Source: an uncultured Solirubrobacterales bacterium (GTDB taxonomy: Bacteria > Actinomycetota > Thermoleophilia > Solirubrobacterales > Solirubrobacteraceae). Taken from it: a stretch of 64,000 bases of DNA. The DNA lies in contig CAVYRI010000002.1 in the NCBI GenBank assembly GCA_963770885.1, forward strand, positions 29,265 through 93,264, read 5' to 3'. Made by a program: the position numbers and the translations under genes. Of the stretch, positions 1 to 64,000 are shown one piece after another. Each line of letters opens with the position of its first letter. Positions within the stretch are counted from its first letter, which is position 1. Below the pieces are notes generated by a model, which saw only the letters and a program-made list of their open reading frames with translations, had not been told where the DNA came from and did no database searches.

Positions 1-88
1 ACGGAAGCTGCGGCCCGCCCGAATTGCCGTCGCGGGGATAGCATCGGCCAATCGACGCACCGACCACCCAAGACAAGGAGAACGCGCG

Positions 89-628
89 ATGGCGATCGAC
101 ACGCTGATGGCATATGTAGGCGTCTACGACAGCCTCGAGGACGCCGAGGCCGACTACGAGCTGGTCAAGGAGCTGCACGTGGAGGCGGGCCTGATCGACG
201 CCTACGACGCGGCGATTGTCGAGCGGACCGCCGACGGCAAGGTCAAGCTCGGCAAGAAGCACGAGACCCCAACCCGCGTCGGCGGCGTGCTCGGCGGTGG
301 CGTCGGCCTGGCGACCGGTCTGGTGGTGGCGCTGTTCCCGTTCGCCGCGATCGGTGGTGGGCTGCTGCTCGGCACGGCCGCCGGTGGGGCGATCCTCGGG
401 TCGGTCGCCGGCCACGCAGCCGCTGGCATGAGCCGCGGCGACCTCAAGGACCTGGGCGAGCAGCTCGACGCCGGACAGGCGGGGCTGGTCGTGGTCGCCG
501 TGTCTGACATGGGTGCCAAGGTGGAGCGGGCGATGAAGCACGCGTCCAAGGTGCAGGAGAAGGAGCTCAAGGCCGACACCGCCGAGATCGAGCGCGACGC
601 GGCGTCCGCCGGGGAGGGCCAGAGCTAG
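89..628 (+). CDS. DUF1269-like glycine-rich membrane protein
   Basis: 179 aa ORF after GGAG; central Gly/Ala hydrophobic stretch (GGVLGGGVGLATGLVVALFPFAAIGGGLLLG) flanked by the DAAIVER..DGKVK and LGEQLDAGQAGLVVV patterns of DUF1269 proteins. Confidence 0.7.
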   Translation: MAIDTLMAYVGVYDSLEDAEADYELVKELHVEAGLIDAYDAAIVERTADGKVKLGKKHETPTRVGGVLGGGVGLATGLVVALFPFAAIGGGLLLGTAAGGAILGSVAGHAAAGMSRGDLKDLGEQLDAGQAGLVVVAVSDMGAKVERAMKHASKVQEKELKADTAEIERDAASAGEGQS

Positions 629-691
629 CGGCTCGGAGGTCGCGCCGGTAGTGTCGCAAGCGACCGGTGGGCAATCGAAAAGGAGAAGGTC

Positions 692-1102
692 ATGTCGCAA
701 GAAGCGGTTGCGAAGCTGCGTGCGGCGTACGACGGATTCGCGCGCCAGGACATGGCCGCGGTCCTGGCCGCGTTTGATGAGCGGATCGAGTGGACGGTCC
801 CCGACGTGCTCCCGTTCGGTGGCGTCTACCGCGGCCACGAAGGCGTCGGAGGCTTCTTCGCCCAGCTACCGGGCTACTTCGAGCAGCTGATCGTCGAGCC
901 ACAGGAGTTCTTCGATGGCGGAGAAGTCATCACGGTCACGATCCGCCTGCGCGGTAAGGGCCCAGGCGGGTCGCTCGACAGCCAGTCACTGCATCTGTGG
1001 CGCATGGGCGACGGCAAGGCCGCGAGCTTCCGTGAATACCCCGACACGGCGGCCCTGCTGCAGGTGATCGGCCACGCGGCGCCGCCTGCCGACGGCGGCT
1101 AA
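692..1102 (+). CDS. NTF2/SnoaL-like domain protein (ketosteroid isomerase-like fold)
   Basis: 136 aa; AAGGAG SD; AYDGFARQD...GGVYRGHEGV..FF...HLWRMGDGK...FREYPDT pattern of SnoaL-like proteins. Confidence 0.8.
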   Translation: MSQEAVAKLRAAYDGFARQDMAAVLAAFDERIEWTVPDVLPFGGVYRGHEGVGGFFAQLPGYFEQLIVEPQEFFDGGEVITVTIRLRGKGPGGSLDSQSLHLWRMGDGKAASFREYPDTAALLQVIGHAAPPADGG

Positions 1103-2223
1103 CCCCAGACTTCGCCGGCGACCTCGACGATCAGCTCGAGCTTGGCGCGCTGCTCGTCGATCGTCAGCTTGTTGCCCTCCTCGGTTGAGGAGAAACCGCA
1201 TTGGGGTGAGAGACAGAGCTGGTCGAGGTCGACGTAGCGCGAGGCCTCATCGATCCTGCGCTTGAGCAGGTCACGGTCCTCGAGCTGCGGCTTCTTGGTC
1301 GTCACCAGCCCGAGCACCACCTGCTTGCCGGGGCCGACGAACCGAAGCGGCTCAAACGTGCCCGAGCGCTCGTCGTCGAACTCGAGGAAGTAGCCGTTGA
1401 CGTTCAGATCACCGAACAGCGCCTCGGCGACGAAGTCATAGCCCCCCTCGGCGACCCACATCGACTGGTTGTTGCCGCGGCAGAGATGCGTGGTGACCAC
1501 CAGGTCATCGGGCTTGGCGGCAAGCGCCCGGTTGATGTTGGCGATGTACTGCTCGTGGAGGTGGTCCGGATCGCCTCCGATCTGCTCGATGTGCTCGCGC
1601 TGGGCAGGATCGTTGATGTAGGCGAGGCTGGTGTCGTCGAGCTGCAGGTAACGGCACCCAAGCTCGTAGACGCCGCGCATCTGCTCTGCGTAAGCGCTCG
1701 TCAGGTCCTCCCAGAACGCGTCGAGCTCCGGGTACACCGACGGGTCGATCGACGAATTGCCGCCCCGGTAGTGGACCATGCTCGGTGACGGGATCGTCAG
1801 CTTCGGGGTCTGGCCGGCGCCCGCATGATCGCGGAGGAACTCAAACGCGTCCGCGAAGATCGTGCCGGGCAGCGTGACCGGCGCGGCGACCCGCATCGCT
1901 GGCGGGCTGTAATCGAACTCCGCGTCGTTGCTCCTGAAGCGGACATGGATGCTCTCACCCTCGGCCTGGGCAACGCCGCCGAGCGAGTAGATGAAGTCCA
2001 TGTGCCACGACGTGCGCCGGAACTCGCCGTCGGTGACCGTTCGCAGTCCCGCCGCGCGCTGGAGCTCGATCACGCCCTCGATCGCCTGATCCTCGACCGC
2101 ACGCAGCGCGGCGGCGTCGATCTCGCCCGCTTTGAACCGCGCGCGGGCCTGCGCCAGCTCCGGCGGCCGCAGCAGACTGCCGACGTGATCGGCACGGAAT
2201 GGGGGTGTGTCACGAGCGGGCGT
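1099..2223 (-). CDS. cobalamin-independent methionine synthase II family protein (MetE catalytic-domain-only type)
   Basis: Conserved N-terminus RADHVGSLLRP lies upstream of the track's GTG start; TDGEFRR, YLQLDD, Zn ligands THLCRGN / FLEFD / SPQCGF; the only codon positioned after the AGGAGG SD is ACG (2223-2221), with in-frame TAG just upstream; 374 aa. Confidence 0.85.
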   Translation of the reverse strand, partial: TPARDTPPFRADHVGSLLRPPELAQARARFKAGEIDAAALRAVEDQAIEGVIELQRAAGLRTVTDGEFRRTSWHMDFIYSLGGVAQAEGESIHVRFRSNDAEFDYSPPAMRVAAPVTLPGTIFADAFEFLRDHAGAGQTPKLTIPSPSMVHYRGGNSSIDPSVYPELDAFWEDLTSAYAEQMRGVYELGCRYLQLDDTSLAYINDPAQREHIEQIGGDPDHLHEQYIANINRALAAKPDDLVVTTHLCRGNNQSMWVAEGGYDFVAEALFGDLNVNGYFLEFDDERSGTFEPLRFVGPGKQVVLGLVTTKKPQLEDRDLLKRRIDEASRYVDLDQLCLSPQCGFSSTEEGNKLTIDEQRAKLELIVEVAGEVWG

Positions 2224-2312
2224 ATCGACCTCCTACCGACGACTCAAAACCGGAGCTCAACCATACCCGCGGGTCGCCAAGCGCCTCGCGGATCGCGGTG
2301 TAGCCTCGAACG

Positions 2313-3593
2313 ATGGTCTCGAAGTACCGCTCAGTCCTGTCCGTGCCCGGATCGCTGGCGCTGATCCTCAGCGCGCTCGTCGGCCGGCTGCCGCTCGGGA
2401 TGTCCTCGCTGGCGATGCTGCTGCTCGTGCGCGAGACCCATCATTCATACGCGGTCGCGGGCCTTGTGGTCGGCGCCTACGCGCTGGCGAGCGCCGCCGC
2501 GGCTCCGCTCCAGGGGCGTCTGGTCGACGGCTTTGGCCGCACGCGCGTGCTCGTGCCGTGCGCGTTCGGGCAGGCGCTGATGCTGGTCGCCTTCGTGCTC
2601 GCCGCGTCAGCGGATGCCAGCGGCACGGCGCTCGTGCCGCTGGCGGCGCTCACCGGCGCGTTCGCGCCGCCGGTGCCGGCCACCGCCCGGGCCCTGCTGC
2701 GCGAGGTGTATCGCGACCCAGCCGTCCGCGACACTGCCTACGCGCTGGACTCGGTCGTGCAGGAGGTCGTCTGGATCAGCGGTCCGCTGGTGGTCGCGCT
2801 GGTGGTGAGCGTCAGCTCGCCCGACGTGGCGGTGCTGCTGGTCGCCGCCGTCTGCGTGGTGGGGACCTTGCTGTTCGTCCGCTCGCCGCTCGCGCGCCGC
2901 TCAGACAGGCCCGTGCACCATGAGCAGCGGTCGGCTGTGCGCTCCAACCGCGCGTTGCGGGCGCTGCTCGCGCCGGTCTTCCTGCTCGGCGCGGGACTGG
3001 GCGCGATCGAGGTTGGGCTGCCCTCACTCGCGCTGCACGCCGGGTCGAGGCCAGCCACGGGGCTGCTGCTCGCGTTGTGGAGCGTCGGCAGCGTGATCGG
3101 CGGACTCTGGTACGGCGCCCGCGTGTGGAGCTCGTCGCTGACGGGCCGCTACCGGATGCTGATCCTCGCGGCGGTGGCCTGCTCGGTGCCGCTGGTCTTC
3201 GCGCGTACGATCCCCGAGGGCGCGGTCGCCAGCCTGCTGGCGGGCCTGACGACCGCTCCGGTGTTCTCGAGCCAGTATGCGCTGGTCGGCAGGGTCGTCC
3301 AGCGGGGCAGCGAGAACGAGGCGTTCACGTGGATCTCGGCGGCACTGGTGGCCGGGATCGCGGCCGGCTCGGCGATCGGCGGCGTGGTGATCGCGGCCGC
3401 CGGCGTCAGCGCTCCGTTCATCGTCTCGTGTCTGGCTACGGCGCTCGCCGCGGCGATGTCACTGCGAACGCACGAGCCGGCGGCGGACGTTCAGGGCCTG
3501 TCCGGCGCCACGAGCGCCGCGGCGTTCGGCCCGGTGCCCGACGCCGGGGCGCTCACAGCAGCGCCAGCTGAGGCCCAGTCCAGCCGGCGCTGA
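2313..3593 (+). CDS. MFS transporter
   Basis: 426 aa, about 12 hydrophobic segments, MFS motif A GRLVDGFGRTRV; TAGCCT -10-like hexamer 6 nt before ATG. Confidence 0.85.
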   Translation: MVSKYRSVLSVPGSLALILSALVGRLPLGMSSLAMLLLVRETHHSYAVAGLVVGAYALASAAAAPLQGRLVDGFGRTRVLVPCAFGQALMLVAFVLAASADASGTALVPLAALTGAFAPPVPATARALLREVYRDPAVRDTAYALDSVVQEVVWISGPLVVALVVSVSSPDVAVLLVAAVCVVGTLLFVRSPLARRSDRPVHHEQRSAVRSNRALRALLAPVFLLGAGLGAIEVGLPSLALHAGSRPATGLLLALWSVGSVIGGLWYGARVWSSSLTGRYRMLILAAVACSVPLVFARTIPEGAVASLLAGLTTAPVFSSQYALVGRVVQRGSENEAFTWISAALVAGIAAGSAIGGVVIAAAGVSAPFIVSCLATALAAAMSLRTHEPAADVQGLSGATSAAAFGPVPDAGALTAAPAEAQSSRR

Positions 3594-4104
3594 GCGCCTC
3601 GCGCCGGCCGCCGGACGCCTCGAAGTCAAGCAGCGCTCGCTTGCGGTGCAGCCCGCCGCCGTACCCGGTCAGCGAGCCGTCGGCGCCGATCACCCGGTGG
3701 CAGGGGACGATGATCGGAATTGGCGTCTGCCCGACCGCCCAGCCGACAGCGCGAGGCTCGACCGTGCGTCCGCCGCGTTCGGCAGTCAGCTCGCGCGCGA
3801 TCGTTCCGTAGGTCGTGGTTGCGCCGTATGGGATCTCGAGCAGCGCCGCCCAGACCCGCCGCGCGAACGCGGCCCCCGACGGATCGAGATCGAGCGTCAG
3901 ATCGAAGCTCCGCAGCTCGCCGGCGAAGTAGGCGTCGAGTTGTTCGGCGGCCGCCGTAAGCGTTGCGTCAGCCGGATTCCCGTACTGCTCGCGCTTGCTC
4001 GGGCCGCGGCGCGGGAAGTGAAGGGCCCGGAGTCCCTGCTCGCCGGTCACGAGGGTCAGTGCCCCGATCGGGCTCTCATAGATCGTGAAGCTCATGGTCC
4101 TCAT
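3553..4104 (-). CDS. ogt: methylated-DNA--[protein]-cysteine S-methyltransferase
   Basis: ESPIGALTL N-terminus, IPYGATTTYG, active site IVPCHRVIGADGSLTGYGGGL; ATG at 4104 overlaps upstream stop (ATGA). Confidence 0.93.
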   Translation of the reverse strand: MRTMSFTIYESPIGALTLVTGEQGLRALHFPRRGPSKREQYGNPADATLTAAAEQLDAYFAGELRSFDLTLDLDPSGAAFARRVWAALLEIPYGATTTYGTIARELTAERGGRTVEPRAVGWAVGQTPIPIIVPCHRVIGADGSLTGYGGGLHRKRALLDFEASGGRREALSAGWTGPQLALL

Positions 4105-4815
4105 TTCGAGTCGTGGAAGATGATGCCGAGCGCCGTCCGCTCGCCGCTCGTTACGGTGCTGACGCCGTGGCGCAGCGCGACGCGATGGTGTCCCCGAGCG
4201 CCCGGGTTCGGGCGCTCCCGCGTCGGGAAGATCACAAACGCCCCGCGCTCCGGGGTCAGCACGTGAGCTCGGCTCTGCGCCCGCGGCCGCTGCTCGAGCA
4301 GAACGAATTCGCCGCCGCAGAAGTCGACCGTGGGGGCCGAGAGAACGGTCACGACCTGCAGCGGGAAGTACACGTCCCCGTAGAGGTCCTGGTGCAGCGC
4401 GTTCCAATCCCCGGCGCGATAGCGGAGCAGCAACGGCGTCGGCCGTGTCTGGCCTGCATCCCGGCAGCGCCCGAGCAGCTCCGAATGCGACGCGGGGAAG
4501 GTGAGACGATCGCCTGACAGCTGCATCGCCCAGCGGTTGGCGACCGGCGCCAGATGCTCATAGAACGCGCGACGGGCGGTCTGGATCGGGTCCGGCAAGG
4601 GGTGTGAGAAGTACCGGTAACGGCCCTCGCCGAAGCGGTGGCGGGCCATCTCGACGGTGGATCGAAAGCCGTCACCAGTCGAACAGCGCCGCCAGGCCTT
4701 CGCACTCAGCGAGGCTCAGCACGGGTGGTGTGATCGCAAAGCCGCGATCATCGAGCGCTTCGGACAACGCCTCCCAATCCAGTGCGTGGACGCGGCCTGC
4801 AAGGTCGGTGGTCAT
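4101..4815 (-). pseudogene. 2OG-Fe(II) oxygenase (DUF2086-like), interrupted by a +1 frameshift near 4677 (true lesion or sequencing error)
   Basis: Frame 1 from ATG 4815 gives MTTDLAGRVHALDWEALSEALDDRGFAITPPVLSLAECEGLAALFD then TGA; next frame continues GDGFRSTVEMARHRFG...TPLLLRY...NALHQDLYG...RHGVS...LGIIFHD (HxD...H triad). Confidence 0.8.
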
Positions 4816-4857
4816 GCCCGTATAACGACCGGCGGCGACGATCCGTGAGATCGACGG

Positions 4858-5412
4858 TCAGACCGCGCGCACCGGCCGGCAGGGAGCGCCGACGCACAGG
4901 TGCCGTGACGGCAGGTCGCGAGTGACGACGCTGCCGGCGCCGACGACCGTGCCCGCTCCGATCGTGACCCCGCCGCACACGATCACCCCGGCAGCGAGCC
5001 AGGCGTCGTCGCAGACGGTGATCGGGGCCGCGACCTCATAGCGGGTGCGCCGCTCCTCGGGATTCAGCGGGTGGTTGGGCGTCACGAGCTGGACACGGGG
5101 GCCGATCTGGACGTCGTTGCCGATCCGGACGAGCGCCGAATCGAGGATCACGGCGCCGAAGTTGATGAACGTCCGCGCGCCGACCTCGATCTGGTAGCCG
5201 TAGTCACAGACGAACGGGGACAGGACCTCGCTCTCCTCGCCCAGATCTCCGAGCAGTTCGCGCAGGATCGATGCTCGCTGTTCTGGCTCGCCGGCGCTGA
5301 TCTCATTCAGCTGCTGAACCACCACCCGGCAGCGTCGACGATCGGCCAGCAGCTCCTCGTCGTCGGCGTCATAGGGATCGCCGCCCAGCATCCGTTCCTT
5401 GTGCGTCGGCAC
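4858..5412 (-). CDS. sugar O-acetyltransferase (maltose O-acetyltransferase family, hexapeptide repeat)
   Basis: KERMLGGDPYD N-terminus, CDYGYQI, hexapeptide repeats, GAGSVVTRDLP...GAPCR. Confidence 0.9.
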   Translation of the reverse strand: MPTHKERMLGGDPYDADDEELLADRRRCRVVVQQLNEISAGEPEQRASILRELLGDLGEESEVLSPFVCDYGYQIEVGARTFINFGAVILDSALVRIGNDVQIGPRVQLVTPNHPLNPEERRTRYEVAAPITVCDDAWLAAGVIVCGGVTIGAGTVVGAGSVVTRDLPSRHLCVGAPCRPVRAV

Positions 5413-5474
5413 GCGGCAATCCTCGCATCCGCAGCGGTGGGCCGGCCGTCACGGGCTCGCGCCCGGAGTGCCGC

Positions 5475-6156
5475 TCAGATGACGAACGTGCCCAGCTTGG
5501 TCACGAACCGTGGCGACGCGGTCTTGCTGTAACGCCGCGAGTCGTCGATCTGGACGCCGTAGCTGTTGAAGTGGGGGTGCCCGCCGGGGAACAGCCGAGC
5601 CTTGACCTTGAGCAGCCCGCACGGTCCGTGCGCGCGACCGAACCTGGCGAACGCCACCTGCTTGTGGTGGATGTAGTGCCCGAAGATCGGCTTGTCGGGC
5701 CTGAACCCGGAGAAGTACCACGTGACCTTGCGAGACAGCGGCGCCTGCTCGGGCTTGGTCGCCACCGACAGAGGGGCCGCGAGCAGTTGCGTCGTGGCGA
5801 CGAGCGAGCGCGCCTCGAGATCGGTAGCGGTGAGCGTGACGGTCTTCTCGCCGGGGTGTTTGAAGGCCGGGCCGAGGGGCGCCGGTGGTGGTCTCAATCG
5901 TCCCGGTCGCGGTGGCCGTTACGGTGCTGTCGACCGAGCCGTCGCTGCTGGTGATCGTGACCTGGTCACCCGGGGTGAAGCCCGACCCGATGACCGTCAT
6001 CTGGGCCTGGACCGCGGTCGTGCTCACGTAGCAGTGGTTGTCGACGCTGATCGTCGCCGCCGAGGCCTGTGCGCTCGCCACAGCCGGGGTCAAAAGAACT
6101 GCGCCACCGATCAGCAACCGCTCGACGCGGCGGCGTGCAACGCCCCAACTAGCCAT
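5475..6156 (-). pseudogene. secreted hypothetical protein, split by a +1 frameshift near 5876-5879
   Basis: ATG 6156 after AGGGAG; signal-peptide-like N-terminus (RRRVERLLIGGAVLLTPAVASAQASA), beta-rich body continues in a second frame (LGPAFKHPGEKTVTLTATD...VTWYFSGFRP...GPCG) to stop at 5475; shift sits in a 4-nt G/C run. Confidence 0.6.
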
Positions 6157-6234
6157 CTCCGTCTCCCTACTCGTGGTTTGCGAGTGCTGCCGGCCGCGCG
6201 CGAAGTCTAGCGGCCATGCGGGCGGGGATTTACG

Positions 6235-6266
6235 TTGACGCGGCTGACCTGCATCTGATATATCAG
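6235..6266 (+). promoter_or_regulatory. sigma70-type promoter overlapped by perfect palindrome CTGATATATCAG (candidate GntR operator)
   Basis: TTGACG 6235-6240, AT-rich -10 region 6258-6264, palindrome 6255-6266, ATG at 6273. Confidence 0.7.
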
Positions 6267-6272
6267 GCACCC

Positions 6273-8801
6273 ATGGCATCTGACTCCAGGCAGCTGCCTG
6301 CGACCCAGAGCGTCGTCGTGATCGGCGCCGGAATCGTGGGCAACAGCGTTGCGTATCACCTCACGCAGTTGGGCGAAACCGAGATCACGCTGATCGACAA
6401 GGGGCCGCTGCCCAACCCCGGCGGCTCCACCGGCCACGCCTCGAACTTCATCTTTCCGGTCGACCACTCCAAGGAGATGACCTCACTGACGCTCGAGAGC
6501 ATGCGTCAGTACAGGGAGCTCGACGTGTTCCTCGAGTGCGGCGGGATCGAGGTCGCGCGGACGCAGGAGCGGATGCAAGAGCTGACACGGCGGATCGTGT
6601 CGGCCAAGACCTGGGGAATCGAGCCTGTGTCGCTGCTCACTCCGGCCGAGATCAAGGAGCTGGTGCCGTTCATCGACGAACAGCTGTTGCTGGGCGGCTT
6701 CTACACCCCGGGCGCAGGAGTGGTCGACTCGCTTCAGGCGGCGACGATCATGCGCGAGCGTGCGCAGGCCGCCGGCATGACCATCGCGGCCAACACCGAG
6801 GTGCTCGGGCTCGACGTCGAGCAGGGAACGATCCGTCGCGTGCGGACCGATCGCGGCGATATCGAGGCCGACCGGGTGGTAATCGCATGCGGCTGCTGGA
6901 GTCCGCGGATCGCGCGGATGGCGGGAGCGAACATACCGCTGACCCCTGCCGTGCACCAGATGATCGACATCGGGCCGGCGCCGCGGTTCGCCGATGCCAA
7001 GGCGCTGGTCGAATACCCGATCGTGCGCGACATGGACACCAACATGTACGAGCGCCAGGACGGCAGCGGGCTCGAGATCGGCTCCTACGCGCACCGGGCG
7101 ATCATGATGGACGCCGACGACATCCCCTCGATCGAGGAGTCGGCGCTGAGCCCGACCGAGCTGCCGTTCACGCAGGCCGACTTCGAGCTGCAGATGGAGC
7201 AGGCGCTCGAGCTGATGCCGGAGATCGTCGGCGACGAGACCGTCGGCCAGCGATACGCGATCAACGGCCTGCTGTCGGTGACGCTCGACGGAATGCCGCT
7301 GATCGGCGAGACGCCGGAGGTCAAGGGGCTGTGGTCGGCGGCGGCGATCTGGATCAAGGAGGGTCCGGGTGCCGGCAAGACGGTCGCCGAACTGATCGTG
7401 CGCGGCGAGTCGGAGATCGACGTCTATGAGTCCAACATCGCACGCGCGTACCCACACCAGAAGACCAAGGCGCACATCCAGGCCCGCGCCGGCGAGGGTT
7501 TCAACAAGATGTACGGGATCGTCCACCCGTCCGAGCAGTGGGAGTCAGACCGGCGGGTCAAGTTGCCGCCGTACTACGAGCGCGAGCAGGAGCTGGGCGC
7601 GGTCTTCTACGAGGCGGCAGGATGGGAGCGGCCCCAGTGGTATGAGTCAAACGCCCCGTTGCTCGAGGAGTACAGCGACCGGATCAACCGCCGGGAGTCA
7701 GAGTGGGAGGCTCGCTGGTGGTCACCGATCATCAACGCGGAGCATCTCGCGATGCGCGACCGGGCGGCGTACACCGACCTGACCGCATTCGCGATCTTCG
7801 ACATCACCGGACCGGGTGCCCTGGACGCGGTCCAGCGGATCGCGATGCGCCAGATGAACGTCGCCGTGGGCCGGGTCGTGTACACGCCGGTGCTGACGCC
7901 CAGCGGTGGCTTCAAGGCGGACCTGACGATCATGCGGATCGCCGATGACGTGTTCCGCGTCGTCACCGGTGGCGCATGGGGGATGTCTGACCTGAAGTGG
8001 TTCAAGGACCATCTGCCCGCCGACGGCAGCGCTCAGGTCCACGACCAGACGAACGCGTGGACGACGCTCGGGCTATGGGGTCCGCGGGCGCGGGACATCC
8101 TCTCGAGCGTGACCGGCGGCGACGTCTCGAACGACGGGTTCCCGTTCGCGACCTTCAAGGCGCTCGAGGTGGGCCCGCTGGAGGTGATCGCCTCACGGAT
8201 CTCCTACGTCGGTGATCTCGGCTGGGAGCTGTACGCGCCGATCGAGCAGGGCGCAAGGCTGTGGGACATCGTCGCCGAGGCGGGCCTCCCGCACGGTGCG
8301 GTGCCGATGGGGGCGGGCGTCTATGGCACAACCGGGCGGCTGGAGAAGTGCTACCGCGCCTACGGTGCCGAGCTCGAGGGCGAGTACAACGTGGTCGAGG
8401 CCGGGATGGCGTGGGGCAAGGTCAAGGACCAGGAGTTCATCGGCAAGCAGGCCCATGTCGGTCACCGCGAGGCCCCACCGGCGGCGAGCATGTGCACGCT
8501 GACTGTCGATGACCACAGCTCGAAGTCGGGCGTCAAGCGCTACATGCTCGGCGGCGAGCCGATCCTGACCGCGGGCGGTGACCCGATCACGGACGCCCAC
8601 GGGCGTCGCTCGTACGTGACCAGCGCCGGCGCCGGCCCGTCGGTGGGCAAGCACATCCTGATGAGCTACCTGCCTCCCGAGCACGCCAATGCGGGCGAGC
8701 AACTGCTGGTCCAGTACATGGGCGAGCAGTATCCGGTCACGGTCGCGGTCGCCGGCTCGACGCCGATCTTCGATCCCGACAACTCGCGGGTTCGCGCATG
8801 A
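6273..8801 (+). CDS. dimethylglycine/sarcosine dehydrogenase family flavoprotein (DAO + GcvT domains)
   Basis: GAGIVG FAD motif, GGSTGHAS (His at the covalent-flavin position of DMG oxidase), ISYVGDLGWELY and C-terminal GcvT folate-binding domains; 842 aa; followed by etf genes. Confidence 0.88.
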   Translation: MASDSRQLPATQSVVVIGAGIVGNSVAYHLTQLGETEITLIDKGPLPNPGGSTGHASNFIFPVDHSKEMTSLTLESMRQYRELDVFLECGGIEVARTQERMQELTRRIVSAKTWGIEPVSLLTPAEIKELVPFIDEQLLLGGFYTPGAGVVDSLQAATIMRERAQAAGMTIAANTEVLGLDVEQGTIRRVRTDRGDIEADRVVIACGCWSPRIARMAGANIPLTPAVHQMIDIGPAPRFADAKALVEYPIVRDMDTNMYERQDGSGLEIGSYAHRAIMMDADDIPSIEESALSPTELPFTQADFELQMEQALELMPEIVGDETVGQRYAINGLLSVTLDGMPLIGETPEVKGLWSAAAIWIKEGPGAGKTVAELIVRGESEIDVYESNIARAYPHQKTKAHIQARAGEGFNKMYGIVHPSEQWESDRRVKLPPYYEREQELGAVFYEAAGWERPQWYESNAPLLEEYSDRINRRESEWEARWWSPIINAEHLAMRDRAAYTDLTAFAIFDITGPGALDAVQRIAMRQMNVAVGRVVYTPVLTPSGGFKADLTIMRIADDVFRVVTGGAWGMSDLKWFKDHLPADGSAQVHDQTNAWTTLGLWGPRARDILSSVTGGDVSNDGFPFATFKALEVGPLEVIASRISYVGDLGWELYAPIEQGARLWDIVAEAGLPHGAVPMGAGVYGTTGRLEKCYRAYGAELEGEYNVVEAGMAWGKVKDQEFIGKQAHVGHREAPPAASMCTLTVDDHSSKSGVKRYMLGGEPILTAGGDPITDAHGRRSYVTSAGAGPSVGKHILMSYLPPEHANAGEQLLVQYMGEQYPVTVAVAGSTPIFDPDNSRVRA

Positions 8802-9553
8802 ACATCCTCGTCTGCGTCAAGCGCGTCCCGCTGACCGGCGGCAAGATCACGCTGACCGACGATGCGCAGGCGATCCAGACGCGCCACCTCGGGTTCACGA
8901 TCAGCCCGCACGAGGAATGCGGCGCCGAGGAGGCAGTGCGGCTGGTCGAGCAGCACGGAGGCTCGTCGACGGTCCTCACGCTCGGCCCCGCGGAGGCCGA
9001 GGAGCAGCTGCGCGACATGATGGCGATCGGGATCGACCGTGGCATTCACCTGATCAGCGACGGTGGCGAGTGGGACCCGCAGGCGACTGCGGGCGCGATC
9101 GTCGCGGCGATCAAGTCCGACAGCGAGAGCTACGACCTGATCCTGTTCGGCAACGAGTCGGCCGACGCGGGCAACTACCAGGTCGCGATCCGGGTCGCCC
9201 AAGCGCTCGGACTGCCGTGCGTCAACGGCGTCAAGGGGATCGCGGTGGACGGTCAGCAGCTGCGCTGCGAGCAGGAGGTCGCGGGCGGCCGGGACGTCTA
9301 TCTGATCCCGATGCCGGCCGTCGTGAGCGTCAAGGAAGGGCTCAACCTGCCGCGCTACCCGTCGGTACCGGGCCGGCTGCGCGCCAAGCGCAAGCCGCTT
9401 GACGTCTCGACGCCGCAGCGCCCCGAGAGCCGGCTGGAGATGGTGCGCCTCGTGCTGCCGCAGACCGCCAGCAAGGAGGCCGAGGTGCTCGGCACGGGCC
9501 CAGAGGCAGCGCCGGCGGTGGTCAGAGTGCTGCAGGAGATCGGGGTCGTGTGA
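8798..9553 (+). CDS. etfB: electron transfer flavoprotein subunit beta
   Basis: MNILVCVKRVP, MAIGIDRG, LILFGNESAD, NLPRYPS; ATGA overlap with upstream gene. Confidence 0.92.
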   Translation: MNILVCVKRVPLTGGKITLTDDAQAIQTRHLGFTISPHEECGAEEAVRLVEQHGGSSTVLTLGPAEAEEQLRDMMAIGIDRGIHLISDGGEWDPQATAGAIVAAIKSDSESYDLILFGNESADAGNYQVAIRVAQALGLPCVNGVKGIAVDGQQLRCEQEVAGGRDVYLIPMPAVVSVKEGLNLPRYPSVPGRLRAKRKPLDVSTPQRPESRLEMVRLVLPQTASKEAEVLGTGPEAAPAVVRVLQEIGVV

Positions 9554-10425
9554 TGGCGCTCGTGTTCGTCGAGAGCTCCGATGACGAGCTCTCCCAGCAG
9601 GCGGTCGCGCTGGCCCGAACGCTCGGTGACGGGGTCGACGCCGTCTCGATCGACTCAGCCGCTCCGTACGCGCCCGCCGCTTGGGCGCAGACGCTCGTCG
9701 AGCTGATCGAGCAGCGGTCGCCGACCGCCGTCGTCGGACCCGGAAGCGACCGTGGCAATGAGATCCTCGCCCACGTAGCCGCCAAGCTCGACCAGCCGAT
9801 GGCGGCCAACTGCATCTCGGTCACCACCGGCGACCCGGCGTCGGTGACCCGGGTGCGCTGGGGCGGCAGCCTGCTCGAGGAGGCGCGCCTGGACGGATCG
9901 CCACTGCTTCTGACCAGCGCGCCCCACGCTGTCGCGGCCGAGCCGATCGGCCAGCTGGAGACCATCGCCGTCGCGGGATCGGCGTCCGAGCTCGACAACG
10001 CAGCGCGGGTCGTCGAGCACCTGACCGCTGAGACCTCGGGCGTGTCATTGGCCGACGCCGACGTGGTCGTCTCGGGCGGCCGCGGGGTCGGGTCGGCGGA
10101 GGGCTTCTCGGTGATCGAGGAACTGGCGGCGCTGCTCGGCGGCGCGGTCGGCTGCTCACGCGCGGTCACCAGCGCCGGCTGGCGACCCCACACCGATCAG
10201 GTCGGGCAGACGGGCACCAAGATCTCGCCCGAGATCTACATCGCATGTGGGATCAGCGGCGCGACCCAGCACATGGCCGGCTGCAAGGGCGCCAAACGCC
10301 TGCTGGCGATCAACCCCGACGGCGAGGCGTCGATCTTCGCCAGCGCCGACTACGCCGTGATCGGGGATCTGCACGAGGTGGTGCCGGCGATCTCCGCCGA
10401 GATCAGGAAGGCGAGAGACTCATAG
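9553..10425 (+). CDS. etfA: electron transfer flavoprotein subunit alpha
   Basis: VVVSGGRGVG, GCSRAV, QVGQTG, YIACGISGATQHMAG, AINPD FAD-binding motifs. Confidence 0.93.
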   Translation: MALVFVESSDDELSQQAVALARTLGDGVDAVSIDSAAPYAPAAWAQTLVELIEQRSPTAVVGPGSDRGNEILAHVAAKLDQPMAANCISVTTGDPASVTRVRWGGSLLEEARLDGSPLLLTSAPHAVAAEPIGQLETIAVAGSASELDNAARVVEHLTAETSGVSLADADVVVSGGRGVGSAEGFSVIEELAALLGGAVGCSRAVTSAGWRPHTDQVGQTGTKISPEIYIACGISGATQHMAGCKGAKRLLAINPDGEASIFASADYAVIGDLHEVVPAISAEIRKARDS

Positions 10426-10430
10426 GTGTC

Positions 10431-12425
10431 GTGATCGCCGCGATCGTGCTCGCCGCGTTGATCGTGGTGAGCGCGACGTTGTTCGCGATTCGTGTCGGCT
10501 TCCTACTCGGACTGGTCCGGGCGGCCGCGCCGGTGAATCGCTCCGGCGATCTCGAGCGGCGGGTCAGCCACGAGGCGACGATCGTCCTCGGACAGCGCAA
10601 GCTGCTCCAGCGACTCGGCCCCGGCCTGATCCACGCGTTCATCTTCTGGGGCTTCCTGGTGCTGGTTCCGACGATCCTGATCGCGCTGATCGGAGTCGTA
10701 GACAAGCACTCGACGCTCCCGTGGCTCGGCCATCAGGGCTGGTTCGCGCTGCTGGCCGACGTGTTCGCGACGCTTGTGCTGGTCGGCTGCGCGGGGGCGG
10801 TCTGGATCCGCAAGGTCCAGCGCCCCGGGCGCTTTGAGGGCAGCCATCTGGGCGAGGCCGACCTGATCCTCGCCCTGATCGCGACGATCGCGACGACGCT
10901 GCTGCTGTGGCAGGCGTGCCGGATCGCGCTCGGACTGAACGAGTGGCCGGCCGGTTGGGCCCCGGTGTCGGACCTGCTCTCGAAGCTGTTCGCCGACAAC
11001 GGATTGACACGCGTGCTCGAGCGGGTGTTCGTGTGGCTGCACGTGTGCACGATCCTGTTCTTCCTCGCCTACCTGCCGCGCTCCAAGCACCTGCACATCT
11101 TCAGCGCCGCGTTCAACGTCTGGTTCGGCCGCACGGGTCCAGGCGGCCGGCTGGAGACGTTGCGCTTCGACGATCCCGATGTGCCCGAGGAGGAGATCCG
11201 GTTCGGCGCCGGGACGGCCGCCGATCTGACCTGGAAGCAGGTTCTGGACACGTTCTCGTGCACCGAGTGCGGCCGCTGCCAGGACGCGTGCCCGGCGTTC
11301 GCAACCGGCAAGCTGCTGTCACCGAAGCTGGTGATCATGGGGCTGCGCGACCAGCTGTTCGCCGACGGCGGCACGATCGTGGCGGCCGCCGGGCACGAGG
11401 GGGAGGCGCCCGAGCTCGCGAGCTTGGTCGGCGATGCCGTACCTGAGGAGTCTGTCTGGGACTGCGTCACCTGCGGGGCGTGTGTGCAGGCCTGCCCGGT
11501 GTCGATCGAGCACGTCGACCACATCGTCGATCTGCGCCGCCACCTGGTGATGGTCGAGTCGAGCTTTCCCGCGGAGGCCGAGCCGATGCTGCGCGACGTC
11601 GAGCGGGCCGGCAACCCATGGGGCAAGGCACAGTCCGAGCGGGCCGATTGGGCCGCCGACCTGGGAGTCCGGGTTCTGGAGCCGGGCGACCCGGCGCCCG
11701 AGTACCTGTACTGGGTCGGATGCGCGACCTCATTTGATGAGCGCGCGCGCAGAACCGGCGAGGCGACCGCGAAGCTGCTGCGCAAGGCGGGCGTCGACTT
11801 CGCGATCCTCGGTCCGCGGGAGGCCTGCACCGGTGACCCGGCCCGGAGGATCGGCAACGAGTATGTCTTTCAGGCGTACGCCGAGCAGAACGTCCAGACG
11901 CTCAACGAAGCGGGGGTGACGAAGATCATCACCGGCTGTCCGCACTGCTTCAACACGCTCGGTAACGAATACCCAGACTTCGGCGGCCACTACGAGGTGA
12001 TCCATCATTCAGAGCTGCTGGCGCGGCTGGTGGCCGACGGGCGCCTGGCGCCCAAGCGCGACCAGGGGCTGAGCATCACCTACCACGACTCCTGCTACCT
12101 GGCGCGCCACAATGACGTGCTCGCTCCGCCGCGGGATCTCGTGGCCGCGGTCGGCGAGCCAGTGGAGATGGAGCGCAGCGGCAAGTCGACGTTCTGCTGT
12201 GGAGCGGGCGGCGCTCACATGTGGATGGAGGAGCGCGCCAAGCCGATCAACGAGAACCGGGTCCGCGAGGCGGCCGGGACGGGTGCGCAGACGCTCGCGG
12301 TTGCGTGCCCGTTCTGCACCGTGATGCTCGATGACGGGGTCCAGAGCGCAGGCGAGGAGCTGCGTGTGGTCGACGTCGCGACGCTGCTCGACGAGGCGAC
12401 GTCAGGGGACGTGGACGGCGGCTAG
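10431..12425 (+). CDS. membrane-bound Fe-S oxidoreductase, FadF/EtfD (ETF:menaquinone oxidoreductase) type
   Basis: N-terminal TM helices with conserved His (HAFIFWGF, HVC, SKHLHI), two CxxCxxCxxxCP motifs (CTECGRCQDACP, CVTCGACVQACP), two CCG domains (GCPHC, CCGAGG); start uncertain (GTG 10431). Confidence 0.85.
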   Translation: MIAAIVLAALIVVSATLFAIRVGFLLGLVRAAAPVNRSGDLERRVSHEATIVLGQRKLLQRLGPGLIHAFIFWGFLVLVPTILIALIGVVDKHSTLPWLGHQGWFALLADVFATLVLVGCAGAVWIRKVQRPGRFEGSHLGEADLILALIATIATTLLLWQACRIALGLNEWPAGWAPVSDLLSKLFADNGLTRVLERVFVWLHVCTILFFLAYLPRSKHLHIFSAAFNVWFGRTGPGGRLETLRFDDPDVPEEEIRFGAGTAADLTWKQVLDTFSCTECGRCQDACPAFATGKLLSPKLVIMGLRDQLFADGGTIVAAAGHEGEAPELASLVGDAVPEESVWDCVTCGACVQACPVSIEHVDHIVDLRRHLVMVESSFPAEAEPMLRDVERAGNPWGKAQSERADWAADLGVRVLEPGDPAPEYLYWVGCATSFDERARRTGEATAKLLRKAGVDFAILGPREACTGDPARRIGNEYVFQAYAEQNVQTLNEAGVTKIITGCPHCFNTLGNEYPDFGGHYEVIHHSELLARLVADGRLAPKRDQGLSITYHDSCYLARHNDVLAPPRDLVAAVGEPVEMERSGKSTFCCGAGGAHMWMEERAKPINENRVREAAGTGAQTLAVACPFCTVMLDDGVQSAGEELRVVDVATLLDEATSGDVDGG

Positions 12426-12989
12426 CAACGCCGCGTAGGACCGAACCAGCGCTGCTCGCTCGTCGTCGACCAGCGGGCTCTCCAGGTCACAGCCCTCCTT
12501 GACCCAGCGATCGGAGAGCCGCATCGCCAGCGCCCGCTGCTCGGCCGCCAGCCGGACGGTTGGCTCGGGCACCCCGTAGGCGTAGGCGTAAAGCTTGGCC
12601 AGCGCGGCGATCAGCGCCTGCTCGTCGAGATCGGAGCCGTGGCGCTGGTGCTCGCGGTGGATCCGCCACCAGTCGACCTCGAGCTCGGCCGCCACCTTGG
12701 GGTCATATCCCTCACCGTGCTCGCGTTTGACCAGCGCGTAGAAGCGCTCCATCGCACCCCGCGCGCCGTCGGGGTCGTTGTCGGTAGGCGGCGCCCAGAG
12801 CTGATTTGCACGCAGCACGAGCCACGCCCCCTGAAAGGTCGCCGGCCAGGGAAGCCCGAAGGCCTGGCGGGTCACGAGCACGGCGGCGCGCAGGAACTTC
12901 AGCCACTCGCGGCGGTAGTAGGAGACCCATGTGACGGTCTCGAGCCGGCCCACCCGGTTTGGGTCAAACGATCGGTGCGGCGCGCTCAC
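12402..12989 (-). CDS. conserved hypothetical protein, last gene of the corrinoid operon
   Basis: 195 aa, GTG start overlapping upstream stop, helical soluble sequence with normal high-GC codon use. Confidence 0.7.
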   Translation of the reverse strand: MSAPHRSFDPNRVGRLETVTWVSYYRREWLKFLRAAVLVTRQAFGLPWPATFQGAWLVLRANQLWAPPTDNDPDGARGAMERFYALVKREHGEGYDPKVAAELEVDWWRIHREHQRHGSDLDEQALIAALAKLYAYAYGVPEPTVRLAAEQRALAMRLSDRWVKEGCDLESPLVDDERAALVRSYAALLAAVHVP

Positions 12990-13547
12990 GGGGTGAGCAG
13001 CTCCTCGAGCGCACGCTCGAGGCCCGCGGTGCCGACCTGGCGCACCTCGAGCGGGAGCCCGAGCCGCTCGGCGGCCGAGACCGCGCAGGCCCGCGTGGCC
13101 GCTGTCGGGCGCTGGGCGAGCCAGACGACGCGCGTGTAGTTGCGAAAGTACTCGTCGCGCAGCTCGGGGTAACGGTCGAGTCCCAGCTCGCGGACCACGG
13201 TGTGCTCGAACGTTCGGGCGAGGAAGTCGGTCAGAAAGTACGTCCCCGGCTCCTGGGCCAGCGCCTCGGCGACCTCATCGCGCGCGAACACGTCGTAGCA
13301 GTGATCGCCGGCCAGCCGGGGCAGCCCGAGCTCGTCGAGCGCGCCGTGGGTTCCGCAGTCGGCGTACGCGAGCGCGACCGCGTCGTGGCGCGCGACGCAG
13401 CTCTGCGACCGCGGGCGCGATCCGCTCGGGGTGGTTGTGCAACATCGCGTCGACCGGCAGTACCTCGACGTCCCAGCCGCGCCGCCGGGCGATCGCGCGG
13501 ACGTCAAACGCCAGCGCCCCGCATCCGATGACTGCGGCCGAGGTCAC
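12986..13547 (-). pseudogene. DUF1638 domain protein, +1 frameshift near 13397
   Basis: Frame 1 VIGCGALA...MLHNHPERI; frame 2 AYADCGTHGALD...HCYDVFA...YFLTDFL...YFRNYTRVVWL, the DUF1638 pattern. Confidence 0.8.
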
Positions 13548-15437
13548 CCGGGAAACGCGAGCTGGTCGATGAACAGATCGTTGAAGTCCGCCCGCCCCGA
13601 CAGCTCGACGTACTCGACCTCGCGCAGGATCGACTGGGCCTCGGCGCGCTCGCGCAGTGAGAGCGCTGCGATCTTGGCGCCCTCGCCCGCGACGTTTCCG
13701 GCCGAGATGATCCGCGGCAGCGCCAGCTTTGGCACCAGCCCGATCCGGATCGCGCTCAGCGGCGTCAGGTAGGCGCCGAAGCTTCCCGCCAGCAGGACCT
13801 GCGTGATCTCGGAGGCGTCGACGCCCAGGTCGGACAGGAGGATGTTCCAGCCGGTCGCGATCGACGCCTTGGCGAACTGAAGCTCGCGCACATCGCGCTG
13901 GGAGAGGAACACCGAGTTGGCCGGGTCATCGTCGCGCCAGTGCAGCACGAACACGCGCTCCTCGCCGATCTTGGTCAGCCGTGAAGCGAGACCGGGCAAC
14001 TTCTCGGCCGCGTCCTCGTCGGCCATGAACCGGCCCGAGTGGTCGAGCAGCCCGGCGTGGGCGAGCTCGGCGACCGCGTCGACGAGGCCCGAGCCGCACA
14101 TACCGACCGGCTCGACGTCACCGATCACGTCGAGCTTGAGCGCCTCCTGCTCGATCTGGACGCCCTCGATCGCGCCCTCCGCGGCTCGCATCCCGCACCG
14201 GATCTGGGCCGCCTCAAACGCGGGCCCGGCCGGCGCCGCGGTCGCCAGCACCCGATCGACTGACCCGAGGGCGATCTCGCTGTTGGTGCCGACGTCGATG
14301 AACAGGCGCAGCCGACGGTCGCGGGTCAGGCCCGTGGCGAGCATCCCGGCGACGATGTCACCGCCGACGTAGGCGCCCAGTGACGGGAACACGAACGCGG
14401 GCGCGCGTGGATGGATCTCGACGCCGAACTCGCTCGCGCGGACCGGCGGAAACTCGTGTGTCGCAACCACGAACGGCGCCATCGACAGCGGCTCGGGGTC
14501 GATGCCGAGCGCGAGCTGCATCATCGTCACGTTGCCGCAGACGGTGATCTCATAGACCTCCGCGCGGCTGCACCTCGCCCTCGACGAGCACCTCCTGGCA
14601 GAGCGTGCTGACCGTCTCGTGGGCTCGATCGCGCAGCGCTCCGAGTGCCAGCTCATCCATCATCGTCGAAGAGATGCGGGTGATCACGTCGGCGCCGTAG
14701 GGCTGCTGGCGGTTGAGCATCGAGCGCACGGCGACCGGCTGCCCGGTCTCGAGGTCGAGCAGCGTTGCGACGACGGTCGTCGTGCCGAGGTCAAACGCGA
14801 TCGCAAACCGGCGTGTGCTCGTGTCACCGGGCTCGAGGTCGATCAGCTCCTCGTCGCAGACGACCGCGGTGACGTCGAAATGGGCCTTGCGCAGGGTTCC
14901 GCCAAGCGTGCGCAGCAACTCGACCGACGCGTGGGGCTCGAGGTCGTCGAGCGCGTCGAGCACGCGCTGCAGATCGGGCCGCTGATCCTCGAGTGACGGC
15001 TCTTCGAGCACCAGGTGGCGCTTCTGCACGCTCGGACGCAGGATCACATGTCGCCCGACGCCTACGAGCGCCGCCTTGGGCCTGGTCTGAAGCGGCGGCA
15101 CCTCGACCACGAGGTCGGCCTGTGCGCTCGCGCGGCAGGCGAGACGCCAGCCGTCGCGCAGCTCGTCGGTCGTGAATGCACGCGGGTCGACGGTCCCGAC
15201 CGGAACGTCTCCCGACACGATCCGAACCTTGCACTTCTTGCAGGTGCCGTGGCCGCCGCAGGTCGAGTCGATCGCGATCCCATTCCAGCTCGCGGCGTCG
15301 AAGATCGGCGTGCCGCTCGGCACCCGGACCTCGTTGCCGTCAGGCAGGAACCGCAGCCGGACCCGGGCGGCTCCGTCTTGCTCGCCCGCCGGCAGCTCGC
15401 GCTCGCGGGCGAGCCGCTTGGGTGCCGAGGCACTCAC
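13544..15437 (-). pseudogene. ASKHA-domain reductive activator of corrinoid proteins (RACo, DUF4445) with N-terminal 2Fe-2S ferredoxin, +1 frameshift near 14561
   Basis: CGGHGTCKKC...RLAC 2Fe-2S; DLGTTT, NRQQPYGADVITR, GNVTM, GAYVGGDIVAG, DVGTNSE, AGPAFE, CGSGLVD, LAGSFG; frames join at VQPR/EVYEIT. Confidence 0.88.
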
Positions 15438-16303
15438 GCGGTAGCTGCCTCCTTGGCGGCCGCCTCGCGCGCCCGGTGGGCGGCGATCCAGCTCGTGCCC
15501 CAGGGGTCGTGGCCGAGCAGCAGGTCTGCCGCTCGCACCGACTGCACGCACACCTCGGCGGTCGACATGATCGCGCTCGTCAGACCGGCGGCCATCGCCA
15601 TCGGCAAAAAGCCGGCGTTGAGCACATGGCGCTGGGGGAGGCCGAAGGACACGTTCGACGCGCCGAGGCACATGTTGACCCCGAGCTCGTCACGGATCAG
15701 CGAGATCGTCGCGAGCGTGGTCGTGACCGCCTCGGTGTCGGCGCCGACCGTCATCGCGAGCGGGTCGATGATCACGTCCTCGGTCGCGATCCCGTGGTCG
15801 TTGGCGGCGCCGACGATCTTGCGCGCGCACTCGAGGCGCTTGTGGGGGGTCTCCGGGATCCCGGTCTCGTCGTTGGCCAGCCCGATCACGGCCGCGTCGT
15901 GCCGGGCGACCAGCGGCAGGATCTCGTCCAGGCGCTCGTCCTCGGCGGTCACCGAGTTGACCAGCGCACGGCCCTCGTAGACCGACAGACCGGCCTCGAG
16001 CGCCTCGATCACCGAGGAGTCGATGCAGATCGGCACGTCGACCGCTTCCTGGACGGTCTTGAGCATCGACTTCAGCAGCTCGGGCTCGTCGACGAGCGGG
16101 ATTCCGGCGTTGACGTCGAGCATGTTGGCGCCGGCCTGAAACTGGTTGACGGCGTCGAGCGTCACCGTCGAGAGGTCCCCGCCGCGAAGCTCCTCGGCGA
16201 ACTTCTTGCGACCGGTCGGGTTGATCCGCTCGCCGATCACGCAGAAGGGCTGTTCGGCCCCAATCGTGACGCTACTGGAGCGCGACCGAAGCACTGTGTC
16301 CAT
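15434..16303 (-). CDS. methyltetrahydrofolate:corrinoid methyltransferase (MeTr, pterin-binding/DHPS fold)
   Basis: IGERINPTGRK, LDVNAG, IDSS, LVNSV, IIDPL, GASNVSFGLP; ATG at 16303. Confidence 0.88.
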   Translation of the reverse strand: MDTVLRSRSSSVTIGAEQPFCVIGERINPTGRKKFAEELRGGDLSTVTLDAVNQFQAGANMLDVNAGIPLVDEPELLKSMLKTVQEAVDVPICIDSSVIEALEAGLSVYEGRALVNSVTAEDERLDEILPLVARHDAAVIGLANDETGIPETPHKRLECARKIVGAANDHGIATEDVIIDPLAMTVGADTEAVTTTLATISLIRDELGVNMCLGASNVSFGLPQRHVLNAGFLPMAMAAGLTSAIMSTAEVCVQSVRAADLLLGHDPWGTSWIAAHRAREAAAKEAATA

Positions 16304-17213
16304 TGGTCTCTCTTTCGAGTCGTGGTCGGATCCCCAGCCGCGTGCAGAGCTTCGCGATACCGGCGTCCTTGCGGAAGGAGATGAAGTGAAGTCCGGCGAC
16401 GCCCGGCTGGGCGAGCGCGTGTGAGGCGAGCTCGTAGGCGATCTCGAAGCACTCGTGCTCGGGGTCGGAAGCCTGCTCGACGCGCGCCACCGTCTCCGGC
16501 GGCACATCGATGCCCGGCACCTTGGAGGCGACGAAACGCATCCCGCCGACGGTGCGCAGGATGCAGATCGACGGGATCAGCGCGATCCGCTCGGTCAGCC
16601 CGGTTTCGTGTGCGACATGCATGAACGACTCGAGCTGCTCGCTCCGGTAGCAGAGCTGGAGCTGCAAAAAGCGCGCTCCCGCAAGCGCCTTCTTCGCTGC
16701 CCGCCGCACGCGGTAGTCCAGCGGCGGCGCGCTCGGGTTCTCGACTGCGCCGACGAAGAAGTGGGGCGGAGGCGAGATGCTGCGGCCCGAGAGGTACCGC
16801 CCCGATGCCAGCGAGCGCGCGATCGCGATCAGCTGGACGCCGTCGACGTCGAACACGCGGCGGGCCTCGGGCTCATCACCGGCGGTGACATCGTCTCCGG
16901 TCAGGCAGCAGACGTTCTCGATCCCGTGCATCGAGGCGCCCATCAGGTCGGCCTCGAGCGCGATCCGGTTGCGGTCGCGGCAGATCAGCTGCATCACCGG
17001 CTCGACGCCGGCCTCGCGGAGCGCGACCGAGACCGCGAGCGGCGAGCAGTGGGCGTGCGCGGAGGGATTGTCGGTCGCGTTGAAGGCGTCGACGAATGCC
17101 TGCATCGGCTCGAGCTGGCGGCGGATCTCGTCCTTGCCACCGCCGTCGATCACGGGCATCTCGGCCGTCACCACGAACTCCCTCGCGTCGAGTTTGCGCT
17201 CAAGCGCTGACAT
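16272..17213 (-). CDS. metF: methylenetetrahydrofolate reductase (MetF, acetogen/MetVF type)
   Basis: VVTAE, NATDN, QLICRDRNRIAL, LTGD, KKALAGARFLQLQ; 313 aa. Confidence 0.88.
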   Translation of the reverse strand: MSALERKLDAREFVVTAEMPVIDGGGKDEIRRQLEPMQAFVDAFNATDNPSAHAHCSPLAVSVALREAGVEPVMQLICRDRNRIALEADLMGASMHGIENVCCLTGDDVTAGDEPEARRVFDVDGVQLIAIARSLASGRYLSGRSISPPPHFFVGAVENPSAPPLDYRVRRAAKKALAGARFLQLQLCYRSEQLESFMHVAHETGLTERIALIPSICILRTVGGMRFVASKVPGIDVPPETVARVEQASDPEHECFEIAYELASHALAQPGVAGLHFISFRKDAGIAKLCTRLGIRPRLERETNGHSASVALQ

Positions 17214-17589
17214 CGACCGGCGCCTCCGGCGTCCGTCGCCACCCGGCCGGCACCTCGCGGTCGCGGCCGCTGAACAGGTTCAGCCACGCCGAGCTGCCCT
17301 GTAGCCGGTTGTCCACCGGGGGGCGGAGGTCGTCGATATGGCCGCGCCACAGTGGCAGCCGCTCAGAGCGCTCGACCGCCTTCAGCCACACGCAGCGCAT
17401 CTCCGGCTTGACCTCGCAGTTGCCGTTGGCGCGCACGCCGCCGCAGGGCCCGTTGCGCAGCATCTTGGGGCACGTCATCGGGCACGTCAGCCCGGTCGAG
17501 TGCAGCACGCACTGGCCGCACATCTGACAATCCCAGACGGGCTTTTTGACCGCGTGCTCGAGGCCGGCGACCACGCCCCTGGCGTTCAC
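17200..17589 (-). CDS. metV: MTHFR small subunit / zinc-Fe-S protein (MetV-like, MTHFR_C domain)
   Basis: DCQMCGQCVL...CPMTCPK.LRNGPCGG...CEV....CVW Cys pattern directly upstream of metF. Confidence 0.85.
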   Translation of the reverse strand: MNARGVVAGLEHAVKKPVWDCQMCGQCVLHSTGLTCPMTCPKMLRNGPCGGVRANGNCEVKPEMRCVWLKAVERSERLPLWRGHIDDLRPPVDNRLQGSSAWLNLFSGRDREVPAGWRRTPEAPVDVSA

Positions 17590-18251
17590 GCCGGTACCTT
17601 CTCCCGACGGAGCTCGATCAGTTCCTTGGCCTTCTTTACCGCCGATGACGCGTCCGCCGAGTAGCCGTCGGCGCCGACGGCGTCGGCGTACTCCTGGGTT
17701 ACCGGCGCGCCGCCGACCATCACGATCACGTCCTCGCGTATGCCCGCCTTCTCGAGCGCGTTGATGTTGGCCTTGAACATCGGCATCGTCGTCGTCAGGA
17801 AGGCCGAGAAACCGACAATGTCGGGGTTGTGCTCGCCGATCTGCTCGATGAACTTCTCCGGCGGCACGTTGACGCCGAGGTCGATGACGGTGAAGCCCGC
17901 TCCCTCGAGCATGATGTTGCAGAGGTTCTTGCCGATGTCGTGGACGTCTCCCTTGACGGTGCCCATCAGGAAGGTGCCGACCGTCCGGGTCCCGGTCTCG
18001 GCCAGCAGCGGCCGCAGGATGTCGAGCGCGCCCTGCATCGCGCGGGCCGCGATCAGCATCTCGGGGACGAAGTAGTCACCGCGCTCAAACCGCGCGCCGA
18101 CCTCCTCCAGAGACGGGATCAGGGCGTCGTAGAGCATCCGCTCGGGCTCGAGGTCTGTCTCGAGGCCCTGCTGAACGCCGTCGGTGACCGCGGGGGCATT
18201 GCCGACGAGCGTCTCTTCGTAGAGCAGTTGCAGGATCTCCTCGTGAGTCAT
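17586..18251 (-). CDS. corrinoid (B12-binding) methyl-carrier protein, MtbC/MttC-like
   Basis: GTVKGDVHDIGKNL (DxHxxG), FVPEMLIAARAM cap domain, SAFLTTT, VGGAP; 221 aa. Confidence 0.93.
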   Translation of the reverse strand: MTHEEILQLLYEETLVGNAPAVTDGVQQGLETDLEPERMLYDALIPSLEEVGARFERGDYFVPEMLIAARAMQGALDILRPLLAETGTRTVGTFLMGTVKGDVHDIGKNLCNIMLEGAGFTVIDLGVNVPPEKFIEQIGEHNPDIVGFSAFLTTTMPMFKANINALEKAGIREDVIVMVGGAPVTQEYADAVGADGYSADASSAVKKAKELIELRREKVPA

Positions 18252-19069
18252 GCGGCGTGTTCTCCTTGCTGGTCGTTGCCCAGCCGGCGGCTGAGTGCCT
18301 CCGCCTCGGCGATCAGGATCGGTTTGAGCTCGGCGATCCGAGCCGGGGTCATGCGGGTGGTCGGTCCGGAGATGCTCAGCGCGGCGACAACCTCTCCGCC
18401 CGCGCCGCGCACCGGAGCCGCGATCGCGGCGAGCCCGACCTCGAGCTCATCAACCGCGGTGGCGAACTGCTCGCGCCGGACCTCATCGAGCTGCGCGCGC
18501 AGCTGGGCTGGGTCGACGATCGTCATCGGCGTCAGCCGCTCGAGCTCGCGGGCCGGCATCGTCGCGCGGCCGAAGGCCATGAACACCTTGCCGACCGCCG
18601 TGCAGTTGTATCCGACCGACCGCCCGAGCCACTGGCCGGCGCCGAGGAAGTGCTGGCTCTCCACCTGCGCGACATGCTCGACGCCGTCGCGCGCCGGTAC
18701 GGCGAGGTTGATCGTCTCGCCACTTGTCTGGGCCAGCGAGTCCAACGACTGGCGGGCCAGCTCGACGACGCTGCGCTCGAGCATGCTGCGCTCGGCGACC
18801 CGCAGGATCGCGGGCCCCGGACGGAGCCGGCCGCGCTCGCCGTCCTGCTCGACCAGGCCGCGGCGCTCGAGCGCGCTGACCAGCCGTGAGGCGGTGCTCT
18901 TCGGGATCCCGCTTGCGGACGCCAGCTCCGACAGCGCCACCGGCTGGGCCGATTCCAGGACCCGCACGAGCAGCTCGGCGCCGCGATCGATCGCGGTGGT
19001 GCCGGGGGACGGCGTGGCCGAAGAGAGTTCCTCGGCGCCGTCTCGAGAAAGTTGGAACTGTTGTTCCAC
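18248..19069 (-). CDS. IclR family transcriptional regulator
   Basis: AIDRGAELL...LSELASASGIPKSTASRLVSAL HTH; GETINLAV, TAVGKV, DELEVGLAAIAAPV; start uncertain (GTG 19069 just after TAATAT). Confidence 0.88.
   Translation of the reverse strand: MEQQFQLSRDGAEELSSATPSPGTTAIDRGAELLVRVLESAQPVALSELASASGIPKSTASRLVSALERRGLVEQDGERGRLRPGPAILRVAERSMLERSVVELARQSLDSLAQTSGETINLAVPARDGVEHVAQVESQHFLGAGQWLGRSVGYNCTAVGKVFMAFGRATMPARELERLTPMTIVDPAQLRAQLDEVRREQFATAVDELEVGLAAIAAPVRGAGGEVVAALSISGPTTRMTPARIAELKPILIAEAEALSRRLGNDQQGEHAA
19053..19068. promoter_or_regulatory. palindrome TGGAAC-N4-GTTCCA, candidate IclR operator between divergent iclR and mttB
   Basis: perfect 6-bp arms read directly from the sequence at the divergent junction. 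Confidence 0.5.
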
Positions 19070-19123
19070 GCCGGTTATATTAGGGCCCGACACCGCTGCG
19101 TCAAGCCACAATCGGAGGAAGCC

Positions 19124-20566
19124 TTGTTCAAGAACGCGATGCCTCGCTACGAGGTCCTCAGCGAGGACGCGATGGAAGTGCTCGACCGCGGCTGGCGGCG
19201 GATCGTGTCCGAGCTCGGGGTCGAGTTCCTGCTGCCCGAGGCCGTCGAACTGCTCAGAGACGCAGGTCAGATCGTCGAAGGCGAGAACCGGGTCCGGTTT
19301 GACCCCGAGTTCATTCTCGAGCAGGTGGCCAAGGCGCCGAGCGAGTTCGAGCTCCAGGCGCGCAACCCCGACAACACGGCCCACATCGGCGGCGACAACA
19401 TGGTCTTCGCGCCGGTCTACGGCTGCCCGTTCATCCGCGAGGGCAACGTCCGCCGAGATGCGAAGATGGCCGACTTCGAGAACCTGGTCCGGCTCTCGCA
19501 GGCCTTCCCCGAGCTCGACTCACCCGGCGGCACGATCTGCGAGCCCGAGGACCGCCCGCTGGACTCGCGCCACCTCGACATGGTCTACGCGCTGCAGACG
19601 CTGTCGGACAAGCCCTACATGGGCTCGGTGACCTCGGGCCCGAACGCCGCCGACACGATCCGGATGGGTGAGATCCTGTTCGGCGGCCGCGAGGCGATCG
19701 AGCGGGCCCCGGCCTCGATCTCGCTGATCAACGTCAACTCCCCGCTGCGTTACGACGACCGCATGCTCGCGGCGATGTTCGAGTACGTGAAGGCCAACCA
19801 GGCGGTCGTGATCACCCCGTTTTTGTTGATGGGCGCGATGTCGCCGGTCTCGCTGCCCGCGACGCTCGTACAGCAGATGGCCGAGGCGCTGGCGGGGATC
19901 GCGCTCTCGCAGCTGATCCGTCCGGGAGCGCCGGTCGTGTTCGGCTCGTTTCTGTCAAACACCGACATGCAGTCGGGCTCGCCGTCGTTCGGGACCCCGG
20001 AGTCGGGGATCGGCGTGCTCTGCACGGGGCAGATCGCGCGGAAATTCGGCCTCCCTTGGCGGGGCGGCGGCGCGCTGAACGCGTCCCAGACCGTCGACGC
20101 GCAGGCTGCGTATGAGTCGCTGATGACGCTTCTGCCAACGTTCCTGGCCGGCGCCAACTTCGTCATGCACTCGGCGGGCTGGCTCGAGGGAGGGCTCGTC
20201 TCCTGCTATGAGAAGTTCATCGTCGATGTCGAGCTGCTGCGCGAGCTGCGCCACGAGTTCACCCCGCTCGAGATCGACGAGGAGAGCCTCGCCTTCGACG
20301 CCCACGAGGAGGTCGGCGCCGGTGGACACTTCCTCGGCGCGGCCCATACGCTCGCCCGCTTCCGGGAGTGCTTCTACCGTCCGTTGCTGTCCTCGACCGA
20401 GAACTTCGACCGCTGGACCAAGCGCGGGGCCAGGGACACGACCGCGCGGGCGGCGGAGATCTGGCGCGCGACGCTCGAGGCCTACGAGCAGCCGCCGCTC
20501 GATGATGCGATCCGGGCCGAGCTCGAGGAGTTCGTCGTCCGGCGGCGCGCCGAGCTGGGGGACTGA
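19124..20566 (+). CDS. trimethylamine methyltransferase (MttB) superfamily protein, non-pyrrolysine (MtgB-like quaternary-amine:corrinoid methyltransferase)
   Basis: TTG after GGAGGA; MPRYEVLSED, PVYGCPF, EPEDRPLDSRHLD, NVNSPLRYD, GAMSPV, SGSPSFGTPE, DAQAAYES, HSAGWLEGGL, GGHFLG; no in-frame amber. Confidence 0.92.
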   Translation: MFKNAMPRYEVLSEDAMEVLDRGWRRIVSELGVEFLLPEAVELLRDAGQIVEGENRVRFDPEFILEQVAKAPSEFELQARNPDNTAHIGGDNMVFAPVYGCPFIREGNVRRDAKMADFENLVRLSQAFPELDSPGGTICEPEDRPLDSRHLDMVYALQTLSDKPYMGSVTSGPNAADTIRMGEILFGGREAIERAPASISLINVNSPLRYDDRMLAAMFEYVKANQAVVITPFLLMGAMSPVSLPATLVQQMAEALAGIALSQLIRPGAPVVFGSFLSNTDMQSGSPSFGTPESGIGVLCTGQIARKFGLPWRGGGALNASQTVDAQAAYESLMTLLPTFLAGANFVMHSAGWLEGGLVSCYEKFIVDVELLRELRHEFTPLEIDEESLAFDAHEEVGAGGHFLGAAHTLARFRECFYRPLLSSTENFDRWTKRGARDTTARAAEIWRATLEAYEQPPLDDAIRAELEEFVVRRRAELGD

Positions 20567-20573
20567 GCCCGGG

Positions 20574-21281
20574 CTAGGACTCGGGGCCGGCGCTGGCGCC
20601 TCCGGGCTCCGCCGGCGGCGCCGTGGGAGCCGCGGGAGTCGCGCTCTCGGGCTCCTTGGGGGCCATCGCCCGCAGCCAGACGGTCTCGAGCGTACGCAGC
20701 GCGAGCTCGGGGTTGCCCTCGTTGGGGCGCCCGAACTCCCCCAGCAGGTAGCGCTCATTCATCAGGTTGAGCGCGCGGGCAACGGGCCACGGGTCGAGCG
20801 GGTCGATCCGGCCCTCGCTGACCATCGTCCCAAGGCCGAACGCGGTCAGTTCCGTGAACCGGTCGAGGAAGCCGTTGTAGGCCCGCTCGATTCGAACGTC
20901 GGTCGTCGCGCCCTCGGCGAAGGCGCGGATCAGTGGGCCGTTGCGCGTGAAGAAATCGACGATCGCCTTGAGCCCGGTACGCGCGGCGTGCGGGAACCCA
21001 AGCGCGGCGGCCTGCTCGGCCTGGGCGTCCTGAAGCCAGCGCTCGGCGACCCCGTAGAGCTCGTTTCCCATCTCGTCCATCAGCGCCAGGACGAGCTCGG
21101 TGACGTCGTCGAAGTGGCGGTAGAAGGCGTACCTGGTGGAGCCCGATTGGGTCACGAGCGCCTCGACCGACAGCTCACGGTACGGGCGGGAGCGCAGGAA
21201 CTCGTCGGCCGAGGTGAGGATCTCGCCGCGCGTGGCCTCGTCTGGCTGCGCTTGTCGGGTGGTCTGCTCGGCCGGGCTCAC
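20574..21281 (-). CDS. TetR/AcrR family transcriptional regulator
   Basis: TRGEILTSADEFL..RPYRELSVEAL...GSTRYAFYRHF HTH; TATGAT 6 nt before GTG. Confidence 0.85.
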   Translation of the reverse strand: MSPAEQTTRQAQPDEATRGEILTSADEFLRSRPYRELSVEALVTQSGSTRYAFYRHFDDVTELVLALMDEMGNELYGVAERWLQDAQAEQAAALGFPHAARTGLKAIVDFFTRNGPLIRAFAEGATTDVRIERAYNGFLDRFTELTAFGLGTMVSEGRIDPLDPWPVARALNLMNERYLLGEFGRPNEGNPELALRTLETVWLRAMAPKEPESATPAAPTAPPAEPGGASAGPES

Positions 21282-21347
21282 GGGCGCATCATATTCCGCT
21301 CGCGCGTGTTTAAAGGAACCATCGTGGACCGGTATAAGAACACGCCC

Positions 21348-23213
21348 ATGCCCGCCCGAGGAGCTGCCAGTCGCTGCGCGAGGCTGTTTGGCCGACTCCT
21401 GCCGGCAGCGCTCGCGGCTGCCTGCCTCGGCCTTCCGGCCGCCGCTGGCGCCGACGCCGGCCGCCACGCGTCGGCCCACGCCGCGCGGCGTCCCGCCCGC
21501 GCCGCCGCACCGACGATCTCGCCGCTGCCGGGCACCCCGGACGCGTCTCCCCAGACCCAGATCAGCATCCTCGGGGTCGCGCGCAGGCAGATCCTCGCCG
21601 TCGGCGTGACCGGCTCGGCCAGCGGCATCCACGCGGGTCGACTGCGGGCCTACAGCGACGGACGCGGCGCGAGCTTCGTGCTGCGCAACCCGCTGACCCA
21701 GGGCGAGCGGGTCAAGGTGCGGGTCACGCTGCGCGGCCAGCGTGCTGTGCGATCCGATTTCACGGTCGCGCGGCTCGCGCCGACGCCGCCGATCATCGAC
21801 ACGCTCGTCGAGCAGCCCGACAAGCTCGACCACTTCGTCTCCCAACCGTCGCTGCTGGCACCCCGGATCCAGATCCGCCGCCATTCGCGGATCGGCGGCG
21901 GCGACATCTTCCTGACGCCGCTGCCATCTCCGATCGTCCATCCCGAGAGCAACAACGAGCTGTCGATCAAGCCGGTCGGCCCGGGCGGCCCGATGATCAT
22001 CAACGGTCGCGGACGTCTGGTCTGGTTTGACCAGCTCCCGTCGCCGCTGGTGGCTACCAACTTCAGGCCACAGCGCTTCGATGGGCACGAGGTGCTCACC
22101 TGGTGGCAGGGAAAGGTCACCGCGACCGCCTACGGTCTCGGCGAGGGCGTGATCGCCGATACGCGCTACCGGACGATCCGCACGGTGCACGCCGGCAACG
22201 GCTACCAGTCCGATCTGCACGAGTTCGTGCTGACGCCCGGCGGCGACGCGCTGTTCACGGTCGACCAGCCGGTCCTGGTGCACGTGCCCGGCACCCCAGC
22301 CGGGACGCAGACGCGGCTTTTGGATTCGATGATCCAGGAGGTCGACGTCCGCACCGGGCTGGTGATGTGGGAATGGCACTCGCTCGGCCACATCCCGCTC
22401 GCCGACTCCTACGCGACGCCGTCCAACAGCGTCAGCGACGACGCGTTCCATCTCAACTCGATCCAGCAGCTCGCGCACGATCGGCTGCTGGTCTCCGCCC
22501 GTGACACCTCGGCCGTGTACGAGCTCAACCGCCGCACCGGAGCGATCGTCTGGACGCTCGGTGGCAAGGCGAGCAGCTTCCGCCTCGGACGCCGCGCGCG
22601 CTTCTACTTCCAGCACGACGCGCAGCTGATCGGACCCGACCGCGTCAGCCTGTTCGATGACGGTGCCGGACCGCCGATCCGGGAGCGCAACTCGCGTGGG
22701 CTGGTCCTGGCGCTACACCAGCACCGGCACGTCGCGACCGTCGCGCGGCAGTTCAGGCGCCCGGGCGCCACCAGCGCCGAGAGCGAAGGCAACGTCCAGA
22801 GCCTGTCACGCGGGAAGGTGTTCGTCGGCTTCGGCGCGACGCCGTTCTTCTCCGAGTTCTCCGCCACCGGTCGGCTGCTGTTCGACGGCTCGCTGCCGGT
22901 CGACGACGGCAGCTACCGGGCCTACAGATTCCCGTGGCACGCAGGTCCTGCTGCCCCGCCACGGGCGCTGGTGCGGCGCACCTCGAGCTCGCAGGTGACC
23001 GTCTACGCGACCTGGAACGGCGCGACCTCGGTGTGCCGCTGGCAGGTGCTCGCCGGCACGGCGAGCGGGCCGCTGCGACCGGTCGCGACCGCCCCGGACC
23101 GGGGATTCGAGACGCGGATCGCGGTCACCAGCTCGGCCGGCAGCTTCCAGCTGCGCGCACTCGGCGCCAAGGGTCAGGTGCTCGGCCGGTCGGCGCGCCT
23201 GAGCGCCTCCTGA
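21348..23213 (+). CDS. secreted arylsulfotransferase (ASST)-family beta-propeller protein
   Basis: signal peptide; DLHEFVLT, WEWHSLGH, DAFHLNSI, LLVSARDTSAVY, FYFQHDA, LFDDG, EGNVQ, SYRAYRFPW, YATWNGAT motifs. Confidence 0.82.
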   Translation: MPARGAASRCARLFGRLLPAALAAACLGLPAAAGADAGRHASAHAARRPARAAAPTISPLPGTPDASPQTQISILGVARRQILAVGVTGSASGIHAGRLRAYSDGRGASFVLRNPLTQGERVKVRVTLRGQRAVRSDFTVARLAPTPPIIDTLVEQPDKLDHFVSQPSLLAPRIQIRRHSRIGGGDIFLTPLPSPIVHPESNNELSIKPVGPGGPMIINGRGRLVWFDQLPSPLVATNFRPQRFDGHEVLTWWQGKVTATAYGLGEGVIADTRYRTIRTVHAGNGYQSDLHEFVLTPGGDALFTVDQPVLVHVPGTPAGTQTRLLDSMIQEVDVRTGLVMWEWHSLGHIPLADSYATPSNSVSDDAFHLNSIQQLAHDRLLVSARDTSAVYELNRRTGAIVWTLGGKASSFRLGRRARFYFQHDAQLIGPDRVSLFDDGAGPPIRERNSRGLVLALHQHRHVATVARQFRRPGATSAESEGNVQSLSRGKVFVGFGATPFFSEFSATGRLLFDGSLPVDDGSYRAYRFPWHAGPAAPPRALVRRTSSSQVTVYATWNGATSVCRWQVLAGTASGPLRPVATAPDRGFETRIAVTSSAGSFQLRALGAKGQVLGRSARLSAS

Positions 23214-23230
23214 ACACCGACAAGTGAGTT

Positions 23231-24499
23231 TCAGCTGTCCTCGGGTCCGGCGAGCCGCCGGATCTCGTAGCCCGCCGCGGCGAGCGCTGCGATGATCGCC
23301 TCGCTGTGCTCGGCGCCGCGCGTCTCGAGCGCGATGTTGACGCCGGTCTCGCGCACGTGCAGGGGGACGGCCTCGCGGACGTGATCGGCGTGCACGACGT
23401 TGCCGCCGGCCTCGGCGATCCTCGTCAGCAGCGCCGCCAATCCGCCGGGCCGGTCAGAGATCGTCGTGAACAGACGCAGCCGACGGCCGGCGGTCGTCTC
23501 GTGGCGGTGTGCGATCGCCGCCAGCAGCCCGGCGTCAACGTTGCCGCCCGACAGCACGATCACCATCCGGCCGTGGGCGGCCGGCGTGACGTGGCCGCTG
23601 AGCAGCGCGGCGACTCCTGCGGCGCCACCGCCCTCGACGACCAGCTTTGACCGCTCCAGCAGCCACACCATCGCGTCGGCGATCTCGTCCTCGGTCACGA
23701 CCACCATCTCGTCGACCCACCGCTGGACGAGCGGCAGCGTCAGCTCGCCCGGGCGTTTGATCGCGATCCCGTCGGCGATCGTGGGACGTGACTGGAAGGT
23801 GATCGGGGCGCCCTCGGCAAGCGACTCGGGGAACGGCGAGCAGGCGTCGACCTGGACGCCGATCACCCTCGCCGACGGCCGTGCCGCCTTGACCACGCCC
23901 GCGATGCCGGAGATCAACCCGCCGCCGCCGACCGGGACGACGACCGCCTCGAGATCGGCCACGTCCTCGAGCAGCTCGAGCCCGAGCGTCGCCTGTCCGA
24001 GGATCACCTCGGGGTCGTCGAACGGATGGACGAAAGCGGCGCCGGTCTCGGCGGCCCGCTCACGGGCCGCCGCCACACACGCGTCGACCGACTCGCCGCC
24101 GAGGTTGACCGTGCCGCCGAATGCCTGCACGGCGGCGACCTTCGCCACCGGCGCCTCGTCTGGCATGAACACCTCGCACGGGATCCCCTGCTCGCGCGCC
24201 GCGTAGGCGAGCGATTGGCCGTGGTTGCCGGCGCTCCCCGCAACGACGCCGACGGGGTCCTCGAGCCGGGAGATCTTGTGCATCGCTCCCCGGAGCTTGA
24301 ACGAGCCGGTGCGTTGCAGACTCTCGGCCTTGAGAACGATCTGGCCGCCACCGCGTTCCGACAGGCTGCGAGACGTCAGCAGCGGCGTATGGCGCGCGAC
24401 CGTCTGGACGATCCGCCGCGCGGCTTGCGCGTCACCGGCCTCTAGCCGGCGCGCTACGGCGTCCGCGGTGTACCCGTCCGGCGCGGTCATGTAGGGCAT
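23231..24499 (-). CDS. ilvA: threonine/serine ammonia-lyase with C-terminal ACT domain
   Basis: LKAESLQRTGSFKLRGA (PLP Lys), SAGNHGQ, HPFDD, VPVGGGGLISG, SGGNVD, ISDRPGGLA. Confidence 0.92.
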   Translation of the reverse strand: MPYMTAPDGYTADAVARRLEAGDAQAARRIVQTVARHTPLLTSRSLSERGGGQIVLKAESLQRTGSFKLRGAMHKISRLEDPVGVVAGSAGNHGQSLAYAAREQGIPCEVFMPDEAPVAKVAAVQAFGGTVNLGGESVDACVAAARERAAETGAAFVHPFDDPEVILGQATLGLELLEDVADLEAVVVPVGGGGLISGIAGVVKAARPSARVIGVQVDACSPFPESLAEGAPITFQSRPTIADGIAIKRPGELTLPLVQRWVDEMVVVTEDEIADAMVWLLERSKLVVEGGGAAGVAALLSGHVTPAAHGRMVIVLSGGNVDAGLLAAIAHRHETTAGRRLRLFTTISDRPGGLAALLTRIAEAGGNVVHADHVREAVPLHVRETGVNIALETRGAEHSEAIIAALAAAGYEIRRLAGPEDS

Positions 24500-24584
24500 C
24501 CCGAGGCAGCCAGATGCACCGTCCCGACGGGGTCCAGAAACGCTTGGCGCACGATGAACAGAATGTTAGACTCCTAGACGATGA

Positions 24585-24596
24585 CTCATATATCAG
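24585..24596. promoter_or_regulatory. CTCATATATCAG, near-palindromic copy of the CTGATATATCAG operator upstream of gntR
   Basis: 11/12 match to the 6255-6266 palindrome; on the minus strand reads CAACTGATATAT as at 28154-28165. Confidence 0.65.
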
Positions 24597-24672
24597 TTGC
24601 GTGCAGTGGTGGGGATTGCGTGCAGCGTCGCGGAGCCGGTTCGGCGTGCCGTCCGCGGATCGGGGAGGAGTC

Positions 24673-25335
24673 GTGGCCAACGCGCAGGTGACGCAGCGGC
24701 CGCAGCGTGAGCTGCTTGCGGACCGCGCGTATTCGGAGCTTCGAGACCGAATCGTGACGCTCAGGATCGCCCCGGGGGCGCCGATCGACGAGGACGCGCT
24801 CGGCGGCGAGCTGGACATCGGTCGCACTCCGGTGCGCGAGGCGATCAAGCGGCTGGCGCTCGAGAACCTCGTCACGGTCTTTCCCCGCCGGGGGACGTTC
24901 GCCTCCGACATCAACATCACCGACCTCGCCGATATCTCCGACGTCCGGATGCAGCTCGAGGGACACGCCGCCTACCGAGCGGCCGAGCGGATCACCCCTG
25001 CCCAGCAGGCGGAGCTCGAGCAGCTGCTGGTCGAGCTCGCCGGCAGTCAGGGCAGCGATGACGTCGACGCGCTGATGTCGCTCGACGCTCGGGTGCATCG
25101 GTTCGTCCACCGCTGCGCGGGCAACCCGTACCTCGAGGAGACGCTCGGGCGCTACTTCAATCTCTCGCTGCGCATCTGGTACCTGGTGGTCGACCGGCTG
25201 CCGCACCTGTTCGCGCGGGTGCACGAGCACGATGACCTGCTGCGCGCGATCGCCGCCGGAGAGCCCGCGCGCTCGCGCGATGTGATGGTCGAGCACATCG
25301 AGACCTTCGAGCGCGAGATCCGCTCCGTCCTCTGA
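24673..25335 (+). CDS. GntR family transcriptional regulator (FadR/FCD type)
   Basis: GTG after GGAGGAG; AYSELRDRIVTL...GRTPVREAIKRL wHTH; FCD domain with LDARVHR, HEHDDLLRAI, MVEHI. Confidence 0.92.
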   Translation: MANAQVTQRPQRELLADRAYSELRDRIVTLRIAPGAPIDEDALGGELDIGRTPVREAIKRLALENLVTVFPRRGTFASDINITDLADISDVRMQLEGHAAYRAAERITPAQQAELEQLLVELAGSQGSDDVDALMSLDARVHRFVHRCAGNPYLEETLGRYFNLSLRIWYLVVDRLPHLFARVHEHDDLLRAIAAGEPARSRDVMVEHIETFEREIRSVL

Positions 25336-25608
25336 GCGCAACTGGCTAGTGTCGTGATGCTTTAGTTGGTGGTCGGCGCAGGCGTTGGCGTTGCGCGCTC
25401 GGATTGTGTCGGCGGTGGCTGGGGTCTGAACAGCACTGCTGTTTTGTTCGAGCGGCGGCTTGATCGGCTGCTTGACGAGCCCTTGGAGACCGACGCTGAC
25501 GGATGCGGCGCACTGGTCGGCGCGGTCGATGGGCTGCGAGGTCGGGTTCAAATCAGTCGGCCGTCGGTGGGTGGGGCTCGTTTGGTTGTCGGAGGGGAGC
25601 GCGATCGG

Positions 25609-25727
25609 GGATGTCAAACGCGACAAACCCCGTCCGCGGGGAGGCGATTTGTCGCAGACCGGGCCGATTTCGATGCCGTCTGTGGCAAATCCGGTCGTGC
25701 GCGGACGATTTGTCACGTTTGGCATCC
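25609..25727. repeat. long imperfect inverted repeat (about 120-nt hairpin) in a roughly 550-bp intergenic region
   Basis: GGATGTCAAACGCGACAAA/TTTGTCACGTTTGGCATCC (17/19 Watson-Crick), CGTCCGCG/CGCGGACG (8/8), GATTTGTCGCAGAC/GTCTGTGGCAAATC (12/14) nested arms. Confidence 0.75.
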
Positions 25728-25889
25728 GCTCGGGGCAGCGGCCTGCACCGATCTGGAAGGCGTTCGGGCTGAAACCTGATCGTCAGCAGACCTAAAAGCT
25801 GTCCAAGCACCCCGCCTGTTGATCGACAAGGTCCGCCGATGTCGTCGGCCTGTAGCTCGATCCGCCACGCCGATCAATGAATTACGGCA

Positions 25890-26630
25890 CTAGCGCGGCT
25901 CGTAGCCGAGTCGCGCCGAGACCTCGTTCGCCTGCTCGACGGCGACCCGCCCGAGCAGCTCGAGACGCTGGGGCGCCAGCCTCAACGTCGCGCCCGAGGC
26001 ACAGAGGACGGCCACGACCTCGCCGCCACGCTCGCGCACCGGCGCCGCGACCGCCGACAGCCCGGTCTCGAGCTCGTCGATCAACGTCGCGTAGCCGCGC
26101 TCGCGCACCGACTCGAGCTCGCTCTGGAGGCGATCGCGGTCGGTGATCGTTGCGGGGGTTAGCGCTTCGAGCTCACCGTCGGGCAGCGTCGCTGTCCCGA
26201 ACGCGAGAAACACCTTGCCGGCGGCTGTCGTATGCAGTCCAAGCGGTCGTCCGACCCAGTTGGTGACGCCGAGCAGATGCGAGCCATCGATCTGGGCGAT
26301 CGCCTCAGTCCCGCCGGCGCGCGGCATGATCAGGTTCGCCGTCTCACCGCTCTCGGCCGCCAGCCGGCCCATGCTCGGGCGAGCCACCTCGACCAGTTCG
26401 GTGATGCCGCGGTCCGAGCGGGCGAATCGAAGCGCGGCTGGGCCGGGACGGACGTCGACGCCGACCGACACCAGGTCGTGGCGTTCGAGCACGGCGAGCA
26501 GCTCTCCCAGCTCACGCTGATCGAGCCCGGTGTTTGCGGCGAGGGCGTCCACCGACAGAGGTGACTGGTCCAGCACCGCGGCCAGCAGACGCGCCGCCTG
26601 ATCGGCGGCCCGGGTGCCGTCGAGGCTCAC
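25890..26630 (-). CDS. IclR family transcriptional regulator
   Basis: GTRAADQAARLLAAVL HTH, SGETANL, TAAGKVFLA, DELETGLSAVAAPV. Confidence 0.88.
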   Translation of the reverse strand: MSLDGTRAADQAARLLAAVLDQSPLSVDALAANTGLDQRELGELLAVLERHDLVSVGVDVRPGPAALRFARSDRGITELVEVARPSMGRLAAESGETANLIMPRAGGTEAIAQIDGSHLLGVTNWVGRPLGLHTTAAGKVFLAFGTATLPDGELEALTPATITDRDRLQSELESVRERGYATLIDELETGLSAVAAPVRERGGEVVAVLCASGATLRLAPQRLELLGRVAVEQANEVSARLGYEPR

Positions 26631-28093
26631 GAGCGACGGCGATCGCGCGTGATCACGATCGTCTGCAGCTCGGTGAACGAGTGCATCACGTGCGCGCCGC
26701 CGACCTTGCCAATCCCGCTGTCAGTCCCCGCGCGTCCGCCGAACGGCAGCTGCGCCTCCCAGTAGTTGCTCGACTCGTTGATGTTCACCCAGCCGGTGTG
26801 GACCCGGTCAGCGAACTCGAGCCCCCGCGCGATGTCGGCGGTGAAGATCGCTGCCAGCAGTCCGTACGGGGACTCGTTGGTGAGCGCGATCGCGTGCTCG
26901 AGTGAATCGACCGCGACCACCGGCGCGACCGGACCGAATGTCTCCTCGGCCGACACCCTCGCGTCCGCGGGGACGTCGGCCAGCACCGTCGCCTCCCAGT
27001 AGAGCGGCGTCGGAAAGCCATCACCCCGCGAGCCGCCGGTCACCACCGTCGCGCCGCGCTGCACCGCGTCGCCGACATGCTCGTCCATCTTCGCCGCCAC
27101 CGGCTCATTGTTGAGCGGCCCCATCGTCGTCTGGTCATCGAACGGATCGCCGAGCACGATCCGCGCGGTCACAGCGCGCGCCAATCCCTCCACATAGGCG
27201 TCATAGACCTCGCGATGGACGAGGATCCGCTCGCCGGCGGTGCAGCTCTGGCCTGCACACAGAAAGCAGGCGGTCAGCGTCGCCTCGACGGCGGCCTCGA
27301 CGTCGCCGTCCTCGAGCACCACGACCGGGCCATTGCCGCCCATCTCGAGCAGCGCCGCCTTGCCGGCCGACGCCTGCGCCACCATCCGGCCGGTCGCCGT
27401 CGAGCCGATGAACGCGACGCCGTCGGTGCCGGGGTTGCGGGCGATCTCGTCGCCGACGACTGGGCCGGGACCGGTGACCAGGTTGAAAACACCGGGCGGC
27501 AGATCGGCGTCGGCGATGCACTCCGCGAGCGCGACCGCGCAGACCGCGGTCGACGGGGCCGGGGTCCAGACGACCGCGTTGCCGCAGGCGAGCGCCGGCG
27601 CCACGAGCTCGGCCGGCATCGTGTAGGGCCAGTTCCAGGGACTGATGACGCCGACGACCCCGCGCGCGCGACGCGCCAGCAGCACGCGCTTGCCCGGTGA
27701 GAACGAGTTCGGAAGCTCGCCGCCGAGTCGCTTGGCGTCCTCCGCCGCCATCCGCCAGTACTCGACCAGCTCATCGACCTCGCCGAATGCCTCGGCCTTC
27801 ATCGGCTTGCCCTGATCGAGCGTCAGCGTGCGCGCGAGGTCGTCGCGCCGGGCCTCGATCAGGTCACCGACGGCGTGCATCTTGGCAGCCCGCTCGAACG
27901 CGGTCAGGCCGGCCCAGCCATCGGCCGCGTCGCGCGCGGCGTCGATCGCGGTCTGCGCGTCGGCTCGGTCACCCTGCGGAACCGACCCGATCCGCTCGCC
28001 GGTGGCGGGGCTGATCGCGTCAAACGTCTCGCCGGTGGCGCTGGCTCGCCACTGACCGCCGACGAACATCTGCTGGGCAGTTCCCGTGGCCAT
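26627..28093 (-). CDS. NAD(P)-dependent aldehyde dehydrogenase
   Basis: ISPWNWP, FIGSTATG, LEMGGNG (catalytic Glu), GQSCTAG (catalytic Cys), EETFGPV, PFGG; 488 aa. Confidence 0.93.
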   Translation of the reverse strand: MATGTAQQMFVGGQWRASATGETFDAISPATGERIGSVPQGDRADAQTAIDAARDAADGWAGLTAFERAAKMHAVGDLIEARRDDLARTLTLDQGKPMKAEAFGEVDELVEYWRMAAEDAKRLGGELPNSFSPGKRVLLARRARGVVGVISPWNWPYTMPAELVAPALACGNAVVWTPAPSTAVCAVALAECIADADLPPGVFNLVTGPGPVVGDEIARNPGTDGVAFIGSTATGRMVAQASAGKAALLEMGGNGPVVVLEDGDVEAAVEATLTACFLCAGQSCTAGERILVHREVYDAYVEGLARAVTARIVLGDPFDDQTTMGPLNNEPVAAKMDEHVGDAVQRGATVVTGGSRGDGFPTPLYWEATVLADVPADARVSAEETFGPVAPVVAVDSLEHAIALTNESPYGLLAAIFTADIARGLEFADRVHTGWVNINESSNYWEAQLPFGGRAGTDSGIGKVGGAHVMHSFTELQTIVITRDRRRS

Positions 28094-28139
28094 GGCAAGC
28101 CTTTCGCTCGGACGGTCCGGTCACCGACCCAGAGCGTCG

Positions 28140-28168
28140 TTGACACGATTCGACAACTGATATATAAC
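28140..28168 (+). promoter_or_regulatory. near-consensus sigma70 promoter TTGACA-N17-TATAAC overlapped by CTGATATAT operator
   Basis: TTGACA 28140-28145, TATAAC 28163-28168, operator core 28157-28165; upstream of APC permease and divergent from the aldehyde dehydrogenase. Confidence 0.78.
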
Positions 28169-28279
28169 AGCTCGATCTGGATCGGGTCAATCCCTTTGCA
28201 AGCCGCCGGCGCTTCGGCGGAGAGGTCTTTCGAGCAACACGATCCCGCGCCTGATCTGCGCGGGCGGGGAGGTTGATTG

Positions 28280-29869
28280 ATGGCAACCGCAGAGGCGCCG
28301 CAAGGCTCCACGGCCAACGACAGCGCGGAGCTCGCGGGGTTCGGCTACAAGCAGGAGCTCGACCGCTCGCTCGGCAGCTTCTCGTCGTTCGCCGCGGGGT
28401 TCAGCTACATCTCGATCCTCACCGGCGTCACCGCGCTGTACGGGTTCGGCTATCTCAATGCCGGCCCGGGGGTCTGGTGGACGTGGCCCGCGGTTGTCCT
28501 CGGCCAGATCTTTGTGGCGCTGTGCTTCATGGAGATGGCGGCCCAGTACCCGATCGCCGGCTCGGTGTACCAGTGGTCCAAGCAGCTCTCGACCGGTTAC
28601 GCGTCATGGATGACCGGCTGGATCTACATCGTCGGCGCGATCGTTACGATCGCCGCGGTGGCAGTCGACTGGCAGGTTGTGCTGCCACAGATCACGACCA
28701 AGTTGCAGTTCTTCGGGTCCTCGGCCGATGCCGGCAGCTACCTGACCAAGGCCGGAGCCCAGAACGCGCTGCTGCTCGGGGCGGTGCTGATCGGGATCAC
28801 CACCACGATCAACATGATGGGCGTCAAGCTGATGTCACGGATCAACAATGTCGGCGTCGCCGCCGAGCTGATCGGATCGACTCTGCTGATCATCCTGCTG
28901 CTGTTCCACCTGCACCACGGGCCGCAGATCATCTTCCACTCCTACGGCTACGGCGCCGGACACCCTTGGGGCTACTTCGGCGCGCTGCTCGTCGGCGGCC
29001 TGCTGAGCGCGTATGTGATGTACGGATTCGATACGGCCGGCACCCTGGCTGAGGAGACCAACAACCCGCGCAAGCACGCGCCTCCGGCGATCATCCGCGC
29101 GATCGCAGCCGCCGCCGTGGTCGGCGGCCTGGTGATCCTCCTGGGGAGCATGTCGAACAAGAACATCGCCGACCAGAACATCGGACTGTTCGGGCTGCCG
29201 TACGTGATCAAGAACGCGTTCGGTAGCACGACCGGGAACGTGTTCCTCGCCGACACGGCACTGGCGATCTTCGTCTGCTGCCTGGCGGTGCAGGCCGCCA
29301 CGATCCGGATGTTGTTCTCGATGGCCCGCGATAACAGGCTGCCGTTCGGCTCGCAGATCGCGCGGGTGTCGGGCCACCGCAAGGTGCCGATCGTGCCGGC
29401 GCTGGTGACCGGGATCCTGGCTCTGGCGCTACTGGTGATCAACGTCGGCAACCAGAGTGCGTTTCTGGTGATCACCTCGATCGCGATCATCATGTTCTAT
29501 ATGGCCTACCTCGGCGTGACCACCCCGATGCTGGTGCGCCGCCTTCGCGGCGACTGGCCCAAGCCAGACCACGGGCCGTTCTTCTCGCTCGGGCGGTGGG
29601 GCCTGTTCGTGAACATAGTGGCCGTGGCGTACGGAACGCTGGTCGCGATCAACATCGCCTGGCCGCGCAACTCGGTCTACAACGCAGTCGGCGCGCCACA
29701 TTGGTACTGGCAGTGGTCACCGGTTCTGTTCATCGGGCTCGTGATCATCATCGGCACCATCTACTACTTCGCAGTTCAGGCGAAGAAGCCGCCGGAGGTG
29801 CTCGAGGAGCACCGGGCCGACATCCCGATGCCACCTGTGCCGGCGCCTTTGGGTGACGCGGCGCCATGA
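28280..29869 (+). CDS. APC family amino acid/amine permease (GabP/PuuP/choline-transporter-like)
   Basis: GYKQELDRSLG.FSSFAAGFS.ISILTG, EMAAQYPIAGSVYQW, YGFDTAGTLAEET, FSMARD; about 12 TM. Confidence 0.92.
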   Translation: MATAEAPQGSTANDSAELAGFGYKQELDRSLGSFSSFAAGFSYISILTGVTALYGFGYLNAGPGVWWTWPAVVLGQIFVALCFMEMAAQYPIAGSVYQWSKQLSTGYASWMTGWIYIVGAIVTIAAVAVDWQVVLPQITTKLQFFGSSADAGSYLTKAGAQNALLLGAVLIGITTTINMMGVKLMSRINNVGVAAELIGSTLLIILLLFHLHHGPQIIFHSYGYGAGHPWGYFGALLVGGLLSAYVMYGFDTAGTLAEETNNPRKHAPPAIIRAIAAAAVVGGLVILLGSMSNKNIADQNIGLFGLPYVIKNAFGSTTGNVFLADTALAIFVCCLAVQAATIRMLFSMARDNRLPFGSQIARVSGHRKVPIVPALVTGILALALLVINVGNQSAFLVITSIAIIMFYMAYLGVTTPMLVRRLRGDWPKPDHGPFFSLGRWGLFVNIVAVAYGTLVAINIAWPRNSVYNAVGAPHWYWQWSPVLFIGLVIIIGTIYYFAVQAKKPPEVLEEHRADIPMPPVPAPLGDAAP

Positions 29870-29920
29870 GCCAGGACGGGCGCCGGGAGGCGCTCGCCGC
29901 AGCTGTCTGAGGGCGGTGCT

Positions 29921-31798
29921 TTGAGCGCCGACGACGCGCTCGAGACCGCCCTCTTCCTGCGGGCCCATCCGCCGTTCTCATCACTGCCCGAGCCCGAGGT
30001 GGAGCGCGTGGCGCGCGCCGCCGAACTCGAGCATCTGCCCGCGGGCGTGACCATCTTCTCCGAGGGCGAAGGGCCCGTGGAGTACCTGCGGGTCGTCCGC
30101 AGCGGGGCGGTCGAGATTGTCTCCGAGGGACGCGTGCTGGATCTGGTCGGCGAGGGAGAGTTGTTCGGCCAGGCCTCGATGCTGTCGGGCTTTCCGTCCG
30201 GGTTCGAGGCCCGCGCCGCAGAGGACACGGTCTGCTATCGGATTCCGGCCGACGTCGCCGCGGGCCTGCTGTCGTCTGCGGAGGGGCTGCGCTTCGTGGC
30301 CCGCTCGCTGCTTGAGCCGACGACCGATCTGCACCTGCTCGCCCGCCAGCCGGCCCGCAACCTCGCCGACCAGCCGATCGGCACACTGCTGCACGGCGAG
30401 CCGGTGGTGTGCGGCCCGGATACCACGATCCGCGAGGCCGCGCAGCGGATGACCGCCGCCGGCGCCACCTCGGTGGTCGTCGACCTCGGTGAGGGTGCGG
30501 CGGGAATCATGACCGACCGCGATCTGCGGACGCGCGTCGTCGCAACGGGGCTCTCGGGCAACGAGCCGGTTTCGGCGGTGATGTCGGCGCCTGCTTACTG
30601 CGCCAGCGCCGACCGCCGTTCCGGCGACGTGCTGCTCGAGATGCTCGACCGGGGGCTGCGCCACTTCCCCGTGCTGTCCGCCACCGGTGACGTGCTGGGA
30701 GTCATCGAGGACGTCGACCTGGTCGCGCTGCGGACGCGCTCGTCGTTCTACCTGCGCCAGCGGATCGCCGCCGCCAAGAGCGTCACCGAGCTGGTGGCGG
30801 TCGCGTCCGAGCTGTACCCGATGGTGATCGCGCTGCACGAGTCCCACGTCGCCGCGGCCAACGTGATGGCGGTCTACTCGGTCACGGTCGACACGCTGAC
30901 ACGGCGGATGCTCGAGCTCGAGATGGAGCGCCTGGGCCGCCCGGAGATCCACTTCGCGTGGCTGGCGCTCGGCAGCCAGGCGCGACGCGAGGCGCTGCCG
31001 AGCTCCGACGTGGACAGTGCGATCGTGTGGTTCGACGCGCCCGACGACGCGCCCGCCAAACCGGCCCTGGTCGAGCTTGGCAAGGCGGTCACCGAGGGTC
31101 TGGAGCGGTGCGGGCTGCGACCCGACGACCACGGCGCCACCGCCTCAGATCCGATGTTCGTGCGATCGCTCGAGTCCTGGCAGCGCGTGGTCAAGAGCTG
31201 GATCGTCGAGCCGACCCAGGACCAGGCGCTGATCCTCTCCTCGGTGCTGGTCGACAGCCGGCCGGTCTGGGGCGTGCACACCGGAACGCCGGTCGCCGAC
31301 ACGTTTCGCCTGGCGCCCAGTTCGCCGATGCTGCTGCGCCTGATGGCCCGCTTCGCGCTCTCGTCCCATCCACCGACGGGCTTTTTGCGCGGCCTCGTGG
31401 TGGAGCATGGGGGCGAGCATCGAGGGCGCCTGGATCTCAAGCACGGCGGCGTGATCCCGATCGCGGCGCTTGCGCGATGGGCGGGGATGTCGGCCGGCGT
31501 GACGGCCGCATCGACGGTCGAGCGGCTGCGAGCCGCGGGCAGGGCCGGCACCATCGCGCCGGCCGATGCCCACACGCTCGAGGATGCCTTCCAGCTGATC
31601 AACAACCTGCGCGTCGAGCACCAGGTCGGCCAGCTCCGTGATGGCCAGGAGCCCGACGATTATCTGAACCCGGGGGACTTCAGCGCTCTCACGCGCGCCT
31701 ATCTGAAGGACTCGTTCCGGGCTGTCAGCTCCGTTCAGAAGCGGCTCTCGGGCGAGCTGCGGATGGGGCGGACCGAGGCGCCCGTCGAGTCCGGGTGA
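29921..31798 (+). CDS. cNMP-binding + CBS + DUF294 putative nucleotidyltransferase signal-transduction protein
   Basis: N-terminal HPPFSSL...GELFG cNMP domain, CBS pair (GIMTDRDLRTRVVA), NTase motif LGSQARRE...SDVDSA, C-terminal LDLKHGGVIPI substrate-binding domain; true start may be ATG 29866 if a +1 error lies at 29878-29880. Confidence 0.88.
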   Translation: MSADDALETALFLRAHPPFSSLPEPEVERVARAAELEHLPAGVTIFSEGEGPVEYLRVVRSGAVEIVSEGRVLDLVGEGELFGQASMLSGFPSGFEARAAEDTVCYRIPADVAAGLLSSAEGLRFVARSLLEPTTDLHLLARQPARNLADQPIGTLLHGEPVVCGPDTTIREAAQRMTAAGATSVVVDLGEGAAGIMTDRDLRTRVVATGLSGNEPVSAVMSAPAYCASADRRSGDVLLEMLDRGLRHFPVLSATGDVLGVIEDVDLVALRTRSSFYLRQRIAAAKSVTELVAVASELYPMVIALHESHVAAANVMAVYSVTVDTLTRRMLELEMERLGRPEIHFAWLALGSQARREALPSSDVDSAIVWFDAPDDAPAKPALVELGKAVTEGLERCGLRPDDHGATASDPMFVRSLESWQRVVKSWIVEPTQDQALILSSVLVDSRPVWGVHTGTPVADTFRLAPSSPMLLRLMARFALSSHPPTGFLRGLVVEHGGEHRGRLDLKHGGVIPIAALARWAGMSAGVTAASTVERLRAAGRAGTIAPADAHTLEDAFQLINNLRVEHQVGQLRDGQEPDDYLNPGDFSALTRAYLKDSFRAVSSVQKRLSGELRMGRTEAPVESG

Positions 31799-31823
31799 GC
31801 GACGCCGGTAGGGTGCACCTCCG

Positions 31824-32033
31824 ATGACGCCCGACCAACCGACCCGCGGCGCCCGGCGCCGCAGCGCCAACAAGGGCGGTGCGCCCCAGGACTGGCGCGT
31901 CTACCGGCCGGCGATCTGGCTGGCGATGCTCGGGGTCGCAGTGATGCTGCTCGTCACTCCGTCATGGATCGGTGCGGCACCGATCGGTGCCGCGATCGGG
32001 GTCGCGCTGCGGATCCGTCGGCGCCGCCGCTGA
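31824..32033 (+). CDS. small membrane protein
   Basis: 69 aa with a long hydrophobic segment and Arg-rich ends; fits between same-strand genes. Confidence 0.5.
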   Translation: MTPDQPTRGARRRSANKGGAPQDWRVYRPAIWLAMLGVAVMLLVTPSWIGAAPIGAAIGVALRIRRRRR

Positions 32034-32100
32034 GGCGCCGCAAGGGCGACTCCCGCCGCCGCGATCCTCGCCGGGCGAGCCGATCGCTACCGTGGTGTAC

Positions 32101-33120
32101 GTGACTGCCGGCTCCGGACTTTCGGCGGCAGCGTCTGACGCTGTCCACAACCCCAAGCTCGCGATCACCGTTCGCGGGCTCGTCAAGTCGTTCGGCAACG
32201 TGCGCGCGCTGGGCGGCGTCGACCTCGACGTGGCGACCGGGACCGTGCTCGGCCTGCTTGGGCCCAACGGCGCCGGCAAGACGACCCTTGTTCGAATTCT
32301 GACAACGTTGCTCGAGCCCGACGGCGGCACGGGCGAGGTCGTGGGCCTGGACGTCGTGCGCGACGCGGCACGGCTGCGTCAGCGGATCGGGCTCGCCGGT
32401 CAGTACGCGGCGGTCGACGAGAACCTGACCGGACTCGAGAACCTCGTCATGGTCGGACGGCTGTACGGGAACTCGCGCGCGGCTGCAAAGCGGCGCGGCG
32501 CCGAGTTGCTCGAGCGCTTTGACCTGAGTGGGGCCGGTGGTCGCCTGACGAGCACCTACTCGGGCGGTATGCGCAGGCGGCTCGATCTCGCGGCAGCGCT
32601 CGTGTCAAAGCCGGAGGTGCTGTTCCTCGACGAGCCGACGACGGGGCTGGACCCCCGCAGCCGAATTGACCTGTGGGAGACGATCGAAGGGCTGGTCGCG
32701 GACGGGACGACCGTGCTGCTGACGACGCAGTACCTCGACGAGGCCGACCGGCTCGCGGACACGATCACGGTCATCGACCACGGTCTCGTGATCGCTCAGG
32801 GAACCTCCGACGAGCTCAAGGATCGTGTCGGAGGGGAGCGGCTCGAGGTCCGGCTCGAGGACGCCTCCGACGCTGAGGCGGCAGTCACGGCGCTGCAGTC
32901 GCTGTCCGACGAGCAGCCGAGCGCCCATGATTCGATCGTCAGCGCCCCGGTCCGGACCCGCAGCGGCGCGATCGTTGAGGCGGTCCGCAGGCTCGGCGAC
33001 GCCGGCGTCGGGGTGGATGACATAACGCTGCGGCGGCCGACCCTCGATGACGTGTTCCTGTCGCTCACCGGCCACGCGGCGGAAGAGGGCGACGCGGACT
33101 CCCGGAATGGCGACCGATGA
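32101..33120 (+). CDS. ABC exporter ATP-binding protein (DrrA-like)
   Basis: GPNGAGKTT Walker A, YSGGMRRRLD signature, LFLDEPTTGLD Walker B, TTQYLDEAD; start uncertain. Confidence 0.9.
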   Translation: MTAGSGLSAAASDAVHNPKLAITVRGLVKSFGNVRALGGVDLDVATGTVLGLLGPNGAGKTTLVRILTTLLEPDGGTGEVVGLDVVRDAARLRQRIGLAGQYAAVDENLTGLENLVMVGRLYGNSRAAAKRRGAELLERFDLSGAGGRLTSTYSGGMRRRLDLAAALVSKPEVLFLDEPTTGLDPRSRIDLWETIEGLVADGTTVLLTTQYLDEADRLADTITVIDHGLVIAQGTSDELKDRVGGERLEVRLEDASDAEAAVTALQSLSDEQPSAHDSIVSAPVRTRSGAIVEAVRRLGDAGVGVDDITLRRPTLDDVFLSLTGHAAEEGDADSRNGDR

Positions 33121-33881
33121 GACGGCTCGCGACCGACACCATGATCATGGCCGAGCGCAACCTGATCCGGCTGCCGCGAAAGCCCGAGCTGCTGCTCGCG
33201 TTCACGGTCCAGCCGATCATGTTTCTGCTCCTGTTCCGTTACGTGTTCGGCGGCGCGATCCAGACCGGAGGCCTGTCCTACATCGAGTTCCTGCTGCCGG
33301 GGATCATCGTCCAGAACATCGCGTTCGGTGGCTTCGTGACCGCGATCGGCCTCAACGAGGATGTCCACAAGGGCCTGATCGATCGCTTCCGCTCGCTCCC
33401 GATGACGCGCCCGGCGGTGCTCGCCGGGCGGACCCTGGCCGACGTGGTGACGAACTTCATCTCGGTCTGCATCCTGGTCGTGACCGGCATCATCATCGGC
33501 TTCTCGTTCCACGCTTCGGTCGCCGAGGTCGTGTTCGGGGTCGGCCTGCTGCTGCTGTTCGGGTATGCGTTCTCGTGGGTGTTCGCGTTCGTCGGCCTGG
33601 TCGCCTCGACGCCGGAGTCGGCCAACTCGATCGCGTTCATCGCCGTCTTCCCGCTGACCTTCATCTCGTCGGCGTTCGTGCCCGTCGCGACGATGCCCGC
33701 CCCGCTGAGGGCGTTCGCCGAGGTGAATCCGTTCACGATCGTGGTCGATGCGATGCGCTCGCTGTGGATCGGCACCCCCGCGCACAACTACGTCTGGGGT
33801 GCGGTCGTCTGGGCGTTGGTGATCCTGGTCGTGTTCGCGCCCTTGGGAGTCGCCCGCTATCGCAAGGCGACCTCGGGCTAA
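33117..33881 (+). CDS. ABC-2 type permease (DrrB-like)
   Basis: VQPIMFLLLFRYVFGGAI, LLPGIIVQ, GLIDRFRSLP, FISSAFVP, NPFT; 6 TM. Confidence 0.9.
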   Translation: MRRLATDTMIMAERNLIRLPRKPELLLAFTVQPIMFLLLFRYVFGGAIQTGGLSYIEFLLPGIIVQNIAFGGFVTAIGLNEDVHKGLIDRFRSLPMTRPAVLAGRTLADVVTNFISVCILVVTGIIIGFSFHASVAEVVFGVGLLLLFGYAFSWVFAFVGLVASTPESANSIAFIAVFPLTFISSAFVPVATMPAPLRAFAEVNPFTIVVDAMRSLWIGTPAHNYVWGAVVWALVILVVFAPLGVARYRKATSG

Positions 33882-34102
33882 TTCTGCTCGCCGCGGGCGA
33901 TCGCCAGACACGCCTCGCAACGCGGCCAGGGCGGATTCCACGGGTACCCGGTCACGTCCTTGCCGCACAGCGCGGTGTCCGGATCGCTCTCGGTCACAAG
34001 GTGGCAGAGCTCCTCGAACCCGTCGTCGTTGATCAAGGGGACGTTCGTGCACCGGGGGTGGACGTTGGGTGCATGAACGGGCGTTGTCGATGCGCCCGGC
34101 AT
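33878..34102 (-). CDS. small Cys/His-containing hypothetical protein (possible zinc ribbon)
   Basis: 74 aa, CH...ALCGK...CEAC; TATCCT hexamer 8 nt before ATG; convergent stop overlap with permease. Confidence 0.5.
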   Translation of the reverse strand: MPGASTTPVHAPNVHPRCTNVPLINDDGFEELCHLVTESDPDTALCGKDVTGYPWNPPWPRCEACLAIARGEQN

Positions 34103-34130
34103 CGATTGCGAGGATACCCGCCGACCGCGG

Positions 34131-35633
34131 CTAACCGGCGACGAGCTCGCCGCGCTCGTGTGTGCCGGCGTCGCCCGAGTCCAGACCAGTCTCCAGTGGC
34201 TCTTCGTTCAACCGCCGTGCGGTGTGGCGCGCGGTCTCTCTGGCCCAGCCGGTGCTGGTCACGAAGCCGAGGCACAGTGCGGCCACACCGAGGCCGACGA
34301 CGACCCACCAACTCGCGTGGGTAGCGGCCGCAAACGACGGGCCCACGTTCTCGGCTGCAGCCCCCGCGGCCAGCGAGCCGAGCACGGCGACGCCAAGGGC
34401 GAAGCCGACCTGACGGCTCGTCGATGCGATCGCGGCGGCCACCCCGGCCTGTGAAGGCGGCATCCCCGAGACGGCCGTGTTGGTGATCGGCGGATTGACG
34501 AGCCCGAATCCGGCCCCGTAGATCGTGTAGGAGGCGATCAGCAGCGGGTACGAGGTCGTGGTCGTCAGGCCCGTCAGCATCAGACCGCCGACGATCAATC
34601 CGATCCCGCCGCCGACGAGCGGCAACCTCGTCCCGCGGGTGCTGACCATTCGTCCCGAGATCGGCGCGATCACGACGGTCGCAAGTGCGAGCGGGAGCAC
34701 ATAGAGCCCGGCATCGAGCGGCGACAGGCCGCGCACCTCCTGCAGATACAGCGTGTTCAGGAACAGAAAGCCGCCCAGCCCGGCGAACGCGAACAGCGCG
34801 ATCGCGCTGGCGCCGGCGAACGGGGCGCTGCCGAAGAAGCGGACCTCGATCAGCGGCTGGTCGCGGCGCAGCTCGTAGGGCACCAGCACAGCGAACGCGA
34901 TCACCGCGACCGCGAACAGGGTCACCGTCTGCGCCGACAGCCAGCCGCTGCCCGGAGCTTCGATGATCGCGTAGGTCAGCGTCGCGAGCCCGATGATCAC
35001 CAGCGCCTGACCGACGAGGTCCGGCCGGCGCGGCCGAGCGGCGCGCGACTCGGGCACGTACAGCGCGGTCAGCGCGATCGCGAGCACGCCGACCGGGACG
35101 TTGACCAGGAAGATCGACCGCCAGCCCACCGAGTCGACCAGCGCCCCGCCGATCACCGGGCCGAGCGCCATGCTGATCCCGAACACGCCGCCCCAGACGC
35201 CGATCGCGCGCGCCCGCTCGCGCGGATCCTCGAACACGTTGCGGATGATCGACATCGCGACCGGGTTGAGCATCGAGCCTCCGATCGCCTGCAGCACGCG
35301 GGCGGCGATCAGCAGGTCGAGGCTCGGTGCCACCGCGCACAGCAGCGAGCCGAGCGAGAACAGCGACAGCCCGATCTGGAACACCCGGCGCCGGCCGATC
35401 CGGTCGGCCGTCGACCCCGACAGCATCAGCAGGCTGGCGAGAACGAGCGTGTAGGCGTCGATCGTCCACTGCAGCCCCGACAGCGACGCATGCAGGGACC
35501 GATGGATCGACGGCAGCGCGACGTTGACGATCGTCGTGTCGAGCCCGACGATCAGCAGGCTCATCGAGCAGATGCCGAGGATCAGGAGACGCCGGCGCCG
35601 GTCCGGGTGGTGATCTGGGCCGCGCTGATCCAC
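34131..35633 (-). CDS. MFS drug:H+ antiporter, DHA2 (EmrB/QacA) family
   Basis: GLDTTIVNVALP, WTIDAY, GSTADRIGRRR, QAIGG, WRSIFLVNVPVG; 14 TM, 500 aa. Confidence 0.92.
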   Translation of the reverse strand: MDQRGPDHHPDRRRRLLILGICSMSLLIVGLDTTIVNVALPSIHRSLHASLSGLQWTIDAYTLVLASLLMLSGSTADRIGRRRVFQIGLSLFSLGSLLCAVAPSLDLLIAARVLQAIGGSMLNPVAMSIIRNVFEDPRERARAIGVWGGVFGISMALGPVIGGALVDSVGWRSIFLVNVPVGVLAIALTALYVPESRAARPRRPDLVGQALVIIGLATLTYAIIEAPGSGWLSAQTVTLFAVAVIAFAVLVPYELRRDQPLIEVRFFGSAPFAGASAIALFAFAGLGGFLFLNTLYLQEVRGLSPLDAGLYVLPLALATVVIAPISGRMVSTRGTRLPLVGGGIGLIVGGLMLTGLTTTTSYPLLIASYTIYGAGFGLVNPPITNTAVSGMPPSQAGVAAAIASTSRQVGFALGVAVLGSLAAGAAAENVGPSFAAATHASWWVVVGLGVAALCLGFVTSTGWARETARHTARRLNEEPLETGLDSGDAGTHERGELVAG

Positions 35634-35687
35634 GATCCGATCCTAGCCAGCGGGGTCTGCGTCCCCGTGGGCGTGGCCAGCTCGTCG

Positions 35688-37217
35688 CTAGCCCAGTTCG
35701 GTGTCCCAGCCGGCGATCAGCAGGCGAGCTGCCTCGACGTCAGGATGCAGCGGCCGGTCGCTCAGATCGGAGTTCAGATGCTCGGTCGCGGCCTGCCAAA
35801 GCGCCTGCGTCCCGGCCGCCTTGGGCTCGTAGCCGGCGAGCCGCAGCGCCCGCACGGCTACCACCAGCTCGGTCGCGACCGCCACGCGGAGCGCATCGAT
35901 CGCCTCGTGTGCTCGCCGGGCGGCGATCGGGGCCAGGCTCGAGTGCGACTCAACGCCGCGCGAGACCGTGACCGTCTGCGCGGCGACGGGCGTGACCAGT
36001 GAGCGGACCTCGGCGACCGCGGCGTGGGCGGTGTACTCGAGCACCAGCGCGCCCGACTCCGGGCCCGGCTTGCGCGCCAGAAACGGCGGCAGGCCGGTCA
36101 GGGTCGAGTCCAGCAGCGTGCTGACCCGGGCGGCGATCAGCGCGGCCGACTGGGCGACCGCCGTCCTGACCCCGTCAATCGCGTTGGCGAGCGGCGCCGC
36201 GTGGGGGTTGCCGTTGGGCAGCGCGATGTCGTCACCGGGGACGATCAGCGCGTTCTCACCGGCGAAGTTGAGCTCGTGGCCGACGGTCTCCTCGAGCGCG
36301 TTGAGCGCGTCGTGCACGGTTCCATCCACCTGCGGCTGGGCCCGGAACGGGTACGGATCCTGAACGCCGAGCGGCCCAGGCGCCCGGGTCCGCTCGCCGA
36401 CGCCCTCCAGCAGCTCGCGCATCCTGGCCGCGACCGCCGCCTGGCCCGGCCGGTGGCGCCACGAGTGGATCCGCGGGTCGAGCACCACCGGATCGGCGGC
36501 CGCAGCCTCGAATGACAGCGCCGCGACCGTCAGCCACGCATCGAGCAGCCGCCGCGCGTCGACCACCAGCAGCGCCGCGCGCCCGATGCTGACCGCGTTG
36601 GAGCTCATCAGGGCGAGACCGTCGCGGCCGCCCAGCCGGGCCGCCTGGAGGCCTGCGTCATGCAGCGCAGTCGACGCATCGAGCAGCTCCTCGCCACGCC
36701 ACACCTGTCCCTCGCCGAGCAGCGCCAGTCCGATATCGGCGAGATTGGTCAGGTCACCGGTGCCAAGCGACCCCAGCTCGCGGGTGAACGGCGACAGCCC
36801 GGCGTTGAGCAGGTTGACGAGCGCGTCGAGCAGCTCCCGCGCGACGCCGGCGCCACCGGCGCCGATCTGGTTGGCGCGGGTCGCCATCGCGGCCCGGACG
36901 AGCTGCGCGGGCAGCGGCTGGCCGGCGCCGCACGCATGGCTGCGCAGCAGGCTCAGCGAGTACTGCTGGCGGCGGTTCTTCGGCACCCGGTAGGCGCGCA
37001 GCGCGCCGACGCCGGTGGTGACGCCGTAGAGGTCGTCGCCGCGCGCGAGCAGCGCCGCGATCGCGTCGCGGGCGCGGTCGTTGCGGGCGTGCGCCTCGGG
37101 CGCGAGCTGTGCCCGGGCGCCCTCGCGCGCGATCAACGCGACCCTCTTTGGCGTCAGCGTCGCGCCGTCGAGGATCACGGGCGCGGTGGTTTCTGTCGCG
37201 AGCTGTTGCAGAGCCAT
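35688..37217 (-). CDS. aromatic amino acid lyase (HAL/PAL) family protein lacking the ASG/MIO motif (lyase 1)
   Basis: YGVTTGVG, RSHACGAG, GSLGTGDL in place of GSxGASGDL, QDPYPFRAQPQ, NGNPH. Confidence 0.85.
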   Translation of the reverse strand: MALQQLATETTAPVILDGATLTPKRVALIAREGARAQLAPEAHARNDRARDAIAALLARGDDLYGVTTGVGALRAYRVPKNRRQQYSLSLLRSHACGAGQPLPAQLVRAAMATRANQIGAGGAGVARELLDALVNLLNAGLSPFTRELGSLGTGDLTNLADIGLALLGEGQVWRGEELLDASTALHDAGLQAARLGGRDGLALMSSNAVSIGRAALLVVDARRLLDAWLTVAALSFEAAAADPVVLDPRIHSWRHRPGQAAVAARMRELLEGVGERTRAPGPLGVQDPYPFRAQPQVDGTVHDALNALEETVGHELNFAGENALIVPGDDIALPNGNPHAAPLANAIDGVRTAVAQSAALIAARVSTLLDSTLTGLPPFLARKPGPESGALVLEYTAHAAVAEVRSLVTPVAAQTVTVSRGVESHSSLAPIAARRAHEAIDALRVAVATELVVAVRALRLAGYEPKAAGTQALWQAATEHLNSDLSDRPLHPDVEAARLLIAGWDTELG

Positions 37218-37270
37218 CGCCAACGCACTCTAATCCCGTCGGCGACTTCGCGGCCAGTATCGTCGGCCGG

Positions 37271-38794
37271 ATGGACGGGTCCGTGACACTCACCGGTTGC
37301 GACCTCGATCCCGCGCTGCTGGCGGCGATCGCGCGCGACGGCGCCGCGGTCGAGATCGATCCGGCGGCGCGGGCCCGGATTGCAGCCGCCCACGCGACCG
37401 TGGAGCGAGCCGTCGCGGACGGGAGGCCGATCTACGGCGTCACGACCGGGCTTGGATCGAGGGTCGGCGAGCTGGTCGCCGGCGTCGACGGGGCGGTCTA
37501 TTCGCTGCGGACGCTCCGAGGCCGGGCGGCGGCGGTCGGCCCAGCGCTCGACCGCGAGCTCTCGCGCGCGGCGATGGCGGTCAGGTGCAACGGGATCTGC
37601 GCCGGCGGGTCGGGCGCCGGTCCGGCGGTCGCCGACGGGCTGGCGGCGCTGCTCAACGCGGGCGTGCACCCGCGGATTCCCGAGAGCGGCTCGGTTGGGG
37701 CGGCGGATCTGGTGATGCTCGCCTACGTCGGTCTGGTGTTGATCGGCGAGGGAGAGGCCGAGCTCGACGGCGAGCTGATGTCGGCGTCCGACGCGCTGGT
37801 GCGCTGCGGCCTTGAGCCCGTCGCGCTCGGGGCCAAGGACGGCCTTGCGATCTGCTCGAGCTCGGCGGTCAGCGCCGGTGCGGCGGCGTTGGCGCTGCTG
37901 GACGGCGAAGGCTGCCTGGCCTCCGTCCAGGTCTCGGCGGCGCTGTCGATGGAGGGCTTCAGAGCCAACCTGACGCCGATCGACGAACGGGTCGCGGCGG
38001 CCCGGCCGGCTCCTGGGCAGGAATGGGCAGCGGGCGGGCTGCGAGCGCTGCTGGCCGACGGCTCGCTGACCGAACCGGGGTCCGCACGCCGCCTGCAGGA
38101 CCCGCTCAGCTTCCGTTGCGCGAGCCAGATCCACGGCTCGTTACGCACGGCGCTCGACCAGCTGGCTGTCGCCGTTGACGCCGAGCTCAACGGCGCGGCC
38201 GACAACCCGCTCGTGCTGACCGCCGACGATCAGATCCTGTCGACCGGCAACTTCCACGTCCCGGCGCTCTCGCTCGCGCTCGATTCGGCGGCGATTGCCG
38301 TCGCCCAGGTGGCGGCGACCGTGGCCGAGCGCCCGGCGCGGCTGCGCACCCGCGCTTTGAGCGGGCTGCCGGCCGGACTCGTCCGCGGCGACGACGTCAC
38401 CCGCACCGGCGTCTCTCCGCTGCTCAAGACAGGGCAGGCGCTGACGCTCGAGATCCGCCACCTCGCCGCGCCGCTGGCGATCCATGCGACCGTCAGCGCC
38501 GAGGGCGTCGAGGATGACTCGACCGGCGCCACGCAGGCGGCGCTACGCCTGCGAGAGCAGCTTGCGAAACTGAGGCTGCTGATCGCGGTCGAGCTGCTGG
38601 TTGCGGCCGAGGCGGTGCAGCTCGCGTCGCCGGCCCGGTTGGGGCGCGGCACCGAGGCGGCGCAGCGTTGCGTTCGTGAGCTCGTCGCCGGGGTCGACCA
38701 CGACCGGCCGCTCGGCCCGGACGTGGAACTGCTCGCGGGGGAGGCGCTCGCGTCCGGGCGGCTGCTGGACCGCGTCCGGGAAGCGCTCGCTTGA
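37271..38794 (+). CDS. aromatic amino acid lyase (HAL/PAL) family protein lacking the ASG/MIO motif (lyase 2)
   Basis: IYGVTTGLG, GSVGAADL, LGAKDGL, LQDPLSFRC, DNPLV, TGNFH, GVEDD; TATCGT 7 nt before ATG. Confidence 0.87.
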   Translation: MDGSVTLTGCDLDPALLAAIARDGAAVEIDPAARARIAAAHATVERAVADGRPIYGVTTGLGSRVGELVAGVDGAVYSLRTLRGRAAAVGPALDRELSRAAMAVRCNGICAGGSGAGPAVADGLAALLNAGVHPRIPESGSVGAADLVMLAYVGLVLIGEGEAELDGELMSASDALVRCGLEPVALGAKDGLAICSSSAVSAGAAALALLDGEGCLASVQVSAALSMEGFRANLTPIDERVAAARPAPGQEWAAGGLRALLADGSLTEPGSARRLQDPLSFRCASQIHGSLRTALDQLAVAVDAELNGAADNPLVLTADDQILSTGNFHVPALSLALDSAAIAVAQVAATVAERPARLRTRALSGLPAGLVRGDDVTRTGVSPLLKTGQALTLEIRHLAAPLAIHATVSAEGVEDDSTGATQAALRLREQLAKLRLLIAVELLVAAEAVQLASPARLGRGTEAAQRCVRELVAGVDHDRPLGPDVELLAGEALASGRLLDRVREALA

Positions 38795-39786
38795 CGGCGA
38801 TCGAGCTCACCTACCTGAGCGGAGCCGACGTCGATGCGCTCGCGCTCGGCGATGACGAGATCCTGGAATCGATTCGCGGCGTGCTGGCCGCCCAGGGACG
38901 GGGCGAGACCGTGATCGAGCCTCGCACGCACCTCTTTCCCGGGCGCGCCGACGGCCATTTCAACGTCCTGCGCGGGGTCACCGCCGAATACGCGGGCGTC
39001 AAGGTGGTGGGCGACTTCGTCGACAACCACCGGCTCGGGCTCCCCTCGGAGATGGCGCTGCTGCTGTTGGCAGACCCCGCGACCGGCGTCCCGGCGGCAA
39101 TCGTCGACGCGACCGCGATCACCGAGATGCGAACCGGGGCGGTGACGGCGATCGGCGCCGAGCACCTCGCCCGGCGCGACGCCCGCACGCTCGGCCACAT
39201 CGGCGCCCGCGGCAGCGCCTACTGGAACGTCCGTCTGCTCTGCAGGGTGCTACCCGAGCTCGAGCAGATCCGCGTCCACTCCCGTCGCCCCGCGAGTCGT
39301 GAGCAGTTCGCCCGGCGCCTGTCAGCCGAGCTCGGAATCGATGTACGGGCGGTCGATACCTGGGAGCAGTGCGTCCGGGAAGCCGACGTGGTCGTCGAGG
39401 CCTCGCGGCTCAGCAGCCCCGAGCCGCTACTTGCGACCTCCTGGATCAAGCCCGGGGCGCTCGTGATCCCATACGGGACGGTCAGCGCCGTCGAGCTCGA
39501 CCTGACCGAGGTGATGGACAAGATCGTCGTCGACGACTGGGGCCAGGTGCACTCCGGCCCGCTCGGAGCGCTCCGCGCGCACGTCGACTCGGGCCGGCTG
39601 TCGGAGCGCAACCTCCATGGCGAGCTCGGCCAGATCGTGTCCGGCGCACTCGTCGGCCGCGAGCGCGCCGACGAGACGATCCTGTTCTGGCACCGGGGGC
39701 TCTCGATCACGGACATCGCGCTCGGCGAGGCGCTGCTCGCCAAGGCCGGCGCACGCGGGGTCGGGACCCGGCTCCCCTATCGCTAG
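38791..39786 (+). CDS. ornithine cyclodeaminase/mu-crystallin family protein
   Basis: GVKVVGDFVDN, ITEMRTGAVTAIGA, GHIGARGSA Rossmann, ADVVVEAS, GLSITDIA. Confidence 0.88.
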   Translation: MTAIELTYLSGADVDALALGDDEILESIRGVLAAQGRGETVIEPRTHLFPGRADGHFNVLRGVTAEYAGVKVVGDFVDNHRLGLPSEMALLLLADPATGVPAAIVDATAITEMRTGAVTAIGAEHLARRDARTLGHIGARGSAYWNVRLLCRVLPELEQIRVHSRRPASREQFARRLSAELGIDVRAVDTWEQCVREADVVVEASRLSSPEPLLATSWIKPGALVIPYGTVSAVELDLTEVMDKIVVDDWGQVHSGPLGALRAHVDSGRLSERNLHGELGQIVSGALVGRERADETILFWHRGLSITDIALGEALLAKAGARGVGTRLPYR

Positions 39787-39811
39787 CGGCCTGCGGTAGC
39801 GTGCGGACGCG

Positions 39812-41465
<1,654 letters not shown>

Positions 41466-41469
<4 letters not shown>

Positions 41470-42716
41470 GCCCGGGCTCGGTCTCGGTCAACGGCGCCGA
41501 GCAGATCCTGCGCCCCGACCGCGACGGCCGCCCCTACATCCGCGGCACCGACGCCGGCAGCCAGACGCTCGAGCCGGGCGATCTGCTGATCGCCGAGGGG
41601 AAGATCGCCGGGTTTGAGCCCGACGGCGACGCCGCGGTGCAGGTCGACGCGTCCGGATGCGCCGTGATTCCCGGCTTCGTCGACTGTCACACCCACCTGC
41701 CGTTCGTCGGCTGGCGGGCGTGGGAGTACGAGCAGAAGATCGGCGGCGTGCCCTACGAGCAGATTTCGCGCGAGGGTGGCGGGATCGCATCGTCGGCCCG
41801 CGCGCTGGCCGAGAGCTCCGACCAGCAGGTGCTCGACCAGTCGGCTGCCCTGGCCGCCGAGATGCTGGCCGCGGGGACGACCACGTTCGAGTGCAAGTCC
41901 GGCTACGGCCGCTCGCGCGAGGGTGAGCTGCGGGCGCTGGCGCTCGCCCGTGAGCTCGACGACCGCGTCGTGCAGACGACCACCTCGACCGCGCTGCTCG
42001 CCCACTCGGTGCCGCCGGGATACACGGCCGACGAGTGGATGGATGAGGTCGAGGCGATGATGCCCGAGGTGGTTGCGCCCGGGAGCGTGAGCGCGGTCGA
42101 CATCTTCGTCGAGTCGATCGCGTTCGACAACGACCATCTGACCCGGATGGGCCGGCTCGCCGCCGACTCGGGGCTGGCGCTCCGCTGTCACGTCGAGCAG
42201 TTCGGCGGCCTGCGCTCGGTGCCGGTCGCGCTCGCAGCAGGCGCCCGCTCGGTCGATCACCTGTCGACCCTTCACAGCGATGACGTCGAGCCGCTCGCCG
42301 CATCGGAGTGTGCGGCGGTGCTGCTGCCGGCCGCCGAGTTTCTCGGCGCCGAGCACCGTGCTCCAGGGCGCCGGCTGCTCGATGCCGGCGCGATCGTCGT
42401 GCTCGCGACCGATCTGAACCCCGGCACGGCGCCGGTTGCGTCGCTGCCGGTGGTGATCGGGCTGGCGGTGCGGCTGTATGGGATGAGCCCGCGCGAGGCG
42501 CTCGCGGCGGTGACGCTGAACGGCGCCTGGACGGTGGGGCTGGAGCGCGATCGGGGGTCGATCGAGCCCGGCAAGCGAGCCGACCTGCTGGTGCTCGACG
42601 GGCCGGTGGACCGGGTCGCATACCGCTTCGGTCGTAACCCGGTTGCGGTCGTGATCGTCGACGGTGCGGTCGCCTATGTGCGTGATGACGCGCGCGGGCG
42701 GGTGAGCGAGCGATGA
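41466..42716 (+). CDS. hutI: imidazolonepropionase
   Basis: [62 protein letters not shown]. Confidence 0.88.
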
Positions 42717-43831
42717 GGAGCGCGTCGATTCCCGCGATGGCCAACGCCCACAGCCACGCGTTCCAGCTCGACCTGCGCGGGGTCGGCGAGCGGCCGCACC
42801 CCGGCGATGACTTCTGGAGCTGGCGCAACGAGATGTACCGGCTCGCCGGCAGCCATGACCCGGACTCGATGCGCGCCGTCGGCGAGCGAGTCTACGGCCA
42901 GATGGCGGCCGCCGGGTACGGCGCGCTGGGCGAGTTTCACTACGTCGTTCACCAGCCTGACGGGACGCCGTACCCCGAGCCCAACGCGATGGCGATCGCG
43001 CTTGCGCAGGCGGCCCTGGCATCTGGACTGGAGATCGTGCTGCTGCCCGCGGCCTACAACCGCGGCGGCGCCGGGCGCGCGCCAGATCCGGGCCAGCGGC
43101 GCTTCTGCGACCCCGACGTTGCGACGTTCCTTGAGCGCACCGACCGGTTGCGCGAATGGGCCGACGGCCAGCGGGGTGTCAGCGTCGGGGTCGCGGTCCA
43201 CAGCGTTCGCGCGGTCGGAGCCGACTGGATCGAGGCGATCGCCCGCTACAGCGACGAGCACCGCCTGGTCCGTCACGTGCACGCATGCGAGCAGCTGCGC
43301 GAGCTGTCCGAGTGCGACGCCGAGCACGGCTGCTCGCCGATCGAGTTGCTGCAGCGCACCGGCTTCCTCGGTCAGCGGTGCAGCGTCGTGCACGCGATCC
43401 ACGTCAGCGACCGCGACGTCGAGCTGCTCGCCGCGACCGATTCGATCGTGATCACCTGCCCGACGACCGAGGGCAACCTCGGTGACGGATATCTGCCGGC
43501 GCTGCGCTACCGCGATGCGGGTGTGCGGCTCGCGATCGGGACCGATTCCCAGGTCCGGATTGACCCGTTCGAGGAGCTGCGCGAGATGGAGACGCTCGCG
43601 CGCCGAGAACGCCAGACGCGCTATGCCCTGCTCGAGGCGGCCGACGGCGACCTCTGGGGGCAGACGGTCGCCAACGGTCGCGCGAGCCTGGGACTGTCGG
43701 GCGCAGGGCGTGAGGTTGAGATCGATCTCGATTCACCTGAGCTGGCCGGGGTGGCCGAGCGGGACCTGCCGCTCGCGCTGGCGACCTGCGCGTCGGCGGC
43801 GATCGTCCGCGGCGGGGGCGTTCGACGATGA
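42713..43831 (+). CDS. hutF: formimidoylglutamate deiminase
   Basis: [59 protein letters not shown]. Confidence 0.9.
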
Positions 43832-45219
43832 CGGTCACGCTGGCGCGCCGCGCCGACATCGACCTTGACGCGTTCAGGCGTGTGGCGTGGGAGGGTGAGG
43901 CGGTCTCGGTCGACCACGCTGCACTCGACGAGGTGGCCCGGCGGCGCGAGCAGTTTTTGACCTTCGTCGCGGCCAATCCCGACCGCAGGTTCTACGGCGT
44001 CAACGTTCACGCCGGGGAGGGCGCCAACCGCGCTTTGAGTGCTTCGGACCAGCGCGACTACGCGCGCGGCCTGCACAGCGGCACCTCGTTCGGCGAACCG
44101 CTGCCGCAGCGGGTGGTACGCGGGGTCGTGCTCTCCAGGCTGGCCAACTTCATCGAGGGCCACGCCGGGGTCAGCGCCGAGCTGGTCGAGGTCGTGGCGA
44201 GCCGACTCGACGGCCGGCGGCTCCCGCCGGTGCCGCGCTACGGAAACGGCGGCGCGGGCGAGATCCAGGCGCTCGGCTGGCTGTTCGAAGACGTCGGCGA
44301 GGAGCTGGCGCTCGGCGTCAAGGAGCCGATGGCGTTGATCAACGGCGCGCCGTGCGCCCCGGCGCTGCTGGCCGACGTGGTGCTCGTCGCCGAGCTGGTG
44401 ATCGAGGTTGTGCAAGCGGTCATGTGCCTGGCGGCCGCCGCGCTTGGGGTGGCCCCGGTGACCTATGACCGCCGGCTCGACGCGCTGTGGGGCGACCCGT
44501 TTCAGGCTCAGGCGCTGGCGGCGATCCGTGCCGCCCTGAACGGCGCCGACAAGCTGGAAGGCCTCGAGCACGCGCAACCTCCGGTGTCGTTCCGGATCCT
44601 CCCGCGCGTGGTCGGCAACGCACTCCGGGTCCTGGCCGCGGCCCGCGATGCGGCCGCGATCGCGCTGCCGGCGGTCAGCGACAACCCCGTGTTCCTGTTC
44701 GATGACGGCCCCGAAGACATGGTCTCAAACGGGGGCTTTCACAACGCCGCCGCCCCGGCCTGCATCGATGCGCTGACGTTCGCGCTGGCTGACTTCGCGC
44801 AGCTGGCCCAGCACCAGGTGCAGCGCCTGCAGACCAGCCCGCAGGCGCTGCCCGGCCTCGACTCGCTCGGGCTCGGCACGATGCAGATGGTGGCCGGGGG
44901 CTATGCCGAGGAGGCGCGAGCAGCCGCGGTTCCGTCACTGCTGCCGCTGTCGGGGTTCGGTCAGACCGACGTGCCGGCGCCCGCGTTCTTTGCCTACAGC
45001 CGCTTTGACCGTGTCCGCGGCTTCCTGCTCGGCTCGCTGACGTGTCTGGCCGCGCTCGCCGCCCAGGCGCTGGCGCGTCCCGGCCGGACCGTGCCCGGAG
45101 CCTTGGGCGCGCTCCAGGCCGCGGTGCTCGCCGCCTGTCCGCCGATCGCCGAGCGTCGCTCGCTCGGCCCGGAACTGTCGGCGCTCGCGGCCGCGATAGC
45201 TCCCGAGATCCCCGCCTGA
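43828..45219 (+). CDS. highly divergent aromatic amino acid lyase family protein, no MIO motif (lyase 3)
   Basis: FYGVN, RLANFIEGHAGVS, GNGGAGEI, KEPMALINGAP, QPPVSFRILP, SDNPV, NGGFHN; 463 aa. Confidence 0.78.
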   Translation: MTVTLARRADIDLDAFRRVAWEGEAVSVDHAALDEVARRREQFLTFVAANPDRRFYGVNVHAGEGANRALSASDQRDYARGLHSGTSFGEPLPQRVVRGVVLSRLANFIEGHAGVSAELVEVVASRLDGRRLPPVPRYGNGGAGEIQALGWLFEDVGEELALGVKEPMALINGAPCAPALLADVVLVAELVIEVVQAVMCLAAAALGVAPVTYDRRLDALWGDPFQAQALAAIRAALNGADKLEGLEHAQPPVSFRILPRVVGNALRVLAAARDAAAIALPAVSDNPVFLFDDGPEDMVSNGGFHNAAAPACIDALTFALADFAQLAQHQVQRLQTSPQALPGLDSLGLGTMQMVAGGYAEEARAAAVPSLLPLSGFGQTDVPAPAFFAYSRFDRVRGFLLGSLTCLAALAAQALARPGRTVPGALGALQAAVLAACPPIAERRSLGPELSALAAAIAPEIPA

Positions 45220-45222
45220 GTC

Positions 45223-46518
45223 ATGCCCCATCGCTATCCGTGCCTACTCGCATCGCCACCGGCCCGGCCCGGCCGGCTGTGGCTGACCGGAGCACGGCTG
45301 TTCGATGGCACCGGCGGCCAGGTGCACGAGGGCGTCGCCGTGCTGGTCAACGACGGAGTGATCGAACGGGTGGGGGAGGCCGGGGAGCCGGCGCCCGAAG
45401 GGGCTTATGTCGTGGAGCTCGATGGGCGGACCCTGATGCCGGGGCTGATCAACGCCCACGTCCACGTGCAGGGCCACCGGCCGGCGCCCGGGCACGGCGC
45501 CGAGCCGCTGTTGGCGGGCACCAGCGCGCACTTCCTGCAGGCGAGCCTGCGCGACTGCCTGCGGATGGGCGTGACGACGATCCGCAACGTCGGCTCGCAG
45601 GAGCGCCAGCCCCAGGAGGTCCGCCAGGCGATGCGCTACGGCGCCTTCCGCGGGCCGCGGCTGCTCACCTGCGGGCTGATCATCTCCGCGACCGCCCCCG
45701 GCGGGCGGTTCTACGGCGCGATGTACCGCGAGGCGGACGGCCCCGAGGAGATCCGCAAAGCCGTCCGCGAGCAACTTCGCGACGGCGCCGACTTCATCAA
45801 GGTGATGACCTGCGGCGCGCGGTCAAACGAGCTCGAGGACCCCGACCCGCTGCAGCTGACCGACGCTGAGCTGTCGGCGCTCGTCGGTGAGGCACACCGG
45901 ATGGGGGTGCGGGTGGCCGCCCATGTCGAGGGGCTCGACGGCACCGAGGCCGCGATCGAGCACGGGATGGACACGATCGAGCACGGGATGTACCTCTGCC
46001 AGCGTCCCGAGCTGCTCGAGCGGATGGCCGCCCACGGCCAGGTCCTGGTGCCGACCCTGAGCGGCTACTACTGGATGGCGGGCTTGGGCGATGCGATCGA
46101 CCCCGCCGGCGCGACGGTCGCGCCCGAGATGCTCGACAGCATCGTCGCACTCGCGCACTACAACCTCGAGCAGGGCAGCGCCTCGCTGCGGGCGGCACGG
46201 GACGCCGGCGTCCCGATCGCGCTCGGCTCAGACCGCGACGGCGTGTCGGGCGACGACACCGCCCTGGAGCTGGTGCGGATGGTCCATCACGGCCTCAGCG
46301 CACGTGAGGCGCTGCATGCGGCAACCGGCGCGGCGGCCCGCGCGATCGGCCTCGGCGAGTACATCGGCGTCGTGGCGCCCGGCCGGTTGGCCGACCTGGT
46401 GATCATCGACGGCGACCCGGTGGCCGAACCGTCGCTGCTGCTGGACCGCGATCGGATCTGGCTCGTGCTGCAGCTAGGGGAGCCCGTGGCCGGCGCGGCT
46501 TATGAGGATCGCCTGTAG
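45223..46518 (+). CDS. metal-dependent amidohydrolase (Xaa-Pro dipeptidase/prolidase-like subgroup)
   Basis: PGLINAHVH, GADFIKVMTCG, AAHVEG, TIEHG, ALGSD, GRLADLVIIDGDP. Confidence 0.88.
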   Translation: MPHRYPCLLASPPARPGRLWLTGARLFDGTGGQVHEGVAVLVNDGVIERVGEAGEPAPEGAYVVELDGRTLMPGLINAHVHVQGHRPAPGHGAEPLLAGTSAHFLQASLRDCLRMGVTTIRNVGSQERQPQEVRQAMRYGAFRGPRLLTCGLIISATAPGGRFYGAMYREADGPEEIRKAVREQLRDGADFIKVMTCGARSNELEDPDPLQLTDAELSALVGEAHRMGVRVAAHVEGLDGTEAAIEHGMDTIEHGMYLCQRPELLERMAAHGQVLVPTLSGYYWMAGLGDAIDPAGATVAPEMLDSIVALAHYNLEQGSASLRAARDAGVPIALGSDRDGVSGDDTALELVRMVHHGLSAREALHAATGAAARAIGLGEYIGVVAPGRLADLVIIDGDPVAEPSLLLDRDRIWLVLQLGEPVAGAAYEDRL

Positions 46519-47379
46519 CCTGGCCGCCTCGCGCTGGGGCGCGCCGGTGAGCCGCTCCCAGGTCACGCGAAGACTCACGTAACCGGCCGCGAGCAGCGCC
46601 GCGTCGCGCTCCCGGTCGCGCTCGAACGAGCGCTTGGAGGAGTGAAACTCCCAGCCGTCGAGTTCGACGACCACCTTGGCGTCGGCGAACAGCGCGTCGA
46701 CCTCGTAGCCGATGACGCGCACGTTCATCTGCGGCGTCGGCAGGCCGTACTCGCGCGCGAACGCGAGAAAGCGGTCCTCGAACTCCGAGCGCGTCGGGCC
46801 GGTGGCGTGCTCGGCAAACGGCCTCAGCAGGCGCGTACCGCGGTGGTACGGATTGCGTGCGATCGCGTCCGCCAGATGGTTGACGCGAAGGCCGGCGTTC
46901 AGACGCGCCTCGTTGACGGCGCGGGCTCGGCGCGCCTGCGTCAGCCTCGGCGCGATGTCGAGGACTGTGCGGGCTGGGCTGGTGACCCGAATGCCCCTGT
47001 GGCGCCGGATGTCCTGGCTTTCGAGAGCAGGGTGGAGGTGGACCCGGATCCCGGACGGGCGGCGCCGCGCGGGGACGGTGACCTCGGGGATCTGCGGCCA
47101 GCGCTTCACGAACCCCCAGAGGGCGGCCGCCGAGAAGTAGCTGAGGGCCGCCTGGTCCCCGCAGGCCAGGACGGCCGCGGCGGCGCGGGCGATCGGTTCG
47201 GGGCGGGGATGGCCGACTGCGTAGACACCTGGGTAGACCCGGATCAGCCGCCCGAGCCGTATCCGCGTCGCGATCTCGCTACGCGTAAATCCGAGCTCGA
47301 TCAGCTGGGCGTAGCTGACATGGCCGTACTGACGGGCTGCGAGGCGAGCCAGCAGGACATCTCTTGGAACCGAATGCAC
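46474..47379 (-). CDS. AbiEi-like N-terminal domain + DUF559 (Vsr-like endonuclease) protein
   Basis: LAARQYGHVSYAQL..LG, YPGVYAVGH, VTSPARTVLD, TRSEFE, EVDALF..AKVVVELDGWEFH, RDRERD, LRVTWE; start uncertain. Confidence 0.85.
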   Translation of the reverse strand: MHSVPRDVLLARLAARQYGHVSYAQLIELGFTRSEIATRIRLGRLIRVYPGVYAVGHPRPEPIARAAAAVLACGDQAALSYFSAAALWGFVKRWPQIPEVTVPARRRPSGIRVHLHPALESQDIRRHRGIRVTSPARTVLDIAPRLTQARRARAVNEARLNAGLRVNHLADAIARNPYHRGTRLLRPFAEHATGPTRSEFEDRFLAFAREYGLPTPQMNVRVIGYEVDALFADAKVVVELDGWEFHSSKRSFERDRERDAALLAAGYVSLRVTWERLTGAPQREAARLQAILISRAGHGLP

Positions 47380-47404
47380 GCTATACGTGCAGAGCGTTCC
47401 AAGA
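47362..47404. other. 43-nt inverted repeat (possible terminator or operator) between two minus-strand genes
   Basis: TCTTGGAAC-cgaa-TGCACG-ctata-CGTGCA-gagc-GTTCCAAGA directly after the stop at 47405. Confidence 0.6.
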
Positions 47405-48310
47405 CTACGTTTCCGCCCCCCTTGAAAGCCGCAACCGGACCCCCGCGGCGTCCTCATAGAGCTGCATGACGCTCATCTCGCCGGCCGAGTCACCGTAAAC
47501 CTCGCGCACCCGCACGTGGATCTGCTCGACGAGTGCCGCCAACTCCACCGACACCCCCGCGTCGCGCGCCAGTTCCACGGCCAATCCCAGGTCCTTGGTC
47601 ACCAGTGACATGAAGAACCCCTCGTCGTAGTCCCCGTCATCGAGAACCATCCGCACATCGCGCTCGAGGAACACCGAGTTGGCCGGGGAGGAAACCAGCG
47701 CCTCGTGGAGCTTGTCCAGCGACACGCCGGCCTTGACCCCCACGGTCAGGGCCTCGGCGGTCGCGACCGCCTGCACGAACCACATCAGGTTGAGCAGCAG
47801 CTTGGTCGTGTAGCCGCTGCCCTGCTCGCCGACGTGCATGATCCGCTGCGGATTGCCGATCGCCTCCAGCACCGGCCGGGCGCGCTCAAAAGCGCGATCG
47901 GATCCCCCGACATAGATCGCCAGCATCCCCGCCTCGGCGCCGATCGTCTGACCGGCCACCGGAGCGTCGACGAGTTCGATCCCACGCTGCGCGGCCAAAG
48001 CGCAGGCGCGGCGGCCGACCTCGAGCGAACTGGTGCTCATCTCGATCGCCAGCGAGCCCGGAGCCAACACCCCAAGCGCCTCCCTGAGAACCGCGTCAAC
48101 CTGCACCGGCCCCGGGAGGCTGGTGACCAACACGTCCGCCCCGTCGAGGCAGTCGGCGATCGAGGAAGCTCCGCGCGCACCGTGCGACGCGGCTCGCGCA
48201 ACGGCCTGCGCAACCACGTCAAACGCAGACACCGAGAATCCCGCCTCGCACACGTGCCGGCACATGTGCGACCCCATCCGCCCGAGCCCGATGAACGCGA
48301 CCCGCGTCAT
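47405..48310 (-). CDS. NAD(P)-dependent beta-hydroxyacid dehydrogenase (3-hydroxyisobutyrate dehydrogenase family)
   Basis: VAFIGLGRMG, VTSLP, EMSTS, VDAPVAG, catalytic TKLLLNL. Confidence 0.9.
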   Translation of the reverse strand: MTRVAFIGLGRMGSHMCRHVCEAGFSVSAFDVVAQAVARAASHGARGASSIADCLDGADVLVTSLPGPVQVDAVLREALGVLAPGSLAIEMSTSSLEVGRRACALAAQRGIELVDAPVAGQTIGAEAGMLAIYVGGSDRAFERARPVLEAIGNPQRIMHVGEQGSGYTTKLLLNLMWFVQAVATAEALTVGVKAGVSLDKLHEALVSSPANSVFLERDVRMVLDDGDYDEGFFMSLVTKDLGLAVELARDAGVSVELAALVEQIHVRVREVYGDSAGEMSVMQLYEDAAGVRLRLSRGAET

Positions 48311-49416
48311 GAGACCGAGTACCTAGACACCGCGTCCTCGTCCAACACGACACCGAGGCCAGGCTCTGAGGGGACCGCGAGCATCCCGTCGCCGTCAACG
48401 CGCACCGGCGCGGCGAGCATGAAGTCACGGCGCTCCGGCGTCCATCCGGGCGGGTCATATGGGTACTCGATGAATGGGCCACCGCCAACGCCGCAGCAGA
48501 CCTGGAGGTTGGCGAGCATCCCGATCCCGTTGGTCCACGTGTGAGGCGTGAACCAGCGATTGCGACGCAGAGCGAGGTCGGCGAGCGTGCGCGCGCCCGA
48601 GATGCCGAGCGCCAGCACGACATCGGGCTGGACTACGTCTAGCGCCTCCTGCTCGAGCGCGACGCGCAGCTCGTCAAACCCACGCGCCATCTCGCCGCCC
48701 GCGATCCGCACGCCCGACACCGAGCGCAGCATCCGCATCCCGGCCAGATCCGCGCCCGCCAGCGGCTCCTCGACCCACAGGACGCCGTACTCGTCGAGCC
48801 GTTCGATCACCCGGCGAGCGTCGGCAACACCGAGTCCAGGGGCGATGTCACCCGCCATCCGCCACCACTGGTTGAGGTCGACCATGATCTCGAGCGCATC
48901 GTCGACGGCCTCACGGATCGCGGCCACGACCGCGATCCCCTCTGCGATCCGGTCACGGGCGATCCGCACCTTGACGGCGCCGAACCCCTCCTCGACGAGC
49001 GCCCGCGCGTCGTCGCGCCGGACGTCCGCCGCTCGCAGCTCGCCCCACGACGCGTAGGCCGGCACCCGATCCAGGGCGCCGCCGAGCAGCGATGCGACCG
49101 AGACTCCGTGCGCGCGTCCGAACAGGTCCCAGAGCGCGGCCTCCACCGGCCAGTAGCGCCCGGCGTGAAAGGAGATCGTCTCGAGCGTCCTGGCATGGGC
49201 CGACAGCGCCAGCGCGTCGCGCCCGATGAACAGATGCTCGAACTCCCCAAAGCCCGTCATCGTGTCCCCCGAGCCGACCCCGGTCACCCCCTCATCGGTC
49301 TCGACGCGGACGATCGACGCTTCAAAGACACGGCGCGGATCGGGATCCCAGGCCGCGAAGAACGGCGGGTCGAGATCGAGGCGCAACCGCTGCACTCCGA
49401 TCGCGGTGATCCTCAC
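48307..49416 (-). CDS. mandelate racemase/muconate lactonizing (enolase superfamily) enzyme
   Basis: EAALWDL, GFGAVKVR, metal ligands VDLN / WVEEP / AGGE, QPDV, TPH. Confidence 0.9.
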   Translation of the reverse strand: MRITAIGVQRLRLDLDPPFFAAWDPDPRRVFEASIVRVETDEGVTGVGSGDTMTGFGEFEHLFIGRDALALSAHARTLETISFHAGRYWPVEAALWDLFGRAHGVSVASLLGGALDRVPAYASWGELRAADVRRDDARALVEEGFGAVKVRIARDRIAEGIAVVAAIREAVDDALEIMVDLNQWWRMAGDIAPGLGVADARRVIERLDEYGVLWVEEPLAGADLAGMRMLRSVSGVRIAGGEMARGFDELRVALEQEALDVVQPDVVLALGISGARTLADLALRRNRWFTPHTWTNGIGMLANLQVCCGVGGGPFIEYPYDPPGWTPERRDFMLAAPVRVDGDGMLAVPSEPGLGVVLDEDAVSRYSVS

Positions 49417-49950
49417 TCACTCGCCGCCGTAGAAGGGATTGCGCACCGTGTCGCGGCGTTCCACCAGGGCCAAGGCGGCGTCCATGTCGCGGCCGAGCAC
49501 GGCCGTCCGGATCCCCTTCAGGGTCGCGGCGCGGCTCGAGATCCGGACCTTGGTCTCATCGGTCGCGCCAGGGTCGATGTAGATCGCGACGAACACGAGC
49601 ACGTCTCCGCTGCACGGGATCAGCTCCTCCGCGACCGCGTCGAGCACGCCCTGCCCGATCCCCAGCTGGCCCGCCCCCCAGGTGATCGTCTGGTGTTGCT
49701 CCTCGAGCGCGGTCGCCTTGTTGATCATGATCGTCGGCGGCCAGACGGGCTCGTAGTCGTGCTTGGTCGCGCCGACGACGACCAGGATCGGGGCGTGACC
49801 CGGCGCGGGGGAGGTGAAGGTGCCCAGCAACGAGGCGGCGGTCGCGCTGCCCCGCTCGGCGAGGACGACGTTGACATGCGCGCCGTCGGGGTCGACGCCG
49901 CTCCACCCCTCGCCGATCAGACCGTCGAAGTCAGCCGGGAAGCGGCTCAT
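49417..49950 (-). CDS. formaldehyde-activating enzyme (Fae) family homologue
   Basis: IGEGWSG...GAHVNVVL.ERG, PPTIMINKAT, TWGAGQLGI.QGVLDAV, VFVAIYIDP align by eye with Fae (IGEALVG..VAHIDLI, PNTILFNKVT, MFGPAQ.AV); 177 aa. Confidence 0.72.
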   Translation of the reverse strand: MSRFPADFDGLIGEGWSGVDPDGAHVNVVLAERGSATAASLLGTFTSPAPGHAPILVVVGATKHDYEPVWPPTIMINKATALEEQHQTITWGAGQLGIGQGVLDAVAEELIPCSGDVLVFVAIYIDPGATDETKVRISSRAATLKGIRTAVLGRDMDAALALVERRDTVRNPFYGGE

Positions 49951-51137
49951 GCGGCGCCCCCGGCCGCGGCGCCCGCGAGTTCTGAGTCGACGATCACGAC
50001 CGAACGGTCGCCGTCGCCCCGACACATTCGGCCGAACGCGTCCTGCACCCCGTCGAGCGTGATCAGGTCGGAGACCACACCACCCAGGTCCAGCCGGCCC
50101 GACCGCACCAGCTCGACCAGCCCGGGGAGGCTCTGCGCCGGATCAGACGAGCCGTAGTAACTGCCGACGATCGCCTTCTCGGACGAAAACTGAATCGCGG
50201 GCAGCGACACCTCGGCGCCGACCGGCGAGACGCCGACGACGACCGCGGTCCCACCGGGCGCGAGCGTGTCCCACGCCATCCTGATCGTCGCTGGCGATCC
50301 GACCACCTCGAACGCGTGGTCGACCCCGCCGCCGGCAGACGCCCGCACCTGGGCAACGGCATCGTCGTCCCGCGCATCGACCGCGTGGGTTGCGCCGCGG
50401 CGCAGCGCGTGGTCGAGCTTTGGAGCGGCACGATCGACCGCAATGATCGTCGCCGCGCCGCCCAGGCGCGCGGCAGCGATCACCTGCAGGCCGACGCCGC
50501 CGCAGCCGATCACGCAGACGCGCTCGCCGATCGCGACCCGCGCCGCGTGCGTGACCGCACCAAACCCGGTCACGACTCCGCAGCCGAGCAGTGCCGCCTG
50601 CCACAGCGGAATGTCGCGTGGGATCGCGATCACGCCGGCGCGGGCGACGACCGCGTGCTCCGCGAAGCAGGCGACGGTCAGGCCGTGCTGGAGCACCGTG
50701 CCGTCGGCTCCGCGCAGCCGTGAAGTGCCGTCGGGCATCGTGCCGGCGAGCGAGTTGCGCGCCGCCGTCTCGCACAGCGTCCGGCGTCCGCTGCGGCAGG
50801 CGCCGCACGCGCCGCACGAGGCCACGAACGAGAAAACGACGTGATCTCCAACCGCGAGCCCGGTGACGCCGTCACCGAGGGCTTCGACAACGCCGGCGCC
50901 CTCGTGGCCGAGCACGATCGGCCAGCGCCCGGGTCCGAGCAGCCCGTCGGCGAGGTGGAGATCGGAGTGGCAGACGCCGGCGGCGGCGATCCGGACGAGC
51001 ACCTCGTCGCGGCGCGGCGGCTCGAGCAGCACACGCTCGCAGACGACCGGCCGTCCGGGCTCGCGCAGCACTGCGGCCCGCATCTCGATCGCGGCGCGCG
51101 TACTGCGCCTGAGCTCGGCCAGCGAGGTCTCTGTCAT
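49947..51137 (-). CDS. zinc-dependent alcohol dehydrogenase (class III/formaldehyde dehydrogenase-like MDR)
   Basis: GVCHSD, LGHEGAG, CGACGACRSGRRTLC, LLGCGVVTG, GCGGVG; alternative start ATG 51083. Confidence 0.92.
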   Translation of the reverse strand: MTETSLAELRRSTRAAIEMRAAVLREPGRPVVCERVLLEPPRRDEVLVRIAAAGVCHSDLHLADGLLGPGRWPIVLGHEGAGVVEALGDGVTGLAVGDHVVFSFVASCGACGACRSGRRTLCETAARNSLAGTMPDGTSRLRGADGTVLQHGLTVACFAEHAVVARAGVIAIPRDIPLWQAALLGCGVVTGFGAVTHAARVAIGERVCVIGCGGVGLQVIAAARLGGAATIIAVDRAAPKLDHALRRGATHAVDARDDDAVAQVRASAGGGVDHAFEVVGSPATIRMAWDTLAPGGTAVVVGVSPVGAEVSLPAIQFSSEKAIVGSYYGSSDPAQSLPGLVELVRSGRLDLGGVVSDLITLDGVQDAFGRMCRGDGDRSVVIVDSELAGAAAGGAA

Positions 51138-51144
51138 CTGAATT

Positions 51145-53238
51145 TCAGCTCTGTTCGGAGCGGGCGGCAGGGACCTCGGCCTCGCCGCCGTTGATCGCCT
51201 GCAACCGTCTCAGTTCCTCGAGCGGGATGTGACAGCGGATGCCATGTCCGGTCTCCTCCTCGCGCAACTCGGGCTCGGTCGTCTCGCAGATCGCGCCGAT
51301 CTTGCGCGGGCAGCGGGTGTGAAATGGGCAACCGGCCGGCGGGTCGGCCGAGCTCGGGATCTCGCCCTCGAGCCGGATCCGGAGCCGGTCGAGATCGTCG
51401 AGCGTCGGCACCGCGGACAGCAACGCCTCGGTGTAGGGGTGGTGTGGGCTGTCGAACACCTTGTCGGCCGGCCCCACCTCCATCACCTTGCCGAGGTAGA
51501 GGACGACGATCCGGTCAGAGAGATAGCGGACGACGCCGAGGTCGTGGCTGATGAACAGGTAGGACACGTCCTCGCGGTGCTGGAGGTCGGTGAGCAGGTT
51601 GAGGATCGCCGCCTGGACCGAAACGTCCAGGGCCGAGGTCGGCTCGTCGCAGACCACGATCCGCGGGTCGCCCGCGAATGCGCGGGCGATCGCGACCCGC
51701 TGCTTGAGGCCGCCCGATAGCTGCACCGGCTTCATCGCCAGATGACGCTCGGACAGTCGCACCTCGGAGATCAGCTTCTGCAAGCGCCTGTCGACCTCGT
51801 CGCCTCTGTAGCCGCCGAGCTTTGACAGCGCGCGCGACAGCAGCCGCCTGACCGAGTGACGGCGGTTGAGCGCCGAGTCGGGATTCTGGAACACGATCTG
51901 CAGCGCCTTCTTCTGCTCGCGCGAGCGCTTCTGAGCCATGCCGGGCAGCGGCTTGCCCTCGAGGGCGATCGTCGCGCCCTCGTCGGGCTCGGTCAGCCCG
52001 AGCAGCACGCGGGCCATCGTCGTCTTGCCGCTCCCCGACTCGCCGACCAGCCCCAGCGTCTCGCCGCTTCGCAGTTCGAGGTCGACGCCGGCCAGGCCGC
52101 GAATCGTCTGACCGCCGATGCGGAACGTCTTGGAGACCGCCGTCGCGGAGATCAGCTGCTCGCCGTTGGACTTGGCCCGCGCGGCCCGCTCGGGCTCGGC
52201 CTTGACGACCCGCGGCAGCGTCTGCGCCCGCTCGTGGAAGTGGCAGCGCGAGCGGCGGCCGGGTCCGGCGTCATAGGGCGGCGGCGACTCGTCGCGGCAG
52301 CGCTGCTCGACCAGCCCGCAGCGGTCGGCGAAGATGCAGCCCTGCTCGAGGGCGCCGGGGGTCGGGAGGAAGCCCGGGATCGTGTCGAGCGTCCCGTGGG
52401 CCTTGAGCGTGTCGCGCCGGGGGATACAGCGCAGCAGCCCGACCGTGTACGGGTGGCGCGGGTCGTGGAAGACCTCGCGGGCGGGGCCCTCCTCGATCAT
52501 CTCGCCGGCGTACAGGACCCCGACGCGGTCGCACATCTTCGCGATCACCCCGAGGTTGTGGCTGATGAACATCAGCGAGGTGCCGAACTCGTCGCGCAGC
52601 GCCGAGATCAGATCGAGCACCTCCGCTTCGACGGTCGCGTCGAGAGCGGTCGTCGGCTCATCGAGGATCAGCAGCGCCGGCTCGGACGCGAGCGCCATCG
52701 CGATCACGACGCGCTGGAGCATCCCGCCTGACAGCTGGTGCGGGTAGCGGTTCATCACCCCGCCAGGGTCGGAGATCCGCACCTTCTCGAGCATCTCGCG
52801 GCTACGATCGAGCGCCTTGGCGCGGTCGTCGCCGGCGATCTCGAACACCTCGGCAACCTGGCGCCCGACCCGGAGCGTCGGGTTCAGGGCCCGGCCCGGC
52901 TCCTGGTAGACCATCGAGACGGTGTTCTGGCGGAGCCTGCGCAGATCGCCCTGGCCCATCGCGAGCACGTCGCGGCCGTCGATCGAGATCCCGCCCTCCG
53001 AGACCGTGCCGTTGCGGGCGAGATAGCGGACGACGGCGAGCGCGATCGTCGACTTGCCGCACCCCGACTCGCCCACCAGCCCGTAGGACTCGCCGCGCCC
53101 GACTTTGAACGAGACGTCGCGGACGACCAACAGCGGGTGGCCGCGGACGCGGTAGGTGACGTTGATGTGATCCACCGAGAGCGCATCCGGCGCCGCCGTG
53201 GTCTGGCCCCCGGCAGGGGAGTCGGCGACCGTGCTCAT
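51145..53238 (-). CDS. fused double ATP-binding subunit of peptide/opine/nickel ABC importer (DppD-DppF)
   Basis: GESGCGKST / LSGGMLQR / DEPTT and GESGSGKTT / LSGGLKQR / DEPTS, two oligopeptide ABC C-terminal CxF..RC domains. Confidence 0.92.
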   Translation of the reverse strand: MSTVADSPAGGQTTAAPDALSVDHINVTYRVRGHPLLVVRDVSFKVGRGESYGLVGESGCGKSTIALAVVRYLARNGTVSEGGISIDGRDVLAMGQGDLRRLRQNTVSMVYQEPGRALNPTLRVGRQVAEVFEIAGDDRAKALDRSREMLEKVRISDPGGVMNRYPHQLSGGMLQRVVIAMALASEPALLILDEPTTALDATVEAEVLDLISALRDEFGTSLMFISHNLGVIAKMCDRVGVLYAGEMIEEGPAREVFHDPRHPYTVGLLRCIPRRDTLKAHGTLDTIPGFLPTPGALEQGCIFADRCGLVEQRCRDESPPPYDAGPGRRSRCHFHERAQTLPRVVKAEPERAARAKSNGEQLISATAVSKTFRIGGQTIRGLAGVDLELRSGETLGLVGESGSGKTTMARVLLGLTEPDEGATIALEGKPLPGMAQKRSREQKKALQIVFQNPDSALNRRHSVRRLLSRALSKLGGYRGDEVDRRLQKLISEVRLSERHLAMKPVQLSGGLKQRVAIARAFAGDPRIVVCDEPTSALDVSVQAAILNLLTDLQHREDVSYLFISHDLGVVRYLSDRIVVLYLGKVMEVGPADKVFDSPHHPYTEALLSAVPTLDDLDRLRIRLEGEIPSSADPPAGCPFHTRCPRKIGAICETTEPELREEETGHGIRCHIPLEELRRLQAINGGEAEVPAARSEQS

Positions 53239-54119
53239 CGCTCGAGCACTCCCTGGATCGCGTCTGAGATCAGCGACACCGAGACGACGAGGGTTGCGAT
53301 CGCGAGCGCGTCGAACAGGACCTCCCACCAGTATCCGGCCGGGACGACGCTGTAGTTGGAGGCGATGTCCAACCCCCAGTCGGGCGATGGTGGCTGCACG
53401 CCGAGGCCGAGGAAGGTCAAGGTCAAGACCGTGAAGATCGCGTACGCGAGTCGAACGGTGAACTCGACCAGGATCGGTGCGAATACGTTCGGGAGGATCT
53501 CGACGAACATGATGTAGAGGCTGCCCTCGCCACGCAGGCGCGCCGCAGAGACGTAGTCGAGCTCGCGCTCGAGCAGCACCGCCGCCCGGACGGTACGCGC
53601 GATCAACGGCGTGAACACGAGGCCGATCACGCCGATGATCACCAGGTTCGAGCGCCCCAGGGTCGAGAGCGCGATCACTCCGGTGACGACCAGCGGCAGC
53701 GCCAGGAAGGCCTCGACGAACCGGCTCAGGAAGTCGTCGACGAACCCGCGGTAGTAGCCCATCACGAGGCCGAGCGCGGTCCCGAGCACGGTCCCGAGCA
53801 GGGTCGCGAGTGGCGCGATGATGAGGATGTCGCGCGCGCCCACGATCACGCGCGAGAACATGTCGCGGCCGAGCTGGTCGGTCCCGAACAGATGCGCGCT
53901 CGAGGGCGCCTTGTTGATCCCCTCGAGGTTCTGCGCGAATGGGCTGTGCGGTGCGATCGCCGAGCCGAAGATCGCGCAGATGATCCAGATCAACAGGATC
54001 ACGGCGCCGACCAGGAACGTCTTGGAGTGCAGCAGTTCGCCCAGCAGCTCACGGCGGACCTCGCTGCGGCCCGCGCGGAGCGCGCCTATCGACTCGACCG
54101 GGACGTCGGCGATGCTCAT
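53235..54119 (-). CDS. peptide/nickel ABC permease (DppC-like)
   Basis: HLFGTDQLGRDMFSR, YVSAARLRGE, EILPN, LTFLGLGVQPP.PDWG. Confidence 0.92.
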   Translation of the reverse strand: MSIADVPVESIGALRAGRSEVRRELLGELLHSKTFLVGAVILLIWIICAIFGSAIAPHSPFAQNLEGINKAPSSAHLFGTDQLGRDMFSRVIVGARDILIIAPLATLLGTVLGTALGLVMGYYRGFVDDFLSRFVEAFLALPLVVTGVIALSTLGRSNLVIIGVIGLVFTPLIARTVRAAVLLERELDYVSAARLRGEGSLYIMFVEILPNVFAPILVEFTVRLAYAIFTVLTLTFLGLGVQPPSPDWGLDIASNYSVVPAGYWWEVLFDALAIATLVVSVSLISDAIQGVLER

Positions 54120-55057
54120 TCGGCCGTTCGCAACCGGATCCGCGGGTTCAGCAGCGAGAAGCCGATGTCGGCCACCAGCGTCACAACCATGTACACGATC
54201 CCGATCGTCAGCACGCACGCCTCGAGCATCGGGATGTCGTGCTGGTTTGCGGCGTTGTACGTGAGCATCCCGATGCCGTTGTAACGAAACAGCGTCTCGA
54301 CGACGACCAGGCCGCCGATCAGGTAGCCCGTCTGGGTCGCGATCACGGTGATCGTCGGCAGCAGCGAGTTGCGCAGCACGTGGCGACGGATCACGACCCC
54401 GCGCGGCAGGCCCTTCAGGGTCGCCGTCCGCGCGTAGTCTGACTCGAGCGCCTCGACCGTTCCAGCACGGGCCATACGGGCGATGTACCCGAAGAGGACC
54501 AATACGAGCGGGATCACCGGCAGGATCAAGTACTTCAGCTGGGTGAAGAAGCCCGACCCCGCCGGAGCGGTGGCCGTCACAGGCAACCACCCGAGCGCGA
54601 TCGAGAACACGACGAGCAGCACGATCCCCGAGACGAACTCAGGCACCGTCAGGGCCGACTGGCCGACGATGCTGATCGTCCGATCCAGCGGCTTGCCGAA
54701 GTTGAGCGCCGAGACGATGCCGCCGATCAGCCCCAGCGGCACGACGATCACGAACGCGAACACCGCCAGCTTCAGCGAACGGCCCAGCGCGCTGGTCAGG
54801 ATCGGCCCGATCGGCGCCTGGTACTGGGTCGAGGTGCCGGGGAAGTGGGTGATCCAGTTCCAGTACTGCGTCAACAGCGGCTTGTCGACGCCAAGTGTGT
54901 GATCGAGCGCGCGGACCGCGCTGGGCGCGGCGAGCGGCCCGAGCACCGAGCGCCCCGGATCGCTCGGTAGGACCTGGCCGAGGACGAACACGATCACGCT
55001 CAGCAGCCACAGCGTTACCAGCGCCAGGCCGAGCCGCTTGAGGATGAAGCCCGTCAT
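54116..55057 (-). CDS. peptide/nickel ABC permease (DppB-like)
   Basis: LKRLGLAL, YARTATLKGL, HVLRNSLLP, VVVETLF.YNGIG, DIPMLE, LNPRIR. Confidence 0.92.
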   Translation of the reverse strand: MTGFILKRLGLALVTLWLLSVIVFVLGQVLPSDPGRSVLGPLAAPSAVRALDHTLGVDKPLLTQYWNWITHFPGTSTQYQAPIGPILTSALGRSLKLAVFAFVIVVPLGLIGGIVSALNFGKPLDRTISIVGQSALTVPEFVSGIVLLVVFSIALGWLPVTATAPAGSGFFTQLKYLILPVIPLVLVLFGYIARMARAGTVEALESDYARTATLKGLPRGVVIRRHVLRNSLLPTITVIATQTGYLIGGLVVVETLFRYNGIGMLTYNAANQHDIPMLEACVLTIGIVYMVVTLVADIGFSLLNPRIRLRTAE

Positions 55058-55073
55058 CGGCCGCCCGCCGGCA

Positions 55074-56768
55074 TCAGCTCTTGTAGGCCGTGTTGAGGTA
55101 TAGCTGCGCGATCGAGGTCGGGTTCAGCCCGCCCACATTCGGCGTCGAGGCGGTCAGGCCGTCGATCCAGTACGGGATCACGATCGGCGTCTCGTTGAGC
55201 AGCAGCGTCTCGATCTTGCCCGCGATCTGCTTCTGCGTCGTCAGATCGAGCGCGGCGACGTACTGCTTGACGAGCGCGTCGTACTGGCTGTTCTTGAAGT
55301 GAGCCGCGTTCCACGGCCCCGTCGAGGTCAGCGGTGCCTCGAGATAGACGTTCGGCACGCCACGGTCCCCGTAGTCGACAAGGCTTGCCGTGCCGTCCAG
55401 CCAGTCGGAGTTGCCGTACGTCGCCTTGCCGTAGTAGAGCGTCTGGCTCTCGATCTTGAGATCGAAGTTGATCCCCGCCTTGGCCGCGTCCTCCTTGATC
55501 ACCTGTGCCAACTGGGGGATCTCCTGGTAGACCTCGGTGAACAGCGGCGCGCTGATTCCGGATGAATGGCCCGCCGCCGCCAGCAGCTGCTTGGACTTGG
55601 CGATGTCCTGCTCGCGCTGCGGAAGCGAGAGATCCGAGGACGGGAACCGGGGCCCGAACGGCGTGTCGTTGGCGACCGTGCCGTAGCCGCCGAGCAGCGC
55701 GTTGACCATGCCCTTGCGGTCCAGCGAGTAGGCGACCGCCTGACGGACGCGGGCGTCGGTGAACGGCGCCTGGTCGTTGCGCATCGACAGCTCACGATGG
55801 TTGGCCGACTTGAGCTGGATGATCTTGTAGGAGGGGTTGTGAAGGATCGCCGTCGCGCCCGCCGGCACGAACTGCGCGATCACGTCGACCGAGCTTCCCT
55901 GCAGCGCGAGGATCATCGGCGGCTGGCTGGCGTAGAACTTGAACGACGTGCTCGCCAGCAGCGGCTTGGGCCCCCAGTAGTTGGGGTTGGGCACGAACGA
56001 CGCGCCGACGTTGGTCGTGTAGCTCGAGAGCTTGAAGGCGCCGGTGCCGACGAACGTCTTCTGCCACTTGGAGAAGTCGGTTCCGTTGGGAACGATGATC
56101 GCGTTGTAGTTGTCTGACGAGACCAGGTACGGGAAGTTCCCGTTCGGCGACTCGAGATGGAACTCGACCGTCGTCGAATTGACCTTCTTGACGCCGTCGG
56201 GAGTGAGCACGCTGGTGAACGTCGACAGCGCGTTGGAGGCGTTGTTCTTGTCCGATAGCTGCTTGAACGTGTAGACGACGTCGTCGGCGGTCATCGGCGC
56301 CCCGGTGCTGAACTTCACGCCGGGGCGGAGCTTGAAGGTCCACACGCTGCCGTCACCGTTGTGGCTCCAGCTGAGCGCCAGCATAGGCTGCAACGCGAGC
56401 TTCAGGTTGCTGTCGAAGATCAGGAACTCGCCGGTCTGGTTGAGCATGCACAGACCGCCCGCGTCGGCCACCGTGAGCGGGTTGACGGCGGCCGATGGGG
56501 TCACCGATGCGACCTGGAGCGTGCCGCCGGACTTCGGCGCGGCGCCGCTGGTCGACGACGCGGCGCCCGCCGACGAGGACGAGGAAGAACTGCCGCACGC
56601 GGCCAGGATCGTCCCCAGCAGCACCGTGGACATGCCAATCGTGCTGCCCCGGCGAAGGAACTGACGGCGATCGATCCGCCCCGCGAGGAGCTCGTCGATG
56701 TAGTGGTTTTCGAGTTCGCTGCGTCCGGCGCGGATCTCATCGAGCCTGCGCGTCTGATCCTTATCCAT
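55074..56768 (-). CDS. family 5 ABC substrate-binding lipoprotein with twin-arginine-like signal
   Basis: IDRRQFLRRG...LAAC lipobox, Ser-rich linker, PMLALSW, WTFKLRPGVKF, VGTGAFKL, PFTDARVRQA; ATG 56768 after AAAGGAAG. Confidence 0.9.
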   Translation of the reverse strand: MDKDQTRRLDEIRAGRSELENHYIDELLAGRIDRRQFLRRGSTIGMSTVLLGTILAACGSSSSSSSAGAASSTSGAAPKSGGTLQVASVTPSAAVNPLTVADAGGLCMLNQTGEFLIFDSNLKLALQPMLALSWSHNGDGSVWTFKLRPGVKFSTGAPMTADDVVYTFKQLSDKNNASNALSTFTSVLTPDGVKKVNSTTVEFHLESPNGNFPYLVSSDNYNAIIVPNGTDFSKWQKTFVGTGAFKLSSYTTNVGASFVPNPNYWGPKPLLASTSFKFYASQPPMILALQGSSVDVIAQFVPAGATAILHNPSYKIIQLKSANHRELSMRNDQAPFTDARVRQAVAYSLDRKGMVNALLGGYGTVANDTPFGPRFPSSDLSLPQREQDIAKSKQLLAAAGHSSGISAPLFTEVYQEIPQLAQVIKEDAAKAGINFDLKIESQTLYYGKATYGNSDWLDGTASLVDYGDRGVPNVYLEAPLTSTGPWNAAHFKNSQYDALVKQYVAALDLTTQKQIAGKIETLLLNETPIVIPYWIDGLTASTPNVGGLNPTSIAQLYLNTAYKS

Positions 56769-57663
56769 GACTTGACTTCCTTTCGGTGGCAATCGATCCT
56801 GCGCCGGCCGCTGCCGCGGAATCGACGCTTACATCACTAATTCGATCAAATTTGGTGGGGGACGGGTCTTTGGCGGGGGGCAGGTCAGCCAGGGGGGCGA
56901 GTGATCGCGCTGCGCTGATTAGGTCAGGGAGCATTTCAGCCTTTCGCTCGGACGTCATCCGCCCGCTGGGGATGCACAACGTGAGCGCGGCGGCGACGCG
57001 GCCCACCGGCCCGACCCGCACCGCGACGCAATGGAGTCCGAGCGCGGTCTCGTCGATGTTCTCGCCGTAGCCACGTTCGCGCGTCCGCTCGAGGATCAGG
57101 TGGAGCTCGTCCAGCCCGCCGAGCCGCCGCCCGGTCGGGGTCACCAGCTCCCTGCCGGCGAACATCGCGTTGACCCGTTCGCGCGGCAGGTCGGCGAGCA
57201 GGACGCGGCCCGCCGCGGATGCGAACGCCGGCAACCGGCTCCCGACCGGGCTCACGAGCCGCACCGGGTGGGTCGTCTCGACCTTGGCCAAGAACAGGCT
57301 GTCGAGGCCGTCGAGCACCACCAGGCAGGTGGTCTCGTTGTGGCGCGCGACAAGCCGTCCGGCGACCGAGTGAAAGCCGTTGGTCAGCGCCGCCGCCGGC
57401 GCAGCTCGCGCGAGCCGAGCCGTGCGGGGGCCGAGCGCGAGCGTCGACGTGCCGGCGTCGCGCGCGATCCAGCCGCGCTCGAGCATCATTGAGCAGACCC
57501 GGTGCAAGGTGCTCTTGGGGGCGCCGGTCTCCCGTGAGAGCTCGGCCAGGGTCAGCGTGCCGCAGCCGTCAAGCGCGTCGAGCACGTCAAGCACCGTCGC
57601 GACGCCGGCTGAGCGAGCGCGCGGCCTTCGTGGCGCGTGGGGGCGCACCGCTGAACCTGCCAA
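56761..57663 (-). CDS. IclR family transcriptional regulator
   Basis: LDVLDAL..TLAELSRETGAPKSTLHR, ETTCLVVL, VGSRLPAFASAAGRVLLA, DETALGLHCVAV; both ends uncertain. Confidence 0.85.
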   Translation of the reverse strand: MAGSAVRPHAPRRPRARSAGVATVLDVLDALDGCGTLTLAELSRETGAPKSTLHRVCSMMLERGWIARDAGTSTLALGPRTARLARAAPAAALTNGFHSVAGRLVARHNETTCLVVLDGLDSLFLAKVETTHPVRLVSPVGSRLPAFASAAGRVLLADLPRERVNAMFAGRELVTPTGRRLGGLDELHLILERTRERGYGENIDETALGLHCVAVRVGPVGRVAAALTLCIPSGRMTSERKAEMLPDLISAARSLAPLADLPPAKDPSPTKFDRISDVSVDSAAAAGAGSIATERKSSHG

Positions 57664-57720
57664 ATCTCCTGCCTCCTCCTGGATCCACCGGCGGAACGGT
57701 GTTCAGCGGATGGACCATGC

Positions 57721-57749
57721 ATATTCCTCACACTCGGCCGCCATGTCAA
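57721..57749 (-). promoter_or_regulatory. sigma70-type promoter TTGACA-N17-GAATAT upstream of iclR
   Basis: TTGACA at 57749-57744, 17-nt spacer, GAATAT at 57726-57721. Confidence 0.6.
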
Positions 57750-57765
57750 GACGGCCAATCAGCGC

Positions 57766-59004
57766 CTAACGGTCAGGGCTCGGGCTGGCCGCGCGCGCCG
57801 CGGCAGCCCCCGCCAGCACCTCGGCGACTACCCGGGTCGCGGCGATGATCTCGTCGATGTCGGCGCCCTCCTGGGGGGTGTGGGACTCGCCGCCGTGGAG
57901 CGGGACGAAGACCAGCAGCGTCGCGATCTGCGCCGCCAGGTGCTGGGCGTCGTGACCGGAGCCCGACCAGGTCTTGATCGCGCCGATGCCGAGCGACCGT
58001 GCGGCGTCGACGGCGGCATCGGCGAGCCCTGGGTGCAGCGCCACCGGATCCCCGGTGCGGACCAGCTCGACGTCGACGGTCACCCCCCGGCGTTGCGCGA
58101 TCGCAGCCGCATCACCGCGGATCTCGGCCTCGAGTCGATCCAGCGACGGTCCCGAGATCGCTCGCGCGTCGATCGTCAGCCTGGCGGTACCCGGAATCAC
58201 GCTCACCGCCCCAGGCGTGATTTCGATCTCGCCTACGGTCGCAACCGTCTCTGGGTCCTCGGCGCTGGCGGCGGCCTCGACCGCGAGCACGAGCTCGGCG
58301 GCGGCGGCCAGGGCGTCATGGCGCTCCTCCATCGCCACCTCGCCGGCGTGGCCGGACCTGCCGGCGATCAGCCCCTGCAGCCGACGGGGCGCGGCGACCT
58401 TGGTGACCACGCCGAGCTCGCGCAGTGACCGCCGCTGGGCGACGTGGATCTCGGCGTGCGCGATCACGCGCCCGAGAGCCGGCTGGACGCGCGGCAGCTC
58501 GCCGACGGCCTGCAGATAGGTGACCCGCGCCTGCGCGGCGCTCACCCCGGCCGCGTCTCGGAAACGCTCGAGCTCACGCTCTGAGAGGGTGCCGACCAGC
58601 AGCCGCGAGCCAACGGTGCCGGCCGCGAAGCGCGGTGCCTCCTCGGCCGCGCAGACGAGCAGGCCCGCCCGGGCGCCAGCAGCGAGCCGTTCGCCGAGGT
58701 CATTGACGAGCTCGAGCCCGAGCACGGTCCCGAGCGCACCGTCGTAGCGGCCACCGTCGGGAACGGTGTCGACGTGTGAGCCGGCCGTGACGACCGGGCC
58801 GCTCCAGCCCGCGGGCAGCGCCCAGAGGTTCCCGAACGGGTCGATCCCGGGCTCCAGCCCGGCCTCGCGCGCCCAACCGGCGACGAGCAGCATCGCCTCC
58901 GCCTCGGCGGTCGAGAAGGCAGGGCGGTCGGCCCCGCCGGCAAGACCCCTGGCGATCTGCCACAGCTGCTCCAGGCGCGCGGCGATCCGCTCACGGTCAG
59001 GCAA
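57766..59004 (-). CDS. M20-family N-carbamoyl-L-amino acid amidohydrolase (allantoate amidohydrolase-like)
   Basis: DPFGNL, GSHVDTVPDGGRYDGALG, AAEE, GRSGHAG, DALAAAAE, PGAVSVIPG, SGSGHDAQ; TTG start overlapping upstream stop. Confidence 0.88.
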   Translation of the reverse strand: MPDRERIAARLEQLWQIARGLAGGADRPAFSTAEAEAMLLVAGWAREAGLEPGIDPFGNLWALPAGWSGPVVTAGSHVDTVPDGGRYDGALGTVLGLELVNDLGERLAAGARAGLLVCAAEEAPRFAAGTVGSRLLVGTLSERELERFRDAAGVSAAQARVTYLQAVGELPRVQPALGRVIAHAEIHVAQRRSLRELGVVTKVAAPRRLQGLIAGRSGHAGEVAMEERHDALAAAAELVLAVEAAASAEDPETVATVGEIEITPGAVSVIPGTARLTIDARAISGPSLDRLEAEIRGDAAAIAQRRGVTVDVELVRTGDPVALHPGLADAAVDAARSLGIGAIKTWSGSGHDAQHLAAQIATLLVFVPLHGGESHTPQEGADIDEIIAATRVVAEVLAGAAAARAASPSPDR

Positions 59005-60067
59005 GCGCGAACTCCGCCAACGGCTTGCCGAGCATCGCCTCGACCTCGGGGTAGACGCTCGGCTCCTTGACGCCGTCACCGAGCGGGACATTGGCCTTGG
59101 GCACGTGCAGGACGGCGACCTCGTCGCCCTCGCGGAGGTTGGCGATCGAGATGATCCTTCCGGTCTGCACCGACAGCGTCGCCAGGACGTCGGGGAAGGT
59201 GGCCAAGCGCTCGCCGCCCGACTCGGCGGTCAGGTACTCGTTGACGAATCCCAGCTCCAATTCATCGACGACGATCGTGCCGACGTCAAACGCGTTCTCG
59301 GTTCTCAGCTCGCGGCTGCGGACACGACCCTCCGCGATCACCGCGCCGCCGAGATGGTCGGCGGTCGTCTCGATCATCCGTCTCGGGCCGTCGGCCTCGA
59401 CGGCGAGGATCGCCTCGCCGAGCGCCAGCGCGAAGCTGATCGCGCCGACCGCCGCATGGCGGGCGACGAACGACGCCGGGAGCGGGTTGCGCGCGCACGA
59501 GATGAAGCCACCGGATTGCTCGGCGGCGGTGCGGAGCACGTTGGCGGTGTGGCGAACCGTGCCCCGGGTGACCACCTCGAGGTAGCGGTTCTGCGCCCGG
59601 TTGCCGCCTGCGACGGCCTGGACAGTCTGGTGGTCGTCATCGGCGGCGAGCCCAAACGAGCCCATCTTGCCGGTCGGGTGGGCGCGCCCGTCACCGGCGG
59701 CGTCGATCACCAGCGTGCCGAGCACCGCGGACGCGACCCAGCCGTTGCAGGTCGTCGAGGAACCGTTCTGGGCGGTGACGGTGCCGACGATCGGCGCGGG
59801 CACCGCCTCGATCAGCAACTGGAGCGCGCGGACATAGTCGCCCGGTCGCATCTCCCAGCCGACGGCGGCCGGCGCGCCGATCGCGCTCACCGTCGCGAGC
59901 ATCGCCTCGGGGTCGACCTCGCCCAGTGAGGCGAGCCGGGGCGTCCCGTACTGGACGGCGGTCGTGCCGACGAGCATTCCATGGTCGACCCAGCCGCCGC
60001 CACCGGCGGCGAGCACCGAGCCGCCCGCGACGGCTGCGTGGACGGCAGCCAGATCCAGGTCTCTCAC
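58997..60067 (-). CDS. DUF917 family protein (candidate thiohydantoin desulfhydrase)
   Basis: GGSVLAAGGGG, VSAIGAP, AQNG, VIDAAGDGRAHP..KMG, NEY, TFPDVL; 356 aa. Confidence 0.85.
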   Translation of the reverse strand: MRDLDLAAVHAAVAGGSVLAAGGGGWVDHGMLVGTTAVQYGTPRLASLGEVDPEAMLATVSAIGAPAAVGWEMRPGDYVRALQLLIEAVPAPIVGTVTAQNGSSTTCNGWVASAVLGTLVIDAAGDGRAHPTGKMGSFGLAADDDHQTVQAVAGGNRAQNRYLEVVTRGTVRHTANVLRTAAEQSGGFISCARNPLPASFVARHAAVGAISFALALGEAILAVEADGPRRMIETTADHLGGAVIAEGRVRSRELRTENAFDVGTIVVDELELGFVNEYLTAESGGERLATFPDVLATLSVQTGRIISIANLREGDEVAVLHVPKANVPLGDGVKEPSVYPEVEAMLGKPLAEFALA

Positions 60068-61710
60068 GGCTCACCTCCAATCGTCGGCAATCCAAGGCCA
60101 AACTCCCGCGCACCGGCCTGCGCTTGCTCGAGGCCCGCGTCGGCGTGGCGCAGAACGCCAAGCGCGGTGTCGACGTTCAGGGCGCCGGCGAGACGCAGCC
60201 GCGCGTCCTCGGTGCCGGTGGCGACCACGGTCATGCCGGCGCTCTGCGAGTAACCGGCGTAGCCACCGCCGCCGGCGTGAAGGGCGACGAGGTCCGCGCC
60301 GGCGGCCGTCGTCAGCAGCGCGTTGAGCAACGGCCAGTCGCTGATCGGGTCAGAGCCGTCGGGCATCGCCTCGGTGATTATGTTGGGGTGGGTCATCGCG
60401 CCGCCGTCCATGTGATCGCGGGTGAACGCGACCGGCGCCTGCAGCCGTCCGTCGGCGACCGCCTCGTTGACCGCGAGCGCCAGCCGCGCGCGCTCGCCGT
60501 GTCCGAGCCAGGCGATCCGCGCCGGCAGCCCCTGGCGGCTGACGTGTTCGCGCGCCAGCGCGATCCAGTTGACGATCCGCGGCACCCCGTCGAACAGCTC
60601 CAGGCAGAGATCATCGACGAGCTCGAGATCGCCGTCCTCACCCGACAGGCAGATCCAGCGAAAGGGCCCGATCCCGCGGCAGAACAGGGGCCTGATGTAG
60701 CGCGCGGTGAAGATGTCGATGTCGAGCGCCTCGGGAAGTCCGCCACCCGCCGCCTGAGGCCGGATGTTATTGCCGTAATCGAACGTGATCGCGCCCCGCT
60801 CACGCAGCTCCAGCATCGAGCGGACGTGAGCGACCAGCGTCGCCAGCGCGAGCGCCTCGAGCTTGCCCGGATCGCCGAGCCGCAGCGCGGCCACCTCGTC
60901 CATCGCGAGCCCCGCCGGCAGGTAGCCGCTGCGCAGGTCATGCGCGGCGGTCAGGTCGGTGACGACGTCGGGCACGACGCCGCGCCCGACCAGTCCCTTC
61001 AGCAGCTCGGCCGCGTTGACGGCGACTCCGACGGCCAGCGGGCGGCGATCGGCGCGGGCCGCGAGTGCGGCGTCGAGCGCCTCGTCGATCACGTCGGCGG
61101 CGAGATCGAGCTTGCCCTCGTCGAGCCGGCGGCGCACCTTGTCGGGATCGGCGTCGGCGACCAGGCAGACGCCGCCGAGCATCCGGGCGATCGCGACCGG
61201 CTGCGCGGCGCCCATCCCGCCGAGGCCTGCGGTTGTGACCAGACGCCCGCTCAGCGAGCCGCCAAAGTGCTCGCGTGCGACCTCGGCGAACGTCTCGTAG
61301 GTCCCCTGGAGCACTCCCTGGGCGCCGATGTACTGCCAGCACCCGGCGGTCAGCCCGCCCCACGCGATCAGGTTGCGCCGCTCGAGCTCGTAGAAGATCT
61401 CCGGCGTTGCCCAGCGGCCGACGAGGTTGCCGTTGGCCAGCAGGACAGCTGGTGAGCGCGGGCCGGTGGGCAGCACCGCGATCGGCTTGCCCGACTGGAC
61501 GATCAGCGTCTCGCCGTCGCCGAGCACGAGCAGCGCGGCGACGATCGCGTCGAGGCTGTCTCGGTCACGGGCCACCTTGGCGTGGGCGGCGTAGACGACC
61601 AACCGCTCGGGATCCTCGGCGATCGCGAGGTTGTTCTCCAGCAGTCGCAGGATCGCCTCCTGGCGCCAGCCGCGGCAGCGCAGAGAGGGTGCCCGAGGGG
61701 CCTCAGGCAC
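60064..61710 (-). CDS. divergent urocanate hydratase homologue (candidate thiourocanate hydratase)
   Basis: [90 protein letters not shown]; start uncertain (61710 or 61728). Confidence 0.88.
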   Translation of the reverse strand: MPEAPRAPSLRCRGWRQEAILRLLENNLAIAEDPERLVVYAAHAKVARDRDSLDAIVAALLVLGDGETLIVQSGKPIAVLPTGPRSPAVLLANGNLVGRWATPEIFYELERRNLIAWGGLTAGCWQYIGAQGVLQGTYETFAEVAREHFGGSLSGRLVTTAGLGGMGAAQPVAIARMLGGVCLVADADPDKVRRRLDEGKLDLAADVIDEALDAALAARADRRPLAVGVAVNAAELLKGLVGRGVVPDVVTDLTAAHDLRSGYLPAGLAMDEVAALRLGDPGKLEALALATLVAHVRSMLELRERGAITFDYGNNIRPQAAGGGLPEALDIDIFTARYIRPLFCRGIGPFRWICLSGEDGDLELVDDLCLELFDGVPRIVNWIALAREHVSRQGLPARIAWLGHGERARLALAVNEAVADGRLQAPVAFTRDHMDGGAMTHPNIITEAMPDGSDPISDWPLLNALLTTAAGADLVALHAGGGGYAGYSQSAGMTVVATGTEDARLRLAGALNVDTALGVLRHADAGLEQAQAGAREFGLGLPTIGGEP

Positions 61711-63088
61711 CGGCTGCCGCGGGCTCACGTGCCGTCGATCCGCGCTCACCCGGGGCGGCGCCGTGCTCGCGGGGAAGGACTGCGGGTACAAATCGGCCGT
61801 GGCCCGGAGCCGAGCCGACGCTGGTGCCGTCCCACACCTGCACCCCGCGCGAGAAGGCGGCGATCACCCGGCCCCGCAGGCGCCGGCCGGCGTACGGGCT
61901 CCAGCCGGCAGCCGTCACCAGCCGCGCCGGATCGATCTCCCACTCGAGCTCGGGATCGAGCACGAGGACGTCGGCGTCGGCGCCGGGCAGCAGGTTGCCC
62001 TTGCGGGGCCAGAGCCCGAACCGGCGGGCGGGCGCCTCGCTGACCAGCCGCACCAGTGCATGCGCGCCGAGCGCGTCGTGGACGAGCGGAACGATCAGCT
62101 CGACGCCCGGCGCGCCCGATGCGAGCGCGAAGATGTCGGGCCCGTGCTTGCGCTCCACCGGCCAGCCGACGTGGTCTGACGAGATCAGATCGAGGCCATC
62201 GACCGGCAGCGGTGCGGCGCGCAGCGGCGGGTTGATCTTCGCCTCGCCTCCCTGGCGCACCAGCTCGGTCTCGTCGAGCAGCAGGTAGTGCGGGCAGGTC
62301 TCTGCGGTCACGTCGACACCGTCGCGGCGGGCCGCGATCACCAGCTTCACCGCGCGGGGCGTCGAGACGTGGCAGATGTGGATGCGGACCCCGGTCGCGC
62401 GCGCCAACTCGAGCACCCGCGCGACGGCCTCGTGCTCGGCGACCGGCGGTCGCGAGCGAGCATGGGCGAGCGGATCGGCGCCACCGGTGGCGGCCTGCTC
62501 GGCCGCGATCCCGGCGCGGACTATCTCGTCGTTCTCGGCGTGGATGCCGGCCAGGCCGCCGGCCGCCGCGATCTGCTGGAACGCTGCCAGTAACTGCCCG
62601 TCGGGGATCCGGGGGAAGCGCTGCGGGTGGGTCTCGAAGGTCGAGAGCTTGAACGCGGCAGCCCCGGCAGCGACGAGCGCCGCGACCTCGTCGATCGCGC
62701 CGCGGGGCGGGACCGTCGCCCACAGACCGACATCGACGTGCGCCTCGCGCTCGACGTCGGCGACCTTGGCCGCGAAGGCGTCCACGGTGTCGATCGGACC
62801 GGCGGCGTCGTAGGGCATGTCGACGATCGTCGTCACGCCGCCCGCGGCGGCTGCGCTCGTGCAGCGCTCGATTCCCTCGCCGTCATAGCTGCGGGTGTGG
62901 ACGTGGACATCCACCGCGCCGGGGAGCAGCAGCGCGTCGCCGTAATCGATGCCACCGGGCAGTGGCTCGCCAACGTGCTCGATACGACCGTCGCGGATTG
63001 ACAGGCCAGCCCGTCTCGCGGCCCCGTTGAGGCCGAGAACCCTTCCCGAAACGTTCTCGATGGCTGAGATAGAGGTAGGGTATAACAC
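61703..63088 (-). CDS. cyclic amidohydrolase (allantoinase/hydantoinase/dihydroorotase family)
   Basis: PGAVDVHVH, AAAAGGVTTIVDMP, FKLS, HAEN, HICHVST, ETCPHYL, KINPPLR, SSDH, GADADVL; start uncertain. Confidence 0.88.
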   Translation of the reverse strand: MLYPTSISAIENVSGRVLGLNGAARRAGLSIRDGRIEHVGEPLPGGIDYGDALLLPGAVDVHVHTRSYDGEGIERCTSAAAAGGVTTIVDMPYDAAGPIDTVDAFAAKVADVEREAHVDVGLWATVPPRGAIDEVAALVAAGAAAFKLSTFETHPQRFPRIPDGQLLAAFQQIAAAGGLAGIHAENDEIVRAGIAAEQAATGGADPLAHARSRPPVAEHEAVARVLELARATGVRIHICHVSTPRAVKLVIAARRDGVDVTAETCPHYLLLDETELVRQGGEAKINPPLRAAPLPVDGLDLISSDHVGWPVERKHGPDIFALASGAPGVELIVPLVHDALGAHALVRLVSEAPARRFGLWPRKGNLLPGADADVLVLDPELEWEIDPARLVTAAGWSPYAGRRLRGRVIAAFSRGVQVWDGTSVGSAPGHGRFVPAVLPREHGAAPGERGSTAREPAAAGA

Positions 63089-63097
63089 CCATAGCTC

Positions 63098-64000
63098 ATG
63101 ACCATCGTCTCAGCTAACGAGAAGATTCTCCTCAGTGGCGATGGTCTGACCGTGGACGACGTGCTGGCGATCGCACGCGGCCGCGCGCGGGTCGAGCTCG
63201 ACCCGGCTGCGCTCGTCCGCGTTCGCGCGGCGCGCGAGGTCGTCGACCGGGTGCTGGCCAGCGGTGAGTCGGTGTACGGGCTCAACACTGGTCTCGGATC
63301 GCTGTCGCGCCACCACATCGCGCTCGACGAGATCGGCGCGTTCTCGTTCGCGACGGTCGCCGATCAGGTCTCCTCCTACGGCCGCCCGCTGCCGAGCGAC
63401 GTCGTGCGCGCGATGATGGTCTCGCGGGTCAACGGCATGCTGAAGGCCGGAGTGGGGGTGACGCGTGAGCTGATCGAGCTGCTGGTCGCATTGCTGAACG
63501 CCGACGTGCACCCGATCGTGCGGATGCTTGGATCGGTCGGTCAGGGTGACCTGTCGGAGATGGCCGACATCGGCAAGGTCCTGATCGGCCGCGGCTGGGC
63601 CGAGTACGAGAACGAGACCGTGCCCGGTGACGAGGCGCTGCGCCGCGCCGGGATCGAGCCGATCGCCTTGGGCCCCAAGGAGGCGCTCGGGTTGATCAGC
63701 GCCAACGGGGTGACGATCGGGCGCGGCTCGCTCGTCCTCGTCGACGCCGCCGACCTGATCGAGAGCATGCAGATCGCTGCGGCGCTCAGCTTCGAGGCGT
63801 TCGCGGCGAACCTCTCGATCATTCATCCGGCTGCCGATCGCGCCCGTCCCCACTCCGGTCAGCAGACCGCGAGCGCGCGGCTGCGCGAGCTGCTGGAGGA
63901 CTCCGAGCTGTGGCGGCCCGGTGCGGCCCGAAACCTCCAGGACCCGCTCTCGATCCGCTGCGTGCCGCAGACCCACGGCGCCGTCTATGACGCGCTCTCG
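63098..64000 (+). CDS. aromatic amino acid lyase family protein lacking the ASG/MIO motif (lyase 4; candidate ergothioneine/hercynine TMA-lyase), 3'-truncated by the window edge
   Basis: Own translation from ATG 63098 (missing from the ORF track, no stop before the edge): LSGDGLTVDDV, VYGLNTGLG, GSVGQGDL, LGPKEAL, ISANG, LQDPLSIRCVPQTHG; TATAAC at 63081-63086. Confidence 0.87.
   Translation, partial: MTIVSANEKILLSGDGLTVDDVLAIARGRARVELDPAALVRVRAAREVVDRVLASGESVYGLNTGLGSLSRHHIALDEIGAFSFATVADQVSSYGRPLPSDVVRAMMVSRVNGMLKAGVGVTRELIELLVALLNADVHPIVRMLGSVGQGDLSEMADIGKVLIGRGWAEYENETVPGDEALRRAGIEPIALGPKEALGLISANGVTIGRGSLVLVDAADLIESMQIAAALSFEAFAANLSIIHPAADRARPHSGQQTASARLRELLEDSELWRPGAARNLQDPLSIRCVPQTHGAVYDALS

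Follow-up and report, generated by a model that had tools for sequence, protein, structure and literature searches.

The questions raised by this locus are which substrate its cobalamin-dependent methyltransferase genes serve and whether the gene set, as assembled, could work. The window (the whole stretch of 64,000 nucleotides that was analysed) belongs to the MAG of an uncultured member of the Solirubrobacterales (Thermoleophilia, Actinomycetota), and the host is thus not a classical actinomycete, as the "soil actinomycete" of an earlier note on this DNA would imply. Assignment of the genes with Pfam and NCBIfam profiles recovered every gene that the note had named (MttB, corrinoid protein, MeTr, RACo, MetV, MetF and IclR). 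Its description of the system as complete holds in that every part is present, but two of the parts, RACo and DUF1638, are frame-broken in the assembly. Judging from sequence, the locus is likely to be a regulated catabolic unit with which an aerobic soil bacterium strips glycine betaine of its first N-methyl group in a cobalamin- and folate-dependent manner. Aerobic marine and root-nodule bacteria were known before to have this pathway, its aerobic version having been in print since 2025 (PMC12478193), and the Solirubrobacterales are a new host. The features on which this reading is based are the following.

1099-2073: short MetE-family gene
6216-8801, plus strand: DMGDH/sarcosine-dehydrogenase-type flavoprotein, presumed dimethylglycine dehydrogenase (DAO, FAO_M, GCV_T, GCV_T_C)
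8798-9553, plus strand: EtfB (PF01012/PF00766, jointly with EtfA)
9550-10425, plus strand: EtfA (PF01012/PF00766, jointly with EtfB)
10431-12425, plus strand: EtfD-like membrane Fe-S oxidoreductase (Fer4 and two CCG domains)
12402-12989, minus strand: ORF of unknown function, 195 aa, at the operon end (no Pfam or NCBIfam match)
12986 to ~13574, minus strand: DUF1638 protein, accessory to corrinoid reactivation (PF07796, profile positions 26-160 only)
13544 to ~15437, minus strand: RACo-type reductive activase with Fer2 [2Fe-2S], linker, middle and ASKHA ATPase domains, over two frames
15434 to ~16270, minus strand: methyl-corrinoid:THF methyltransferase (MT2; MtgA/MtgD/MeTr-like, pterin-binding; PF00809, NF005719)
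16272-17213, minus strand: MetF, divergent MetVF-type methylene-THF reductase (PF02219, 87 bits)
17200-17589, minus strand: MetV, small Cys-rich subunit of the MetVF-type methylene-THF reductase (PF12225, 89.8 bits)
17586-18251, minus strand: corrinoid (cobalamin-binding) protein, MtgC-like (PF02310, B12-binding, and PF02607, B12-binding_2)
18248-19069, minus strand: IclR-family regulator, first gene of the minus-strand operon (HTH_IclR and IclR_C)
19052-19104, no strand: divergent overlapping promoters with one common AT-rich -10 region (promoter scan)
19124-20566, plus strand: mttB/mtgB-like gene, non-pyrrolysine MttB-superfamily methyltransferase (MT1), 480 aa (PF06253, 625 bits)
23231-24499, minus strand: threonine/serine ammonia-lyase (TIGR01127, 411 bits, over cut-off)

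The mttB gene starts with TTG, preceded by GGAGGA, a start chosen with the help of 480-aa relatives and the sequence, and its frame is open, with zero internal stops and no in-frame UAG, in agreement with the earlier statement that it carries no amber codon. The best PDB matches of its product were 4yyc (452 bits) and the Desulfitobacterium hafniense MtgB structures 2qne and 9yce (425 and 420 bits), while the pyrrolysine-containing MttB 7xcl gave only 128 bits and the TIGR02369 score of 272 bits fell short of the cut-off (525). These results, together with the conserved carboxylate-binding Arg and His residues and the lack of trimethylamine use by the closest characterised relative, D. hafniense MtgB (PMC13080624), make it scarcely credible that the window MttB demethylates trimethylamine freed by ergothionase- or hercynine-lyase-type enzymes.

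The corrinoid protein carries the DxHxxG motif as DVHDIG at residue 102, and its top NCBIfam models, MtgC_2 and MtbC, were both under cut-off. MetV contains eight cysteines and is 59% identical to the MetV of a Paracoccus cassette, and MT2, 50% identical to its Paracoccus homologue, reached 326.6 bits with NF005719 (cut-off 259). The [2Fe-2S] cysteines of RACo are C138, C144, C147 and C179. The EtfD-like protein, with about five hydrophobic segments and a 4Fe-4S dicluster by hydropathy and domain search, is presumed to be the ETF:menaquinone link. The DMGDH-like protein has two more paralogues in the genome (34% and 30% identity). Whether the ORF at 12402-12989 is part of the system is uncertain: hydropathy revealed no hydrophobic segments, and its conservation extends to only 11 related loci.

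The arrangement of the regulatory region suggests that the two transcription units are controlled together. The promoter scan found two sites (0.0 expected in shuffles), TTGGAA-18-TATATT on the plus strand and TTGACG-16-TAATAT on the minus strand. The palindrome TGGAAC-N4-GTTCCA at 19053-19068, unique in the window (0.05 expected), is a candidate IclR operator, and the palindrome, the -10 region and a GTCAAG element are each at least 80% conserved across 45 related spacers. An IclR repressor probably binds this palindrome over the two face-to-face promoters and thereby co-controls mttB and its own operon. The probable start of iclR is the GTG at 19069, which lies only 8 nt past the -10, and therefore the IclR transcript may be leaderless.

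Comparison with related loci supported a function in betaine catabolism. The core parts were all kept, in the same order, in 54 of the 55 related loci with full flanks, which shows that they are not grouped by chance; MetVF was kept in 40 of these close relatives, and the DMGDH/ETF/EtfD module adjoined the cluster in 35. MttB-family genes were found in 67 of 401 sampled Actinomycetota genomes, often beside DMGDH-ETF orthologues. In other actinobacterial families, differently arranged operons (CoP-DUF1638-MeTr-RACo-MttB) adjoin an orthologous DMGDH-EtfBA (58-63% identity). Furthermore, among the Proteobacteria the identical seven genes, MetV-MetF included, flank the closest homologues; in Paracoccus aminovorans they adjoin carnitine dehydrogenase/BKACE, in Sinorhizobium meliloti they are close to bmt and a betaine ABC transporter, and the Azoarcus homologue adjoins betA, betB, folD and ETF-QO. 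The presence of this cassette in aerobic Alphaproteobacteria makes the label "acetogen-style" misleading. The same neighbourhoods support the earlier proposal of a B12-dependent conversion of betaine to dimethylglycine that feeds the adjacent DMGDH, and glycine betaine is, on present sequence evidence, most likely the substrate of the gene set.

The route that we infer, in all six steps from homology and context, would begin with the binding of betaine by the MttB-family enzyme and the transfer of a methyl group to Co(I) of the corrinoid protein, yielding dimethylglycine. The methyl group would then pass to tetrahydrofolate via the pterin-binding methyltransferase, and the methyl-THF would be oxidized to methylene-THF by MetF-MetV. 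Corrinoid that had fallen to Co(II) would be re-reduced by the RACo-type [2Fe-2S]/ASKHA activase and DUF1638, with ATP being spent. Dimethylglycine would be demethylated by the adjoining DMGDH-type flavoprotein, with its electrons reaching the quinone pool by way of EtfAB and the EtfD-like Fe-S protein in the membrane. Finally, glycine and methylene-THF may exit as serine and then pyruvate; the conserved serine/threonine ammonia-lyase, whose gene lies downstream of mttB in 42 related loci, is a possible serine-to-pyruvate exit.

The substrate itself may also be judged from the binding site. Of the four residues that bind glycine betaine in D. hafniense MtgB (PMC13080624), the alignment showed three to be conserved in the window MttB, the aromatic Y97 and the carboxylate-binding R312 and H348. 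At the position of the fourth, F356, the window MttB has Gly, which is also found there in all the cluster-linked aerobic homologues examined, and Trp352, four residues before this Gly, may take over its role; the HxAGWLEGGL loop is common to all cluster-linked homologues. In the MttB tree, which was built without MtpB, MtcB, MtyB and MthB of Eubacterium limosum, the window MttB falls in its own long-branched clade (support 100/100), and the proteobacterial and most actinobacterial cluster-linked MttB proteins form another clade; the transfer of the substrate to the window MttB is therefore less secure. This long branch, and the lack of conservation of F356, could mean that the window lineage takes another carboxylated quaternary amine, such as proline betaine, carnitine, gamma-butyrobetaine or a histidine betaine, for instance hercynine. 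It would fit such a change that MttB-superfamily members at ~40-50% identity differ in substrate (PMC13080624, PMC8604678), and that, in five of the six genomes with both genes on one contig, mttB and an ergothionase-like lyase are separated by 28-68 kb. However, the DMGDH-ETF adjacency recurs here and in independent actinobacterial arrangements, and in its binding-loop residues the window MttB does not differ from homologues whose neighbours are betA/betB and bmt genes. The histidine betaines suggested earlier fare poorly, since the lyase orthologue is missing from 17 of the 28 MttB-bearing genomes of the genus and two genomes have the lyase without MttB. Another substrate is thus unlikely, if worth keeping in mind.

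The gene content of the host is consistent with demethylation of glycine betaine as a dedicated activity. The genome has four COX1 (haem-copper oxidase) genes, and the host therefore respires O2. No GbcB-type reductase reached the cut-off in the whole-genome profile search, in line with the earlier argument against a Rieske monooxygenase. The genome also holds a full-length MetH gene (825 + 130 bits) and, at C12:576762, a canonical MetF (301 bits), the cluster MetF being its second MTHFR. Because of these four observations, the cluster appears to be a dedicated catabolic set. Stand-alone homocysteine-methyltransferase-like genes do occur elsewhere in the genome, so that the earlier dismissal of BHMT was overstated. 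These genes would also suit a role of the corrinoid protein and MT2 mainly as the two parts of a split methionine synthase like that of Phaeobacter and Ruegeria, with betaine demethylation being secondary. Such a role is nevertheless very unlikely in view of MetH, the short MetE-family gene, the IclR-type catabolic regulator and the tie to DMGDH-ETF, and because 13 of the 41 genomes sampled from the genus, several of them incomplete, yielded no such cluster. With regard to supply, no betaine transporter is present within the cluster, no BCCT was found in the host genome, and its single clear OpuAC is ~260 kb distant. CobS and CbiB, late cobalamin-synthesis genes, were not found in the host genome, and therefore the cofactor must be scavenged.

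As for whether the set could work, the earlier note had referred to frameshifts in RACo; the frame is indeed broken, but there is a single break, caused by one inserted base near 14560 (~14553-14562), where the window gene is one base longer than in four relatives. Missing from that report was a one-base insertion in DUF1638 at ~13395, seen as a single-base gap against the closest relative (L012); the N-termini of the relatives align to 13574-13401 in a different frame. It is conceivable that both insertions are real and that the cluster is decaying, the corrinoid not being reactivated and the pathway being (nearly) non-functional: they hit the two reactivation genes, less than 1.2 kb apart, the genome has one RACo only, and the late cobalamin genes were not found. 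However, neither gene has further disabling mutations (single HSPs on each side), and the remaining cluster genes are intact, with 90% DNA identity to a relative in which RACo and DUF1638 are intact. Frame breaks also occur about once per 10 kb in the host and in sister long-read MAGs: the window and L012 have two frame-breaking indels each in ~22 kb, in different genes, and the breaks in other long-read MAGs are scattered. Decay is thus distinctly unlikely. Because RACo is in frame in 67 of 68 relatives and metH is broken too, along with further host genes in what is a long-read-type assembly, both insertions are most likely consensus errors.

When the locus is compared with known systems, the common logic and the local differences are both apparent. 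MtpB, MtcB, MtyB and MthB of E. limosum, acting with MtqC/MtqA, belong to the same superfamily, follow the same three-component logic and share the conserved Arg for acidic quaternary amines, but they act on other substrates (proline betaine, carnitine, gamma-butyrobetaine, phosphocholine) in an acetogen, where they supply the Wood-Ljungdahl pathway. MtgB-MtgC-MtgA of D. hafniense (2qne, 9yce; PMC13080624) is likewise built on a non-Pyl MttB-superfamily TIM-barrel enzyme (425 bits) with Y97, R312 and H348 in common, and the methyl group flows from betaine to corrinoid to THF; in contrast, D. hafniense is an anaerobe, the DMGDH/ETF context is absent there, and F356 is Gly here, with Trp four residues earlier. 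The cassettes of P. aminovorans (plasmid IV) and S. meliloti (locus of the PDB 4yyc-type protein) consist of the same seven gene families (mttB, B12-binding, DUF1638, MetV, MetF, methyl-THF methyltransferase and ASKHA) with a divergent mttB, at protein identities of 31-59%, and their MttB has the same Y/R/H residues and HxAGWLEGGL loop. However, DUF1638 directly follows the corrinoid protein there and is last here, an IclR gene is absent there, MttB falls in a different well-supported clade, and genes for carnitine use, bmt and betaine transport adjoin the cassettes instead of DMGDH-ETF. The aerobic MtgBCD/MetF2/RamA/DUF1638 glycine betaine route of Ruegeria pomeroyi DSS-3 has genetic and proteomic proof (Mausz et al., PNAS 2025, PMC12478193), the knockouts being of mtgC and mtgD only, with the MtgB genes left intact. 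Like the window, it has one methyltransferase of pfam06253 and another that binds pterin, a B12-binding protein, an ASKHA-type activase, DUF1638 and an additional MetF, and its host likewise respires O2; the parts feed THF-linked C1 oxidation and dimethylglycine/sarcosine demethylation. In R. pomeroyi, however, the parts are scattered and the electron exit is ETF-QO, whereas in this member of the Thermoleophilia (Actinomycetota) an EtfD-like protein takes that place, an explicit MetV stands beside MetF, a classical MetH is kept, so that methionine synthesis need not fall to the corrinoid protein as well, and the parts are gathered at a single locus with an IclR regulator over them.

Every gene that the earlier note had listed for a corrinoid-dependent demethylation system was placed by Pfam and NCBIfam domain matches, and its core inference, that a betaine is demethylated in a B12-dependent manner and the product passed to the adjacent dimethylglycine dehydrogenase (DMGDH), is backed by comparative evidence. 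The genes lie in DNA of 65-74% G+C, in which the minus-strand operon runs down from 19069, mttB diverges from it, and a DMGDH-ETF module lies upstream.

Genes of the cluster and its surroundings (minus-strand operon in the order of transcription)
6216-8801, plus: DMGDH/sarcosine-dehydrogenase-type flavoprotein
8798-10425, plus: EtfB, then EtfA
10431-12425, plus: membrane Fe-S protein (about five hydrophobic segments; 4Fe-4S dicluster; two CCG domains)
First operon gene, minus: IclR regulator
17586-18251, minus: corrinoid protein, MtgC-like (PF02310, B12-binding; PF02607, B12-binding_2)
Next, minus: MetV (PF12225, 89.8 bits; eight cysteines)
Next, minus: MetF (PF02219, 87 bits), the second MetF of the genome
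Next, minus: pterin-binding methyl-THF:corrinoid methyltransferase, MtgD-like (NF005719, 326.6 bits, above the cut-off of 259)
Next, minus: RACo-type activase with Fer2, linker, middle and ASKHA domains in the right order
Next, minus: DUF1638 protein
Operon end, minus: 195-aa ORF without any family match
19124-20566, plus, divergent from the operon: MttB-family methyltransferase (PF06253, 625 bits)
23231-29869: conserved block after mttB (threonine/serine ammonia-lyase, GntR, IclR, aldehyde dehydrogenase, APC permease)
57766-59091, minus: ergothionase-like lyase

The mttB reading frame has no internal stops, and thus lacks an amber codon, as had been noticed before. Its start is predicted to be TTG 19124 behind GGAGGA, giving 480 aa, a length as in relatives. 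Identity with the pyrrolysine-containing trimethylamine MttB was rejected, since there is no in-frame UAG, the TIGR02369 score was 272 bits against a cut-off of 525, and the match to 7xcl, a structure of a pyrrolysine-containing MttB, was 128 bits. The corrinoid protein has the DxHxxG motif of His-on binding as DVHDIG, metV and metF adjoin with overlapping stop and start, and the activase shows the plant-type [2Fe-2S] pattern Cys-X5-Cys-X2-Cys-X31-Cys; its chain is broken once in the assembly, and NF040756 matched it with 258 + 140 bits against a cut-off of 800. We read the membrane Fe-S protein that follows EtfA as a putative EtfD-like link from ETF to quinone. Domains of the acetogen-type redox partners of MetVF (HdrABC-MvhD and RnfC2) were absent from the ORFs scanned at 1-32 kb of the window, and in their place ETF/EtfD adjoins the operon. 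A short MetE-family protein of 324 aa (1099-2073, minus strand; NF005085 384 bits, above cut-off; weak Pfam Meth_synt_2 match) is possibly a methionine synthase that works either without B12 or with a corrinoid protein; its gene is 10 kb away from the corrinoid cluster.

In the D. hafniense MtgB, glycine betaine is contacted by Y97, R312, H348, and F356 (Picking et al., PMC13080624). HMMER residue-level alignments to 2qne and 9yce, both structures of that enzyme, and to 4yyc, a further comparison structure, with the numbering calibrated on 9yce, placed Tyr (PVYGCPF) at the cation-pi contact Y97, Arg (LPWRGGG) at R312, which forms the carboxylate salt bridge, and His (FVMHSAG) at H348, which forms the carboxylate hydrogen bond. 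At F356, the second cation-pi contact, the window MttB has Gly, with Trp352 four residues earlier in HSAGWLEGGL, a loop that 4yyc and all cluster-linked homologues aligned, actinobacterial or proteobacterial, share without change. As judged by these positions, the window MttB resembles MtgB at the carboxylate site and at one of the aromatic contacts. The carboxylate-binding Arg is lost in distant MttB paralogues. MttB paralogues of 25-31% identity occur in other Actinomycetota (loci L145, L146, L148, and L149), often as tandem pairs beside a corrinoid protein; they do not have the pattern of carboxylate-binding Arg plus His, and probably act on non-acidic substrates.

The maximum-likelihood MttB tree was unlabelled and contained context-annotated proteobacterial homologues, without the characterised MtpB, MtcB, MtyB, and SPO2108/2134. 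In this tree the window's genus and one other Thermoleophilia genome form a separate clade with 100/100 support on a long branch, and Paracoccus, Sinorhizobium, Azoarcus, and the common actinobacterial operon type fall into another, well-supported clade. The substrate assignment of the window MttB rests on genomic context and not on membership of a characterised clade.

That context is conserved. Full 10-kb flanks were available for 55 related loci; the seven core genes are all present and in unchanged order in 54 of these, MetV-MetF is retained in 40, and ETF/EtfD is directly adjacent in 35, together with DMGDH where the flank reaches it. MttB-family genes were found in 67 of 401 sampled genomes across Actinomycetota, and within the window's own family only in its own genus. 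When 20 neighbourhoods were fetched, most high-scoring MttB copies lay in a co-directional operon of the order corrinoid protein, DUF1638, methyl-THF methyltransferase, RACo, MttB; seven of these operons adjoin ETF genes, four of the seven with a DMGDH 58-63% identical to that of the window. Dimethylglycine as the product is supported most strongly by this recurring association with DMGDH-ETF across differing arrangements. On the 3' side of mttB, relatives keep the threonine/serine ammonia-lyase, GntR, aldehyde dehydrogenase, and APC-family permease. The aldehyde dehydrogenase is BADH/SSADH-like, below all cut-offs, and the permease belongs with transporters of the amino-acid/choline type. The block may serve the uptake and oxidation of a choline-like precursor, but a choline dehydrogenase did not turn up. 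Between mttB and the ammonia-lyase, a TetR gene (minus strand) and an arylsulfotransferase-like gene (plus strand) occupy 20574-23213, and since they occur in no more than some 4-10 of roughly 90 related loci, they look like a recent insertion.

The long branch of the Thermoleophilia clade and the missing F356 contact also lend themselves to another explanation, namely that the specific substrate of this MttB is not glycine betaine but another carboxylated betaine, such as hercynine, ergothioneine, or proline betaine, which we consider improbable. If it were true, the loosely linked MIO-less lyase and urocanase-like genes of the same region would be part of one betaine-catabolic island, which would include an undescribed B12-dependent step. 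The distribution of the ergothionase-like lyase does not bear out the earlier suggestion of a histidine betaine as substrate. Across 41 genomes of the genus, a lyase orthologue (at least 60% identity) was found in 13 and MttB in 28; 17 MttB-bearing genomes are without the lyase, and two have the lyase without MttB. Six genomes have lyase and mttB on the same contig, and in five of them the distance is 28-68 kb. The linkage of these betaine-related catabolic genes is loose and regional, and not a functional coupling.

The spacer between iclR and mttB offers a putative site of control. Two predicted consensus-like promoters face each other within its 54 bp and have one AT-rich -10 region in common.

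Predicted elements of the iclR-mttB spacer
Plus: predicted mttB promoter, TTGGAA-18-TATATT
Minus: predicted iclR promoter, TTGACG-16-TAATAT
19053-19068: perfect palindrome TGGAAC-TGTT-GTTCCA, overlapping the mttB -35/spacer and the iclR start

The promoter scan found no promoters of this kind in shuffled sequence. The 6+6 palindrome was found by alignment of related spacers and a pattern search, by which it is unique within the window; an inverted-repeat search of the spacer found nothing within its length limits. Across 45 related spacers, conservation reaches 80% or more at the palindrome, at the -10 region, and at the -35 of the minus-strand promoter. The only in-frame start of iclR, GTG 19069, lies 8 nt past the -10, which suggests that its transcript is leaderless. 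No riboswitch, including the B12 type, or other Rfam family was matched in the whole window.

Two genes of the operon are interrupted in the assembly. RACo is split over two frames inside the Raco_middle domain by one extra base in GCCGCGCGGAGG (about 14553-14562), as seen in comparison with four relatives, and is in frame across the break point in 67 of 68 relatives. DUF1638 has a second one-base insertion near 13395, where the N-terminal part of the relatives' proteins matches 13574-13401 in one frame and the remainder matches 13390-12989 in another. We read both insertions as assembly errors for several reasons: the window and its closest relative, locus L012, each break two frames in different genes, scattered breaks occur in long-read relatives and in none of the short-read assemblies checked, metH and other genes of the same genome are also broken, and RACo and DUF1638 have no further defects. 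Over about 22 kb, the window and L012 have 90.6% DNA identity and two frame-breaking indels each, those of L012 being single inserted bases in iclR (about 9300-9700 of that locus) and in the arylsulfotransferase-like gene. Breaks are likewise scattered over the corrinoid protein, MetF, EtfA/B, the Fe-S protein, and RACo in several other relatives belonging to the same long-read series. In the window's own genome, metH (C5:874646-878045) lies in two frames split by a single extra base (…GAGCTG-C-AAGGCGGCC…), and internal stops were also met in several other genes during genome-wide searches, which would put the assembly at about one frame-breaking indel in every 10 kb. Programmed +1 frameshifting was considered, since a +1 shift would be required at either break and the RACo site reads GGAGGU-CUA-UGA; it was rejected because RACo is in one frame in nearly all relatives, the DUF1638 site does not have such a context, and unrelated genes carry similar breaks. 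The breaks would also fit real insertions in a decaying cluster, which, with the reasons for assembly errors set against it, we consider improbable.

The host genome, of 5.77 Mb in 12 contigs and 92.8% complete, contains four haem-copper oxidase subunit I genes, and we therefore take the host to respire oxygen. Among species-representative genomes, the closest loci are all from MAGs labelled Solirubrobacterales/Solirubrobacteraceae, many of them from one long-read soil series. The genome has one MttB, one RACo, a classical MetH on contig C5, and, besides the cluster copy, a canonical MetF elsewhere (301 bits). It also contains three full-length DMGDH-type paralogues and a second EtfBA-EtfD set. 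One DMGDH paralogue (34% identity; C12:569014-577607) lies 5 kb from the canonical MetF, and the second EtfB-EtfA-EtfD set (C1:628822-634598) adjoins a gene with a GCV_T domain; both are candidates for later demethylation steps (sarcosine). The genome has no BCCT transporter and one clear OpuAC domain, far from the window, and a search with the GbcB model for a Rieske GbcAB found nothing at cut-off. CobS and CbiB had no match in this 92.8%-complete genome, which encodes both MetH and the corrinoid system, suggesting that cobalamin is probably scavenged by the host. For this reason, betaine turnover in soil may hinge on scavenged B12.

The same cassette is found in aerobic Proteobacteria. The best MttB homologue in the plasmid collection, from Paracoccus aminovorans (48% identity), is encoded divergently from genes for a B12-binding protein, DUF1638, MetV, MetF, methyl-THF methyltransferase, and an ASKHA protein, and carnitine dehydrogenase is 10 kb away; all seven proteins match those of the window at 31-59% identity. 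S. meliloti has the same seven-gene set near bmt and a betaine ABC transporter, and around the Azoarcus mttB homologue lie folD, ETF-QO, a choline-binding protein, betA, and betB. In Ruegeria pomeroyi, growth on glycine betaine requires MtgC and MtgD, and this substrate raises the levels of two pfam06253 proteins, MetF2, a RamA-like protein, and DUF1638 (Mausz et al., PMC12478193). Given these cassettes and genetics, the description of the system as acetogen-style, made when only the sequence was read, does not hold.

The cobalamin-dependent route of glycine betaine was previously shown in anaerobes only, and since 2025 in aerobic Proteobacteria; soil Thermoleophilia would now join its hosts, and "trimethylamine methyltransferase" labels on these genes in soil surveys would be misreadings. 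The predicted operator and promoter pair and the MetVF and ETF/EtfD neighbourhood offer handles on methyl-THF oxidation in aerobes. The cluster leaves the known mechanism unchanged; what the window adds is a separate MttB clade, two probable assembly frameshifts, an apparent absence of late cobalamin-synthesis genes, and the well-defined predicted control region. The pfam06253 MtgB, MtgC, MtgD, and dedicated second MetF of the R. pomeroyi type of aerobic system are all matched by genes of the window. Genes for its reductive activase and DUF1638 are also there, each with the frame broken by one inserted base in this assembly and intact in relatives. The MtgC and MtgD of roseobacters double as methionine synthase in the absence of a classical MetH, whereas the host genome has MetH; the methionine-synthase role is a roseobacter feature that is not needed for betaine demethylation. 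The comparison thus supports the reading of the cluster as what would be the known aerobic glycine betaine system in another host, differing in that it is compact and lies under an IclR regulator.

Follow-up and report, generated by a model that had tools for sequence, protein, structure and literature searches.

Four genes of the HAL family (PF00221), referred to here as HAL1 to HAL4, lie in the window, that is, the whole 64,000-nucleotide stretch of DNA, from a soil actinobacterium of the Solirubrobacteraceae, that was analysed. Three of them (HAL1, HAL2 and HAL3) are found in a hut operon at 34–46.5 kb (locus A), and HAL4 belongs to an ergothioneine-type gene set that extends from 57.8 kb beyond the end of the window (locus B). 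Coordinates are given in Table 1; the full HAL4 gene, taken from the genome (L003:1453-3027), encodes 525 aa. The initial annotation had described four HAL-family genes without Ala-Ser-Gly, and indeed all four match PF00221 and carry their loop motifs exactly where that annotation had placed them. Alignment with the canonical HutH of the same genome (GSLGASGDL) also confirms that each loop is one residue shorter, with the Ser missing and the ring-closing Gly deleted in the window copies. HAL2 orthologs are mostly G-A-S-D, so that the Ser is often retained and the ring-closing Gly is the deleted residue. All four proteins are predicted to be unable to make the usual built-in cofactor (MIO). The Tyr loop is present, as had been noted, in three of the four paralogs, HAL1, HAL2 and HAL4 (YGVTTGVG, YGVTTGLG and YGLNTGLG), and HAL3 keeps the Tyr alone (YGVNVHAG). 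Of the six PF00221 genes in the genome, the remaining two (contigs C1 and C5) have GASGD, a true ASG.

Table 1. Position of the HAL-family genes, their loop motifs and their neighbours in the window
Feature	Coordinates	Strand	Evidence and remarks
DHA2-type MFS transporter	34131..35633	-	MFS_1 217 bits; TIGR00711 288 bits; QacA/B-like matches
HAL1	35688..37223	-	PF00221 421 bits
HAL1 loop GSLG-TG-DL (GSLGTGDL)	36750-36773		
HAL2	37271..38794	+	ORF open from 37109; PF00221 416 bits (37109-38794)
HAL2 loop GSVG-AA-DL (GSVGAADL)	37688-37711		
OCD/mu-crystallin-family NAD(P) enzyme	38791..39786	+	PF02423 182 bits; start overlaps HAL2 stop
hutU (urocanate hydratase)	39812..41458	+	TIGR01228, pieces 474/253/141 bits
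hutI (imidazolonepropionase)	41490..42716, start approximate	+	TIGR01224 321.6 bits (cut-off 298)
hutF-type formimidoylglutamate deiminase, short form	42713..43831	+	NF006681 415 bits (cut-off 362)
HAL3	43828..45219	+	PF00221 156 bits
HAL3 loop GNGG-AG-EI (GNGGAGEI)	44242-44265		
Amidohydrolase, accessory	45223..46518	+	Amidohydro_1 154 bits; best NCBIfam Xaa-Pro dipeptidase 224 bits, below cut-off
IclR-family regulator, end of ergothioneine set	56761..57663	-	
M20 carbamoylase-type amidase, ErtE-like	57766..59091	-	TIGR01879 265 bits (cut-off 204); NF058540 (ErtE) 246 bits (cut-off 520)
Thiohydantoin desulfurase-like, ErtC-like, S-Me-THD fold	58997..60067	-	NF058529 427.5 bits (cut-off 440)
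Urocanase paralog, thiourocanate hydratase-like, ErtB-like	60064..61791	-	NF058530 746 bits; NF058531 703; hutU 646
Hydantoin-5-propionate amidohydrolase-like, ErtD-like	61703..63088	-	NF058538 411 bits, NF058539 409 bits; best matches, below cut-off
HAL4	63098..64000	+	PF00221 303 bits; 675 bases continue past window end
HAL4 loop GSVG-QG-DL (GSVGQGDL)	63530-63553		

HAL1, HAL2 and HAL4 group with the ergothionase type in a single MIO-less clade with one-residue-short loops (106 rows, SH-like 95), a member of which (P0510) scores 594 bits to ergothionase 6s7j. Within this clade they form three separate sub-clades that differ in substrate-pocket residues, in agreement with the expanded MIO-independent set initially proposed. 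All four paralogs fall outside the (His,Lys) sub-clade of the Treponema denticola ergothionase (TdETL; 6s7j/6s7q). The dipeptide at the former MIO site varies freely within clades (AA, AS, AG, SS, EA, ES, VA, MG and TG in the HAL2 sub-clade) and therefore does not define activities, so that the variants TG, AA, QG and AG lose the value as activity markers that had been given to them. The discriminating columns are His83, Tyr280, Asn195 and TdETL Lys384. TdETL itself has the HAL fold, no MIO and the short loop SSIG-EG-DI; it resembles the window lyases in the catalytic Tyr, the Gln/Arg/Asn carboxylate site and the conserved Glu, and it also has Leu at Tyr280 and S-x-N replacing Asn195-Gly. It differs from HAL2, in which the Lys is kept and Arg occupies the His83 column, and from HAL1, in which Tyr280 is kept and the Lys column is Tyr; HAL4 departs from it at both the His and the Lys column (see below). 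The idea of a MIO-independent lyase is not in itself new, since MIO-less trimethylamine-lyases are a known clade that comprises ergothionase (6s7j) and the Shewanella hercynine trimethylammonia-lyase (Swoo_3913) and N-pi-methyl-hercynine lyase (SO_3299), whose product is urocanate or a methylurocanate (bioRxiv 10.1101/2025.08.13.670108; 10.64898/2026.04.22.720169).

Locus B very probably encodes the known five-step ergothioneine pathway, with HAL4 as the ergothionase-type lyase. Five-step bacterial ergothioneine catabolism was reportedly reconstituted in vitro by Beliaeva, Leisinger and Seebeck in 2021. HAL4 would release trimethylamine from ergothioneine without MIO, giving thiourocanate, which would then pass through the urocanase paralog, the desulfurase, the amidohydrolase of hydantoinase type and the M20 amidase to yield glutamate. 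HAL4 is divergently adjacent to the ErtD, thiourocanate hydratase, desulfurase and ErtE-like genes, and the gene that comes after it encodes an APC-family permease; the best solved relative of HAL4 is ergothionase 6s7j (252 bits versus 228 for HAL). As in ErtA-E of Burkholderia sp. HME13 (NF058529, NF058530, NF058538-40), all five enzyme types are present in one divergent cluster, and the best or near-best match of each partner is the corresponding Ert model. In contrast to ErtA-E, none of the four partner enzymes reaches the NCBIfam equivalog cut-off of its Ert model, the lyase has a Gln/Arg variant pocket, and the host belongs to Thermoleophilia. The ErtC-like protein gives just 297 bits with the S-methyl form model NF058532, and the ErtB-like urocanase paralog is 49–52% identical to the operon hutU. 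What counts against the assignment, besides these low scores, is the HAL4 pocket, where Gln replaces the imidazole-binding His and Arg replaces Lys384, a residue called essential in the ergothionase literature; both residues (Gln90 and Arg390) are 100% conserved among 121 orthologs. HAL4 is most simply an ordinary ergothionase with no new activity. The N-substituted histidine substrates proposed initially stand in so far as the gene contexts point to histidine betaines, but for HAL4 the known pathway is the simplest reading; betaines of Trp, Phe and Tyr find no support, since all informative contexts are hut or ergothioneine.

In locus A, HAL1, HAL2 and HAL3 lie in the genome's sole hutU-hutI-hutF operon; its hutI and hutF exceed their curated cut-offs, and no other hutI or hutF in the genome does so. 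The short hutF form (365–387 aa) also occurs in relatives; in the window, two frameshifts (near 40725 and near 41160) spread hutU over three frames, and the gene is intact in every relative examined. More than 20 Solirubrobacteraceae genomes share the order MFS-HAL1 / HAL2-OCD-hutU-hutI-hutF(-HAL3). By NCBIfam score, hutU, hutI and hutF are canonical; unlike in the canonical Hut pathway, however, the MIO-bearing hutH stands alone on another contig and the operon begins with MIO-less lyases and an OCD-family gene. The MIO-less lyases would be wired ahead of hutU-hutI-hutF.

HAL1 is predicted to be, probably, a hercynine (N-alpha-trimethylhistidine) trimethylamine-lyase, because it retains the full histidine-binding set (equivalents of Tyr53, His83, Gln277, Tyr280, Arg283 and Glu414) and because a 48% homolog in genome G096 has a betaine ABC importer on one side and hut genes on the other (hutH, OpuA importer, HAL1-like, M20, hutU, hutF, hutI), the hutH there being a true one. 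Paired with the MFS transporter, which is encoded downstream on the same strand and adjoins HAL1 in 30 related loci, it would convert hercynine into trimethylamine and urocanate. Going by published residue descriptions, HAL1 follows the same residue logic as Swoo_3913 and SO_3299, which retain the Tyr base and both imidazole ligands, His and Glu, and are neutral at the Lys384 column (the two bioRxiv papers cited above). The Shewanella enzymes differ in being periplasmic and coupled to a flavocytochrome reductase in anaerobic respiration, whereas HAL1 is cytoplasmic and linked to an MFS transporter and to Hut.

The second lyase of the operon is paired with an OCD-family enzyme. Structure prediction, one of the checks initially suggested, gave a confident HAL-like AlphaFold2 model of HAL2 (pLDDT 95.5; TM 0.93 to HAL and 0.92 to 6s7j). 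The HAL2 type is a large sub-clade in which we know of no tested member; Arg85, Lys386, Glu414 and Tyr55 show no variation among 47 diverse proteins of this type. Of 68 loci with HAL2-type genes, 50 contain the OCD gene, which is directly adjacent in 45, in both gene orders and with 62–83% identity; the 68 loci span Actinomycetota and Alphaproteobacteria, and 30 of them hold canonical hut genes, not Ert. OpuA-type betaine importers adjoin the pair in six loci (G005, L037, L042, L053, L108 and L120). We tentatively propose that the conserved two-gene unit of HAL2 and the OCD enzyme turns a ring-substituted histidine betaine, whose imidazole C2 bears an anionic group or a sulfur substituent, into urocanate. 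The column of TdETL Lys384, which binds the ergothioneine thiolate (ergothionase literature; 6s7j), is Lys in HAL2. HAL2 would remove trimethylamine from ergothioneine, its sulfonate or sulfinate, or an S-methyl form, and the reductase would remove the C2 substituent, in either order, so that the carbon skeleton would enter at urocanate. As with every substrate proposed here, this reductase chemistry is what we infer. The OCD enzyme aligns over its full length with Pyr2C reductase (6t3e), archaeal alanine dehydrogenase (1omo) and SbnB (4m54), its best solved relatives, and with iminosuccinate reductase BhcD, sharing their Rossmann fold and Arg-Lys-Arg carboxylate triad (Arg44/Lys71/Arg114); its NCBIfam matches, in contrast, are all far below cut-off. 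Lyases or dehydratases are paired with OCD-type reductases in BhcB/BhcD and EutB/EutC, which the HAL2-OCD pairing recalls by analogy, but we know of no OCD-family member with a HAL-fold lyase as its partner or an imidazole as its substrate. Triads of this type hold an alpha-imino or alpha-amino acid in place over nicotinamide, a geometry that would not obviously suit hydride transfer onto imidazole C2.

This retained triad of imino-acid reductases would sit better with a different, somewhat unlikely division of labour, with HAL2 a plain hercynine lyase, HAL1 acting on another N-substituted histidine, and the OCD enzyme serving a separate alpha-amino or alpha-imino acid (for example in the oxidation of N-alpha-methylhistidines, or as an amino-acid dehydrogenase). 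Four Solirubrobacteraceae loci (L033, L042, L055 and L071) fit this division too, because HAL2 there runs straight into hutU without OCD and may thus suffice for urocanate; so does G005, with its OpuA importer and HAL2-OCD-hutUIF without HAL1. Yet the characterised hercynine lyase has the imidazole-binding His and a neutral Lys384 column where the HAL2 type has invariant Arg and Lys, the complete histidine-binding set is in HAL1 and not in HAL2, and the tight HAL2-OCD pairing, in both orders and two phyla, argues for one shared substrate.

HAL3 (457 homologs found) is a divergent member of the fold that lacks Glu414 and has a 23-residue deletion following the loop; its model is likewise confident (pLDDT 90; TM 0.87 to HAL). 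It keeps equivalents of Tyr53, Asn195, Gln277 and Arg283, and Tyr56, Asn172-Gly173, Gln250, Arg256, Asp285-Asn286 and His305 are ~100% conserved in 120 orthologs. In this conserved, folded HAL-type protein the base Tyr and the carboxylate site are kept and the imidazole-binding Glu is lost; HAL3 may act on another substrate or serve as a partner subunit. HAL-fold active sites are assembled from several subunits, and it is conceivable, if unlikely, that HAL3, possibly with one further paralog, is no enzyme in its own right and instead joins HAL1 or HAL2 in a mixed tetramer, as a subunit that is non-catalytic or complements the others. The loss of Glu414 and of a surface hairpin beside the retained residues would suit such a role, as would the position of HAL3, always after hutF and only downstream in loci that also hold HAL1 and HAL2. 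However, HAL1 and HAL2 each have a complete residue set in the alignment and therefore need no complement, many loci are without HAL3, and a strict carboxylate site with a base Tyr fits a catalyst equally well. Among relatives, G016 and L031 carry the amidohydrolase that follows HAL3, and others lack it.

A non-Pyl MttB-family methyltransferase gene lies divergently beside HAL2 in 11 of 11 alphaproteobacterial loci and points to N-demethylation chemistry outside the HAL2-OCD model proposed above. With a 45% homolog in the window (19127-20560, within a corrinoid methyl-transfer cluster), it has to be asked whether corrinoid or MttB-type demethylases take one methyl off the betaine before the lyase and the NAD enzyme remove dimethylamine or methylamine. 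This is quite improbable, as the MIO-less lyases assayed to date strictly require the trimethylammonium group (literature), the MttB gene is missing from actinobacterial loci and ~17 kb off in the window, and no NAD-enzyme chemistry on a tertiary amine is evident. That all four genes are ordinary ammonia-lyases or decayed pseudogenes, their ASG loss meaningless, is hardly credible despite the public annotation as histidine ammonia-lyase and the frameshifted hutU next door, given the deleted ring-closing Gly and missing Ser in the window copies, a MIO-less homolog without ammonia-lyase activity (literature), hundreds of intact, conserved orthologs per type and a true hutH kept in the genome.

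As a whole, the window is best explained as two catabolic loci for soil-derived histidine betaines, a reading that we consider fairly probable; no egtD was found in the genome. Four HAL2 loci, related to one another, have a gene for a sulfite-oxidase-like Mo enzyme as their divergent neighbour, and in three of these it is accompanied by an SBP56 methanethiol-oxidase-family gene.

Ergothioneine and hercynine are abundant betaines of microbes and fungi, and their breakdown sets trimethylamine free. To our knowledge, few of the lyases at the head of this breakdown have been assayed, and those come from one or two sub-clades. Histidine ammonia-lyase (HAL) homologs that remove trimethylamine without MIO, the built-in cofactor that HALs cyclise from Ala-Ser-Gly, are established, the solved case being the ergothionase of Treponema denticola (TdETL; PDB 6s7j). 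With the description of the hercynine lyase Swoo_3913 and the N-pi-methyl-hercynine lyase SO_3299 in two preprints (bioRxiv 10.1101/2025.08.13.670108; 10.64898/2026.04.22.720169), the general idea of MIO-less amine lyases is thus already known. According to these preprints, the diagnostic residues are a Tyr base, a Gln/Arg/Asn carboxylate site, and His and Glu as imidazole ligands; Lys384 (TdETL numbering; His83, Tyr280, Glu414 and the like follow P. putida HAL) is the ligand of the ergothioneine thiolate, reported to be essential in ergothionase and replaced by Asn or Gln in non-sulfur enzymes (10.1101/2025.08.13.670108; 10.64898/2026.04.22.720169).

The window (G+C ~70%), which named relatives assign to the Solirubrobacteraceae, contains four genes, HAL1 to HAL4, that exceed the gathering cut-off of the family profile PF00221 (27.3 bits) and miss the hutH equivalog cut-offs. 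The MIO-site motifs of these genes were recovered exactly at the coordinates that the initial annotation had assigned to them, and its observation that the loops are one residue short and lack Ala-Ser-Gly was upheld by alignment to the canonical HutH of the same genome (GSLGASGDL). The two remaining family members of the genome, on other contigs, both carry GASGD, so that the MIO-less state is specific to the four clustered genes. Equivalents of Tyr53, Gln277, Arg283 and Asn313 are kept in all four. Structure prediction (AlphaFold2), which the same annotation had suggested, gave confident HAL folds for HAL2 and HAL3 (TM 0.93 and 0.87 on HAL), the HAL2 model fitting HAL and ergothionase equally well.

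Features of the window and of related loci, with positions and profile matches
Feature	Position	Strand	Match or remark
HAL1	35688-37223	-	PF00221, 421 bits; TG at former MIO site
HAL2	ORF 37109-38794, likely start 37271		PF00221, 416 bits; AA at former MIO site
HAL3	43828-45219		PF00221, 156 bits; AG at former MIO site
HAL4	63098 to beyond window end		PF00221, 303 bits for partial gene; QG at former MIO site; 525 aa in full from genome
hutU of locus A	39812-41458		frameshifts near 40725 and 41160; pieces total ~868 bits
MttB-family gene	18890-20566
AbiEi-like/DUF559 gene (MTES_1575 endonuclease-like)	46474-47457
Fae module	47405-51137	-	Zn-alcohol dehydrogenase, Fae homolog, enolase-superfamily MR/MLE enzyme, HIBADH-type dehydrogenase
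Opp/Dpp-type ABC transporter	51145-56792	-	family-5 binding protein, two permeases, fused double ATPase
Hydantoin-5-propionate amidohydrolase, ErtD-type	locus B		411 of 600 cut-off
Thiourocanate hydratase-type	locus B		746 of 930 cut-off
Thiohydantoin desulfurase-type	locus B		427.5 of 440 cut-off
M20 carbamoylase-type amidase, ErtE match	locus B		246 of 520 cut-off
IclR regulator	locus B, next after the four Ert-like genes
APC permease	downstream of HAL4
Second hutU	L114 (G000:C1:93000-107000)		intact, 777 bits
Sulfite-oxidase-like molybdoenzyme	L077 (4202-7915)		also in L059, L060, L076
299-aa protein	L108:9518-10417; L120:10392-11288; L066:9625-10428		3' of OCD-HAL2

The relationships of these lyases were approached through a search with HAL2 against 1.8 billion representative proteins, which gave 8695 matches; the classified set comprises the 137 of the best 150 that are of about full length (430-570 residues), together with the window and genome sequences. 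Designated by the residues at the His83 and Lys384 columns, the classes in this set are MIO-less (Arg,Lys) with 69 members, (His,Lys) with 12, (Gln,Arg) with 3 and (His,Tyr) with 13, besides 20 true MIO enzymes. In a FastTree phylogeny of 129 rows (a quick method, applied to representatives biased towards HAL2 and with an assumed root), all shortened-loop forms fall into one clade within the canonical HALs (106 rows, SH-like support 95). HAL2 lies in an (Arg,Lys) sub-clade of 71 rows (support 99), HAL4 in one of 17 rows (96) and HAL1 in one of 3 rows (100). The (His,Lys) type forms a separate sub-clade; its member P0510 gives 594 bits to 6s7j, and the solved ergothionase is therefore grouped with this type and with none of HAL1 to HAL4. 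The phylogeny that had been proposed as a check thus places HAL1, HAL2 and HAL4 inside a MIO-less clade that also holds the ergothionase type, but leaves HAL3, on a branch of length 2.5, in an uncertain position. It had further been proposed that the variants of the MIO-site motif may denote uncharacterised activities. The dipeptide at this site varies freely inside each clade and so carries no specificity signal, and this proposal is not supported. From the wider claim of an expanded set of MIO-independent C-N lyases, the loss of MIO and the separate sub-clades stand; the novelty does not extend to the general idea, nor to HAL4, which probably belongs to a known pathway. The window holds three further sub-clades next to one of known type, which can serve as natural controls for each other. 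Two candidate explanations were rejected: residual MIO formation by the 'G-A-S-D' of HAL2 orthologs, which have lost the Gly needed for ring closure (the window copy also has Ala for Ser), and complementation between HAL1 and HAL2 as half-enzymes, each of which retains a complete residue set.

The known-type member is HAL4. Its best solved match is 6s7j (252 bits versus 228 for the best histidine ammonia-lyase), and the TdETL loop, SSIG-EG-DI, is shortened as in HAL4. The pockets differ in that Arg390 replaces Lys384 and Gln90 stands at the His83 column, each residue being present in 100% of 121 orthologs; Leu is found at Tyr280 and Glu at 414. In locus B, which runs from 57.8 kb to beyond the window end, four genes lie divergently upstream of HAL4, with Ert models as their best or near-best NCBIfam matches. 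All four partner gene types of the ErtA-E pathway adjoin HAL4, each below its curated equivalog cut-off, and locus B is a predicted five-enzyme ergothioneine pathway in which HAL4 is read as a putative ergothionase with a variant pocket. Action of HAL4 on S-methyl-ergothioneine was considered and rejected, as the adjoining hydratase and desulfurase score higher to the non-methyl than to the S-methyl models. The ergothioneine biosynthesis gene egtD (TIGR03438) has no match in the genome, which is 93% complete; the organism seems to be a consumer of ergothioneine-type betaines, not a producer.

Like true HALs, HAL1 carries Tyr at the Lys384 column; His83, Tyr280 and Glu414 are retained as well. 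With the histidine-binding set intact and MIO absent, HAL1 is most likely a hercynine lyase, and this recently described activity is probably the one to be predicted for it. Among 300 Actinomycetota genomes sampled evenly, HAL1-type genes occur in the genus of the window and in one other genome only, where the order is hutH, OpuA-type betaine ABC importer, HAL1-like gene, M20 amidase, hutU, hutF and hutI.

HAL3 shows a 23-residue deletion, Met at the Lys384 column and loss of Glu414; Asn195-Gly is retained, and His stands at the His83 column in 85% of orthologs. Its 457 homologs all come from this lineage and are all annotated as histidine ammonia-lyase. In the loci compared, HAL3 always lies 3' of hutF. 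In 120 orthologs, Tyr56, Asn172-Gly173, Gln250, Arg256, Asp285-Asn286 and His305 are conserved, and the former Ser position holds Ser, Pro or Ala. HAL3 is not a pseudogene; it may catalyse a reaction on some other substrate or serve as the subunit of a partner lyase.

HAL1, HAL2 and HAL3 all belong to locus A (~34-46.5 kb), in which HAL1 and an MFS transporter gene run in one direction and HAL2, an OCD/mu-crystallin-family NAD(P) enzyme gene (OCD), hutU, hutI, hutF, HAL3 and an amidohydrolase gene in the other. Both hutI (321.6, cut-off 298) and hutF (415, cut-off 362) pass their NCBIfam cut-offs, the genome has no second hutI above the cut-off, and its true hutH is solitary, on contig C1; this makes locus A the main hut operon of the organism. 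Many Solirubrobacteraceae genomes keep its gene order, in which HAL3 and the amidohydrolase at the end may be missing. At the first of the two frameshifts in hutU, a gene intact in all relatives examined, loss of an 8-base repeat or an error in a run of G could be the cause; the second looks like one inserted C. Since the MFS gene of the relative G011 is likewise broken, across three frames, indel errors may occur in these assemblies. Instead of hutI, the second hutU of the genome has a GntR regulator and two genes for HyuA-type hydantoinases/oxoprolinases as neighbours, and its pathway may be a different one for imidazoles or hydantoins.

In the HAL2 pocket, Glu414 is present, Arg takes the place of His83 and Leu that of Tyr280, and the Lys384 column holds Lys. 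A cationic residue at this last column is shared with HAL4, while Lys itself is found, among the four paralogs, in HAL2 only. Arg85, Lys386, Glu414 and Tyr55 of HAL2 are invariant in 47 diverse members. HAL2-type loci number 80 in the species-representative genomes scanned, in Solirubrobacterales, Gaiellales, Acidimicrobiaceae, Streptosporangiaceae, Streptomyces, Pseudonocardia and several alphaproteobacterial orders. Neighbours were counted in the 68 loci that have flanking sequence on either side, with tblastn from known queries and with ORFs filtered by GC3. Of these loci, 50 contain an OCD homolog (62-83% identical), which is directly adjacent in 45, in both gene orders; in four Solirubrobacteraceae loci (L033, L042, L055, L071), HAL2 leads directly to hutU with no OCD, and canonical hut genes occur in 30/68. 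OpuA-type betaine importers lie beside HAL2-OCD in several actinobacterial loci, and one Streptomyces megaplasmid carries the OpuA and OCD-HAL2 module too, plasmid matches being otherwise mostly true hutH. A sulfite-oxidase-like molybdoenzyme is divergently adjacent to the pair in four related loci of uncultured actinobacterial genomes, accompanied by SBP56 (methanethiol-oxidase family) in three and by a sulfatase in three. In Alphaproteobacteria, the divergent neighbour is a non-Pyl MttB-family methyltransferase (11/11 loci). The context in genome G019 was uninformative. OCD itself matches PF02423 with 182 bits (cut-off 24) and reaches no equivalog-level match. Over its whole length it can be aligned with Pyr2C reductase, archaeal alanine dehydrogenase and SbnB, whose carboxylate triad it shares: Arg44, Lys71 and Arg114 align with the Arg-Lys-Arg triad of 6t3e and 1omo. 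The HAL2 sub-clade is a large group of predicted lyases with a conserved reductase partner; it is the largest, as the best 150 of the 8695 matches include 69 or more of its clusters at 50% identity, its NAD-type partner being conserved across two phyla.

From these sequence features, we infer that HAL2 and OCD would form one functional unit that yields urocanate from a histidine betaine taken up by the cell. With two cations in its pocket, including the Lys that binds the thiolate in ergothionase, HAL2 seems suited to a ring bearing an anionic or sulfur substituent; reductive removal of this substituent is suggested by the need for a nicotinamide enzyme, by the presence of plain hutU in place of the thiourocanate branch and by the occasional sulfite-oxidase neighbour. 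That the pair handles a ring-substituted betaine in this reductive manner is a tentative and, on balance, rather doubtful reading. It is weakened by the OCD triad, which is of the alpha-imino-acid type, by the four loci that do without OCD and by the alphaproteobacterial MttB neighbour. Less probable still is a route, so far undescribed and independent of oxygen, in which two enzymes would lead from ergothioneine, or from its sulfonate, sulfinate or S-methyl form, straight to urocanate. In such a route, the HAL2-type lyase would take trimethylamine off the betaine and OCD, with NAD(P)H, would deliver a hydride to imidazole C2, expelling sulfide, sulfite or methanethiol. If true, the mu-crystallin family would gain a reaction type that is new to it, hydride transfer to imidazole C2, and many soil Actinomycetota and Alphaproteobacteria would link the breakdown of an antioxidant with ordinary histidine catabolism. 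Replacement of HutH by HAL2 plus OCD acting on free histidine can be set aside: that conversion is redox-neutral, an imine gives no route for nitrogen loss and the genome has a true hutH.

The ergothioneine sulfonate pathway was reportedly described by Yan, Huang and Zhang in 2022, and a thiourocanate desulfhydrase is said to have been described by Feng in 2025. No described function for the OCD partner was found in the literature consulted, of which the papers on the sulfonate pathway and on thiourocanate desulfurisation were not part; if the sulfonate pathway employs an OCD-type reductase, the HAL2-OCD pair is already known. Thiourocanate is reported to be desulfurised reductively in gut anaerobes, and the sulfonate pathway is reported from Agrobacterium radiobacter. 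Assignment of the substrates of the lyases would correct very many 'histidine ammonia-lyase' annotations in soil metagenomes.

Several minor observations concern HAL2 relatives and the surroundings of the two loci. N-terminal cyclic-nucleotide-binding or PAS-GGDEF-EAL domains are found in one polypeptide with some relatives of the HAL2-type lyases (P0390, P0404, P0441, P0488 and P0506), and are either real sensor fusions or gene-calling artefacts; the N-terminal fusions examined in related lyases (cNMP-binding, GGDEF-EAL, ThiF, FlK) gave no functional lead. The 299-aa protein, 82% identical between two Streptomyces loci (L108, L120) and 63% in L066, matches nothing in NCBIfam at E<=1e-8; the HAL2-OCD module may have in it a further, third component. 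The MttB-family gene of the window is 45% identical to the alphaproteobacterial MttB-like neighbour of HAL2-type lyases, and the corrinoid cluster at 12-20 kb might for this reason act on histidine betaine, instead of or besides glycine betaine. The Opp/Dpp-type transporter, between locus A and locus B and adjoining the IclR regulator, could be the importer for the pathway of either locus. The Fae (formaldehyde-activating enzyme) module, which adjoins locus A here and also in L027, L030 and L031, may handle formaldehyde from methylamine or methanethiol oxidation. The AbiEi-like/DUF559 gene between locus A and the Fae module occupies the same position in G011, G016, G005 and L031.

Follow-up and report, generated by a model that had tools for sequence, protein, structure and literature searches.

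We analyzed a 64,000-nucleotide stretch of DNA (here, the window) from an uncultured soil Solirubrobacteraceae genome, which contains the single lower hut operon of that genome with additional genes attached. Searches with Pfam and NCBIfam profiles gave the following gene calls at the operon:

34131-35633, minus strand: MFS transporter (PF07690, 217 bits)
35688-37223, minus strand: lyase 1, an MIO-less lyase of the HAL family (PF00221, 421 bits)
37224-37270, no strand: intergenic region separating the divergent lyases 1 and 2 (read from the sequence)
37271-38794, plus strand: lyase 2, an MIO-less lyase of the HAL family, 'R/K' clade (PF00221, 416 bits)
38791-39786, plus strand: NAD(P) enzyme of the OCD/mu-crystallin family, here called OCD (PF02423, 181.9 bits)
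39812-41469, plus strand: hutU, canonical urocanate hydratase, in three frames in the assembly (NCBIfam hutU model)
41466-42716, plus strand: hutI, imidazolonepropionase (TIGR01224, 319.7 to 321.6 bits)
42713-43831, plus strand: hutF, formimidoylglutamate deiminase (NF006681, 415 bits)
43828-45219, plus strand: lyase 3, a diverged member of the HAL family (PF00221, 156 bits in two stretches)
45223-46518, plus strand: amidohydrolase-superfamily enzyme (PF01979, 154.5 bits)

The profile calls agree with the gene order given in the original prediction (lyase 2-OCD-hutU-hutI-hutF-lyase 3-amidohydrolase, with lyase 1 divergent). The genes are mostly stop/start coupled, as had also been claimed, with four overlaps (TTGA between the lyase 2 stop and the OCD start, and GTGA, ATGA, and ATGA at other junctions) and gaps of 3 and 25 nt. 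The divergent gap between lyases 1 and 2, previously put at about 53 bp, measures 53 nt from an ATG start at 37217 or 47 nt from a TTG start, and is presumably a shared control region. The operon gene order is repeated in more than 20 Solirubrobacterales MAGs and every operon gene has a dN/dS between 0.04 and 0.44; therefore, the arrangement is not due to chance. In two relatives (G011 and G016), opposite-strand genes intervene between lyase 2-OCD and hutU, so these halves can be separate transcription units, and some relatives, such as L031, lack the OCD gene. The MFS gene (dN/dS 0.12 to 0.32) lies directly 3' of lyase 1 on the same strand, and the two are kept as a pair in relatives, making the transporter a candidate importer of the lyase 1 substrate.

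HutU has the canonical YGQMTAGSW motif, as stated in the original prediction, and its three pieces score higher with the hutU model (473.7, 252.9, and 141.1 bits) than with the thiourocanate hydratase model (374.5, 143.3, and 99.1 bits). The first piece alone exceeds the hutU cutoff of 375 bits. Overlooked at first were two single extra bases, near 40720/21 and 41163, that break hutU into three frames (39812-40744, about 40722-41162, and 41164-41469). Both bases are missing in relatives, and hutU is intact in every relative examined. We checked the insertions against Logan contigs of related soil samples, which are near-identical short-read contigs rather than source reads; a search for a sequencing run holding the whole stretch found none (best share 0.17). 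A 229-nt contig lacks the base at 41163 and is otherwise without difference, and a 151-nt contig lacks the base at 40720 and has one other difference. Purifying selection on each of the three pieces is strong (dN/dS 0.04 to 0.19). Because short-read contigs lack the insertions, relatives are intact, and the pieces are under purifying selection, the insertions are most likely assembly errors, and we rejected a pseudogene reading of hutU. This strain could nevertheless carry true frameshifts.

The remainder of the lower pathway is also encoded here. HutI scores above the TIGR01224 cutoff of 298 bits and is the sole copy in the genome; hutF is the sole copy above the NF006681 cutoff of 362 bits, in a short form that starts near profile position 49 and has the same length in relatives. 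Since the genome's only hutI and hutF lie in this operon, it must also serve ordinary histidine catabolism. A profile search of the genome found no FGase (PF05013, HutG type), and the amidohydrolase is therefore a possible N-formylglutamate hydrolase. It is of the carboxypeptidase/Xaa-Pro dipeptidase type (best PDB match, the L-arginine carboxypeptidase Cc2672) and is present in only part of the relatives.

Within the window, we found no ASG-type HAL, consistent with the original prediction that a canonical HutH is missing there. Its further proposal, that hutH has been replaced, does not hold: a genome-wide search for an ASG-type hutH found one on contig C1 (946758-948236; 558 bits; loop GSLGASGDL, with ASG present), with unrelated neighbors and unlinked to the operon. 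Given this copy on another contig, hutH is supplemented rather than replaced. Having hutH unlinked from the lower-pathway genes is usual in actinobacteria. In the hut organization of Streptomyces, hutH likewise stands apart from hutU, hutI, and hutF, and the HutF branch is used; here, instead, MIO-less lyases and an OCD gene are joined to the lower operon, and the genome yielded no FGase-type HutG.

The lyases are indeed MIO-less, as predicted. All four in the window (lyases 1 to 3 and lyase 4, outside the operon) lack Ala-Ser-Gly and have a loop one residue shorter than the canonical one, equal in length to the loop of ergothionase (6s7j; SIGEGD in Treponema denticola). The loops read GSLG-TGDL in lyase 1, GSVG-AADL in lyase 2, and GNGG-AGEI in lyase 3. 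With the hutH model (TIGR01225), these three score 383, 341, and 128 bits, respectively, all below the cutoff of 539 bits, and six HAL entries outrank 6s7j as their PDB matches. Tyr53, Gln277, and Arg283 (PpHAL numbering) are present in all three; the His83/Glu414 positions are occupied by His/Glu in lyase 1, Arg/Glu in lyase 2, and Ser/Thr in lyase 3. As in ergothionase, the Asn195 position is Ser in lyases 1, 2, and 4. A transitive alignment (the lyase 4-6s7j alignment combined with a MAFFT alignment) places Tyr, Lys, Met, and Arg at the Lys384 position of lyases 1, 2, 3, and 4, respectively. In a tree built without Swoo_3913, SO_3057, SO_3299, and Pseudomonas HutH1, lyases 1, 2, and 4 fall into one clade (support 100/98) with no ASG-bearing sequence inside, and lyase 3 forms a separate long-branch clade.

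MIO-less lyases of the HAL family, namely ergothionase and the lyases for histidine betaine and N-pi-methyl histidine betaine, have been tied to trimethylammonium substrates; lack of MIO marks trimethylammonia-lyases, all characterized MIO-less lyases require the trimethylammonium group, and sulfur-free substrates are associated with a neutral residue at position Lys384 (bioRxiv 10.1101/2025.08.13.670108; 10.64898/2026.04.22.720169). Our literature search for further betaine lyases yielded only these two Shewanella preprints. Such enzymes can do without MIO because trimethylamine is a good leaving group. This association favors the part of the original prediction that has an N-alpha-substituted histidine entering the pathway; the part in which this entry replaces hutH fell with the copy on C1. 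Specificity is not predictable from sequence in the MIO-less family: SO_3299, which is without the Lys and was expected to take hercynine, did not.

Lyase 4 has ergothionase as its closest solved relative and heads an ErtB/C/D/E-like cluster for ergothioneine catabolism at 57.8 to 64.7 kb, 11 kb from the operon. The ergothionase/Ert pathway (Treponema denticola 6s7j; Burkholderia sp. HME13; ErtA-E) resembles the operon in its lyase family, the short G-x-G-D loop, and a Ser in place of Asn195, and the Lys384-type residue is common to ergothionase and lyase 2. It differs in using a thiourocanate hydratase where this operon has a canonical urocanase, and ergothionase has His where lyase 2 has Arg. 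We know of no OCD-family enzyme in the published Ert pathway. With a full Ert-type route already in the genome, the need for a second ergothioneine-type lyase is not obvious. No EgtD was found genome-wide; any hercynine would thus come from scavenging, not from the cell's own synthesis. The window also holds MttB-family, corrinoid-activation, pterin methyltransferase, and dimethylglycine-dehydrogenase-like genes, which fit betaine and C1 metabolism.

Lyase 1 keeps all HAL substrate contacts (Y53, H83, Q277, Y280, R283, and E414 of PpHAL). Its pocket is changed only in the MIO loop (GSLGTGDL) and by N195 to S, and its Tyr at position 384 is shared with HutH. Judged by these residues, lyase 1 is most likely a hercynine (histidine betaine) trimethylammonia-lyase whose predicted product is urocanate. 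Swoo_3913 of Shewanella woodyi converts hercynine to urocanate and trimethylamine (bioRxiv 10.1101/2025.08.13.670108). Like lyase 1, it is MIO-less, keeps the HAL carboxylate and imidazole residues and the catalytic Tyr, and is neutral at the position of ergothionase Lys384, although the residue is Asn in Swoo_3913 and Tyr in lyase 1; the likeness is drawn from described traits rather than direct alignment. Swoo_3913 is a periplasmic enzyme whose coupling to a urocanate reductase serves anaerobic respiration, whereas lyase 1 is paired with a putative MFS importer, and hutU-hutI-hutF would break down its predicted product completely. Homologues of lyase 1 form more than 120 clusters (78 to 88% identity) from Solirubrobacteraceae metagenomes. 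Its dN/dS is 0.13 to 0.18 against four relatives and 0.44 against L036, a MAG with split operon genes. The lyase 1 clade was seen in Solirubrobacterales only, and its partner is an MFS rather than a betaine-type transporter.

Lyase 3 is strongly diverged: about 24 residues are missing after the MIO loop (GNGGAGEI), and His83 and Glu414 are replaced by Ser and Thr, with Tyr53, Gln277, and Arg283 kept. It is conserved in some relatives and missing in others. Because it is under selection (dN/dS 0.13 to 0.27), lyase 3 is not a relic.

Lyase 2 (loop GSVGAADL) has Arg at PpHAL His83, Leu at Tyr280, and Lys at Lys384 of Treponema ergothionase. Because of this Arg and Lys, ergothioneine or one of its derivatives (an anionic 2-substituted hercynine) is probably the substrate. 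The OCD-linked 'R/K' clade to which lyase 2 belongs in the tree spans Actinomycetota and Pseudomonadota. Its partner OCD is well above the PF02423 cutoff of 24 bits, and all 13 NCBIfam models searched for a subfamily (OCD, AlaDH, SbnB, Pyr2C reductase, BhcD, and EutC) scored far below their cutoffs, the best being archaeal AlaDH (171 bits against a cutoff of 409). The best PDB matches are pyrroline-2-carboxylate reductase and archaeal AlaDH, and the near clusters returned by a protein language-model search are automatically named after SbnB dehydrogenase. G024 gave only a weak OCD-family match.

We surveyed OCD orthologues, which are 63 to 92% identical across phyla, and kept 80 loci. A HAL-family gene lies within 5 kb of OCD at 58 of the 80 loci and is adjacent to it at 46. 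Outside Solirubrobacterales, 34 lyases are found within 5 kb of OCD; 32 have Lys at position 384, and the other two are apparently canonical ASG-type HutH. How often this clade sits in hut operons had been raised with the original prediction: hut genes are present at 12 of 50 OCD loci, and an OpuA-type betaine ABC transporter at 23 of 50. OpuA-type transporters take quaternary amines. The hut genes tested at OCD loci are canonical (hutU 949 to 976 bits, hutI 489 bits, and hutF 676 bits), and with them come a hutG-type gene with an FGase domain and a HutC-type regulator (GntR/UTRA). Pairs of lyase 2 and OCD recur in Solirubrobacterales, Streptomyces, and Alpha-, Beta-, and Gammaproteobacteria, including culturable hosts (Streptomyces aurantiacus, Bordetella petrii, Aquamicrobium soli, Pelagibius, and Achromobacter). 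ErtB and ErtC are lacking in four of five genomes with the pair; a complete Ert pathway accompanies it in this genome and in Achromobacter insuavis.

Strict dependence of OCD on the lyase was rejected, since no lyase 2-type gene was found in some genomes with an OCD orthologue, and Pigmentiphaga gave no HAL-family match at all with lyase 2 as the query. Elsewhere, OCD orthologues adjoin malate synthase and lactate permease, or an aspartase-family C-N lyase. Because it occurs without a lyase 2-type gene and in unrelated contexts, OCD may be an enzyme of general use, not one tied to a single pathway. In the library that we searched, we found no literature linking the cyclodeaminase/OCD family with ergothioneine or hercynine.

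The gene identities, motif states, synteny, purifying selection, and genome-wide inventory described above can be combined into a scheme in which the substrates, trimethylamine release, and what OCD does are all inferred. Ordinary histidine would enter through the solitary MIO-containing HutH of contig C1. The lyases without MIO fall into the trimethylammonia-lyase branch of HAL-family enzymes, together with ergothionase and histidine betaine lyase. Lyase 1, co-transcribed with the MFS gene, would convert imported hercynine (N-alpha-trimethylhistidine) to urocanate and trimethylamine, and this urocanate would pass through imidazolonepropionate and formiminoglutamate to N-formylglutamate by way of hutU-hutI-hutF. 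Lyase 2 and OCD form a translationally coupled, cross-phylum module in which lyase 2 would probably act on ergothioneine or a derivative and the NAD(P)-dependent OCD enzyme would carry out a further step. We favor this scheme as a whole, with only slightly more confidence than doubt.

The operon might instead be a plain histidine operon fed by the unlinked HutH, in which the lyases and OCD have unrelated or lost functions. The canonical hutH on C1, the placement of the genome's sole hutI/hutF set here, and the several pocket residues lost in lyase 3 are compatible with this reading, which also has an analogue in the Pseudomonas hut locus (P. fluorescens SBW25 and P. aeruginosa), where the second HAL homologue, hutH1, is not needed for growth on histidine. 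Compared by description only, that locus combines a canonical hut operon with hutH1 and an extra ABC transporter (hutXWV); it has a second hutH homologue where this operon has three lyases, and descriptions of the SBW25 and P. aeruginosa loci do not mention an OCD gene. A plain histidine operon is nevertheless unlikely, given that all three lyases and OCD are under purifying selection, keep their synteny with the hut genes across more than 20 MAGs, and are translationally coupled to them, and that the lyase 2-OCD pair is found again inside canonical hut operons of unrelated Proteobacteria.

The original prediction raised a different substrate, an opine-like secondary amine formed on the histidine alpha-nitrogen: a lyase would release urocanate and an amino acid, and an AlaDH/SbnB-like OCD would oxidize the amine or cleave the conjugate. 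The closest OCD models (archaeal alanine dehydrogenase and SbnB-type dehydrogenases), the neighbors of OCD orthologues (malate synthase with lactate permease, or the aspartase-family C-N lyase), and the genomes with OCD in which no lyase was found, as expected for an enzyme of common amino or keto acids, lend this reading weak and indirect support. We consider it quite unlikely, however, because the characterized MIO-less lyases strictly require the trimethylammonium group, OpuA-type transporters are the commonest neighbors outside Solirubrobacterales, the operon has no opine-type transporter or oxidase, and the conserved Lys384-type residue is left unexplained.

A bolder form of the favored scheme holds that a Lys384-type MIO-less lyase and OCD make up an undescribed two-enzyme module that would turn an imported histidine betaine, sulfur-bearing or otherwise anionic, into urocanate for canonical hut operons; we regard this as quite improbable as it stands. 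One possible chemistry for it is a short ergothioneine route, in which lyase 2 would yield thiourocanate and OCD would act as a reductase that removes the sulfur with NAD(P)H, leaving urocanate for hutU-hutI-hutF. The thiolate-binding Lys in 32 of 34 OCD-near lyases outside Solirubrobacterales, the adjacent betaine-type transporters, the lack of ErtB and ErtC in four of five genomes, and the occurrence of the module in hut operons with true urocanases rather than thiourocanate hydratases are what this route would lead one to expect. It is nonetheless more doubtful still: we know of no OCD-family enzyme with such a reaction, some genomes with OCD yielded no lyase 2-type gene (e.g., Pigmentiphaga), the module coexists with a complete Ert pathway here and in A. 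insuavis, and Arg at the His83 position is unlike true ergothionases.

Decay of the operon, with hutU as a real pseudogene, is very improbable despite the two +1 insertions in the deposited sequence and two further hutU-family genes in the genome, since near-identical short-read contigs lack each insertion, the dN/dS of hutU is not raised, all other operon genes are intact, and many similar frame breaks affect other genes of related long-read MAGs (in the L025 MFS gene, the L031 lyase 2 and helicase genes, and several L036 genes).

Soils are rich in hercynine and ergothioneine, betaines of fungal and actinobacterial origin. To our knowledge, their aerobic mineralization is known for only one ergothioneine pathway, and the one role reported for a hercynine lyase to date is to provide Shewanella with a respiratory electron acceptor. 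The favored scheme suggests that soil actinobacteria plug betaine lyases straight into the ordinary histidine pathway; if true, histidine betaines would be converted to glutamate with release of trimethylamine. The survey defines a widespread lyase and OCD gene pair with clear sequence markers, in culturable hosts, and such a pair may also explain the second hutH genes of Pseudomonas hut loci. NAD(P)H-dependent sulfur removal, if true, would add a new reaction to the OCD/mu-crystallin family and give bacteria a third way of breaking down ergothioneine.

Gene calls with Pfam and NCBIfam models identified the following features in the operon and its divergent arm:

34131-35633, minus strand, MFS transporter
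35688-37223, minus strand, lyase 1
37271-38794, plus strand, lyase 2
38791-39786, plus strand, ornithine cyclodeaminase (OCD)/mu-crystallin protein
39812-41469, plus strand, hutU
41466-42716, plus strand, hutI
42713-43831, plus strand, hutF
43828-45219, plus strand, lyase 3, diverged
45223-46518, plus strand, amidohydrolase, carboxypeptidase type

The junctions comprise TTGA, GTGA, ATGA, and ATGA overlaps plus gaps of 3 nt and 25 nt, and the divergent lyase 1 and lyase 2 genes are 47 to 53 nt apart. Because the gene calls, overlaps, and gaps match, the gene content, order, and coupling described in the original prediction are correct. The window has a G+C content of ~70% and lies at C2:29265-93264 in a source genome of 5.77 Mb (12 contigs, estimated completeness 92.8%); close homologues are annotated as soil MAGs of Solirubrobacteraceae or Solirubrobacterales. 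An AbiEi-antitoxin/DUF559-endonuclease-like gene (46474-47457, minus strand) converges on the amidohydrolase, overlapping its 3' end by 45 nt, and a homologue closes the operon in most relatives, regardless of which gene is last.

The original prediction also held that these lyases and the OCD homologue replace hutH. This part did not stand: searching the genome for a hutH of the Ala-Ser-Gly (ASG) type recovered one on contig C1 (946758-948236, 558 bits, ASG present), apart from the operon and next to a MOSC-domain gene, an AraC regulator, and a glyoxalase. Above the model cut-offs, hutI and hutF each occur once in the genome, both in the operon. This operon is therefore the lower hut pathway that the organism uses in general: it serves histidine via the unlinked HutH and presumably also the products of the attached lyases. 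We found no FGase-type HutG in the source genome for the last hut step; the operon amidohydrolase (45223-46518) is a candidate N-formylglutamate hydrolase. Two further hutU-family genes are present: a thiourocanate-hydratase-like gene in the Ert-like cluster described below, and one on contig C1 (locus L032, C1:92000-110000) that scores 777 bits with the hutU model and 733 with the S-methyl thiourocanate hydratase model. The latter adjoins two hydantoinase/oxoprolinase genes, a GntR/FCD regulator, and several amidohydrolases, and its locus may represent another imidazole-derivative pathway. An additional HAL-family gene (C5:594134-595690, locus L002) has an intact ASG, but Met replaces His83 and Gln replaces Glu414, and its 438 bits fall under the hutH cut-off; rather than a histidase, it probably encodes a PAL/TAL or aminomutase-type enzyme.

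The operon hutU is spread over three frames in the assembly, and in an alignment with five orthologues exactly two bases are unique to the window. A search for the source reads gave no run holding the whole stretch, and we compared the gene with Logan contigs from four soil metagenomes. A 151-nt contig lacks one base at 40720 and has one other difference from the window, and a 229-nt contig lacks one base at 41163 and has no other difference; either deletion restores the HutU frame, with one restored stretch reading EGMLDGSDAV. Every relative carries hutU in a single frame, and dN/dS is 0.04 to 0.19 across all three pieces. Similar breaks occur in three related long-read MAGs, where genes are split over two to four frames (MFS, lyase 2, SNF2 helicase, lyase 1, and hutU): the MFS gene is split in L025 (571-2063), lyase 2 and the SNF2 helicase are broken in L031 (8426-9950 and 13158-15316), and several genes are broken in L036 (5367-12568). 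Single-base indel errors thus seem common in this data set, so calling a broken gene in these genomes a pseudogene requires read support. Taken with the Logan contigs, the frames of the relatives, and the dN/dS values, these breaks suggest that the two hutU insertions are consensus errors and that hutU is most likely intact.

We aligned the HAL-family (PF00221) lyases with the source genome's own canonical HutH and P. putida HAL, whose numbering is used here except where noted. ASG is absent from all three operon lyases, in agreement with their earlier description as MIO-less, and the MIO loop is one residue shorter in each (lyase 1, GSLG-TGDL; lyase 2, GSVG-AADL; lyase 3, GNGG-AGEI; own HutH, GSLGASGDL). 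Lyase 4, which begins at 63098 and runs past the window end, has the loop GSVG-QGDL. Its closest solved structure is Treponema denticola ergothionase (6s7j), whose loop, SIGEGD, is of the same length; a further likeness to ergothionase, shared by lyases 1, 2, and 4, is Ser at the Asn195 position. A maximum-likelihood tree placed lyases 1, 2, and 4 in one clade (support 100/98) without any ASG-bearing sequence, and lyase 3 on a separate long branch.

MIO-less HAL homologues are trimethylammonia-lyases (ergothionase, the histidine betaine lyase Swoo_3913, and the N-pi-methyl histidine betaine lyase SO_3299), and all characterized members require the trimethylammonium group; Lys384 of Treponema ergothionase binds the thiolate, and Asn or Gln stands in its place in sulfur-free specificities (bioRxiv 10.1101/2025.08.13.670108; 10.64898/2026.04.22.720169). 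Lyase 1 keeps Tyr53, His83, Gln277, Tyr280, Arg283, and Glu414 and, as in HutH, has Tyr at the ergothionase 384 position; together these residues make up the pocket of a histidase that lacks MIO. The MFS transporter gene directly follows it, and the pair is kept at 78 to 88% identity (>120 protein clusters). The simplest reading is that lyase 1 would convert hercynine to urocanate and trimethylamine. EgtD was not found in the source genome, so hercynine would need to be imported. In lyase 2, Arg replaces His83, Leu replaces Tyr280, and the 384 position is Lys, which suggests that its substrate, like ergothioneine, carries an anionic group at the ring side. In lyase 3, ~24 residues are missing beyond the loop, and neither His83 nor Glu414 is retained; this lyase is found in some relatives only and is under selection (dN/dS 0.13 to 0.27). 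A second MIO-less lyase at a Streptomyces sp. locus (L115, 16755-18275) clusters with lyase 4 in the tree; it retains His at position 83 and carries Asn where ergothionase has Lys384, as reported for the histidine betaine lyase of Shewanella.

The OCD protein passes the family model only. Surveying its clade with one genome per species, we found that among the best 80 loci returned the orthologues share 63 to 92% identity and occur in Solirubrobacterales, Streptomyces, Actinoallomurus, Alcaligenaceae, Casimicrobiaceae, Usitatibacter, Kiloniellales, Aquamicrobium, Inquilinus, Halofilum, and others. They are frequently associated with MIO-less lyases, betaine uptake, and hut genes. At 58/80 loci a HAL-family gene is present within 5 kb (adjacent at 46/80), as it is at 34/50 loci outside Solirubrobacterales. 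Of these 34 neighbors, 32 carry Lys at the 384 position, and those 32 belong to the lyase 2 type (Arg/Lys, loop GS[IV]GA[AS]DL) or to an Alcaligenaceae type (His/Lys). The commonest other neighbors are an OpuA-type betaine ABC transporter (ATPase at 23/50, OpuAC at 19/50) and TctC receptors. Hut genes occur at 12/50 loci, and those tested are canonical (hutU, 949 to 976 bits; hutI, 489; hutF, 676) and accompanied by an FGase-domain gene and a GntR/UTRA regulator. ErtB and ErtC are absent from four of the five genomes examined that carry the module of OCD and Lys-type lyase genes. Among the hosts of this module that can be cultured are Streptomyces aurantiacus NRRL ISP-5412, Bordetella petrii, Aquamicrobium soli KCTC 52165, and Achromobacter insuavis. 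In 13 Streptomyces loci (L073, L075, L084, L086, L091, L095, L096, L099, L102, L105, L107, L114, and L115; ~12510-13660), a conserved gene of ~300 aa lies downstream of the OCD-lyase pair; its product matches no Pfam model and has a D-x-H-x-H-like metal motif at its start. Genes for an RpiR regulator and a divergent OpuA-type transporter lie upstream of the pair.

Three OCD contexts have no HAL-family gene: beside malate synthase and lactate permease in Solirubrobacterales (L050-L054, 8300-12700), beside an MttB-family gene and an aspartase/fumarase-family lyase in Dongia sp. (L067, 6800-10996), and beside a UbiD decarboxylase in Pigmentiphaga (L078, 10001-12430), whose genome gave no match to a lyase 2 query. 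These contexts show that the OCD enzyme has no strict dependence on the lyase. Our literature search returned no paper linking the OCD family with ergothioneine or hercynine.

Two other regions of the window support a betaine theme:

57766-64000, continuing to 64675 in the genome, ergothioneine-catabolism cluster (locus L004)
6216-20566, betaine/C1 island, with a DAO+GCV_T dimethylglycine-dehydrogenase-like gene, ETF alpha and beta, and an Fe-S/CCG oxidoreductase

The first (57.8 to 64.7 kb) is the published ergothioneine pathway, with ErtE-, ErtC-, ErtB-, and ErtD-like genes divergent from lyase 4. It encodes a thiohydantoin desulfurase (427.5 bits versus a cut-off of 440), the thiourocanate-hydratase-like protein (746 bits versus 930), an ErtE-like amidase, and an ErtD-like hydantoin-propionate amidohydrolase, with an IclR regulator and an amino-acid permease downstream. 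The island also includes a RACo corrinoid activase, a pterin-binding methyltransferase, MTHFR, and an MttB-family methyltransferase (625 bits). Between 47405 and 51137 are 3-hydroxyisobutyrate-dehydrogenase-like, enolase-superfamily (MR_MLE), formaldehyde-activating-enzyme-like (Fae-like), and zinc alcohol dehydrogenase genes; of these, the Fae and NAD_binding_2 genes also adjoin hutF in the relative L031, which hints at a link to methyl-group or formaldehyde handling.

The operon enzymes are members of known families. Pseudomonas hut loci that carry hutXWV and a dispensable hutH1 may represent a related case. We consider it improbable that lyase 2 and the OCD protein together convert a sulfur-bearing histidine betaine to urocanate by a new route. 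A hercynine lyase has already been published from Shewanella, where it serves anaerobic respiration; what is new here is that such lyases are wired into the aerobic hutU-hutI-hutF operon of an actinobacterium, together with the recognition of a widely conserved module of a Lys-type lyase and an OCD protein.
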